A DNA stretch of 32,000 bases from an uncultured archaeon. GTDB taxonomy: Archaea > Asgardarchaeota > Jordiarchaeia > Jordiarchaeales > Jordiarchaeaceae. Numbering within the stretch: position 1 is the stretch's first letter; the number at the start of each line of letters is the position of its first letter. Of this stretch, positions 1 through 32,000 are shown in pieces. The DNA is taken from the NCBI GenBank assembly GCA_964510585.1, contig CAZECW010000060.1, positions 37,721-69,720 on the forward strand, given 5' to 3'. Below the pieces are notes generated by a model. That model searched no databases. It was not told the DNA's origin and saw only the letters and a list, made by a program, of their open reading frames with translations. Made by a program: the position numbers and the translations under genes.

Positions 1-218
1 CTAGCGAGTAGATCATCCTCTAAAACGAAGGTTACATCCTGACCCTTGAACTTGTCGACTAGATTTAATAGCTCCTCAACCACCCCTCCTTCCTGCAATT
101 GAATGATTTTCTCTACTGCACTTGAAACGTTTTCAGGCCACAAGGAGGAGGCTAATAGGTTTCCGTCCTGATCCAGTGCAAAAACACCAAACGTACTTTC
201 TGTTAAGTAGACTCTCAT
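1..218 (-). CDS. nop5: C/D-box sRNP subunit Nop5/Nop56, N-terminal part (runs off the window edge; absent from the ORF track)
   Basis: Hand translation from the ATG at 218 is open to the window edge: MRVYLTESTFGVFALDQDGNLLASSLWPENVSSAVEKIIQLQEGGVVEELLNLVDKFKGQDVTFVLEDDLLA. This matches the archaeal Nop5 N-terminal pattern (hydrophobic strand, G[IV]FA[FL]DxxGNL..., ...F[VI]xE). Confidence 0.75.
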   Translation of the reverse strand, partial: MRVYLTESTFGVFALDQDGNLLASSLWPENVSSAVEKIIQLQEGGVVEELLNLVDKFKGQDVTFVLEDDLLA

Positions 219-357
219 TGTTATCCCATCCGCACCATTGAAATCCTTTTAACCCATAAAGACCATTTTTTCCGTGAACATAGTAAATTTAAACGTTAAG
301 TGAAATTTAGATTGCTTCCTTAAGAATATTGTTGAAACTAGGGCCGGAGGTCTAAAA

Positions 358-1266
358 TTGGCCAATATTTCAGTTAGCTTATCTAACCTTAAACTGCGCA
401 ATCCAACCATGCTTGCATCCGGAATAATAGGAGTATCAGGGAAGCTTCTCTTAAGAGCGGCAAATGAGGGAGCTGGGGCCGTCGTCACCAAATCCGTCGG
501 TCCGGAGCCCAGAAAAGGCTACGAAAACCCTTGTCTAGCAGAGGTTTCCAAAAACAATTATCTAAACGCAATGGGATTACCCAATCCCGGCGTGAAGTTT
601 TTTGCAGAAGAACTTAAAATAGCAAAAAGGGGAGGCGTTCCAGTTATTGCAAGTGTATTCGGAGGCACACCCTCAGAATTTTCATATGTTGCTTCCCTAA
701 TGGAGAAAGCTGGGGCGGATGCCGTTGAACTTAATGTTTCTTGCCCTCACAGCGAGGTTGCTACAATAGGCCAAAGCTGTGAGCTTGTAAGTGCAACAGT
801 TAAAGAGGTTAGAAAAAAGGTAAAGATTCCCATTCTGGTTAAGTTGAACCCCAACGTGACAGACATTGTAGAAATAGCTGTCGAGGCAGAGAAAGCCGGA
901 GCAGACATACTCACCGCAATAAATACTGTGAGGGCTATGGCTATAGATATAAATACCTGTAAACCAGTTTTGGCTAATCGAGTCGGTGGATTATCCGGCG
1001 AAGCATTAAGACCTATTGCGGTGCGATGCATCTATGAAATATATGAGCATGTAAAAATTCCCATAGTGGGAGTAGGGGGCATTTTTCACTGGAGCCACGC
1101 CATAGAACATATTTTAGCAGGTGCAACAGCAGTTCAAATTGGTACCGCAATGGTAAACGGATTTCAAATTTTCCGCGAGATATCACACGGCATCAAAAGA
1201 TATCTTGAGAAAAAGGGATACAAAGACATTAAGGAAATAGTGGGCATCGCACACAAGGAGGGCTGA
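358..1266 (+). CDS. pyrD: Dihydroorotate dehydrogenase B (NAD+), catalytic subunit
   Basis: NPTMLASG, VTKS, NAMGLPNPG, ELNVSCPH (catalytic Cys), VKLNPN, INTV, GGLSG, GVGGI, QIGTA motifs. TTG start with a GGAGG SD. Confidence 0.95.
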   Translation: MANISVSLSNLKLRNPTMLASGIIGVSGKLLLRAANEGAGAVVTKSVGPEPRKGYENPCLAEVSKNNYLNAMGLPNPGVKFFAEELKIAKRGGVPVIASVFGGTPSEFSYVASLMEKAGADAVELNVSCPHSEVATIGQSCELVSATVKEVRKKVKIPILVKLNPNVTDIVEIAVEAEKAGADILTAINTVRAMAIDINTCKPVLANRVGGLSGEALRPIAVRCIYEIYEHVKIPIVGVGGIFHWSHAIEHILAGATAVQIGTAMVNGFQIFREISHGIKRYLEKKGYKDIKEIVGIAHKEG

Positions 1267-1268
1267 AA

Positions 1269-2063
1269 TTGATTAATAAGTCTCGGATTGTGAGAATCAT
1301 TAAAACTAAACAGGAAACGCCAACCATAAAGAGCCTATTCTTCCAAGACGAGGAAGCCTCCAAATCCAAGCCGGGCCAATTTTTAATGATTTGGATTCCG
1401 GGAATAGATGAAATTCCTATGAGTGTGTCCAGCACTAACCCTCCAGGAGTAACAGTTAAACGTGTAGGCAAAGGAACAGAATCACTCAGCAATTTGGAAA
1501 AGAATGATGAAATAGGAATTAAGGGTCCCTACGGCAACGGCTTCACCATTACCGGTCAAAAGGTACTGGTTGTGGGAGGCGGGGTGGGAGTAGCCGCCCT
1601 TCTCCCCCTAATTAAACTGTTAACCAAGGAGAATAAAGAGACCACGGTAATTATAGGCGCCAAAACCAAACAAGAGCTGCTATTCAAAAGGGAAATAGAA
1701 AAACTAGTGGGGAAAGACCAGCTTATGATATGCACAGACGATGGCAGCGCAGGACTTAAAATGATGGCTAGCGACCTAGCTACCCACATCGTTGAAAAAA
1801 ACAGTTACGACCAAATTTATACCTGCGGACCAGAAAAAATGATGTACAAAATATTCGAGTTAGCACAGAAAAAAGGCACCCCACTGCAAGCTGCTCTTGA
1901 AAGGTATATGAAGTGTGGATTTGGTTTATGCGGAAGCTGTGGCATAGGTCACCTCTTAGTTTGCAAGGATGGCCCAGTACTGGACAGCCAAAGTTTAGAA
2001 AAAGTTAAAGAAGAATTTGGGAAACTTCGCAGGGAACCCTCGGGAGAATTTCAAAAAATTTGA
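1269..2063 (+). CDS. pyrK: Dihydroorotate dehydrogenase electron-transfer subunit
   Basis: PGQFLMIW, EIPMS, GPYGNGF, GGGVG, CGPEKMM and the 2Fe-2S motif ERYMKCGFGLCGSC...CKDGPV. Starts 2 bp after pyrD. Confidence 0.93.
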   Translation: MINKSRIVRIIKTKQETPTIKSLFFQDEEASKSKPGQFLMIWIPGIDEIPMSVSSTNPPGVTVKRVGKGTESLSNLEKNDEIGIKGPYGNGFTITGQKVLVVGGGVGVAALLPLIKLLTKENKETTVIIGAKTKQELLFKREIEKLVGKDQLMICTDDGSAGLKMMASDLATHIVEKNSYDQIYTCGPEKMMYKIFELAQKKGTPLQAALERYMKCGFGLCGSCGIGHLLVCKDGPVLDSQSLEKVKEEFGKLRREPSGEFQKI

Positions 2064-2198
2064 TACACACCTCTGCGTATTACTGAAAAATAAAAGCCAT
2101 AATATAAACAATTATATTTAGGCTTGCACAATAACTAATCGAACCCCCTCCACCACGATACAGCTTCGTCTGAGGTTTATAAAAGCGGGGTTAGAGGA

Positions 2199-3143
2199 AT
2201 GATCGAAACAGAAAATCTGGAACAAAACATTTTCAAGGCGCAGAAACTTCTGAAATGGTTTGAAACAGAGGCTAACATTGACAGAGCCCTTAGCAGCGAG
2301 GAAGGCCCCATTGAGCTAAGAAAAAGAGCAGGGGAGAACATTAACCAACTGAGAGAATTAATCCAATCCATTAAAAACACATCCCTTCAGAGGTGCCCTG
2401 AAAAAAACATAGAAATAGAGGAGAGCTACGCCTCTGCCATAGAGTCCCTAGAAGCTTTTGCCAAAATAATAGGGAATAACGAGTTAAACGCTGCCAGAGC
2501 ATTTCATTTAAGCCAAAACGCTCTAACCCAAATGTTAAATAAAATACACAAACTCGTCCTATCAATTAAACCCGCCGATGAGGACCCTCTCATTCTAAAA
2601 ATTTTGGAATTAAAACAGAGAGTCGAAGATTTAGAGTCCGAAAGAGACCAACTATTCGCTGAACTCCACCGCATAAAATTCGGAGAAGAACCAATTTTAG
2701 AAACACACCCACTACAAAGCCCACACATCACATTCTCAGAAACTGCACAAAAAGAAATAGAAAAACTCCGAATGGAAAAAGAAGAACTAGAAAAACAACT
2801 AAACGAACTCAGAGGAGGAGAGAAATCCAAGGCCTACCAAAGCCTGTTAAAAGAGAACAATGAACTCCGAGAACGAACAGCCCGACTGACAGAAGCCCTC
2901 AGAATTACCAGAGCACAAAGCGAAAACAAGTTCAAACAACTACTACAAGAACGAGACGAGTGGCGAACCAAAGCTCTAGAAAAAACGGTACGCAGCATAG
3001 AAGAAACCATGTACGACCTAAGAAATCAACTTGAAAACCTAAAAAAAGAAAACCAACAACTTAAACAAAAACTAAACCTAATCCCACAAAAAGAAGAAGA
3101 AAACACAGATAAAAGCCAAAAATATAACCTGTACTATGTCTAA
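2199..3143 (+). CDS. Hypothetical alpha-helical coiled-coil protein
   Basis: 314-aa ORF rich in E/K/L/Q with heptad-like runs (LKQRVEDLESERDQL; LRNQLENLKKENQQLKQKL). No recognisable catalytic motif. Confidence 0.75.
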   Translation: MIETENLEQNIFKAQKLLKWFETEANIDRALSSEEGPIELRKRAGENINQLRELIQSIKNTSLQRCPEKNIEIEESYASAIESLEAFAKIIGNNELNAARAFHLSQNALTQMLNKIHKLVLSIKPADEDPLILKILELKQRVEDLESERDQLFAELHRIKFGEEPILETHPLQSPHITFSETAQKEIEKLRMEKEELEKQLNELRGGEKSKAYQSLLKENNELRERTARLTEALRITRAQSENKFKQLLQERDEWRTKALEKTVRSIEETMYDLRNQLENLKKENQQLKQKLNLIPQKEEENTDKSQKYNLYYV

Positions 3144-3494
3144 AACCCCAGAAAAATAGTAAATCCCCACACGCTTAAGCGTCTCTGACAAACCCACATA
3201 CTCCTACGCATTACAGATAAAGAAGGAAAATATGTCTTCCCGGCGAACATATAGCGAATTTTAAACCGCCAGTTTATACAAAAAGCTACCTACGTTAAAG
3301 CCTACTAAACACCTAGGTTTTTCTAGTAAACCATTATATGCCGAAGAGTCCTGGGAGAATGAAAACCTGTTTTTAATAGGAGTATATTCAAACCGAAAAA
3401 CGTAAACAACAGAAACTATTTTAAGCAATTAAAAACAAAGAATTGTTTTAAATTCATAATAATAATCACCCATTGGAAAAGGAGGAAGAGACTA

Positions 3495-4415
3495 TTGGTT
3501 TACATGTCACTTTGGGAAATAATCTTTGACATCATAGTTCTAATAATTGTTTTCGGCTTCGTGTTCGCAGTGATAGGTGCGGGAGAAGTCCTCAGAAAAA
3601 AGAAAAACCTTGACCCCAGCTTCACCCGAAAAATGATTCACTTCTTTGCAGGAGACGCTATACTATTCTGCCCCTTCTTCATAAACCCACAAATAATACC
3701 CATAATACCATTAGTGATGGGAATACTAATATTCTTCTCATCCCCAAAATCCCCCATAAAAAGCATGAAGTCCATGTTCGAAGTAATGGCAAGAGCTGAA
3801 GACTATGCCGCAGGCCACATCTACGGACCACTATATTACATCATTTCCATAGGCATCCTTGTAACCGCATTCGCCTACTTTGGAGGAGGAGCCTACTGGC
3901 CACTATTCACAATAGCAGCAATAGGACTATTCGCTATGTATTATGGTGACGGATTAGCCACCATCGTTGGCCAAAAATGGGGAAAACATAAATACACCAT
4001 TAGAGGGTGCACACGAAGTATTCAAGGCTCTTTAACCGTGTTCATAATGACTGTTCTTTCAGCGTTCTTAGTTATATTCTACTTTAACTTCTTTGGATTC
4101 TGGCCCAGTGTGCCACCAAACCAGTGGTTAACAATCTGGCTACTATATAATTTTAGCCCAATTATAGCCACTTATATCGCCGTAAGCATACTTCTAACTA
4201 CACCCCCAGTCATCCCAATACTCACCTTAATCCTTATTTCGGGAATAGTGGGAGGAATAGTGGCGGCAATAATCGAAGGGTGTTCAGGAAGAGAACTAGA
4301 CAACATATATGTACCATTAGTAGTCACTGCAGTGATATTACTCCTAGTCTTCCTAATGTCCCCCAGCTATTTTACAGTACTGTCCTACAATTTGGGCAAT
4401 ATAATCCCTTTCTAG
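3495..4415 (+). CDS. CTP-dependent prenol kinase family membrane protein (phytol/farnesol/dolichol kinase-like)
   Basis: TRKMIHFFAG, YGPLYY, YGDGLATIVGQKWGKHKY, RSIQGS and LDNIYVP motifs in a multi-TM protein. Confidence 0.85.
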   Translation: MVYMSLWEIIFDIIVLIIVFGFVFAVIGAGEVLRKKKNLDPSFTRKMIHFFAGDAILFCPFFINPQIIPIIPLVMGILIFFSSPKSPIKSMKSMFEVMARAEDYAAGHIYGPLYYIISIGILVTAFAYFGGGAYWPLFTIAAIGLFAMYYGDGLATIVGQKWGKHKYTIRGCTRSIQGSLTVFIMTVLSAFLVIFYFNFFGFWPSVPPNQWLTIWLLYNFSPIIATYIAVSILLTTPPVIPILTLILISGIVGGIVAAIIEGCSGRELDNIYVPLVVTAVILLLVFLMSPSYFTVLSYNLGNIIPF

Positions 4416-4443
4416 AAGTATGAACATAAAAAATGGTCTTAGA

Positions 4444-4466
4444 GGTGGCAAAAACATTTTGCTACC
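4444..4466. terminator. Hairpin between convergent genes (possible terminator)
   Basis: GGTGGCAAAA-aca-TTTTGCTACC forms a 10-bp stem with one G:U pair. A T-rich tract follows on the + strand. Confidence 0.3.
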
Positions 4467-4520
4467 CATCATATTTTTCTTACCACCTACTTAAAGCTGA
4501 AAAAGGAGTATATCGTTTAG

Positions 4521-6143
4521 TTAATAGGCGTCCTCATCTTCTAGAATGCCTGCCTCCCTGGCAAACTTTCCATATCCCATCTTTATTAGTACTCTGGTGC
4601 TTCGGTTAAGTAGGAAGTCAATCCAAGTTTCTTCCGTAGGTTCGTTGTAGAATTTCCCAAATCTTTTTGCGTATTGTCTTTCGTCCTTGCTGGATACCAA
4701 GTTTTTGACTGCATTCTGTGAGAAAGCTATTTCTACATCGGCAGCATTTGCCTTGCTGTTGTTTATTTTTATCCCGTATTCGGTTCGCACTACGTGGAAT
4801 GCTTCCAAGGGAGGTTTTTCGCTCTCAAAGCTTTCAAGAGAGTCGAAGATGGAGAAGTCTACTATTGAGTCCTTCACAAGATCTGCAAATATGTTTGGGT
4901 GCTCATCTAAATATTTCATGAATCTTTGACCAAGAGTTAACTGTTCTTGGAGTTCCTGTGCTATTTTTGATTCACTTGTGTAGTTGTTCAGCAGGAATTC
5001 AGTGATGTCCATTACGTTTAATCCAGTGCTGTCAGCACCGTCTATGAGGTTTGTTTTGCAGAAGGGACAGGCGCTGACGAGGACTTCCGCTTGGGTTTCG
5101 GCTGCTTCAATTAGTCTCTCTTTAGATATTTTTACTGCTATATCTGGAAATGCTTTTTTCACCCCGCTTCCCGCGCCGCAGCAGTGTGCATATCTGCGAT
5201 TTGTTTTCATTTCCACAAGTTCAACATTTGCGGTGGACTTTAGAAGATTGCGGGGTTCTTCAAATACATTCATGTGCCTACCAAGGTGGCAGGGGTCATG
5301 ATAGGTAACCCTAATTTTTTTGGGGCTGGCAAATGAAATTTTATTCTGATCCTTGAGTTTCTTTAAAAGTTCCACAACGTGCATTAACTTTACTTTGGTT
5401 CCATCCCATAGTGAGGCGTAGTCCTTAGCAAAGGTTCTATAACAACCAGCGCAGGAGAAAACTACTGTTTTCGCTCCCACTTCATTAATTTTATCAATGT
5501 TATATATTGCAAATTCCTTCGCAGTTTTCACGAATCCAGTCCTAAAGAGGGTTGACCCGCAACACCTCTCATCGTCTAGGATGGTAAAGTCTACGCCGGA
5601 TTTGTGGAGTAGCTCTATGGTGGATTTAGCTATTTCTTTTCTGCGATAGCTTGAAGTGCAACCCACAAAGTATACTATATCCGCCTTTTCCGGTATTGAT
5701 ATTGAATCCAGAAACTCTCGCCTTTTTTGATGGTCTTCTCCATAGGGATTAAATTTTTCGATAACGTTTTTTTGTATACTGGCGTGGGAATCCAAGAAAT
5801 ATCCCGCATCAACCAGCTCCCTTCTTAAACACTCCATCATAGAGGGGACATCAATACCACCCTCTATAGCTAAGCATGTTTCTTTACAGCTGGCACAGGT
5901 AAGGCAAAGGTTAGCCCATTGAACAATGCTTGGATCAACATCTAGTTCTCCTTCAAGTAGCTTTTTCAAAATAATTATTCTGCCCCGAGCGCTATACGTC
6001 TCGAAACCCAGAATGTTTCTTATGGGGCAGGGCATAGAAATATGTTTCTTGGCGGTGCTGATTTTAACTGAGTAAGCACAGTCCCCGCAACGCCCACATT
6101 TTTCCATTTGCTGTAGGTAGTCAGCTAAACCGTTAAAATTCAT
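4521..6143 (-). CDS. (Fe-S)-binding oxidoreductase, HdrD/GlpC/GlcF-like (2x[4Fe-4S] + 2 CCG domains) with an extra ~150-aa C-terminal domain
   Basis: CGRCGDC...CP and CLTCASCKETC ferredoxin motifs; YFVGC, RCCGS, SCAGCY, YHDPCHLGR, CCGAGSG and SACPFC CCG-domain motifs. Confidence 0.88.
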   Translation of the reverse strand: MNFNGLADYLQQMEKCGRCGDCAYSVKISTAKKHISMPCPIRNILGFETYSARGRIIILKKLLEGELDVDPSIVQWANLCLTCASCKETCLAIEGGIDVPSMMECLRRELVDAGYFLDSHASIQKNVIEKFNPYGEDHQKRREFLDSISIPEKADIVYFVGCTSSYRRKEIAKSTIELLHKSGVDFTILDDERCCGSTLFRTGFVKTAKEFAIYNIDKINEVGAKTVVFSCAGCYRTFAKDYASLWDGTKVKLMHVVELLKKLKDQNKISFASPKKIRVTYHDPCHLGRHMNVFEEPRNLLKSTANVELVEMKTNRRYAHCCGAGSGVKKAFPDIAVKISKERLIEAAETQAEVLVSACPFCKTNLIDGADSTGLNVMDITEFLLNNYTSESKIAQELQEQLTLGQRFMKYLDEHPNIFADLVKDSIVDFSIFDSLESFESEKPPLEAFHVVRTEYGIKINNSKANAADVEIAFSQNAVKNLVSSKDERQYAKRFGKFYNEPTEETWIDFLLNRSTRVLIKMGYGKFAREAGILEDEDAY

Positions 6144-6154
6144 CTACAAACACC

Positions 6155-7567
6155 TCACAAACCAAACACCATAGGATGTAGAATGTTATTGGGATCAAGA
6201 ACCCCTTTGATTTTCTTCAAAAGGTCGTAGAAATTGGGTGATACATGGGAAAGACACTCCCCTTCCCACAGGGGCCCACACCAATAGGGCACTGCACCAC
6301 CAGTTGAAAATTCCATCTGTTTAAGTTCACTCCAAACTTTTTCCATCAGCGGCTTGTTTGTGGGGTCACCCATAAAGAGGGTAATCCAACCCGTACAGTA
6401 GCTTCTATCCACACCCAGAGCACTAATAATCCAATTCATACCCTTACCCTTAACATCATACTTCTTAAAGATCTTAAGTGCACCCTTTACAGTTTGGGGT
6501 AGAGTGGAGATGGGTCTCAAGTGGCAAGTATTATACCAGAAACCGGAATCAAAAAGAGGCTGAACCATGTTAAACATGTCGGTCCAATGAGCCTTAGACA
6601 GAAAGGTACCAAGAGACCGCCCATCCTTCTTAGCAATCTGGTCTACCAAATCTTTCTTTTTGTTGGCTATTTCCTCACTTTCTTCTTCTATTATAACCGC
6701 CAAAATGCATTCCAAGTGCTCATAGAAATCGAGATAAGAATTTGCCAAAAGATCAATTGAGTTTCTATCGCCCAGCAAAACGAGCTCCTCAGCAAGATTC
6801 CTTCTCTGCAATTCATGCATAACTTTAGCGCAGTCCTCTATGCTGTCAAAACCATAGTCCGCAAAGGCTACTCCATTAGGAGTATAGTATACTTTAAGAG
6901 TTGCCTCAGTTTTTACACCGAGGGTCCCGTGGTCGCCCAGAAACAATCCAGTCAAATCATTGAATGTGGCATATCGGGCGAAAGTCTTTGCTTTGGGATT
7001 CCAGCCACTACCTGTATTAACAATCTCGCCCGTGGGCAACACAACTTCCAGACCCACAACGGAATCACAGGCACCACCCCACTTACTGGCACCGCAGCCA
7101 ATACTATTACCGCTCAGTGAGCCGCCAACGGTTCCCGCATTACCTCCATAGGGTCCACGGAATCCCAGTTTGAAACCTTTTTCCTTCAGTAAATGAATTA
7201 GTTCAGCCCACCTCAAACCTGCACCCACGGTAACCGTCATTGTGTCTTCGTCGAGCTTTTTCAGGTAGTCCATACGGGTTAAATCCAGCATTATTGCATT
7301 AGGCACGCGGGGCAGGGGGGCACCATTGATGCTGCTTCTAGCCCCTGCTGGAACTACGGGGATTTTTCTATCATTAGCAAGTTTTAGGATTTTTGAGACC
7401 TCTTCCGTGCAGCCGGGGCGGACTACAATTCCCGGAGAGTCTAATTGGAAGGGACTCGCATCTCGACTATAAGCTAAGAGATCTATTGTGCTATCTCTAA
7501 CGTTTTCCTCACCGGAAATGGCCACCAGTTCATAGTAAGAAGGATGGTGCTTTGCGCTCTCTAACAT
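6155..7567 (-). CDS. FAD-binding oxidoreductase, VAO/PCMH-GlcD superfamily
   Basis: AYSRDAS, VVRPGCTEEVSKIL, PAGARSS, LDLTRMD, TVGGSLS, GLEVVLPTGE, GDHGTLGV, C-terminal DPNNILHP. Ends 11 bp upstream of the Fe-S gene, with an AGGTG SD in the gap. Confidence 0.9.
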   Translation of the reverse strand: MLESAKHHPSYYELVAISGEENVRDSTIDLLAYSRDASPFQLDSPGIVVRPGCTEEVSKILKLANDRKIPVVPAGARSSINGAPLPRVPNAIMLDLTRMDYLKKLDEDTMTVTVGAGLRWAELIHLLKEKGFKLGFRGPYGGNAGTVGGSLSGNSIGCGASKWGGACDSVVGLEVVLPTGEIVNTGSGWNPKAKTFARYATFNDLTGLFLGDHGTLGVKTEATLKVYYTPNGVAFADYGFDSIEDCAKVMHELQRRNLAEELVLLGDRNSIDLLANSYLDFYEHLECILAVIIEEESEEIANKKKDLVDQIAKKDGRSLGTFLSKAHWTDMFNMVQPLFDSGFWYNTCHLRPISTLPQTVKGALKIFKKYDVKGKGMNWIISALGVDRSYCTGWITLFMGDPTNKPLMEKVWSELKQMEFSTGGAVPYWCGPLWEGECLSHVSPNFYDLLKKIKGVLDPNNILHPMVFGL

Positions 7568-7680
7568 TGTAATACCCTCTTGTGGGGAATAATTAGCGTA
7601 GAAAATTCTTTGCCCCTTTTAATTTTTTTCCCAATTTTATAATTAAAGTTCGCTTGTTTTATGATTATAACCAGTTTCGA

Positions 7681-7718
7681 CATTTATTTCGAATATTTAG
7701 CTTAAAATTCGAAATATG
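7681..7718. promoter_or_regulatory. Imperfect palindrome in a divergent promoter region (candidate operator)
   Basis: CATTTATTTCGAATATTTAGCTTAAAATTCGAAATATG has ATTTCGAAT / ATTCGAAAT inverted arms and sits between the divergent oxidoreductase and ALDH genes. Confidence 0.4.
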
Positions 7719-7848
7719 TTGAACTAATCTCTGCAAATAACGATAATTTTTAATAAGCGCAAAACAGTTGAAACAGACCACTTTATGCTCAAAAAATATC
7801 ATCAATTATTCAAAAATACCTCTTGAGAGTGTTAGGAGCTGATAAGCG

Positions 7849-9366
7849 GTGACTATAGTAAACACCTCCAAAGATAAAATATTCGTTAAGGACAAATATT
7901 CAGGTGAAGTTATAGGTGAGTTGCCTGCGGACAACATGGATATTCTAAGAGAGAAAATCAAGAAAGTTTACAAACTTGAGGAAAAGATGCGAAATACCAC
8001 TTTAGATGAGAGAATAGAGTTTATTAGAAGAGTTTCAAGAAGGATACGGTTGAAAAGACAAAAAATAAAGGAAACAATTGCAAGAGAAGGAGGACTCCCA
8101 ATAAAATATGCCGATTGGGAAGTAGGTATGATATCTCAGGGCTACCTACACGCCGATTGGCGTGGAGAAATGATTGAGGAAAGAAAGATCCAAGCAATAC
8201 GTGGAGAAAGCAGGGCCGCTTTTCACCCCTTAGGAACTTGCGGCTCAATGACTCCCAGAAACACCCCCTTCAGCCTTACCGGATGGGCAATAGGTGCCGC
8301 TTGGTTGACGGGTAATTCCCATGTTTTGAAGCCCTCAAGTGCGGTGCCACTCTCACCATTAATGCTCCTTGATCTTGCCCGGGATGTTGCGGATGACTTT
8401 CCAATCGAAGCTACCGAGATAACCGTTATGCCTGGTGATGAGGCAGCTACAGAATTTGTATCTAATCCTATGGTCAGCATATTCCTATTTTTCGGTAGTA
8501 GCCATGTCGGGAAACAGCTACTTATTGATTATGCAGAGTATCTTAAGAGCTGCACGCGTGCCCTGCCGTTTGCCGCGGGCTTTATGAATCAGGGCAAGTT
8601 CAAAAAATTCATTTTTGAAATGGCGGGAAACGATGCGGGAATAATTTTTGAGGATGTGGACATCGATAAAGCCGCCAACTTTGTAGTCAAAGCTGCACTC
8701 ACAAATAGCGGTCAGCAATGCTTTAGCATGAAGAGGATACTAGTCCAAGACAGTATTTTCGACGATTTCCTAGATGCGATGGTAAATTATACTTCAAAAC
8801 TGAAAATGGGTAACCCACTAGACCCTACAGTAGACATTGGACCTCTAGGTTCGGAGAAAATAATGCTCATGATTGATTTTATGGTGAAGGATGCCCTAAA
8901 CAAGGGAGGCAAGCTTTTAATTGGAGGCGAACGCCAAGACCCCTTCTATCTACCTACAATAATAAAATTTGACAAAGAGCAGGTCATGGATCCCGACGAA
9001 AACAAGAGACCCTTCATGTGGGTTGAAGAAGCCTTCGGTCCCGCAAGAAGCGTTGTGCCCTTCCATAACGAGGAAGAAGCAGTGATGCTTGCTAATAGTA
9101 CCACTTATGGTATGCGCGCTTCAATTTACTCTGAGGATCTAGACAAAGCAAACAGAGTTGCCCGAAAACTAGAAACCGCAGGGGTCTTCATAAACACAAC
9201 ACCAGGACAAGTAGACATATCATTCAAAATGGGCGGTGTTAAGGATTCGGGATTCCCACCAGGAGCACGCGACATAGTAAATCACATGGTGAGAGAACAA
9301 TTCATACATATTGAGGACGCCTTCCACGAAAAAGAAAAAGTGAAGGAGGAAGAAGAGGAGGAGTAA
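7849..9366 (+). CDS. NAD(P)-dependent aldehyde dehydrogenase
   Basis: PRNTP (Asn), LKPSS, FFGSSHVG, FEMAGND (catalytic Glu), SGQQCFS (catalytic Cys), EEAFGP. GTG start; acidic C-terminal tail. Confidence 0.92.
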   Translation: MTIVNTSKDKIFVKDKYSGEVIGELPADNMDILREKIKKVYKLEEKMRNTTLDERIEFIRRVSRRIRLKRQKIKETIAREGGLPIKYADWEVGMISQGYLHADWRGEMIEERKIQAIRGESRAAFHPLGTCGSMTPRNTPFSLTGWAIGAAWLTGNSHVLKPSSAVPLSPLMLLDLARDVADDFPIEATEITVMPGDEAATEFVSNPMVSIFLFFGSSHVGKQLLIDYAEYLKSCTRALPFAAGFMNQGKFKKFIFEMAGNDAGIIFEDVDIDKAANFVVKAALTNSGQQCFSMKRILVQDSIFDDFLDAMVNYTSKLKMGNPLDPTVDIGPLGSEKIMLMIDFMVKDALNKGGKLLIGGERQDPFYLPTIIKFDKEQVMDPDENKRPFMWVEEAFGPARSVVPFHNEEEAVMLANSTTYGMRASIYSEDLDKANRVARKLETAGVFINTTPGQVDISFKMGGVKDSGFPPGARDIVNHMVREQFIHIEDAFHEKEKVKEEEEEE

Positions 9367-9428
9367 ACCAAAATTTTTTGGACAATTGTAAAATGAAGAT
9401 TATGACGCTCAAACTGGTGCTGCGCTCA

Positions 9429-9479
9429 AAGCCGGGAAAGAAACTTTTCTTCTCTTTTTCATTTACTCTTTCCCGGCTT
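9429..9479. terminator. Perfect 13-bp inverted repeat between convergent ALDH and regulator genes
   Basis: AAGCCGGGAAAGA (9429-9441) and TCTTTCCCGGCTT (9467-9479) enclose a 25-nt pyrimidine-rich loop. A T-rich run follows on the + strand. Confidence 0.5.
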
Positions 9480-9492
9480 CTGTTTCCTTTTT

Positions 9493-10017
9493 TTAGGTAA
9501 TGTGTCTTTTGAGTTCATCAATCGTTTTTTGAAATATTTGGAGTAATAGGTTCAATGTGTTCTCCGCATCTGTAAGTAGTTTTGTGAGATACTGTTTTTC
9601 TCTTGTTTCTTCATTATTTCTTGGGTTGAAGTGTTGCATAATTTTTTGGGCTTGTTTGATGCTTTCCTGAAGTTGCTTGTTGGTTTCTATCCATTTTAGT
9701 AGTCCTGCAATTATCATTTGGCTGAAGCTGGATTGGGATGAGTAGTAGGTTGTCCTATCCCCAGGTTTTTTGTGGCGTCTTATGGCGTTAAACTGTAGAA
9801 GAGTTTTAAGAGCTTGACTTACAGCGGCTAGACTGTAATTGGTTTTATCGCTAATCTGTTTCTGGGTGAGGGGTTCTGGGCTTAGTTGTATTGTGGCGAG
9901 AATTCTTCCAAGCATTGGGAAGCCGCCTCGTTCCTCCATTAACCGCTCCCAAGCCTGTGTGATTATTGATTTAGCAGATTGGAGTTCTTCTGCTTGCCGT
10001 ATTGTTTTTTCGCTCAT
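9493..10017 (-). CDS. GbsR/MarR-family winged-helix transcriptional regulator
   Basis: GRILATIQLSPEPLTQKQISDKTNYSLAAVSQALKTL HTH, wing KKPGDRTTYY, C-terminal coiled helices. Confidence 0.8.
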   Translation of the reverse strand: MSEKTIRQAEELQSAKSIITQAWERLMEERGGFPMLGRILATIQLSPEPLTQKQISDKTNYSLAAVSQALKTLLQFNAIRRHKKPGDRTTYYSSQSSFSQMIIAGLLKWIETNKQLQESIKQAQKIMQHFNPRNNEETREKQYLTKLLTDAENTLNLLLQIFQKTIDELKRHIT

Positions 10018-10048
10018 TTTAGGTCGAGATATTAAGTAATGGGGAAGG

Positions 10049-10060
10049 TTTATATATTTT
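10049..10060. promoter_or_regulatory. Putative bidirectional TATA element for the regulator and Yip1-like genes
   Basis: TTTATATATTTT reads as a TATA box on both strands, ~32 bp from the regulator ATG and ~45 bp from the Yip1-like start. TTACAAA-aa-TTTGTAA palindrome at 10084-10099. Confidence 0.4.
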
Positions 10061-10104
10061 ACTAATTTTATTAATTATTAAAATTACAAAAATTTGTAAA
10101 AAAG

Positions 10105-10755
10105 GTGCCTAAATTGAGGAACGTAAAATACTGGTTAAAGTTACCCATACGCATCATTTTCAAACCAAGAACTACAATGCAAGAACTTAAACAAAGTGAA
10201 CCAATAAAAATTCCAATAATGTATATGCTCACCCTAGGTTTAATTACCTCTATAATGGCCGCTATTCTAACGCAGTATGGCATATCCTACGTTGATCCCA
10301 GAAATTGTGGAGGCTCAGCTCAAATTCTGGCAGGCTGGGTAATTGCTCACTACGGCTGTACATGGCCAACTCTAAGCCAAATCTTAGGATACATATTACT
10401 AAACGAGTTTGGATACTTTATCCTCACAGTTGCCTTCATACCCTTTACCGCTCCGCTTGCCCGCTGGCTGACACTGAGAAACACCGTAGACGCTCCAAAA
10501 TCAGTCCGTTATTATGTTCTCAAATGTGTACAGGCAATATGCTACGGTATGACGCCAGCATCAATATTTGGGTGGATACCCAACCCAGTTAGCATAATAG
10601 GACTATGGGCCTCAGTGTGGCAGCTATACGCATTAAAAATCTTCTATGATTTTAACTGGAAAAAGGCAATAATAGTATTCGCGGCAGGTTTTCTGGGCGT
10701 ATTATTCCTCCGGGAAATAGCATCACTACCCTGGATCCTTGGAGTTATACGCTGA
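10105..10755 (+). CDS. Yip1-domain multi-pass membrane protein
   Basis: RIIFKPRTTMQEL N-terminal signature, ~5 hydrophobic segments, AICYGMTP..., C-terminal LKIFYDFNWKKAII pattern. Confidence 0.65.
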   Translation: MPKLRNVKYWLKLPIRIIFKPRTTMQELKQSEPIKIPIMYMLTLGLITSIMAAILTQYGISYVDPRNCGGSAQILAGWVIAHYGCTWPTLSQILGYILLNEFGYFILTVAFIPFTAPLARWLTLRNTVDAPKSVRYYVLKCVQAICYGMTPASIFGWIPNPVSIIGLWASVWQLYALKIFYDFNWKKAIIVFAAGFLGVLFLREIASLPWILGVIR

Positions 10756-10924
10756 AATTCTTATGAACACGACTTGCACAAATACTAATTATTTTATGGC
10801 AAGGTGAAGCCTTTTTGGGTTTTTGAAGGAATTCAGGGTTCATTCAGTTTGATAATAGATATATAAGAGAAGAGTTTAAAATTAATCTTAATTTAGTAAA
10901 GCAAATTGAATGGAGGGATAAGAG

Positions 10925-11848
10925 TTGGAGTACGATAAGGAGTTGACTTCTGAAATTAAAAAGTTCCTTCTTGATCAGGGAGCCGACCTCGTAGGTATCG
11001 CCCCTATCTCTAGATTTGAAGAGTGCCCTAAGGAAACCCACCCCCAACATTACATGCCGGATGCAACATGCGTGATATCCTTCGGAATGAAGATAATGAA
11101 CGGGGTGTGCGATGTCTGGGGGGAGTATAATCAGCCTCACAAGAGTATTGCTCCATATCTGTTCTACGGATATGGATTGTTAAACTTTGACATGTCTCGG
11201 ATAGGGAATCTCGTAGCAAAACGGTTGTTAGAATTCAGGGGCTACAAGTCCCTCATGTTTCCCCCAACTTGGATGATATCCCAGTATCGATTCATTGAGA
11301 GGGTTTTAGAGCCTTATGTTACCTTTTTGGCGGACTTTTCTCATCGCCACGCTGCTGTGGCCGCAGGGTTGGGAGAGTTTGGGTTTAATGGGTTAGTTTT
11401 GGTTCCAAAATTTGGTGCCCGTGTACGCTTTAACTCAATTATTACTAATGCCCCCCTAATGCCTGATCCCATGTATGATGGCCCTAAGCTTTGTCAGCCG
11501 GAGAAATGTGATTATAAGTGTGTTAGGGATTGTCCAACTGAGGCTTTAACTCTTGATGAAACCTTTACAGTGAGAATTGGCGATAAACAGTATGTGTATT
11601 CCAAGCCCAATAAGGTGAGGTGCATCATGGGCATATATGCTATGGTGAGAGGAACAGGGGCCAGGACGAGAAAAAGGTTACCGCCCCGGGAAAAGAAGGA
11701 GATCACTATTGAGGATTTTGTGCAGGGACGCAAGGGTATTGGGGCATTTGACCAACTTTTTCTGGAGGATTGTCGGGGTCTAATTTGTGGAGACTTCTGC
11801 GGAAAGTGTCTTCACGGCTGCCCCGCACACAAATTCTACAAGGAGTAA
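10925..11848 (+). CDS. Epoxyqueuosine reductase/reductive dehalogenase-like cobalamin and 4Fe-4S protein
   Basis: GADLVGIAP, SHRHAAVAAGLGEFG, GARVRFNSIIT, CQPEKCDYKCVRDCPTEAL and C-terminal CGDFCGKCLHGCP. TTG start with a GGAGG SD. Confidence 0.8.
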   Translation: MEYDKELTSEIKKFLLDQGADLVGIAPISRFEECPKETHPQHYMPDATCVISFGMKIMNGVCDVWGEYNQPHKSIAPYLFYGYGLLNFDMSRIGNLVAKRLLEFRGYKSLMFPPTWMISQYRFIERVLEPYVTFLADFSHRHAAVAAGLGEFGFNGLVLVPKFGARVRFNSIITNAPLMPDPMYDGPKLCQPEKCDYKCVRDCPTEALTLDETFTVRIGDKQYVYSKPNKVRCIMGIYAMVRGTGARTRKRLPPREKKEITIEDFVQGRKGIGAFDQLFLEDCRGLICGDFCGKCLHGCPAHKFYKE

Positions 11849-11934
11849 CTCTTCCATTGTAACCTTTTATTTCTTTATTATGCCCCATTTAGTTGAAATA
11901 CTAGTTTTTGGTTATTGGGGATTGTGTTATATGT

Positions 11935-13401
11935 TTATGGTTTTAGGAAGCCTTTAATGTTGTCGCGGAGTGATGCCCAAAAGGTGTGTTTTGTTATTGG
12001 CTGATTGATGTTTTCAATGCGGTTTATTCTGTAGTATGCTGGGGGGTGTGGATCGAATGCTAGCCATTCTAGTCTTCTGTATCTTCGATAAAACGGCTCT
12101 CTTTTGTAGATGGGGAGTAGTTTTTTGTAGGCTATTTTTTTCAACCCGCTGGCTAATGCTTTGGGGTTTCCAATGTACTTTACCGCGTCTAAATCGCAGC
12201 GGGCCTCGAAGACTTTTCCTATGCTGACAACGAGTGCGAGGAAGGCGATGAGATAGAGAAGAAAGCCGTTATATCCCAACACAGCTATGTAGGGGGCGAA
12301 TATGTAAAAGCGGAGGAGAAACTCCAGAATGACTAACCCGAATAGGATTATGGGGTCATGGTTTTTCAAGTGGCTTAACTCGTGGCCTATGACACCTATT
12401 AGTTCTTCTTCTTCAAGTTGCTGCATTATACCGGTGGTTATGATTATGGCTCCCAGTCGTGGCGAAGGCCCCATAGCCGCGGCATTTGCCACCTCAGTAT
12501 TTGCTATAACTATTTTGGGCATAGATAGTTTGAAAGCTTCAGCAGCTCTTTTAACAAGTTGCCAGACGTTCACCGTTTTTACTGAAATCCTGTCTGGCTG
12601 GCAATCAATGCCGTAGTCAACAAATATTTTTTCCGCCAGTTCACATGTAACTTTCTTATGCTTTGAAACTATTTCCCTGTAGATTTTTTCTCTTATTTCG
12701 GGAATTTTACCTGCGTTTGTTTTCAAAAATTGTTCATATTCTCCCATAGTGAGACTATATTGTAAGAGAATAACTTCTGGTCGATCTTCGGTGATTACCC
12801 AGTCACCCCTAGCCGCTAACCTACCAGAAAAAAGAGCAAACAATAGAAGAACAATTCCCCAAAGTAACGGTCCATAATCTTGAAACACAATGAGGAAAGT
12901 GTAGCTCAAGAATATGAACATGAAAAATACGCCATACATGCTTCGGGAGAAGAAAATATCAACCCACCTATTAGCCCTGGGTGATTCGGGAACCATCTTC
13001 TCCCCCTGCACATATGCAAAGTAGAGGGACATACTGGCCATCTGTTCCTCAAAAACCTGAACCATTAGAAGTGTGTCTTCATACAGCTCATCCAAAAAAG
13101 ATTTAGGAATATCCGCGCTGCTGGTCCGCATAGTTAACTTAATGGGAATACCAGCCTCAAGTGTAACCTCGACATAATTTCCCGTTTTAGGTATGTAAAC
13201 CTTGTAGGCCAAACAGTTCCTGCCACCCTCAGTGTACAACTCAACCTCCCTAAAGTTACGGTAACCCTTGTAACGAGAGAGATAATACTTTTGTAAAAAC
13301 TCTGGAAGATAACTCACATTTGCTGGTACCAGCTCAGTATCGATAGTGTATTCTACCACGCTTAGTAAGTTACTCCTTTCTGTCAAAGCAATTCGCCTCA
13401 A
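11935..13401 (-). CDS. M48 (HtpX-like) zinc metalloprotease with long N-terminal extension
   Basis: ANAAAMG, GHELSHLKNHD (HExxH), FEARCD (third Zn ligand), ALASGLKK, HPPAYYRI. The exact start is uncertain (ORF-track TTG). Confidence 0.85.
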   Translation of the reverse strand: MRRIALTERSNLLSVVEYTIDTELVPANVSYLPEFLQKYYLSRYKGYRNFREVELYTEGGRNCLAYKVYIPKTGNYVEVTLEAGIPIKLTMRTSSADIPKSFLDELYEDTLLMVQVFEEQMASMSLYFAYVQGEKMVPESPRANRWVDIFFSRSMYGVFFMFIFLSYTFLIVFQDYGPLLWGIVLLLFALFSGRLAARGDWVITEDRPEVILLQYSLTMGEYEQFLKTNAGKIPEIREKIYREIVSKHKKVTCELAEKIFVDYGIDCQPDRISVKTVNVWQLVKRAAEAFKLSMPKIVIANTEVANAAAMGPSPRLGAIIITTGIMQQLEEEELIGVIGHELSHLKNHDPIILFGLVILEFLLRFYIFAPYIAVLGYNGFLLYLIAFLALVVSIGKVFEARCDLDAVKYIGNPKALASGLKKIAYKKLLPIYKREPFYRRYRRLEWLAFDPHPPAYYRINRIENINQPITKHTFWASLRDNIKGFLKP

Positions 13402-13696
13402 AAAGAAGGGTGAGTCCTCTCTAAAATAATTAGTGCTTGTAATCTAAGGATAAGTATGAGTATATATATTTCTTTCATATTTACACTCCTCCGCGAAGGT
13501 TGGGGGGCTTATCCCGCCAACTCCTTTAGATAACATTTGATAAAGTTTTGCTGCAAACATTTCTATCCAGAAGTATACACTTAGAACTATTCCCACTTTT
13601 AATCTATACTAGTAGAGCTTGTAACAACTTGAGCAAAAAAATTAATATATAGTGATTTTTAAAAAATTAGTTAAACATATAAGGATATGAGTCTAA

Positions 13697-14743
13697 ATGA
13701 TTAAAACCAAATTAACCGAAATGCTTGGAATAAAATATCCCATAATACAGGCTGGAATGGGGCCCCATAACACTACAAATCTTGCGGCTGCCGTGGCAAA
13801 TGCGGGTGGACTGGGACTTATATCTAGCATCGGGATGGGTTACTTGGCTTTTATGGATAAGCCCCTTTTTGGATTTACCGAAAAAACTCCTAGAGAACAG
13901 ATGCTTCGCTCAATTGAAACTGTAAAAAACATGACCAAAAAAACTGGGGGTATATTCGGAATAAATGTGCCTGTGGCAGTCGAGTTTCAATCCATTTCGA
14001 AAGAACTCATAGAAGCAGGGCTTGAAGCTAGGGAAACCGATGAGGAAGTTAGAAGAAGAATGAAGGTCGTAGTAACCTCTGCAGGGAATCCAGAACCCTT
14101 TGTAGAGAGTATAAAAGAATCGGGAGCTTACCATTTTCATGTATGCCCCTCACCCTACCATGCGAAAAAAGTTGAAGGATTTGGCACCGATGTGGTAATA
14201 GCCTCTGGCCATGAGGGTGGCGGTCACGTCGCACATGAACCAGTACATACAATGGTTCTACTTCCAGAAGTTGTAAAGACTGTCAAAATCCCTGTAGTTG
14301 CAGCGGGAGGCATTTGTGATGGAGCAACACTTGCAGCTGCTTTGGCTCTGGGTGCAGTAGGTGTTCAGATGGGTACGCGTTTTATTGCAACCAAGGAGAG
14401 TGATTTCCATCAACCCTACAAGGATTATGTTGTGAATATTAAGGATGTTAGGGACACCGTTTTGGCTAAGGGTCTCTTTGGGAAAATTAGGTACATGAAG
14501 AATCCCGCCGCATTAAGACTTTTGCAGGCGGAGCAAAGGGGCGCATCAGAAACAGAGCTTTTCAATCTTGAAATGGTGGGATTCGCAGCTATTGATAAAG
14601 GGGACATAGAGAACTCAGCTATGGCGGGGGGTGAAGTAGCAGGTAGAATTTCAGATATCCCTACAGTGAGGGAACTTATGGAGCGAATTGTTAATGAAGC
14701 AGAAGATATCATTAGAAACAGGTTACCAAAATTAATCGTCTAG
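13697..14743 (+). CDS. FMN-dependent nitronate monooxygenase/FabK-family flavoprotein (paralog 1)
   Basis: LTEMLGIKYPIIQAGMG, ANAGGLG, FGIN, GHEGGGH, VAAGGICDG, GAVGVQMGTRF, GEVAGRI. Confidence 0.88.
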   Translation: MIKTKLTEMLGIKYPIIQAGMGPHNTTNLAAAVANAGGLGLISSIGMGYLAFMDKPLFGFTEKTPREQMLRSIETVKNMTKKTGGIFGINVPVAVEFQSISKELIEAGLEARETDEEVRRRMKVVVTSAGNPEPFVESIKESGAYHFHVCPSPYHAKKVEGFGTDVVIASGHEGGGHVAHEPVHTMVLLPEVVKTVKIPVVAAGGICDGATLAAALALGAVGVQMGTRFIATKESDFHQPYKDYVVNIKDVRDTVLAKGLFGKIRYMKNPAALRLLQAEQRGASETELFNLEMVGFAAIDKGDIENSAMAGGEVAGRISDIPTVRELMERIVNEAEDIIRNRLPKLIV

Positions 14744-14945
14744 TCTGTTTATTTTTAATATGAGGAGGGAGTTTCGGGTAAAGCTTACTTGAAGGGGTGT
14801 TTACCGCACCCTCTTTGTTGGGCTGCCTTCATTCTTTATGTTTTTGTTTAAAGTAGCACTCTTTGGCTTCTTTGGTAAAAGGATCTGATTCTAAAAACTG
14901 TTATCCTCCAATGGAGTGTGTTTGTAGAAAGTCAAAAAAAGGAGT

Positions 14946-15800
14946 TTAGCTTTTTATATGTAGTATTTTTCTGGCTTCTTTGGGTGTTGCAATTTCTCTT
15001 CCTATGTCCTCGGCCATTCTTACGACTTTCTCTACAAATTGGGCATTGCTTTTTGCGAGTTCACCCTTTGAGATGTATATGCTGTCCTCCATGCCCACGC
15101 GTACGTGTCCTCCTAGTACTATGGTAACTGCGGCTATGGGGAATGCGTATCTCCCCATTCCCGCCGCCTGCCAAGTGGAGTTTGGGGGGATGCTCTCCAC
15201 TAGGTGTATTAGATTTTTGGGTGTGGGGAGAATGCATTGACCTGGAATTCCCATTACGAAGTTAAAGTGTAGGGGTTCTTTGAGTGCCCCAATTTCTTTT
15301 AGGAGCATGACGTTGTTTATGAAGCCAGTGTCGTAGATTTCGAGTTCAGGTTTTGTTCCGTTTTCAAGCATTGTTCGGGATATGTACTCTAACTCGGAAT
15401 AGTTTTGTTTTAAGACGAAGTCTCTTATCCATTTTCGTTCTTCAAAATCGTATCTTCCTGTTAGTCCTGCGCCCACGCTGAATGATGCTAATTCGGGTTT
15501 GAAGGTGGGTATTAGTTCCAGTCTCTTCTCTAAGGGTATTGTTGCCGCACCGCCAGTGGAAACGCATATGATGGCATCGCACTTCTGTCTTATTCCTTCA
15601 ATTATTTTTCCGAAAATCTTTACATCTGTGGTGGGTCTATTTTGTTCGTCTCTGGCATGAACATGTATAATTGAGGCGCCTGCCTCCCAGCATTCATAGG
15701 CCTGTTTAATTATTTCCTCCGGCTTCTCGGGAAGATTAGGGTTATCGGCTTTGGTGTGAAAGTTTCCAGTTAAGGCTACACATATTATTAGCTTCTCCAT
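14946..15800 (-). CDS. Beta-keto acid cleavage enzyme (BKACE/DUF849, Kce family)
   Basis: ALTG, GASIIHVHARD (2 His), STGG, PELASF, ELEIYDTG, HVRVGMED. ATG at 15800 preferred over the TTG at 15806. Confidence 0.9.
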   Translation of the reverse strand: MEKLIICVALTGNFHTKADNPNLPEKPEEIIKQAYECWEAGASIIHVHARDEQNRPTTDVKIFGKIIEGIRQKCDAIICVSTGGAATIPLEKRLELIPTFKPELASFSVGAGLTGRYDFEERKWIRDFVLKQNYSELEYISRTMLENGTKPELEIYDTGFINNVMLLKEIGALKEPLHFNFVMGIPGQCILPTPKNLIHLVESIPPNSTWQAAGMGRYAFPIAAVTIVLGGHVRVGMEDSIYISKGELAKSNAQFVEKVVRMAEDIGREIATPKEARKILHIKS

Positions 15801-15822
15801 CTTCAACCGCCCATTTTTTGTG

Positions 15823-16629
15823 CTATTTTGCTTTAAAGTCTGGTTTGCGTTTCTCTATAAAGGCTCTTATTCCTTCCTTTGCATCTTCGCTTTGCCTTAG
15901 GGGTTCTGCTAAGTACTGTTCCAAGAGGAGACCTTCTCTTAAGGGCATTTCCATACCTCGGAGAACCGCCTTCTTTATTGCCCTAACGGCTAGTGGGCCC
16001 TTCTCACATATTTCTTGGGCGGTTTCCATTGCGGTGGGCATTAGTTTTGGGAGGGGCACTACTTTGTTGACAAGGCCTATTTGGAGCGCTTCTTGCGCGT
16101 TTATTCTTTTCGCCATCATCATCATTTCAAGGGCTTTGGCTATACCTATTATTCTGGGTAATCTTTGCGTTCCACCGGCTCCGGGTATTATTCCTAATTG
16201 TGCCTCTGTTAGGCCGAAAACCGCGTTTTCTGAAGCTATTCTGATGTCGCAGGCGAGTGCTATCTCCATTCCTCCAGCCAAACAATAACCATTTATTGCA
16301 GCAATTATGGGTTTCCATATCTCGAGGTTTCTTGTTATTCCTCCAAGTCCTGGTTCCTTTTCTGCAATTTCCAAGCGTTCAGCTGAACTGAACTTGGAAT
16401 AGAATTCTCCAATTTTTCTCACATCAGCCCCAGCGCAGAAGGACTTGTCTCCTGCTCCAGTTATTATTGCCACCCAAAGATTTGGATCGTCTCTGAAATC
16501 TATCCACGCTTTGTTTAGCTCTACGATAGCGTCTGGGTCTAGTGCGTTTCGAACTTCAGGGCGATTTATGGTTATTATGGCTATCCTATCCTTCTTTTCG
16601 TAAATTATACTCATGTTAAACACATCCAT
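15823..16629 (-). CDS. Enoyl-CoA hydratase (crotonase) with both catalytic Glu
   Basis: FCAGADV, GGMEIALACD and GLTEAQLGIIPGAGGTQRL. The true start may be the ATG at 16614. Confidence 0.93.
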   Translation of the reverse strand: MDVFNMSIIYEKKDRIAIITINRPEVRNALDPDAIVELNKAWIDFRDDPNLWVAIITGAGDKSFCAGADVRKIGEFYSKFSSAERLEIAEKEPGLGGITRNLEIWKPIIAAINGYCLAGGMEIALACDIRIASENAVFGLTEAQLGIIPGAGGTQRLPRIIGIAKALEMMMMAKRINAQEALQIGLVNKVVPLPKLMPTAMETAQEICEKGPLAVRAIKKAVLRGMEMPLREGLLLEQYLAEPLRQSEDAKEGIRAFIEKRKPDFKAK

Positions 16630-16631
16630 CT

Positions 16632-17093
16632 TTAAATTGGCTTAAAATAATCAATGTCCAGAATATTTCCCTCTCGCTGATCCTTGAATACTGCTTGCAC
16701 ACGCATACCGGGTTTAATCTTATCTAGGTCCACTTCTCCAAGGATGTGAACAATATTGGTGTCCGCTCCATCAAGTTTAATGATGCCGTAGGCCAACGGT
16801 GGCTTCTTGGGCAGGTTGGGGCTGGAGCGATAAGTAACAGTGTAGGCAATCAAAGTGCCCTTGTCTCCAACCTCTACCCATTCATTGGTCTCCGCCATAC
16901 ACTTCCCACAATATCTACGTGGAGGTACCAGAATTTGGCCGCATTTGGGACACTTAACTCCCATAATTCTCTTGTTATCCCTAAGCTCTATGAAGAACTT
17001 GCTAGCAACGCGCCCCACACTATAGCTGAAGGGCAAAACAATCCTTGTAGGTAGTATGACAGCGTCTTCCTTCTCACTCATTTTTAGTCTCAC
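16632..17093 (-). CDS. DUF35 Zn-ribbon/OB-fold acyl-CoA-binding protein
   Basis: CPKCG...PPRRYCGKC Zn ribbon, GTLIAYT, IKLDGADT, GMRVQAVF, GNILDIDYF. GTG overlaps the upstream stop (GTGA); alternative ATG at 17081. Confidence 0.9.
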   Translation of the reverse strand: MRLKMSEKEDAVILPTRIVLPFSYSVGRVASKFFIELRDNKRIMGVKCPKCGQILVPPRRYCGKCMAETNEWVEVGDKGTLIAYTVTYRSSPNLPKKPPLAYGIIKLDGADTNIVHILGEVDLDKIKPGMRVQAVFKDQREGNILDIDYFKPI

Positions 17094-17584
17094 TCCTCAA
17101 TTGTTCTAAAGAAAATAATGTCCGTGATGTTTCCTTCAAGTTCTTCTCTCCAAACGGCTTGAACCCTCATTCCGATTCTCATCTTGCTTAAATCATTCTC
17201 TTCCAGAAAGTAGTTGATTGTAGTATCTGCGCCGTCCAGTTGAATGAGAGCCATCCCGTAAGGCACTGGCCTAGGCTTCCCAGTTCTAGGGTCTACGAAT
17301 GGCTGATAAACTACAGTGTAGGCTTTAACCGTCCCCTTATCGCTAATCTCAGACCACCCATCTATCTTCTTGTAACATTCGCCACAGATGAGGCGGGGGG
17401 GCAGATAAACCCGGCCGCAACTTGAACATTTGGCACCTAAAATCTTTCTCTCCTCTTTCCAAGCTCTATAAAATTTAGTATAGTAACTACCTCCAGACCA
17501 GCGGTACTCAAGATTCATATTTATGGAAACCCTAAGAAGATCCTTCTCTTCTTTTACTTCTTCCTTACCTTCACCCTTAGACAT
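17090..17584 (-). CDS. DUF35 Zn-ribbon/OB-fold acyl-CoA-binding protein
   Basis: CSSCG...PPRLICGEC, GTVKAYT, IQLDGADT, GMRVQAVW, GNITDIIFF. Confidence 0.9.
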   Translation of the reverse strand: MSKGEGKEEVKEEKDLLRVSINMNLEYRWSGGSYYTKFYRAWKEERKILGAKCSSCGRVYLPPRLICGECYKKIDGWSEISDKGTVKAYTVVYQPFVDPRTGKPRPVPYGMALIQLDGADTTINYFLEENDLSKMRIGMRVQAVWREELEGNITDIIFFRTIEE

Positions 17585-17596
17585 ATTTTTTGCCTC

Positions 17597-18754
17597 CTAT
17601 AAATGGCTTGATAAAACCATCATATCACACCAAGTGTAAACACCGTATCCGTGAACTAGGACTGTTTCAACATCAGGCACCTGCCTCTTACCACCCTTTC
17701 CATGAATCTGCAACGCTCCCTCCGCAGCCCTGATAACTCCTGAAGCACCCACAGGATTTGTGGATAGAACTCCCCCGGAAGGGTTTACGGGGAGCTCACC
17801 GTCCATTGAGGTAACGCCCTCATCCACTAGTTTGCCAGCTTCCCCTTCCTTACAGAATCCCATAGCTTCGTACCATGCCATCTCAGCATAAGAAACTGGC
17901 TCGTATATCTCAGCAACGTCGAATTGTTTCAGAGGGTTAGTTATGCCTAACTTTTTATAGATTATATTGCAGCACTCGCGGATGGTTCTTATGGTGGCCA
18001 ATCTGTTTATGTGATCCCCTAAATAGGGGGTATCGTGTCTGGTAACCGCAGCTTTAACCCAAGCGGGGTTTTCACAAAGTTCTTTTGCCTTCTTCTCGGA
18101 AGCATAAATAATTGCGCAGGCGCCGTCGGACTGTGGACACATATCAAACAAATGAATGGGATAAGCTATGTACCTTGAGTTCAAAACTTTTTCAACGGTT
18201 AAATCGGGAATGTGAAGGTGGGCATAGGGATTGTTCAAAGCGTTCTTCCTAGCTTTAACAGCAACTTTGGCAGCTTGCTCCTGTGTAACTCCCCTAGAAG
18301 CCATATATTCTGTTATGGAAAGTGCGAAGTTTCCAGGCGCAGCGGAGGCCACTGGTCTATCCCAGAAGGGATCGGCAAGAGCCATACCGGCAAATGTGTG
18401 GCCGTCAGAGTGTTTTTCGAATCCCACAACCATCACAATATCAAAGAGCCCCGATGCAGTAGTGTAATATCCGGCTATGGCTGCAGAGGAGCCTGAAGTG
18501 CCCCCAGTAGCAATCTTTAACTGGTGTTTCAGGTAGGCGCCAGCCCCTTCCGCAACCCACATGTCTGGAAGAGCTCTACCCTCAAATAGCTCCATATTAT
18601 CTGTTATCACCGCATCTATATCCTTTATCTCTAATTGAGCATCTTCTAGGGCTCTACTTGCAGCTTCGAATACCATTTCTGCTTGATTAGCATCATTCCT
18701 TTTACTTACATGCTTGGTTTGGCCCGTTCCAATAATGGCTACATTTCTCTTCAT
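17597..18754 (-). CDS. Thiolase-fold (SCP-x type) protein lacking catalytic Cys, Ltp3-like putative aldolase subunit
   Basis: IIGTGQT, DMCPQSDGACA, DVAEIYEP, PVNPSGGVLSTNPVGASG, RQVP. The nucleophile position reads ATGGTSG (no Cys) and GHP is replaced by TNP. Confidence 0.88.
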   Translation of the reverse strand: MKRNVAIIGTGQTKHVSKRNDANQAEMVFEAASRALEDAQLEIKDIDAVITDNMELFEGRALPDMWVAEGAGAYLKHQLKIATGGTSGSSAAIAGYYTTASGLFDIVMVVGFEKHSDGHTFAGMALADPFWDRPVASAAPGNFALSITEYMASRGVTQEQAAKVAVKARKNALNNPYAHLHIPDLTVEKVLNSRYIAYPIHLFDMCPQSDGACAIIYASEKKAKELCENPAWVKAAVTRHDTPYLGDHINRLATIRTIRECCNIIYKKLGITNPLKQFDVAEIYEPVSYAEMAWYEAMGFCKEGEAGKLVDEGVTSMDGELPVNPSGGVLSTNPVGASGVIRAAEGALQIHGKGGKRQVPDVETVLVHGYGVYTWCDMMVLSSHL

Positions 18755-18773
18755 TTAAGGGACACCTCCTCAA

Positions 18774-19931
18774 TCATCTGCCCACAATAACCACGCAGTG
18801 CATTTGCCCACAGGGACCGGTAGTCCCATGTGCCAGCGCTGTTTCTACTTCAGGCACTTGGCGTTTACCTGCTTCACCCCAGCACTGCTCTACAGTTTCA
18901 ACCAGTCTGGTTAAACCTGCCACGATGTAGGGGTTTCCTGCAAGCATACCGCCTGAGGTATTGACTGGTAGCTCTCCGTCCATTTCAGTTATTCCCTCAT
19001 CTATGAGCCTTCCGGCGTCACCTCTTTTACAGAAGTCCAGTCCCTCTAACCATAAAAGTTCCTGATAGGAGAAGGGTTCTGAAATTTCTGCAACGTCAAT
19101 CTCCTTCAAGGGCTTATTGATACCTGCAAGTTCATAGGCTCTCTTGGCAGCTATGGTTAATGCGGAACACTCGGTAAGGTCTCGGTCGCCGAGGTAGTGG
19201 GAGTCGTAGCAGTTGCCCATTCCCTTAATCCAGACTGGTTCTCTCCCCTTTTCCCTAGCTATTTCCTTAGCTCTCTTCTCCGATGCCAGAATCAAGGCAC
19301 ATGCACCATCCGAAACAGGAGCTGCTTCAAGGGATTTGATGGGGTAAGATAATATTTCTGATTGAAGAACGTCGTCCACACTTATGTTCATCGGTTGGTA
19401 GGCGTAGGGATTATTAAACGCGTTTCTATGATTTTTAACTGAAACCTTAGCAAAATGCTCCTCAGACAAGCCGTATTTATTCATGTACCAACTTGCCTGT
19501 AACCCTGCAGAAGAGAGATAATCTAACCCCAACATCTGCTGGTAAACAGGATCAAAAACCCAATTAGTAATATCGTAGTGAGTACCCCTGGAACCTAAAC
19601 AGTGGGCTACAACCATGACAACGTCAAAGTCGCCCGATAGAATATTTAAAGCTGCATGGAAGGCGGCCAGAATGCCGTCGTCGGCAACTCTGGTTTCTGA
19701 ACCCATAACGCCCCCAACCACTTCAGTGAGGAATGCGCCAGAAGCAGTGGCGCCGTCCCAGAGGTCTACAGAGGCGCTCACAGTGTTTTCGATGTCCTTT
19801 ATGTTTAGACCTGCATCCTCCAGAACCTTGGTTACAACCTCGTAAGCAACTTCGGGAATGGTTTTATTCAGCACTAAACCATATTTTGATTGTGCTGTCC
19901 CAACAATACCCACTTTTTCTGGTAGACCCAT
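18774..19931 (-). CDS. Thiolase-fold protein lacking catalytic Cys, Ltp4-like putative aldolase subunit
   Basis: VGIVGTAQ, APVSDGACA, DVAEISEPFSY, PVNTSGGMLAGNPY, AHGTTGPCGQ. The nucleophile position reads VADDG. ATG at 19931 has an AGGTG SD and is preferred over the ORF-track start at 20030. Confidence 0.87.
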   Translation of the reverse strand: MGLPEKVGIVGTAQSKYGLVLNKTIPEVAYEVVTKVLEDAGLNIKDIENTVSASVDLWDGATASGAFLTEVVGGVMGSETRVADDGILAAFHAALNILSGDFDVVMVVAHCLGSRGTHYDITNWVFDPVYQQMLGLDYLSSAGLQASWYMNKYGLSEEHFAKVSVKNHRNAFNNPYAYQPMNISVDDVLQSEILSYPIKSLEAAPVSDGACALILASEKRAKEIAREKGREPVWIKGMGNCYDSHYLGDRDLTECSALTIAAKRAYELAGINKPLKEIDVAEISEPFSYQELLWLEGLDFCKRGDAGRLIDEGITEMDGELPVNTSGGMLAGNPYIVAGLTRLVETVEQCWGEAGKRQVPEVETALAHGTTGPCGQMHCVVIVGR

Positions 19932-19965
19932 TCTTCTACACCTAGTAGTCACTTGTTTTGGGAAT

Positions 19966-20766
19966 TCATTTGTCCTTGAATTCCGCCTTTCTTTTTTCCA
20001 AAAAGGCGGCCATTCCTTCCCTTGTATCAAAAGTTGTGAAATTTATTAGAACAGTGTTTATGGAGTAGTCTATTGCTGTGTCTAGGTCGGTTGTCATCCA
20101 TTTGTGAATGATGTCCTTCTGTGTGGCGAACACCGTGTTGCTATACCTTGTAAGTGTGTCTACCCACCGCTGAACTTCTTTGTCCAGTTCTTCTGGTGGC
20201 ACCACTGCATTAACTAGTCCCCGCCGCTCTGCTTTTTCAGCATCCCAAAATTTTCCTGTAAGAGCCAGTTCTCTTGCGCCCATTATGCCAATAGCTTGAA
20301 CCAGAATTGCGGCTTCCACAATGGCTGGGATTCCAACCTTGATGTTGGGAAGGCCGAACTTGGAGCGGTTAGTGGCAATTATGAAGTCGCATGAAATTGC
20401 TAGTTCAAGTCCCGCCCCTAAACAGTAACCGTCAACAGCGCATATGATGGGTCTTTCACAGGTTCTACAGGCGAGAAAGGTTTTGTGTAATTGCTTGGGA
20501 ATCTCTCTTTGCTTCCAAACTTCGCTGGGAAGGCTTACAAAATCGATGTCTGTTCCGGCGCTGAAAGCCTTATCTGTGGTGGATTTGATGACTATTACCT
20601 TTACTTCATCATCTTTTTGAAACTCTTTCAGTGTTTCCTCTATTTCGACTAATAGGTCCATGTTGATGGCGTTCAATTTTTCGGGGCGATTCAGAAATAT
20701 TCTACCTACCGGAGGATCTTTTTGGGTGATTATTGTTTTGAGTTTTTTCTCTTCTTTTACTACCAA
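19966..20766 (-). CDS. Enoyl-CoA hydratase/isomerase-family protein (second Glu replaced by Asn)
   Basis: FSAGTDI, GAGLELAISCD, FGLPNIKVGIPAIVEA. TTG start with an AGGAGG SD. Confidence 0.9.
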   Translation of the reverse strand: MVVKEEKKLKTIITQKDPPVGRIFLNRPEKLNAINMDLLVEIEETLKEFQKDDEVKVIVIKSTTDKAFSAGTDIDFVSLPSEVWKQREIPKQLHKTFLACRTCERPIICAVDGYCLGAGLELAISCDFIIATNRSKFGLPNIKVGIPAIVEAAILVQAIGIMGARELALTGKFWDAEKAERRGLVNAVVPPEELDKEVQRWVDTLTRYSNTVFATQKDIIHKWMTTDLDTAIDYSINTVLINFTTFDTREGMAAFLEKRKAEFKDK

Positions 20767-20902
20767 CGAAATATGCCTCCTTCTAGAGTTAGTTTGTGTA
20801 AAATATACATTCTAATATACTCTTAACTTTGGAATTATATGTCCTATTGGATATTGGAGTTTTGTATCCTTGCAATTTTGCCATAAAAATCTTTTGTGAT
20901 TT

Positions 20903-22642
20903 TTATAGCACTCCGAGGAAGAATCGTTCAGGGTCAAAGATTCTCAAGAGGAATAATTCTTGTTCGGATGGCGGTTCAATTTTTTCAAGAGGGTCTGCTA
21001 ACTCAACCTTCCATCCAGTGTTCTGTATAATTTTTTGAATCATTTCACTCTCCGAAATTCCTCTTTGAGCATAGTATTTTTTCAGAACCATAATTCCGTG
21101 TTCTTTTTCGAAAACTGCATGTGAGGTTATGATTTTGCTAACCTTTTCCCCGGGACATGTTATGTAGGGCACCTTATCTACAAGACGCTCTTTGTTTTGC
21201 ACCATTATCACCATGGTCTCCCTAGCTCTAGCAACTATGTCGTTGGCGCCCCCACTGCCCACCAGTGTAACTCCATCAGTTCTTGTTGAGTTAATGTTTC
21301 CGTACTTGTCAACTTGTCCAGCAGACAGAATGGCCATAGACTTGGGATAGTTGACATTTATTCCAATAGAACCCACCAAATCGGTTATCATTTTGCATGT
21401 GGGTATGTTTGCCATAGTAAATATGAATGGGTCTGTTGGTTTTGGAAGATATCCAAACATGCCCCACTCCACGAGTAGATCTACCAGAATGTTCTCAGAT
21501 CTTAGTGTGTGGGTTGCCAGCCATGCAGCTAAGTTTGCCATGCCGATTCCTGCAAGGAGAATCTTGTAATCTTTACTTTTTATCGTTTTAACTAGTTCTC
21601 TGGAAGCTGTGACGATGGCTCTTTCCTCTTCGGTAAAATTATTGAAACTAGGCATATTACGTATAGTGTGGGGAAGCAGCTGCTTCCAGGAGTCGGGGTT
21701 ACCTCTCCCCCTAAGAATCATCAGTCTCTCGAAGCCTAGTTTGTTCAAGTAACCTTGAAAGTTTCCAACATCATAAATCCACTCTTTTATCCACTTTTGC
21801 ATAGTCTCCTCTTTTTTACTGGCATTATTTAATTCGATATTAAAGGGAATATCTTGGTAATAGCTTGAGCCGTCAGGAGCGTAGAAAGAGAAGGGGTGAG
21901 CTCCAAAAGGAGTCTCACAAACAGCTTTTACAAAGTGGCCGGGAATATCAACCATTGGAGCGTTTTTCCTAATGAAATCCGTTGAAACAATTTTCTCAAC
22001 TGTTACTATTGCCCCATTACGGCTAGCATAAGCGCCGTAAGCTCTTTCACTCATAGGTAACCCTATTATAGTGTTCCCATTTGGGTCGGCGCACCAAGCA
22101 TGGAGTATAGAGAAGTCGGGCTTCACAGCCTTGAGTAAACCCACTTTTTCCCCACTTCCAAAGGGATCATCAATGACAAGGAAGCTATCTTTTAACTCCT
22201 TCTCCATAGTTGAACCTATCATAGACTTTGTGGGTATAAACTTGACATCCAGAGCTCCCGCTAATAGTCTTAGAACTATGGAAAGCATTGACCAGTGCTC
22301 CACTTCCATGCCCTTATCAATAGCTCTCTGAAAGGCCCTTGAAGGAGAGGGGGCTGGAAAAACATTACCCATATAGCTTGCTATCAGCTTTTTTATTAGA
22401 TTCGATGCCGCGAGTATCTGAACTTGCAGGGCGCTTCCTAAACAAATTATTTCAAACTGCGGATTCTTGTCTCTGAACTGTCTACATATTTCGCTTATGG
22501 CACTAAATGAACTCCTATTAGTAGATATGTGTAAAAACATTTTAGGTCGTATGTATTTCTTTATTGCTTCTTCCAAGGGGAGAACTTTGCTCTCTCCTTC
22601 GTAGAGCTCTGTTTTGAAAATGTCTTCATACTCTTTAGACAA
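20903..22642 (-). CDS. Family I CoA-transferase, fused alpha+beta subunits (GctAB-like)
   Basis: Alpha half: LHAWCADPNGN, TVEKIV, PFGAHP. Beta half: AGIG, LLVEWG, SAGQVDKYGNINST, VGSGGANDI, VPYITCPG. Confidence 0.88.
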   Translation of the reverse strand: MSKEYEDIFKTELYEGESKVLPLEEAIKKYIRPKMFLHISTNRSSFSAISEICRQFRDKNPQFEIICLGSALQVQILAASNLIKKLIASYMGNVFPAPSPSRAFQRAIDKGMEVEHWSMLSIVLRLLAGALDVKFIPTKSMIGSTMEKELKDSFLVIDDPFGSGEKVGLLKAVKPDFSILHAWCADPNGNTIIGLPMSERAYGAYASRNGAIVTVEKIVSTDFIRKNAPMVDIPGHFVKAVCETPFGAHPFSFYAPDGSSYYQDIPFNIELNNASKKEETMQKWIKEWIYDVGNFQGYLNKLGFERLMILRGRGNPDSWKQLLPHTIRNMPSFNNFTEEERAIVTASRELVKTIKSKDYKILLAGIGMANLAAWLATHTLRSENILVDLLVEWGMFGYLPKPTDPFIFTMANIPTCKMITDLVGSIGINVNYPKSMAILSAGQVDKYGNINSTRTDGVTLVGSGGANDIVARARETMVIMVQNKERLVDKVPYITCPGEKVSKIITSHAVFEKEHGIMVLKKYYAQRGISESEMIQKIIQNTGWKVELADPLEKIEPPSEQELFLLRIFDPERFFLGVL

Positions 22643-22717
22643 GTTTAAACCCTCATATCCGATTTTATTTGTCTTAACGATTTCCTCATTTTATGGGAAC
22701 CGAGATTAAATGCATAC

Positions 22718-23764
22718 CTAGATTTGAATCACAATTCTAATGGGGTTTCCCACCTTTTTCTCCAATCTTTCCAGTCCCTCATTTACCTGTTCAAGTTTTA
22801 ACACCTGACTAATAGACCGTGAAAGATCAAGCTTCTTCATTTTAATTAACTCCAATATTCGGTCAATCTCCTCCTTGTTGCTGCCAAACGAGCCCATAAC
22901 CTGATCTTCGCAGTAAACGAATATGTAGGGTGAAACCAGTTCTATTTTTTCTGGCCCAATTCCCACAATGACCGCTCTTCCACCTTTTCGAATACTTTTA
23001 ACTGCTCGGTCTATGGTAGTCGCCATTCCCACGAATTCTAAAGCCAAGTCCACACCCTTGCCCCCTGTGATTTCGCTGATTCTTTTACCCGTTTTCTCCC
23101 TAGCAGAATTTATGGTGAAGTCAGCTCCCAGCATCTTGGACCTTTCAAGAATTTCATCAGAAACATCTATAGCAATAATTTTGGAGGCCCCAGCCAATTT
23201 AGCTATCTGTATTGCGTGAGAGCCTAAACCTCCACATCCAAAAATAGCTACGGTCTCACCTAACCTTAGGTTTCCACGGGTGATTATCGCGTGGTATGGA
23301 GTTGCGACAGCATCACCAATAATGGCGGCTTGTTCGAAGGGAACACCCTCTGGTATTTTTGTAAGACAATTTTTAGGTATTTTCAGGTAATCTGCCAAGC
23401 CACCATCTACGTGAAGACCCAGTATTTGAGCATTTACACAAAGCGCTTCGCGACCACTTCTACACGCGTAGCATGCGCCACACGTGATGGAGGAAATAAC
23501 TAGAACTTTATCTCCAATCTTCCATCCTTCCACCCCTTCTCCTATTTCCGCGATTTCTCCAGCTATCTCGTGTCCCAGAGTTATTGGTGTTTTTGCGGGG
23601 GGAATGGTGCCGTCGCGGGCTATGTGCACATCTGTGCCACAGATCCCACAGGCCTTAACTTTTATCAGCACCTCTCCCGCCCCAATTTTGGGAATAGGTA
23701 ATTTTTCGATAGTTAGGGGTTCGCCGGCTTTGTAGAATCTTGCGGCTCTCATAGTAGCTTCCAT
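22718..23764 (-). CDS. Zn-dependent alcohol dehydrogenase (MDR superfamily)
   Basis: CGICGTD, GHEIAG, structural Zn CGACYACRSGREALC, GCGGLG. Confidence 0.93.
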   Translation of the reverse strand: MEATMRAARFYKAGEPLTIEKLPIPKIGAGEVLIKVKACGICGTDVHIARDGTIPPAKTPITLGHEIAGEIAEIGEGVEGWKIGDKVLVISSITCGACYACRSGREALCVNAQILGLHVDGGLADYLKIPKNCLTKIPEGVPFEQAAIIGDAVATPYHAIITRGNLRLGETVAIFGCGGLGSHAIQIAKLAGASKIIAIDVSDEILERSKMLGADFTINSAREKTGKRISEITGGKGVDLALEFVGMATTIDRAVKSIRKGGRAVIVGIGPEKIELVSPYIFVYCEDQVMGSFGSNKEEIDRILELIKMKKLDLSRSISQVLKLEQVNEGLERLEKKVGNPIRIVIQI

Positions 23765-23789
23765 TAGTCACTAGCACTCCTATACTTTT

Positions 23790-24638
23790 TTAAAGCTTGA
23801 ACACCTTTATGGCATTATCTCTTAGGAGTTTTTTCTTTACTTCGTAGCTTAAACCTAGTTCGTCAATCTCTTTAAGGCATCTCTTGAAGTCTAGAAGGGG
23901 ATAATCAGTTCCCCAGAGGACTTTATCCTGCCCCCAGGTTGCCACGAACTGTTTGAATGATCCGGGCCAGAATTTGGGTGCACGAGCAGAGGTGTCTATA
24001 TAAACATTTGGAAATTTCCACGCTAAAATCATCATTTCCTCATGCCAAGGCTGACCAAGATGTCCGCCAATTATTTTCAGCTCAGGGAAAAACAAAGCAA
24101 CCTCATCCAAGTATATGGGTCGCGCACACTCTGATGGCAAAAGCGGTCCGGTGTGACCTATCTGGATGGTAACCGGTATGTCAAGCTCGACACATTTTGC
24201 ATAGATAGGATAATAGTATTTGTGATTTGGAGGCAAACCCACAATGCCGTCCGCATACTGGTAAGGCTCCAACTTGATGGCTTTGAAATGCAAGTCGTTC
24301 ACTATTCTCTCCACTTCTCTTACAGCCTTCATACCATCGCGTGGGTCAACCGTACCACAGCCTATGAATCGGTCCGGAAACTTGTCGCAGATTTTGGCAA
24401 CATCATCGTTGCTCACTCCAACTCCCTTGTATTGGAATGCGGAGGCAATCAGCTTATCTACTCCAGCTTCGTCCATCTCTTGGATTATTATTTCAGGATC
24501 TACGCCTTCCAAGATTTTGTGAGATGCCTTGTACCGGTCAAAAATATGGGTGAACTCAGGCGGCCAGGTGCCTTTTATCTTACCAACACCAGCCCAAACA
24601 TCAATAGCTCCTATCCTAGAAGACAAATCTATCACCAC
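23790..24638 (-). CDS. Amidohydrolase_2-family protein (paralog 1)
   Basis: IDVW, EMDEAGV, PDRFIG, QIGHTGP, FPELKIIGGHLG, NVYIDTSA, KVLWGTDYP, NAIKVFKL. Confidence 0.9.
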   Translation of the reverse strand: MVIDLSSRIGAIDVWAGVGKIKGTWPPEFTHIFDRYKASHKILEGVDPEIIIQEMDEAGVDKLIASAFQYKGVGVSNDDVAKICDKFPDRFIGCGTVDPRDGMKAVREVERIVNDLHFKAIKLEPYQYADGIVGLPPNHKYYYPIYAKCVELDIPVTIQIGHTGPLLPSECARPIYLDEVALFFPELKIIGGHLGQPWHEEMMILAWKFPNVYIDTSARAPKFWPGSFKQFVATWGQDKVLWGTDYPLLDFKRCLKEIDELGLSYEVKKKLLRDNAIKVFKL

Positions 24639-24851
24639 ATCAAACGATTTTTAGTCTGTAGCAAATTTGGGAACTACTATATAGCTTTAATTGTTTCGAA
24701 AATAAGCCCTATCTTATTTTTTAAATATTAATCCACTATCGACATTTAAAACCTGTAACCTAGCAGATGTTTCAAAAGTTTATAGAGTAAGCATAATGTA
24801 AAGGCGTGTATTCTTTTGTTTTATTGAGTGGAAGTATCCTGCTAGACTTCA

Positions 24852-24912
24852 GTGATGACGCTGGATCTGGAAGTTTTGTACCTCTAAAGACAGTTAAAAG
24901 GCAATATGCTGA
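24852..24912 (+). ncRNA. Candidate box C/D guide sRNA
   Basis: Consensus box C GTGATGA (24852-24858) and box D CTGA (24909-24912) span 61 nt in a 370-bp intergenic region. Internal D'/C' boxes are not convincing. Confidence 0.2.
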
Positions 24913-25009
24913 ACCCACTTAGAATGTATGCCTTCTTCCATTGCAACGCCAAAATTCAAAAAGTATATATATTAAGATTTCGCGTCCTAGACAACCTTTC
25001 GTTTAAGGT

Positions 25010-26692
25010 TTGGTGAAAAAAATGGGCAGAAAAATAACTTATAAGGATAAGCCTTGGCTGAAAAACTACGATCCCGGCGTACCTGAACATGCCAAATATC
25101 CTGAAATACCAGACTTTGGACTCTTGGAGCAAGCAGCTAAAGACCCTGTGGATGCTACCATGCTCCTTTACCAAGATAGAAAATTCAAGTACAGGGAGAT
25201 AAATGAACTGAGTGACAGGTTCGCCGCAGGATTAGTGGAATTGGGCGTGAAGAAGGGTGATTTTGTTGGTCTACATCTCATAAATCTTCCCCAGTGGTTC
25301 ATCAGCTACTATGGCATCCAAAAGGCCGGAGGTGTTCCAGCGGTAATCAGCCCATTGTATACTGGAGAAGAACTAAAGAGACAAATGAATATTTGTAAAA
25401 CAGAGGTGCTAATCACCTTTGATTTCTTTTATCCCATAGTAAAGGAAATACTTAACAAAACTATGATCAAAAAGGTCATTATGACCAACACTACAGAGTA
25501 CGGGGATAATCCTCAACCCATACAGGTTCCCAAGACAGAAGCATACCATTTTAAGGAGTTGGTGGAGTCAAGTCCGCCAAATCCGCCTAAAGTCAAAATA
25601 AATGTGAAGGAAGATGCCGCCGCACTCTACTTCACGGGAGGCACAACTGGAATCCCAAAAGGAGCGATACTTACACACTACAATATTGTGGCAAACACCA
25701 TCCAGCACCAACTCTGGGCTAAGGGCTACTGGGAAAAAGGTAAAACAGTGTTCCAGACAATGTATCCACCCTTCCATGCAGGCGGAAACGGAGCGTTTCA
25801 TTTAGTATTCAGTAACCTAGCAGCATATATTTGCTTACCTAATCCCAGAGACTATGACGCCATGTTGAGAAACTTTGGAAAATATAAAGTCAACATATTC
25901 GCTGGAGTCCCTGCCATCTACACTGGCTTATTAAACCACCCAAACTTTGAGAAAGCGGATTTCAGTTCACTTAAAATCTGTATCTCGGGTTCGGTAGCGC
26001 TTCCCCCCGATCTAGTAAACGAGTGGGAGAAAAAAACAGGGTCAAAACTAGTTGAGGTTTATGGAATCACAGAAGCCTCACCGATCGGTTTGTGTAATCC
26101 ATGGAAAGGCAAACGAAAAATAGGCAGCATAGGCTTGCCCCTAACGGACACTGAAGCCAAAATAGTTGACATAGTGGATGGAGTGGAAGAGATGCCAGTA
26201 GGAGAACCAGGCGAACTCATAATTCGCGGTCCCCAAGTCTTCAAGGGCTACCTAGATATGCCGGAAGAAACCGCAGATACCATAAGGGGAGGATGGCTAT
26301 ACACTGGGGACATTGCAAAAATGGACGAAGACGGCTACTTCTACATTGTTGACCGAAAAAAGGACATGATTAACGTTTCCGGTTTCCACGTCGGAGGAAG
26401 AGAGGTCGACGATGTCCTCTACGAGATACCATCAGTTATGCTCGCTGCAGCCGTAGGGATACCTGACCCGAAAAGGCCAGGAAGCGAGATAATAAAAGCA
26501 TACATCGTTTTAAGACCAGAATACGAGGGAAAGGTGAAGGAACAAGAAATAATTGATTACTGCAAAAAGAAACTCGCACCCTACAAGGTACCAAAACTAA
26601 TAGAATTTAGAAAGGAGCTTCCAATGAGTTCCATAGGCAAACCCTTAAAGAGAGTACTAAGAGAAGAAGCAAAAAAAGAAAAAACCAACTAG
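25010..26692 (+). CDS. Long-chain fatty-acid/acyl-CoA ligase (ANL superfamily)
   Basis: YFTGGTTGIPKG, VYGITEAS, IGSIG, RGPQVFKGY, YTGDIAKMDEDGYFYIVDRKKD, APYKVPK, IGKP. The true start is likely the ATG at 25022. Confidence 0.94.
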   Translation: MVKKMGRKITYKDKPWLKNYDPGVPEHAKYPEIPDFGLLEQAAKDPVDATMLLYQDRKFKYREINELSDRFAAGLVELGVKKGDFVGLHLINLPQWFISYYGIQKAGGVPAVISPLYTGEELKRQMNICKTEVLITFDFFYPIVKEILNKTMIKKVIMTNTTEYGDNPQPIQVPKTEAYHFKELVESSPPNPPKVKINVKEDAAALYFTGGTTGIPKGAILTHYNIVANTIQHQLWAKGYWEKGKTVFQTMYPPFHAGGNGAFHLVFSNLAAYICLPNPRDYDAMLRNFGKYKVNIFAGVPAIYTGLLNHPNFEKADFSSLKICISGSVALPPDLVNEWEKKTGSKLVEVYGITEASPIGLCNPWKGKRKIGSIGLPLTDTEAKIVDIVDGVEEMPVGEPGELIIRGPQVFKGYLDMPEETADTIRGGWLYTGDIAKMDEDGYFYIVDRKKDMINVSGFHVGGREVDDVLYEIPSVMLAAAVGIPDPKRPGSEIIKAYIVLRPEYEGKVKEQEIIDYCKKKLAPYKVPKLIEFRKELPMSSIGKPLKRVLREEAKKEKTN

Positions 26693-26965
26693 TCCCACAT
26701 TTCTTATTTTTTTATTTTTGGAACAATTTTTCCAATAAATCTAAGCTATATTGTGGCGATTTTTCACTGTCCTGCCAACTTTTAATCTCAGCCTTTCTCA
26801 GCCCCTTTTTAGGAACGCTTTTACACCCCACAACAGTCTGGGAAGTCACCTAACCCATCCTCTAAAATCACTCCAAACAAATGTCCCCCAAATCACCACA
26901 AAAAACGAAAAAGGGAAAGAGTGATAAATCGTGGAATTTTTTCTCCTTTAGCTGTTTTTTCTTTT

Positions 26966-27805
26966 TTATAATTTGAAGACTTTGATTGCGTTCTCTCTCA
27001 GAATTTTTCTTTTAGCTTGTTCGCTCAGTCCTAGAGCTTCAATTTCTTCGATGCATCTCTTAAAGGTTAGAAGAGGATAGTCAGTACCCCAGAGCACTTT
27101 GTCCTGTCCCCAGGTTGCCGCAAAAAGCTTGAATGAGTCCGGCCAATACTTTGGAGCTCGAGCAGAGGTGTCCACGTACACATTGGGGAACTTCCATGCA
27201 AGTATCATCATTTCCTCGTGCCAAGGTTGTCCAAGATGTCCACCTATTATTCTCAGTTCTGGGAAGAACAGGGCAACCTCATCTAGGTAAATTGGCCTAG
27301 CGCATTCTGAGGGCAAAAGTGGACCTGTGTGGCCTATTTGGATGGTGACGGGTATGTCAAGCTCGACACATTTTGCATATATCGGATAGTAGTATTTATG
27401 GTTGGGAGGAAGGCCCACAATTTCATCACCATAAGCGTAGGGTTCAAGTTTGATGGCTTTAAAATGTAGGTCGTTTACTATTCTTTCCACTTCTCTAACA
27501 GCCTTCATACCGTCACGCGGATCTACGGTTCCACAGCCGATGAATCTGTCTGGAAACTTATCGCAGACTTTCGCTATGTAATCATTATCTACTCTCATTT
27601 CTTTGTAAACGAATGCGGATAATATCACCTTCTCTACTCCGGCTTCATCCATTTCCTGAATCATTTCTTCGGGTGTGAATCCTTTGTACATTTTTTCTGG
27701 GGTTTTATATCTCTGGAAAATGTGTAAAAACTGAGGGGGCCAATTTTTTGTTTGCTCTGGAGGCAAAACACCCGCCCAGCAATCTATTGCACCTATTTTA
27801 CTCAT
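26966..27805 (-). CDS. Amidohydrolase_2-family protein (paralog 2)
   Basis: IDCW plus the same core motifs as 23790-24638. The core is nearly identical to paralog 1 by manual alignment. Confidence 0.9.
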   Translation of the reverse strand: MSKIGAIDCWAGVLPPEQTKNWPPQFLHIFQRYKTPEKMYKGFTPEEMIQEMDEAGVEKVILSAFVYKEMRVDNDYIAKVCDKFPDRFIGCGTVDPRDGMKAVREVERIVNDLHFKAIKLEPYAYGDEIVGLPPNHKYYYPIYAKCVELDIPVTIQIGHTGPLLPSECARPIYLDEVALFFPELRIIGGHLGQPWHEEMMILAWKFPNVYVDTSARAPKYWPDSFKLFAATWGQDKVLWGTDYPLLTFKRCIEEIEALGLSEQAKRKILRENAIKVFKL

Positions 27806-27844
27806 AACATCTCACACTCCTCAAATCATGTGCCTTTTGGTGAT

Positions 27845-27868
27845 TAAAGGTCAAATATATAACCTTTA
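27845..27868 (-). promoter_or_regulatory. TATA box enclosed in an inverted repeat upstream of amidohydrolase paralog 2
   Basis: TAAAGGT-caaatatata-ACCTTTA. The minus strand reads TTATATATTT, ~50 bp upstream of the ATG at 27805. Confidence 0.35.
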
Positions 27869-27908
27869 TCAGAATTTTTTTATCTGAACATCCCTAATCT
27901 GGTGATGC

Positions 27909-28694
27909 TCATTGTTTTTTTCTCTCCAAGAATGCTCTAACGCGTTTTTTGTGTTCCTCTGTTTGGAAGCATAAGGTCTGCATGGTCATCTCGTAGTCTA
28001 ACGCTTCCTCCAAACTCATGTTAAATCCTTTATGTATTGCCTTCTTTGTGGCTCCCAGAGCCCTTAAAGGAAACATTTTAAGTAGATTAGCGTACTCCCT
28101 TACCGTTTTATCGAGTTCTTCGGCTGGTACAACCCTGTTAACCAAACCCAACTTTTCCGCCTCTTTAGCATCTACTAACCTTCCAGAGAAAATGAGCTCG
28201 ACCGCCCTATGAAAACCTACAAGCCGGGGTAGGAGCCAACTTCCCCCGCCGTCAGGAATGAGTCCTATGGCGAGAAATATCTGCCCGAAACGCGCCTTAT
28301 CTGAAGCTATCACAATGTCACAGGCCATGGCTACATTGCATGCTCCTCCAGTGGCTACACCGTTAACTGCAGCTATCACGGGCTTTTCCATATTCCAAAT
28401 AATCCTGACTATTTCCGCCAAGTTTTGGTTCAAAGTTTTTCTGAGTTCGAAGGGGGGCGTTCGGTGCGCCATTTCCATATCCCCCATGTCCCCTCCAGAA
28501 CTGAAGGCTTTGCCCACACCCGTAATTATCACCACTTTTATGGAATCGTCTAAAGCTAGGCTGTTTAGAGCTTGCACCATTTCTTCCTGCATCTCTATTC
28601 GCATGGCGTTCAACTTTTCCGGCTGATTCATTCTAATTATCGCTGTTCCGTCATCCTTCTCCAAAAGAATATATTTGAAACTAATACCAATCAC
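27909..28694 (-). CDS. Crotonase-family protein, PaaG-like isomerase type (no Glu pair, Asp in PDGGG)
   Basis: FSSGGDM, GGACNVAMACD, FGQIFLAIGLIPDGGGSWLLPRLVG. Confidence 0.9.
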   Translation of the reverse strand: MIGISFKYILLEKDDGTAIIRMNQPEKLNAMRIEMQEEMVQALNSLALDDSIKVVIITGVGKAFSSGGDMGDMEMAHRTPPFELRKTLNQNLAEIVRIIWNMEKPVIAAVNGVATGGACNVAMACDIVIASDKARFGQIFLAIGLIPDGGGSWLLPRLVGFHRAVELIFSGRLVDAKEAEKLGLVNRVVPAEELDKTVREYANLLKMFPLRALGATKKAIHKGFNMSLEEALDYEMTMQTLCFQTEEHKKRVRAFLERKKQ

Positions 28695-28763
28695 ACCCTT
28701 TTTTCCTGAAACTATCAGCGAATATTTGAATCTGAAAACATTCCCAAAAAAGGTAAAAAGGTT

Positions 28764-29810
28764 TTATACGACCAATTTTGGTAATTTGGTCTTTATAATT
28801 TCTTCTGCCTCTTTCACGATTGTCTCGATTAATTCCTTTACTGTAGGAATATCTTTTATTCTGCCAGCAACTTCGCCTCCTGGCATCGCTGAATTTTCAA
28901 TATCGCCAGCATCTATAGCCTCTAATGATTTAATCTCAAATTTAACTTGCTCTTCCTCCGATGCACCAGACTTGGCTAATTCGAGCATCTTCAAAACTGC
29001 TGGGTTTTTAAGATACCTAAGATTCCCAAATAACCCCTTAGCAACCACAGTATCTCTGACATCATTAATATCTCTCACAAAATTCTTGTAGCTGGGCAAA
29101 AAGTCGCTTTCTTTAGTTGCAATGAATCTTGTGCCCATTTGGATTCCCACCGCGCCTAGAGCTAACGCTGCAGCCAGAGTGGCTCCGTCACAAAAACCAC
29201 CAGCACCCACAACTGGAATCTTAACGGAGCGAACAACCTCAGGCAGCAAAACCAGAGTGTGAACTGGATCGTAGGCTACGTGTCCACCCCCCTCATGTCC
29301 TGAGGCGATTACTAGGTCTGTACCCATCTTTTCAACCTTTTTAGCATGGTAGGGGGATGGTACCACATGAAAATGGTAAGCTCCCGATTCTTTTATACTC
29401 TCCACGTAGGGTTCAGGGTTACCCGCAGATGTGATAATTACTTTAAGCCTCTTTGCAACCTCCGAATCTGTCTCTCTAGCTTCTAGGGCTGCGTTAATTA
29501 GTTCGCCGGCTACTGATTGGAACTCCACGGCTACTGGCACATTGATTCCAAAAATTCCCCGGGAACTCTTAGTTAGCTCTTTAACCTTCTGTATTGAGGA
29601 GAGCATTTGTTCTCGGGGAGTGAGATTTTCAAAACCGAAAAGAGGCTTAAACCCGAGAGCCACGACTCCCATACCTATACTGGATATGATTCCTAATCCA
29701 CCGGCGTTTGCAACAGCGGCTGATAGTTTCATTGTGTTGTAGGGACCCATACCTGCCTGTATTATGGGATGTTTTATTCCAAGCATTTCGGTTAATTTGG
29801 TCTTTATCAT
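28764..29810 (-). CDS. FMN-dependent nitronate monooxygenase/FabK-family flavoprotein (paralog 2)
   Basis: 348 aa and co-linear without indels with 13697-14743. GHEGGGH and GIQMGTRF motifs. GGAGG SD. Confidence 0.88.
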   Translation of the reverse strand: MIKTKLTEMLGIKHPIIQAGMGPYNTMKLSAAVANAGGLGIISSIGMGVVALGFKPLFGFENLTPREQMLSSIQKVKELTKSSRGIFGINVPVAVEFQSVAGELINAALEARETDSEVAKRLKVIITSAGNPEPYVESIKESGAYHFHVVPSPYHAKKVEKMGTDLVIASGHEGGGHVAYDPVHTLVLLPEVVRSVKIPVVGAGGFCDGATLAAALALGAVGIQMGTRFIATKESDFLPSYKNFVRDINDVRDTVVAKGLFGNLRYLKNPAVLKMLELAKSGASEEEQVKFEIKSLEAIDAGDIENSAMPGGEVAGRIKDIPTVKELIETIVKEAEEIIKTKLPKLVV

Positions 29811-29856
29811 TTACTTCCTCCTTGATTGCAAGTGGTGTGCTGTTTGTAGCTCATAT

Positions 29857-29873
29857 GTATAAATGTTTTTCCC
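29857..29873 (-). promoter_or_regulatory. BRE-TATA promoter of NMO paralog 2
   Basis: Minus strand GGGAAAAAC-ATTTATAC (purine-rich BRE followed by TTTATA), ~47 bp upstream of the ATG. Confidence 0.45.
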
Positions 29874-29983
29874 ATCCGTAGAGTTTAGTTTCAATCCTGA
29901 ATTGGCAGAAGCTGACTCTATATTTGAAGTTCAAATTTTTATGGCAGTGTATGTTTGGATTGCTCGCAGCTTGATTTGTGACT

Positions 29984-30673
29984 TTAACCGCCCAGAGCGG
30001 CTTTTGATATTTTTGAGAATTCCTCCATGTTTGTGGCTGCGATGCACATTTTCTTTACCGCCATTAGCGTTTCCAGTTTTGATTCGCATATCTGTTGGGC
30101 GTAGGCTTTGGCTTCTTGGAGAACTTTGTCTGGTGGAACCAATTTGTTAACCAGCCCAATTCTTAGTGCTTCTTCTGCATCGATTCTTCTTCCAGTGAAG
30201 CATAGGTCTCTGGCTAACCCGTCGCCTACCACTGGTTTTAGGAGTGTGTAGAGCGGTGTGGCTCCAAATTTTATTTCTGGATGTTGGAAAAACGCGTTTT
30301 GGGAAGAGATTCTAAAGTCACACATTAGAGCTAGGTCTAGTCCTCCCGCCAGTGCCGGTCCATTAAGCGCTGCTATTAGAGGTTTGGGAAAGGTCATCAC
30401 GTCTACATGATATTGCCATGATGCTTCAAAGAACGCTTGCATATTTTCTGGGGTTAGACTCATAAATTCAGATGTGTCAAAACCAGCAGAGAAAACTGGT
30501 CCCTTTCCCGTCAGTATAACTGCCTTCACCTCGTTATCTTTCGCTAACTGGGCAAGTATTTCTGTTAATTGCTTCCTGAGTTCTATTGAGAGCGCGTTTC
30601 TTTTCTTTTCTCTATTTAGGGTTACTATCGCAATGTTGCCTTCCTTTTCCACAATAACCAGTTTTTCCGACAT
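29984..30673 (-). CDS. Short crotonase-family protein (Asp/Glu pair, truncated C-terminus)
   Basis: FSAGFD, GGLDLALMCD, FQHPEIKFGA. 229 aa, lacking the usual final helix/RKPxF tail. GGAGG SD. Confidence 0.88.
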   Translation of the reverse strand: MSEKLVIVEKEGNIAIVTLNREKKRNALSIELRKQLTEILAQLAKDNEVKAVILTGKGPVFSAGFDTSEFMSLTPENMQAFFEASWQYHVDVMTFPKPLIAALNGPALAGGLDLALMCDFRISSQNAFFQHPEIKFGATPLYTLLKPVVGDGLARDLCFTGRRIDAEEALRIGLVNKLVPPDKVLQEAKAYAQQICESKLETLMAVKKMCIAATNMEEFSKISKAALGG

Positions 30674-30798
30674 AGTTTATCCTCCATTTTTTAAAACTTC
30701 TTGCTCCAATCCTAATATTAAGTTTGTTTTAAAAAAATCATTGAAGGTTTTCACATCTTTGGGTTTCCAAAAATGTAGGGGTGTTTGCAGAAATGTTT

Positions 30799-31794
30799 CT
30801 AAATGTAGCCTTCCCGCTTCAGGAAGTCTTGTATTATATCCAGTATTATTGAAGCTAGGGCTGCCCTTTTTTTGGTTTTAGTGTAATTAACTGATTCGTA
30901 TTTTTTTAAGGCGCTCGCTATTTCCGGGGGGATAAAAAGGTTGATGTAGCACTTGTTTGTATTTTTCCCCTCACCCAATAGGATACCGCTTTCCCGTATT
31001 AGTTCTACTGCTTCAGTTGGGTTGATGGGGCATCCTCGCCGAAACTGGGAGCGTAAAGTATTGCAAAGTAGTCCTATTGATATTTTGCCTTCAGTTTTTG
31101 AAAACGCTTCAAGGATCTGTGTTTCGTAATCTTCCCTAGCTGCTTCTCCCACAATTTCCCTTGCCGCAGAGCGTATTTGCACGACGGCTTTTCGGGATAA
31201 TTTTTTCAAGCTTATGTCCAACCGTTGGACATCTTTTCTGTGCCGCTCTAAGAAGTCAAAATGTGACAAGTAGCTTTCAACCACTTTTCTCCTATTGCTT
31301 GGGTTTTTACCACCCAGACCATAAACTTCGCCTATCTTTTCATAGGTCCAGTCGGGATGCCTCTTCCTAACTCGATTCAGGAACTCTGAAATTTCAGAGT
31401 CTGATAATTGCTCTCGGTTGTAATTCTCTTTAAAGCTTAGAATCTCCGCCTCTTCTGGAGACAAGTCATCAGTGTAATCAACCTCAACATAATCATACTT
31501 ATTCATAATGGAAGCTCTTATTCTCCTCCATCCCTGAACCGCTACGAGATCTTCCCCATACCCAAACTTGTGGAAGGAACAGACTAGGGGGGTGTGAATT
31601 AAACCGTCTCTGCTAATGCTCTGAGCTAACTCCTCCACATTTGCCCATCCAGAATTTGGACCTTGACTCTTTGTCCAGTCATACTTATGCCTAGGTGTGC
31701 CATATACCTCGTTTCCTGCTTTTCCTATTGCCAGCACAAATGGTTTCACTTTCTTAGGATCTACCTTAATTCTCCTTATCGTTATTCTATTCAT
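30799..31794 (-). CDS. ParB/Spo0J-family protein (ParB N-terminal domain, HTH, putative RHH-like C-terminus)
   Basis: LAQSISRDGLIHTPLV, QGWRRIRA (GxRRxRA), SFKENYNREQL (ENxxRxxL), HTH WTYEKIGEVYG. ATG at 31794 preferred over the TTG at 31872. Confidence 0.8.
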   Translation of the reverse strand: MNRITIRRIKVDPKKVKPFVLAIGKAGNEVYGTPRHKYDWTKSQGPNSGWANVEELAQSISRDGLIHTPLVCSFHKFGYGEDLVAVQGWRRIRASIMNKYDYVEVDYTDDLSPEEAEILSFKENYNREQLSDSEISEFLNRVRKRHPDWTYEKIGEVYGLGGKNPSNRRKVVESYLSHFDFLERHRKDVQRLDISLKKLSRKAVVQIRSAAREIVGEAAREDYETQILEAFSKTEGKISIGLLCNTLRSQFRRGCPINPTEAVELIRESGILLGEGKNTNKCYINLFIPPEIASALKKYESVNYTKTKKRAALASIILDIIQDFLKREGYI

Positions 31795-32000
31795 TGTGGG
31801 GAGATGAGTAACGTATGAGTTTTTTTCGGGAACGTTTCCTATAATATTTGTGGAGAGGGATTCGACCTGCAAGGCCTTTCACCTAGATATTGTTCCCATT
31901 TTATATATACACAAGTATATATTTATTTCGATTTTATATGCAGGCATGATGTAATAATTATGTTTTTTTATGGGCTGAGCGGCATGTTTTGGGCGTGTAG

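Follow-up and report, generated by a model that had tools for sequence, protein, structure and literature searches.

A cluster of about 17 kb (positions 13697-30673 of the window, the whole 32,000-nt stretch of DNA that was analysed), from an Asgard archaeon (Jordarchaeia) of anoxic hot-spring sediment, appears on balance to encode a beta-oxidation-like breakdown of CoA thioesters by retro-aldol cleavage, with no 3-hydroxyacyl-CoA dehydrogenase or working thiolase of its own. Its core would be a four-gene module, ThlA, ThlB, DUF35a and DUF35b, homologous to the actinobacterial Ltp3, Ltp4 and double-DUF35 (Rv3521-type) proteins. The cluster would thus swap the usual chain-cutting enzyme for the aldolase type with which mycobacteria cut the branched side chains of plant sterols; a sterol is itself unlikely as the substrate.

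Pfam searches recovered every family of the gene list in the earlier note, in place (Table 1), and the list and its coordinates needed a single correction: gene calls on identical public contigs put the ThlB start at 19931 (385 aa) and not at 20030, so that ThlB does not overlap ECH2. The near-continuous minus-strand run from 24638 to 14946 that had been described was also confirmed, with intergenic gaps of -4 to 136 nt. No protein of the cluster reached an NCBIfam equivalog cut-off and no hydroxyacyl-CoA dehydrogenase was found in it by Pfam. The same 17 kb lies unbroken on a contig of 56 kb that came from a separate hot-spring sample and the cluster was found in 4 further genomes of the same genus, which indicates that the gene arrangement is not due to chance; it is patchily distributed within the genus and is missing from a closed genome. 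Outside the cluster, the host genome encodes 16 acyl-CoA dehydrogenases and 7 hydroxyacyl-CoA dehydrogenases, thus missing steps could come in trans, and no biotin carboxyltransferase was found in this 96%-complete genome.

Table 1. Genes of the cluster, with positions in the window.
Gene	Description	Coordinates	Strand	Support
NMO1	NMO/FabK-family FMN flavoprotein	13697..14743	+	Pfam NMO 181 bits
BKACE	beta-keto acid cleavage enzyme	14946..15806	-	Pfam BKACE 322 bits
ECH1	canonical enoyl-CoA hydratase	15823..16629	-	Pfam ECH_1 250 bits
DUF35a	zinc-ribbon/OB-fold partner	16632..17093	-	Pfam zf-ChsH2 + OB_ChsH2_C
DUF35b	second zinc-ribbon/OB-fold partner	17090..17584	-	Pfam; 4 nt overlap with DUF35a
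ThlA	Ltp3-type (A-type) thiolase-fold, putative catalytic retro-aldolase subunit	17597..18754	-	
ThlB	Ltp4-type (B-type) thiolase-fold, probably non-catalytic partner	18774..19931	-	
ECH2	crotonase	19966..20766	-	Pfam
CoAT	fused A+B family-I CoA-transferase, glutaconate CoA-transferase type	20903..22642	-	Pfam CoA_trans
Zn-ADH	zinc alcohol dehydrogenase	22718..23764	-	Pfam ADH_N + ADH_zinc_N
AH2a	Amidohydro_2, Rv3510c-like subfamily	23790..24638	-	Pfam
ACS	AMP-forming acyl-CoA ligase, generic FadD type	25010..26692	+	Pfam
AH2b	paralogue of AH2a	26966..27805	-	Pfam
ECH3	crotonase	27909..28694	-	Pfam
NMO2	paralogue of NMO1	28764..29810	-	Pfam
ECH4	short crotonase, 229 aa	29984..30673	-	Pfam

The thiolase-fold proteins were placed in a phylogeny of 111 sequences with SH-aLRT support, which included the other thiolase-like paralogues of a mycobacterial-type reference genome (G154), identified as such by Mce4 genes, a P450 and a bona fide EchA19 equivalog; the Ltp3/Ltp4 reference genes lie in one locus with these and with a luciferase-like gene. 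ThlA fell inside the Ltp3 clade (A, SH-aLRT 96) and ThlB inside the Ltp4 clade (B, SH-aLRT 99), and the remaining paralogues of the reference genome were all outside both. Reciprocal best hits confirmed the ThlA/Ltp3 and ThlB/Ltp4 pairing; ThlA is 40-42% identical to Ltp3 orthologues and scored 277 bits against Ltp3 and 137 against the next paralogue in G154. DUF35a, which carries a CxxC...CxxC motif, and DUF35b each align to the Rv3521-like double-DUF35 protein, matching its two halves. The reciprocal searches and the tree therefore bear out the link to the Rv3521-ltp4-ltp3 module that the earlier note had proposed.

Both thiolase-fold proteins had been described as Cys-less, and in the active-site alignment ThlA and ThlB indeed have none of the nucleophilic Cys, catalytic His and HDCF Cys of thiolases, so that an acyl-enzyme cannot form. 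In ThlA the Cys is replaced by Gly, HDCF by YEPV and the His by Asn; the Gly at the nucleophile position and a Tyr at the position of Ltp2 Tyr294/Sal Tyr302 are found in ThlA, the Ltp3 orthologues and all A-clade sequences listed. In Ltp2 and Sal this Tyr is the proven catalytic base (PMC12329534). As the ThlA motif reads YEPV, the second catalytic residue of Ltp2 (Tyr344) and Sal (Cys304) is not present, and in ThlB a Ser is found where the catalytic Tyr would be. Judged by these residues, non-thiolytic C-C cleavage, as proposed before, is the best reading, with ThlA likely the catalytic subunit, ThlB probably its inactive companion and the DUF35 proteins likely zinc-ribbon scaffolds. Ltp3-Ltp4 has been proposed to act as a heteromeric aldol-lyase on the C24-branched side chains of sterols, with a carboxylate product that needs re-thioesterification (PMC6678751), and both genetics and the cases of Ltp2 and Sal suggest retro-aldol activity for enzymes of this type.

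A ten-gene cassette with 50-73% identity and largely the same order is conserved in Desulfobacterales, Chloroflexota and Acidobacteriota MAGs. It comprises ThlB, ThlA, two DUF35 genes, 2-3 crotonases, BKACE, AH2, Zn-ADH and acyl-CoA dehydrogenases, neither a thiolase nor a hydroxyacyl-CoA dehydrogenase was found inside it, and the bacterial versions also bear TetR or HTH-cupin regulators, a binding-protein-dependent uptake system and thioesterases. Neighbourhood conservation, a check suggested in the earlier note, was thus found both within the genus and in bacteria, and the label of an archaeal pathway is misleading because the core is widespread in bacteria and patchy in the genus. An archaeal invention is not supported, being contradicted by the bacterial cassette; most probably the ten-gene core was acquired from bacteria and then altered in the Jordarchaeial lineage. 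ThlA and ThlB are each in a clade with the bacterial cassette sequences (100% support), but in the ThlB tree the archaeal pair is the sister of the bacterial group and not nested within it, so the direction of transfer rests mainly on distribution. Identity to the bacterial counterparts is 65% for ECH1, 51-54% for ECH2, 50-57% for Zn-ADH and 58-61% for BKACE (Desulfobacterales cassettes). In the archaeal version, two NMO/FabK-like genes take the place of the bacterial acyl-CoA dehydrogenases, and there are also a ligase, a duplicated AH2 and a fused CoA-transferase that is specific to this version, with no counterpart in the bacterial cassettes, whereas the hotdog thioesterase and the TetR or HTH-cupin regulator are absent.

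We infer the following order of steps and what BKACE, Zn-ADH and AH2 would do in it. Either the ligase or the CoA-transferase would activate an acid, the NMO/FabK-like flavoproteins would introduce a double bond (a task of acyl-CoA dehydrogenases in the bacterial versions) and ECH1 would add water, giving a non-oxidisable 3-hydroxyacyl-CoA, such as a tertiary alcohol at a beta-branch, which ThlA would cleave by a retro-aldol reaction to acetyl-CoA and a ketone or beta-keto acid. The reaction type of the BKACE family converts a beta-keto acid and acetyl-CoA to an acyl-CoA and acetoacetate, and BKACE would in this way turn the beta-keto-acid product into a shorter acyl-CoA, which rejoins the CoA pool; if true, re-activation would need neither ATP nor a thiolase. 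BKACE retains the H-x-H and Glu residues that we take to bind zinc in Kce. Zn-ADH would supply or remove a keto group and the Rv3510c-like amidohydrolase may catalyse an accessory reaction, for instance (de)carboxylation, hydration or the opening of a lactone.

Pfam confirmed the four crotonases reported earlier and their catalytic Glu positions differ in the alignment: ECH1 retains both Glu, ECH2 the first only, ECH3 has Asn and Phe instead, with isomerase-like families as best matches, and ECH4 has Asp at the first position and Glu at the second. AH2a and AH2b, about 80% identical, have the claimed D-x-W in place of the H-x-H metal motif and form reciprocal best-hit pairs with an amidohydrolase of the G154 sterol locus (about 41% identity for AH2a) that neighbours fadD19/echA19, 1 kb from the fadD19-like gene; the proposed Rv3510c link thus holds. 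Two other proposed resemblances did not: ACS shares only about 25% identity with the FadD19-like ligase (its best NCBIfam match is PRK05605, 418 bits, below the 766 cut-off), and the best match of EchA19 in the host genome, ECH1, is weak (263 bits against a 400-bit cut-off, 37% identity).

Reduction of enoyl thioesters is the usual reaction of FabK-like enzymes, and the cluster could therefore work reductively: an aldol condensation of acetyl-CoA with a ketone or aldehyde, dehydration and FabK-like enoyl-CoA reduction, serving as an electron sink or for branched-acid synthesis. NMO1 and NMO2 (75% identical, in inverted orientation) are nearest to the NADH-dependent enoyl reductase FabK (NMO1 scored 220 against the FabK equivalog, below the 453 cut-off, and its closest structure is FabK 7L00), and they replace the acyl-CoA dehydrogenases of the bacterial cassette, for which NMO1 may be a stand-in. 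DUF35 complexes are also known in condensing systems (thiolase/HMG-CoA synthase, PhlABC), and CoAT weakly matches PDB 5MZW (E 2e-7), which we take to be AibA/B, presumably making isovaleryl-CoA with the Zn-ADH-family AibC in myxobacteria. We nevertheless consider this route unlikely. CoAT is much nearer to glutaconate CoA-transferase (PDB 1POI; E 4.7e-28 for chain A, 1.5e-9 for chain B), the Zn-ADH motifs spotted by eye (CGICGTDVH and the four-Cys run SITCGACYACRSGREALC), which we take to be candidate catalytic and structural zinc sites, presumably fit an alcohol dehydrogenase and not an enoyl reductase, and the acyl-CoA dehydrogenases, regulators, uptake system and thioesterases of the bacterial versions are typical of catabolic operons.

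Retro-aldol breakdown also accounts better for the cluster than amino-acid fermentation (lysine or beta-leucine) around a Kce-like BKACE, which we regard as quite improbable. Kce, of lysine fermentation, is the best NCBIfam match of BKACE, and amino-acid and fatty-acid use has been predicted for related Asgard lineages in published work; however, the match is 307 bits against a cut-off of 382, no aminomutase, 3,5-diaminohexanoate dehydrogenase or ammonia-lyase was found in the cluster by Pfam, and the Ltp3/Ltp4/DUF35 module and AH2 would be left unexplained. Ordinary fatty-acid beta-oxidation, with the thiolase-fold proteins working as thiolases, would fit the ligase, the crotonases, the hydroxyacyl-CoA dehydrogenases elsewhere in the genome and the canonical beta-oxidation predicted for Jordarchaeia (PMC9723677), but is very doubtful given the active sites of the thiolase-fold pair, the dehydrogenase missing from both cluster and bacterial cassettes, and a canonical route with no role for BKACE or AH2. 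Sterol side-chain degradation as in Actinobacteria, to which the homology to Ltp3, Ltp4, Rv3521, the Rv3510c-like protein and, weakly, EchA19 would point, is just as implausible in anoxic hot-spring sediment and in a window with no Mce4-type uptake genes, P450 or FadD19-type ligase, since the A/B module is found outside steroid settings in a broad range of anaerobic bacteria and in Asgard archaea and the 3beta-HSD Pfam matches in the host genome are generic, as all control genomes score too.

Among known systems, the cluster BKACE shares its TIM-barrel Pfam family and the presumed zinc ligands with Kce and the triacetate and dehydrocarnitine cleavage enzymes but falls below every NCBIfam equivalog cut-off, and the literature search turned up no pairing of a BKACE with an Ltp3/4-type module. 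With TcLtp2-ChsH2(DUF35) (PDB 6OK1) and CtSal-Shy(DUF35) the module has in common the SCP2-thiolase fold with a DUF35 partner, the Gly at the nucleophile position and the Tyr that comes first in the former HDCF motif, which reads Y-E-P-V in ThlA, Y-D-H-F in Ltp2 and Y-D-C-Y in Sal. The two steroid aldolases form homodimers that each carry an attached DUF35 domain, whereas ThlA/ThlB would be a heteromer of two ancient paralogues, and the ThlA clade differs from that of the Ltp2 orthologue in the tree. With the actinobacterial Rv3521-Ltp4-Ltp3 module it shares the Cys-less, Tyr-bearing active-site pattern, two DUF35 domains and a co-located amidohydrolase of the same subfamily. There, however, DUF35 is one fused gene rather than two, the gene order differs and Ltp4 keeps the Tyr that ThlB has lost; the locus described here has BKACE, Zn-ADH, FabK-like flavoproteins and a CoA-transferase instead of Mce4, P450 and FadD19, and its host is an anaerobic archaeon.

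Pfam searches bore out every gene family that the earlier note had read from the sequence, each where it had been placed, and the coordinates stood overall with one exception, the start of the gene for the thiolase-fold protein ThlB, which lies at 19931 (385 aa) in gene calls on identical public contigs; ThlB therefore does not overlap the crotonase gene ECH2. The MAG is an Asgard genome of 3.78 Mb, 96% complete, and near-identical public contigs carry the label Candidatus Jordarchaeia or Freyarchaeota. Ten genes form one tight minus-strand run in the order AH2a (amidohydrolase_2), Zn-ADH, CoAT (a fused CoA-transferase), ECH2, ThlB, ThlA (the second thiolase-fold protein), DUF35b, DUF35a, ECH1 (a crotonase) and BKACE, with 19 nt between ThlA and ThlB, and the right arm of the cluster is made up of ACS (an AMP-ligase), AH2b, ECH3, NMO2 and ECH4. 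The right arm holds younger duplicates: AH2b shares about 80% identity with AH2a, and NMO2, inverted relative to NMO1, shares 75% with it. An inverted repeat (70-78%, NMO1/NMO2) brackets most of the cluster and a direct repeat (76%, AH2a/AH2b) has its copies 3.2 kb apart; both are traces of internal duplication later than the acquisition of the cluster. No cluster protein reached an NCBIfam equivalog cut-off, and no tRNA gene, looked for as an island boundary, was found at the cluster ends. Four ORFs of the window without a Pfam match (216-357 aa) are included in the table.

Coordinates of features of the window and of related loci
Feature	Location	Strand	Remark
Window	C60:37721-69720
Left-hand block	window 4176-11930
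Ten-gene run	window 14946-24638	-	AH2a to BKACE
Inverted repeat	window 13694-14406 and 29101-29813		NMO1/NMO2
Direct repeat	window 23785-24084 and 26961-27260		AH2a/AH2b
Pfam-less ORF	window 2199-3143	+
Pfam-less ORF	window 3495-4415	+
Pfam-less ORF	window 10105-10755	+
Pfam-less ORF	window 30799-31872	-	also no NCBIfam match
A-T-C-G sub-group, A-type gene	C38:12929-14086
A-T-C-G sub-group, A-type gene	C193:23347-24501
A-T-C-G sub-group, A-type gene	C12:6660-7811
C139 module	C139:12825-22288		L125
Fused DUF35, Acidobacteriota cassette	L084:11155-12564

As a reference we searched 301 Actinomycetota genomes sampled at phylum level, 8 of which carry a true EchA19 equivalog, and defined Ltp3 orthologues by synteny with it. 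In 2 of the 8, the neighbourhood comprises Mce4 genes, a FadD19-like ligase, echA19, a P450 and a luciferase-like gene, and continues with a double-DUF35 protein (342-370 aa) and two thiolase-fold proteins, Ltp4 (352-354 aa) and Ltp3 (393-395 aa). ThlA is 40-42% identical to Ltp3 of the reference genomes; searched against an actinobacterial genome it matched Ltp3 at 277 bits versus 137 bits for the next paralogue, and in the reverse search it was the best match of Ltp3 in the archaeal genome, a reciprocal best hit, with Ltp4 matching B-type (Ltp4-like) partners there. DUF35a and DUF35b, two separate genes, can each be aligned with the double-DUF35 protein encoded upstream of ltp4. In a tree of 111 thiolase-fold sequences built with IQ-TREE, Ltp3 and ThlA fall in an A clade (34 rows, SH-aLRT 96), Ltp4 and ThlB in a B clade (34 rows, SH-aLRT 99), and the two clades are sisters (SH-aLRT 97); the other thiolase-like paralogues of the actinobacterial genome, including one with the Ltp2 motif Y-D-H-F, lie outside both. 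The reciprocal searches, the two clades and the match of both DUF35 proteins to the double-DUF35 protein uphold the link that the earlier note drew to mycobacterial Ltp3, Ltp4 and Rv3521, and these sequence comparisons mark ThlA and ThlB as an Ltp3/Ltp4-type pair. Conserved adjacency of the genes supports a complex. One Acidobacteriota cassette has the two DUF35 fused, with a GNAT acetyltransferase domain in between.

Inspection of the active sites showed that neither protein has the Cys, His and Cys of thiolases (EC 2.3.1.9/16). In PDB alignments ThlA carries Gly at the nucleophilic Cys position, with Asn as a further replacement, and ThlB has lost the nucleophile position, its sites being deleted or replaced. 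Every A-clade row listed by the motif script, Ltp3 included, reads T-G/A-G at the site of the nucleophile, and has Y-x-P where thiolases have H-D-C-F and Asn-Pro where they have Gly-His-Pro; the remaining four A-type rows (JC38, JC193, JC12 and L048) have T-C-G at the nucleophile position and keep Y-x-P and N-P. The A-clade Tyr, which in ThlA stands within E-I-Y-E-P, aligns with Tyr294 of TcLtp2 and Tyr302 of CtSal, the experimentally proven catalytic base of retro-aldol cleavage (PMC12329534), and ThlA shows no obvious equivalent of the second catalytic residue of these enzymes, Tyr344 in Ltp2 and Cys304 in Sal. For Ltp3/Ltp4, retro-aldol activity itself was deduced from genetics (PMC6678751). 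Ltp4 has Tyr at the Tyr position and ThlB has Ser, because of which ThlB is probably a non-catalytic partner. A sub-group of A-type sequences, with three members in the table and also represented in Candidatus Methanolliviera, reads A-T-C-G and keeps Y-N-P; its Cys sits one residue ahead of the usual nucleophile position, and its active site may be different.

The other cluster genes were tested against their families. BKACE scores 322 bits against PF05853 (cut-off 24.8) and contains the H-x-H and Glu that we take to be the zinc ligands of Kce (3-keto-5-aminohexanoate cleavage enzyme), with 307 bits against the Kce equivalog NF052387, under the cut-off of 382. NMO1 and NMO2 reach 220 and 219 bits against FabK (enoyl-ACP reductase II, TIGR03151), under the cut-off of 453. 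The A and B domains of CoAT match chains A and B of 1POI (glutaconate CoA-transferase type, family I), with a candidate Glu, picked by eye, in V-E-W-G, and the motifs of Zn-ADH presumably provide zinc ligands. The further mycobacterial likenesses drawn in the earlier note fared unequally. ECH1 is the best match of EchA19 in the archaeal genome, but weakly so (37% identity, 156 versus 140 bits for the next), and against the EchA19 equivalog NF051848 it scores 263 bits, under the cut-off of 400 and with DpgD close behind at 254. The likeness of ACS to FadD19 falls away, as it is 24-26% identical to the FadD19-like ligase beside echA19 and its best NCBIfam families are generic FadD types, each under cut-off. 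For the amidohydrolases the likeness to Rv3510c holds by synteny: in a mycobacterial-type genome the best match of AH2b is a 317-aa amidohydrolase (42% identity, 175 bits) whose gene is separated from the FadD19-like gene by 1 kb and from echA19 by 2.8 kb, and in reverse this protein has AH2a (186 bits) and AH2b (179 bits) as its top matches among the amidohydrolase_2 paralogues hit. Because the reciprocal best hit adjoins fadD19 and echA19, these data support the assignment of AH2a and AH2b to an Rv3510c-like subfamily. In all 9 aligned members of the subfamily the H-x-H metal motif has given way to an invariant D-x-W, so that they lack the N-terminal H-x-H of the metal-dependent amidohydrolase_2 decarboxylases (ACMSD and LigW type); two His are kept, and 8 of the 9 have the Asp of T-D-Y-P, for which the actinobacterial member has Asn. 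Among known structures the uncharacterised BB4693 comes nearest, with LigW and LigJ next.

Homologues of ThlA number in the thousands, and the nearest outside Jordarchaeia are 65-73% identical and belong to Desulfobacterales, Chloroflexota, Acidobacteriota, Methylomirabilia and others, with one Bathyarchaeia contig carrying a homologue of 79-80% identity. The genes that recur with them are ThlB, ThlA, two DUF35, two to three crotonases, BKACE, AH2, Zn-ADH and two to three acyl-CoA dehydrogenases; ten genes of the window share 50-73% identity with their equivalents in Desulfobacterales. The gene set, first described as an archaeal cluster, is thus co-conserved in several bacterial phyla, and its core is a widespread bacterial cassette. 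Hotdog thioesterases and regulators of the TetR or HTH-cupin kind accompany the cassette at some loci, and a Liv-type uptake system does so at one. Neither a hydroxyacyl-CoA dehydrogenase nor a true thiolase was found inside the cassette itself.

The cluster is present in 4 of the 5 other genomes of the genus, where its nucleotide identity is 76-95%; G370, a closed genome of that genus, and the sister family lack it. G370 has kept the DHOD and M48 peptidase genes of the flanks, and is missing the left-hand block and everything beyond 13405. This patchy distribution within the lineage favours acquisition from bacteria, which we regard as probable; in the ThlB tree taken alone, the archaeal pair is not nested within bacteria. 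In the left-hand block an HdrD-like CCG protein accompanies an FAD-linked oxidase, and further genes encode a divergent aldehyde dehydrogenase, a MarR regulator and an Fe-S protein resembling RDH/QueG, next to two unknown ORFs. Like the 17-kb cluster, the block is missing from G370, and the two may belong to one accessory region; the aldehyde dehydrogenase of the block could act on an aldehyde product of the aldolase.

The genome as a whole is rich in these families, with 24 thiolase-fold proteins, 16 DUF35, 22 crotonases, 21 ligases, 9 NMO, 6 BKACE, 12 amidohydrolase_2, 16 acyl-CoA dehydrogenases and 7 hydroxyacyl-CoA dehydrogenases, and it contains six modules of an A-type and a B-type gene with two DUF35. 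One of these, on contig C139, is placed with copies of Lokiarchaeial, Hodarchaeial and Odinarchaeial origin and has as neighbours two BKACE, a two-subunit glutaconate-type CoA-transferase, a FadH-like OYE flavoprotein and an MtmB methyltransferase; it looks like a vertically inherited Asgard version and may be an ancestral Asgard feature. Four further paralogous four-gene modules lie on contigs C38, C28, C27 and C87. The C38 locus also encodes an NMO of 64% identity, crotonases, a ligase, an acyl-CoA dehydrogenase and two MFS transporters, and it has the look of a pathway sister to that of the window cluster.

The cluster was found in hot-spring metagenomes from at least 7 studies, and in an independent sample it lies whole on one 56-kb contig. 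Two runs labelled metatranscriptomic and flagged 'probably DNA' (X14 and X17) gave contigs that match almost the entire cluster at about 94-95% identity; these include intergenic DNA at flat depth and are for these reasons uninformative on expression. The description of Jordarchaeia predicts canonical beta-oxidation only (PMC9723677), and a full-text and wider literature search returned no paper on the cassette; at least the window locus is not canonical beta-oxidation.

Ltp3-Ltp4 is described in a review as a heteromeric aldol-lyase that cuts a hydrated beta-branched acyl-CoA, leaving a carboxylate that is said to require re-thioesterification (PMC6678751). The cassette would follow the same logic minus the ligase step: after desaturation, ECH1 would hydrate the acyl-CoA and ThlA would cleave it in a retro-aldol reaction, and BKACE would then convert the free beta-keto acid and acetyl-CoA to a shortened acyl-CoA and acetoacetate. 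The recurrent BKACE pairing suggests an ATP-free return of the aldolase's free beta-keto-acid product to CoA metabolism. Zn-ADH could oxidise a 3-hydroxy acid to the keto acid for BKACE, and AH2 could perform (de)carboxylation, LigJ-type hydration or lactone opening.

Beta-branched isoprenoid-type acids are plausible substrates of this pathway. A more specific reading, to which we give little credence, is that under anoxic conditions the cassette is a self-contained, thiolase- and biotin-independent bypass of the beta-methyl branches of isoprenoid-type acids. The Ltp3/4-type aldolase would then take acetyl-CoA off a 3-hydroxy-3-methyl-acyl-CoA, the Rv3510c-like amidohydrolase, whose family includes reversible decarboxylases, would carry out a carboxylation or decarboxylation step, and BKACE would turn the resulting beta-keto acid into the next acyl-CoA and acetoacetate; if true, phytanyl and other isoprenoid lipid chains would be recyclable by the archaeon in hot springs. 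Sterols are unlikely substrates for an anaerobic hot-spring archaeon without the uptake, P450 and ligase components, and the Pfam search for 3beta-HSD is uninformative here since all 14 control genomes score too. No biotin carboxyltransferase was found in the 96%-complete genome, so that an Atu/Liu-type route relying on a carboxylase is not available.

Ltp3/Ltp4 represent a poorly understood step of branched sterol side-chain breakdown, and the four-part module of A, B and two DUF35 is ancient, occurring in anaerobic bacteria and Asgard archaea. The pairing with an Rv3510c-like amidohydrolase offers a further pathway candidate, and BKACE and the amidohydrolase are together candidates for unassigned steps of mycobacterial phytosterol side-chain degradation. 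Compared with the bacterial cassette, the archaeal cluster is without an acyl-CoA dehydrogenase, whereas two FabK-like flavoproteins are present, and it has an extra fused glutaconate-type CoA-transferase and an extra ligase.

Follow-up and report, generated by a model that had tools for sequence, protein, structure and literature searches.

A thiolase-fold/DUF35 gene module of the Ltp3/Ltp4 type in an Asgard archaeon encodes a candidate cysteine-free retro-aldolase

Four tightly packed minus-strand genes in a 32,000-nt stretch of DNA (the window) from a hot-spring Asgard archaeon code for two thiolase-fold proteins of the Ltp3 and Ltp4 clades (ThlA and ThlB) and two DUF35 proteins (DUF35a and DUF35b). 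Judged by their active-site residues, ThlA and ThlB cannot be thiolases. Sequence comparison and analogy to known systems point to a heteromeric cysteine-free retro-aldolase with ThlA as the catalytic subunit, ThlB as its partner and the DUF35 proteins as adaptors, a reading to which we assign a probability of about 0.55. The module probably cuts carbon chains that are out of reach of normal beta-oxidation in this anaerobic host. Annotations list such proteins as acetyl-CoA acetyltransferases or thiolases, and they enter estimates of the lipid and fatty-acid capacity of Asgard archaea under that name. If they are aldolases, the Ltp3/Ltp4 type, known only from actinobacterial sterol genetics, would become a large and ancient family of heteromeric enzymes with its own catalytic solution, used by anaerobes on acids that are probably branched or alicyclic.

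Gene anatomy and affiliation with Ltp3 and Ltp4

The module comprises ThlB (18774..19931, 385 aa), ThlA (17597..18754, 385 aa), DUF35a (17090..17584, 164 aa) and DUF35b (16632..17081, 149 aa), all found as minus-strand ORFs at these coordinates. Both 385-aa proteins have the Thiolase_N and Thiolase_C_1 domains, and both DUF35 proteins have the zf-ChsH2 and OB_ChsH2_C domains of zinc-ribbon/OB-fold adaptors, all above Pfam gathering scores. We took ATG 19931 as the start of ThlB, whose ORF stays open to TTG 20030. The GTGA overlap of the two DUF35 genes reported in the preliminary description is present in the sequence, but its GTG (17093, which would yield 153 aa) is the less likely start of DUF35b. 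The true start is more likely ATG 17081, 12 nt downstream, because this codon has a GGAG 11 nt before it and the orthologues align from its methionine.

The proposed Ltp3-like and Ltp4-like identities are supported by trees, which placed ThlA inside the Ltp3 clade (support 100/97) and ThlB inside the Ltp4 clade (96/98 and 97/97 in two trees). Both proteins stand apart from Ltp2 and from the nine-plus canonical SCP-x thiolases of the same genome. As a reference we used the Ltp3/Ltp4 pair from the kstR/mce4 sterol cluster of Tsukamurella, which scores above the cut-offs of PRK08313 (Ltp3; 734 bits for the Tsukamurella Ltp3) and PRK07937 (Ltp4). PRK08313 is also the best NCBIfam match of ThlA, at 393 bits and below the cut-off of 514, and ThlB scores 178 bits on PRK07937 against a cut-off of 419. 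Scores of the two thiolase-fold proteins are lower on PRK07855 (Ltp2; 173 and 136 bits, cut-off 469) and far below the cut-off of the BbsB model (143 and 107 bits versus 750); the BbsA score is 27 bits versus 250. The phylogenetic check suggested earlier revealed no grouping with Ltp2 or the archaeal canonical thiolases.

The closest described system is the Rv3523, Rv3522 and Rv3521 type of actinobacterial sterol catabolism, encoded beside EchA19 and FadD19. Ltp3 and ThlA have in common G85, Y284, P286, N333, H179 and C206, within a signature of Gly at the nucleophile position, Y-x-P, S-x-N-P, NPxAHL and xCP; Ltp4 and ThlB share the aspartate (Asp85) of a shortened loop. Both systems have two DUF35 units per pair, and both loci have an EchA19-like crotonase, an AMP-ligase and an NMO-family flavoprotein nearby. 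However, identity is only about 40% for the A proteins and 30% for the B proteins. The DUF35 units of the window are two genes in the order B-A-a-b, whereas the actinobacterial order is (a+b)-B-A. Furthermore, Ltp3 sits in a KstR sterol cluster and is reported to be needed for cleavage of C24-branched sterol side chains, whereas we found no sterol-catabolic genes in the window. Two papers, both citing Wilbrink 2012, ascribe a heteromeric aldol-lyase role to Ltp3-Ltp4 on genetic grounds (PMC6678751, PMC6593523). In the literature searched, no enzyme of the Ltp3/Ltp4 clades had been assayed or solved, and the aldolase label comes from genetics and analogy.

The DUF35 proteins retain four invariant zinc-ribbon cysteines each (Cys53/56/67/70 in DUF35a). 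DUF35a falls within an a-type clade (support 100/99), and DUF35b, of the b-type lineage, shares 53% identity with the C-terminal half of a tandem-DUF35 fusion (P0121). The two genes correspond, as proposed, to the tandem-DUF35 protein encoded beside ltp4/ltp3, and such tandem fusions do occur. To call them a split form of Rv3521 is probably to reverse the polarity, because separate genes are widespread and fusions sporadic. The A and B lineages form an ancient pair, and so do the a and b lineages.

Active-site residues and known thiolase-fold aldolases

In pairwise HMMER alignments with solved thiolases (including 6esq and 7yvy) and with the canonical paralogues of the genome, the position of the nucleophilic cysteine is occupied by Gly85 in ThlA (ATGGTSG) and falls in a deletion in ThlB, which reads VADDG. 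The counterparts of the HDCF motif are YEPV in ThlA and SEPF in ThlB, and those of GHP are TNP and GNP. Because the nucleophile, the Cys and His of HDCF and the GHP histidine are all replaced in both proteins and retained in the canonical SCP-x paralogues, the sequences exclude a thiolase function, in agreement with the preliminary description. All of the motifs first quoted (DVAEIY and DVAEIS, GGMLAGNPY, LDGADT and GNI.DI..F) are present.

Tyr284 of ThlA is invariant in all 49 A-clade proteins, Ltp3 included. Gly85 and Asn333 are also invariant, Cys206 and His179 nearly so, and Pro286 is a proline in 46 of the 49 and a cysteine in none. ThlB carries a serine in place of Tyr284, which upholds the proposed asymmetry of the subunits. 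The tyrosine in its GGMLAGNPY motif, put forward as a second catalytic residue, is found in only 6 of 49 homologues and is not conserved. ThlA is the more conserved protein (69–73% identity to the Desulfobacterales orthologues versus 51–55% for ThlB, and 65–73% across archaea and several bacterial phyla), which is in keeping with a catalytic role for ThlA. Yet ThlB may not be a passive partner, since it is strongly constrained: its Asp85, at the shortened nucleophile loop, is invariant and it retains NPSGG. A predicted model of ThlA (mean pLDDT 66) matched SCP2-type chains at TM 0.7–0.78; its confidence is low precisely in the loops of the active site, and the fold search could not tell aldolases from thiolases.

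The proven catalytic base of TcLtp2 and CtSal is the tyrosine at the Tyr284 position, and CtSal also has a glycine at the nucleophile position (PMC12329534). For comparison we aligned a Nocardia Ltp2 orthologue that scores 711 bits on PRK07855 and adjoins chsH1/chsH2. Tyr302 of its YDHF motif (the Y294 position of Ltp2) aligns with Tyr284 of ThlA, and its second tyrosine, 50 residues further on, aligns with Asn333 of both ThlA and ThlB. The two-tyrosine mechanism that had been proposed is, therefore, not conserved, because ThlA has an invariant asparagine at the position of the second Ltp2 tyrosine.

Like ThlA, the steroid C3 side-chain aldolase Ltp2-ChsH2(DUF35) (6ok1) has an SCP2-thiolase fold without the nucleophilic cysteine, a tyrosine at the HDCF-His position and a DUF35 partner, and it is coupled to the preceding hydratase (PMC12329534). 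It differs in being a homodimer of a separate lineage with its DUF35 fused to the hydratase. The bile-acid C5 side-chain aldolase Sal-Shy(DUF35) (9myr) shares with ThlA the glycine, the tyrosine and an amide residue (Gln in Sal) at the GHP-His position, and its DUF35 zinc finger shapes the cleft (PMC12329534). Sal, too, is homodimeric, with its DUF35 fused to a MaoC hydratase. A point against an aldolase is that the acid position of these enzymes, the essential Cys304 of Sal (YDCY) and His296 of Ltp2 (YDHF), is Pro286 in ThlA (Y-E-P) and that Tyr344 of Ltp2, at the GHP-His position, is Asn333.

Archaeal true thiolases with a DUF35 adaptor are the best PDB sequence and fold matches to the window proteins, but they keep the Cys/His/Cys set and combine one thiolase type with one DUF35; the canonical copies of the genome itself belong to a different clade. 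BbsAB benzoylsuccinyl-CoA thiolase (7pxp) and the acyltransferase PhlABC (5m3k) also combine thiolase-fold and DUF35 subunits, and PhlABC joins two different thiolase-superfamily subunits. Unlike ThlA and ThlB, BbsB and PhlC retain the catalytic cysteine and histidine.

Gene neighbourhood and distribution

The module lies in a minus-strand run whose first gene codes for an Amidohydrolase_2 family protein (23790..24638), with 3irs and LigW-type decarboxylases as nearest solved relatives. It is followed by genes for a Zn-dependent medium-chain alcohol dehydrogenase (Zn-ADH; 22718..23764), a 579-aa fused alpha-beta CoA-transferase of the glutaconate CoA-transferase type (20903..22642; best PDB matches, 1poi A and B chains) and, upstream of ThlB, a crotonase (19966..20766). 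The amidohydrolase (about 60% identity), the Zn-ADH (50–56%) and this crotonase are kept in bacterial counterpart clusters, and the CoA-transferase is found in Jordarchaeia copies only. A CoA ligase is also among the neighbours. Downstream, a second crotonase (15823..16629) begins 2 nt past the DUF35b stop. Of the NCBIfam models it best matches EchA19, the crotonase that adjoins ltp3/ltp4 loci (263 bits, cut-off 400), and it is conserved beside the module in window-type loci at 65% identity; this placement favors a hydratase-coupled lyase. The last gene codes for a beta-keto-acid cleavage enzyme (BKACE; 14946..15806) that scores 322 bits in Pfam and 307 bits on the NCBIfam Kce-like model, below the cut-off of 382. 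The BKACE, the amidohydrolase, the Zn-ADH and the CoA-transferase distinguish the window from Ltp3/Ltp4 loci.

The order ThlB-ThlA-DUF35a-DUF35b recurs in Asgard archaea, Bathyarchaeia, Desulfobacterales and Actinomycetota. This pattern is far from chance because the same order is found in dozens of loci of several phyla. The BKACE and EchA19-like hydratase are usually beside the module; where the flanks were long enough, a BKACE lies within 10 kb in 3 of 3 window-type and 16 of 17 Asgard-type loci. The genome has at least six such modules, and for about half of its thiolase-fold/DUF35 sets a thiolase function is excluded. The copy in the window branches from within bacterial sequences, a placement suggestive of horizontal transfer.

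Candidate reaction and alternatives

We infer that ThlA and ThlB would form a pseudo-symmetric thiolase-fold heterodimer with each protomer capped by one zinc-ribbon/OB DUF35 protein. This A-B-a-b assembly would be the equivalent of the alpha2-beta2 Ltp2-ChsH2(DUF35) and Sal-Shy(DUF35) complexes. The EchA19-like crotonase is likely the hydratase that feeds the lyase, as the known thiolase-fold aldolases are all DUF35-coupled to a preceding hydratase (PMC12329534). Tyr284 of ThlA would deprotonate the beta-hydroxyl of the resulting 3-hydroxyacyl-CoA, aided by backbone hydrogen bonds from Gly85 and the NPSGG loop, and the C-alpha/C-beta bond would break to yield acetyl- or propionyl-CoA and an aldehyde, ketone or beta-keto acid. 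The carbonyl product would probably be handed to the neighbouring BKACE. ThlB could be a faster-evolving partner that shapes the pocket or, alternatively, perform its own chemistry via Asp85. Were this correct, Tyr284 would also provide a handle on which Ltp3/Ltp4 subunit is catalytic.

The constant BKACE partner would then point to a new pathway logic. More tentatively, the four proteins and the BKACE could form the heart of a hitherto undescribed route around blocked beta-oxidation, one that needs no oxygen and would be widespread among anaerobic bacteria and Asgard archaea. The copy in the window would then represent an entire pathway exchanged between Desulfobacterota-like bacteria and archaea. 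The hydratase would make a 3-hydroxy(-3-alkyl)acyl-CoA, which the heteromeric aldolase, with its Tyr/Asn set and without the Cys, His and second Tyr, would split into acetyl-CoA and a carbonyl compound or beta-keto acid. The BKACE would re-activate the product with acetyl-CoA and dispense with ATP, a thiolase and a 3-hydroxyacyl-CoA dehydrogenase.

A different C-C cleavage is unlikely but accounts for some of the same observations. The cluster contains a Zn-ADH and no canonical thiolase or HADH, so that the enzyme could act on a 3-oxoacyl-CoA by hydrolytic retro-Claisen cleavage, the Zn-ADH providing the oxo group and water, perhaps activated by Asp85 of ThlB, replacing Cys/CoA. It could also decarboxylate a carboxylated acyl-CoA. 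The missing catalytic acid of proven aldolases fits either reaction, and the thiolase-like TbSLP, with a YDCF motif, has slow malonyl-CoA decarboxylase activity (PMC12329534), although the same authors suspect it to be an aldolase. Hydrolysis would, however, waste the thioester. Furthermore, the aldolase base tyrosine is the only invariant residue in common with the characterised relatives, and, like aldolase systems, this one is directly coupled to a hydratase.

Retro-aldol cleavage can also run in reverse, and in M. thermolithotrophicus and S. acidocaldarius condensation is driven by DUF35-mediated complexes of thiolases. By analogy to the assemblies of the mevalonate pathway and archaeal fatty-acid synthesis, the module could join a carbonyl compound and acetyl-CoA into a 3-hydroxyacyl-CoA for archaeal lipid or fatty-acid-like biosynthesis, and many thiolase/DUF35 pairs have been reported in Asgard genomes (bioRxiv 10.1101/2024.07.05.601840). 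We consider this rather improbable in light of the catabolic neighbours (CoA ligase, CoA-transferase, crotonases and BKACE). The bacterial counterpart clusters are also catabolic, with acyl-CoA dehydrogenases, a transcription regulator and a solute-binding protein, and the nearest genetically studied relatives act in degradation.

The loss of all canonical catalytic residues might also mean that ThlA and ThlB are catalytically dead scaffolds whose only role, shared with the DUF35 proteins, is to arrange or regulate the adjacent hydratases and BKACE. DUF35 proteins are staples in several complexes, and inactive thiolase-superfamily partners such as PhlA exist (PMC2954200). Yet the high identity of ThlA across phyla and its conserved polar residues in active-site motifs (Y284, N333, C206 and H179) would be unusual for a pure scaffold, and both ltp3 and ltp4 are reported to be essential for a specific cleavage step, making this explanation quite improbable. 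We give next to no credence to the idea that the two are genuine thiolases relying on an unusual nucleophile or on a residue contributed in trans. In three other paralogues of the genome a cysteine stands one residue ahead of the nucleophile position, and ThlA keeps Cys206 and Cys213, but its nucleophile position and neighbour are an invariant or nearly invariant Gly-Gly, and the acid/base cysteine and oxyanion histidine are gone from both subunits.

Gene content of the cluster

Of the two thiolase-fold proteins encoded in the window, ThlA is a member of the Ltp3 lineage and ThlB of the Ltp4 lineage. Alongside them are encoded a beta-keto-acid cleavage enzyme (BKACE), a coupled EchA19-like hydratase and two DUF35 adaptors. 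Their genes lie in a minus-strand run of ten genes that extends almost without gaps from 24638 to 14946. The run opens with an amidohydrolase_2 gene (23790–24638), a Zn-ADH gene, a fused glutaconate-type CoA-transferase gene (20903–22642; 579 aa) and a crotonase gene upstream of ThlB. ThlB (18774–19931) and ThlA (17597–18754), both 385 aa long with the Pfam domains Thiolase_N and Thiolase_C_1, are followed by DUF35a (17090–17584) and DUF35b (16632–17081 or 17093), each with the zf-ChsH2 and OB_ChsH2_C domains (Pfam) and four invariant zinc-ribbon cysteines. A second crotonase gene, which starts 2 nt past DUF35b, and the BKACE gene complete the run. Beyond its flanks, formed by an NMO/FabK-like flavoprotein gene and an acyl-CoA ligase gene, are a second amidohydrolase_2 gene, two further crotonase genes and a second NMO-like gene.

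Spacers of 19, 12 and 8 nt separate the genes of the four-gene core, the last becoming a 4-nt overlap if DUF35b starts at GTG. This GTGA overlap had been proposed in the preliminary description, whose other quoted motifs are all present. However, in alignments the orthologues of DUF35b begin at Met5 of the GTG-initiated ORF, and the ATG at 17081 is preceded, 11 nt upstream, by a GGAG motif, making this ATG the likelier start. Antisense ORFs at 16746–17054, 18212–18496 and 15818–16288 overlap strongly conserved coding sequence.

The genome carrying the window comprises 3.78 Mb in 217 contigs. The locus is 99% identical to loci in MAGs of Candidatus Jordarchaeia/Freyarchaeota and 94% identical to that of Ca. 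Jordarchaeum madagascariense, which identifies the host as an Asgard archaeon. The window DNA was seen again in hot-spring metagenomes from several studies, and no RNA dataset is listed among the public sequencing runs containing it.

Relationship to Ltp proteins and active-site residues

The best NCBIfam model for ThlA was PRK08313 (393 bits versus a cut-off of 514). As a reference for this model we used a Tsukamurella record containing kstR, mce4, hsaEFG-type genes, a P450 and fadA5. The Tsukamurella locus encodes, in this order, a tandem-DUF35 protein of 309 aa, an Ltp4-type protein (PRK07937, 593 bits) and an Ltp3-type protein (PRK08313, 734 bits). Genes for an EchA19 equivalog, an AMP-ligase and an NMO-family protein lie near the pair. 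In a maximum-likelihood tree, the Ltp3 proteins formed a group with ThlA (100/97) and the Ltp4 proteins one with ThlB (96/98); the two groups together made up a clade (100/99) apart from the canonical thiolases of the same genome. The Ltp2 orthologue of Nocardia farcinica (711 bits on PRK07855; encoded downstream of chsH2/chsH1-like genes) fell outside the Ltp3/Ltp4 clade (97/95), and forcing it with the A clade (ThlA/Ltp3-like) cost 11.7 log-likelihood units (AU p 0.037). Neither protein grouped with canonical (mevalonate) thiolases and their BbsB-model scores were far under the cut-off. Thus, the labels Ltp4-like and Ltp3-like, originally given from the sequence alone, are correct.

Among known systems, the closest is Ltp3-Ltp4 together with Rv3521 and EchA19, a crotonase-family protein encoded beside ltp3 and ltp4. 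Our literature search recovered only gene knockouts for the Ltp3-Ltp4/Rv3521 system, with no assay or structure, and no characterisation of Rv3521–3523 or of BKACE with DUF35. The window differs from this system in its archaeal host, its separate DUF35 adaptors and its gene order; unlike the sterol loci, it encodes BKACE and amidohydrolase_2, has no sterol genes, and its sequences score under the family cut-offs. The placement against verified Ltp3, Ltp4 and Ltp2 references is new here, as are the assignment of the tyrosine-bearing subunit to ThlA/Ltp3, the mapping of the second Ltp2 tyrosine to an invariant asparagine, the likely DUF35b start, the paralogue count and the horizontal-transfer signal.

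ThlA and ThlB are unable to carry out thiolysis. In HMMER alignments to solved thiolases, Gly85 of ThlA lies opposite the nucleophilic cysteine of the M. thermolithotrophicus thiolase, Y-E-P opposite H-D-C, and Asn333 opposite the histidine of the GHP motif. In ThlB, the nucleophilic cysteine falls inside a three-residue deletion (VA-DDG), HDCF is replaced by SEPF, and GHP by GNP. These losses are specific, because the canonical SCP-x thiolases of the same genome retain C/HDCF/GHP. The solved "thiolase-like protein" ST0096 of Sulfolobus tokodaii (PDB 4yzo), in which the nucleophilic cysteine is absent (SGSGGS) and the HD motif and GHP are retained, represents a further Cys-less thiolase-fold type in archaea that differs from ThlA and ThlB.

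Conservation was assessed with 49 A-type and 49 B-type (ThlB/Ltp4-like) proteins from 46 modules plus actinobacterial references. Gly85, Tyr284 and Asn333 were invariant among the A-type proteins, and Cys206 (48/49), His179 (46/49) and Pro286 (46/49) nearly so; Ltp3 has every one of these residues. Among the B-type proteins, the shortened nucleophile loop carried an invariant Asp85, and the position equivalent to Tyr284 was occupied by serine (32 proteins), tyrosine (9), histidine (4) or other residues. The preliminary description had also pointed out a tyrosine in the GNPY motif of ThlB, but only 6 of the 49 B-type homologues carry it. Three A-type paralogues in the same genome (C38:12917–14086, C193:23317–24510 and C12:6645–7814) read ATCGTTG, the residue immediately preceding the nucleophile position being cysteine instead of the glycine of the remaining A clade.

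The aldolase TcLtp2 uses Tyr294 (YDHF) as the base and Tyr344 as the acid, and CtSal uses Tyr302 and Cys304 (YDCY), with glycine at the nucleophile position and glutamine at the Tyr344 position (PMC12329534). Alignment to the Nocardia Ltp2 orthologue identified Tyr284 of ThlA as the counterpart of the Ltp2 base and placed the second Ltp2 tyrosine exactly on the GHP-histidine position, which is asparagine in ThlA. By this residue pattern, ThlA and Ltp3 represent a third configuration: the base tyrosine is retained, an amide occupies the histidine position as in Sal (Gln in Sal, Asn in ThlA) rather than the second tyrosine of Ltp2, and neither known acid is matched. Identity between archaea and Desulfobacterales is 69–73% for ThlA and 51–55% for ThlB; this higher conservation, together with the residue pattern, suggests that ThlA is the catalytic subunit. 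ThlB may either help to shape the pocket as a partner or have an Asp-based role of its own.

In a complex prediction of ThlA and ThlB with DUF35a as the partner, a control with ThlA replaced reached the same score, so the prediction carries no weight on binding in either direction. The structure model of ThlA had a mean pLDDT of 66, with active-site loops below 50. Thiolases and aldolases ranked alike in its Foldseek search, so the fold match does not tell the two functions apart.

Distribution, paralogues and probable transfer

More than 4000 relatives of ThlA were recovered at E<1e-20, those at 65–73% identity coming from MAGs of Thermodesulfobacteriota, Chloroflexota, Acidobacteriota and Methylomirabilia. 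Among 78 fetched loci, the order ThlB-ThlA-DUF35a-DUF35b occurs in Jordarchaeia, Bathyarchaeia, Promethearchaeota, Hod- and Odinarchaeota, Methanolliviera and Desulfobacterales, with the order b-B-A-a instead in Actinomycetota MAGs and some paralogues. In two Promethearchaeota loci (L034:10187–11188 and L056:8076–9077) the ThlA orthologue begins about 60 codons later than its neighbours; possible causes are an interruption of the gene, a frameshift or an error in the assembly. Where the flank is long enough, a BKACE gene is found no more than 10 kb from the module in 3/3 window-type, 16/17 Asgard-type and 2/6 other loci. A search for BKACE-DUF35 fusions among BKACE proteins longer than 502 aa, a threshold that a ~430-aa fusion would escape, found none. 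As the module-adjacent BKACE ORFs in the fetched loci are all 261–345 aa, the window's lineage has no such fusion.

The module DUF35 proteins form one clade (99/98) separate from the DUF35 proteins beside canonical thiolases, with a well-supported a-type lineage and a basal b type; given the long branches, the polarity of DUF35a and DUF35b and their pairing with the halves of the actinobacterial tandem-DUF35 protein are tentative. Tandem fusions are present in actinobacterial sterol loci and, sporadically, among close DUF35b relatives, including P0121, whose C-terminal half is 53% identical to DUF35b. Two separate genes are thus the common state and the Rv3521-like fusion is probably derived, the likely reverse of the earlier view of the pair as a split form of Rv3521.

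The genome contains at least six modules of two Cys-less thiolase-fold and two DUF35 genes, on the window contig (C60) and at C139:19000–22288, C28:24938–28263, C38:12428–15747, C27:35952–39347 and C87:5419–8948. Their genes are arranged as B-A-a-b, as b-B-A-a or in a third, basal type. The genome also has about nine canonical thiolase/DUF35 sets; therefore, roughly half of its "ketothiolase/DUF35 pairs" cannot be thiolases.

The cluster at 14946–24638 is 50–72% identical to its counterparts in Desulfobacterales MAGs (loci L001/L018, L016, L017 and L012). Bacterial counterpart clusters share nearly the full set of ThlB, ThlA, two DUF35 proteins, crotonases, amidohydrolase_2, BKACE and Zn-ADH, with acyl-CoA dehydrogenases in place of the archaeal NMO/FabK-like flavoproteins. 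In the ThlA tree, the window copy, Jordarchaeum and one Bathyarchaeia sequence nest in an otherwise bacterial clade (support 100), whereas the C139 paralogue falls in an Asgard-wide clade. This contrast suggests that the window pathway was acquired by inter-domain horizontal transfer.

Putative reaction and neighbouring enzymes

By analogy with Ltp2 and Sal, and considering the Ltp3/Ltp4 genetics (PMC6678751, PMC6593523), we propose an A-B heterodimer capped by DUF35a and DUF35b. Tyr284 of ThlA would abstract the proton of the beta-hydroxyl, and the ensuing retro-aldol cleavage would yield a carbonyl compound together with acetyl- or propionyl-CoA. Speculatively, the proton could be donated by Cys206, His179 or water. 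Also speculatively, the cleavage product could be a beta-keto acid that BKACE would convert with acetyl-CoA to acyl-CoA and acetoacetate, and the glutaconate-type CoA-transferase would suit a dicarboxylic, 3-alkylglutaconate-like substrate.

The closest solved relatives of this fused alpha-beta CoA-transferase (20903–22642, minus strand) are glutaconate CoA-transferase, the AibA/B-type family and IpdAB, and the gene is confined to the Jordarchaeia version of the cluster. The amidohydrolase_2 paralogues (23790–24638 and 26966–27805, both minus strand) have no NCBIfam match; among solved structures, they come closest to LigW/LigJ-type enzymes and the uncharacterised BB4693 (3irs). One copy retains about 60% identity to its counterparts in the bacterial clusters and so belongs to the pathway. 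The NMO/FabK-like flavoproteins at 13697–14743 (plus strand) and 28764–29810 (minus strand) are 348 aa each and score about 220 bits on the FabK model, under its cut-off; an NMO-family gene also adjoins echA19 at the Tsukamurella sterol locus. About 7 kb from the cluster, at 4521–9366, an FAD-oxidase and CCG/Fe-S subunit pair is divergent from a 505-aa aldehyde dehydrogenase, an activity that would be required if the lyase product were an aldehyde.
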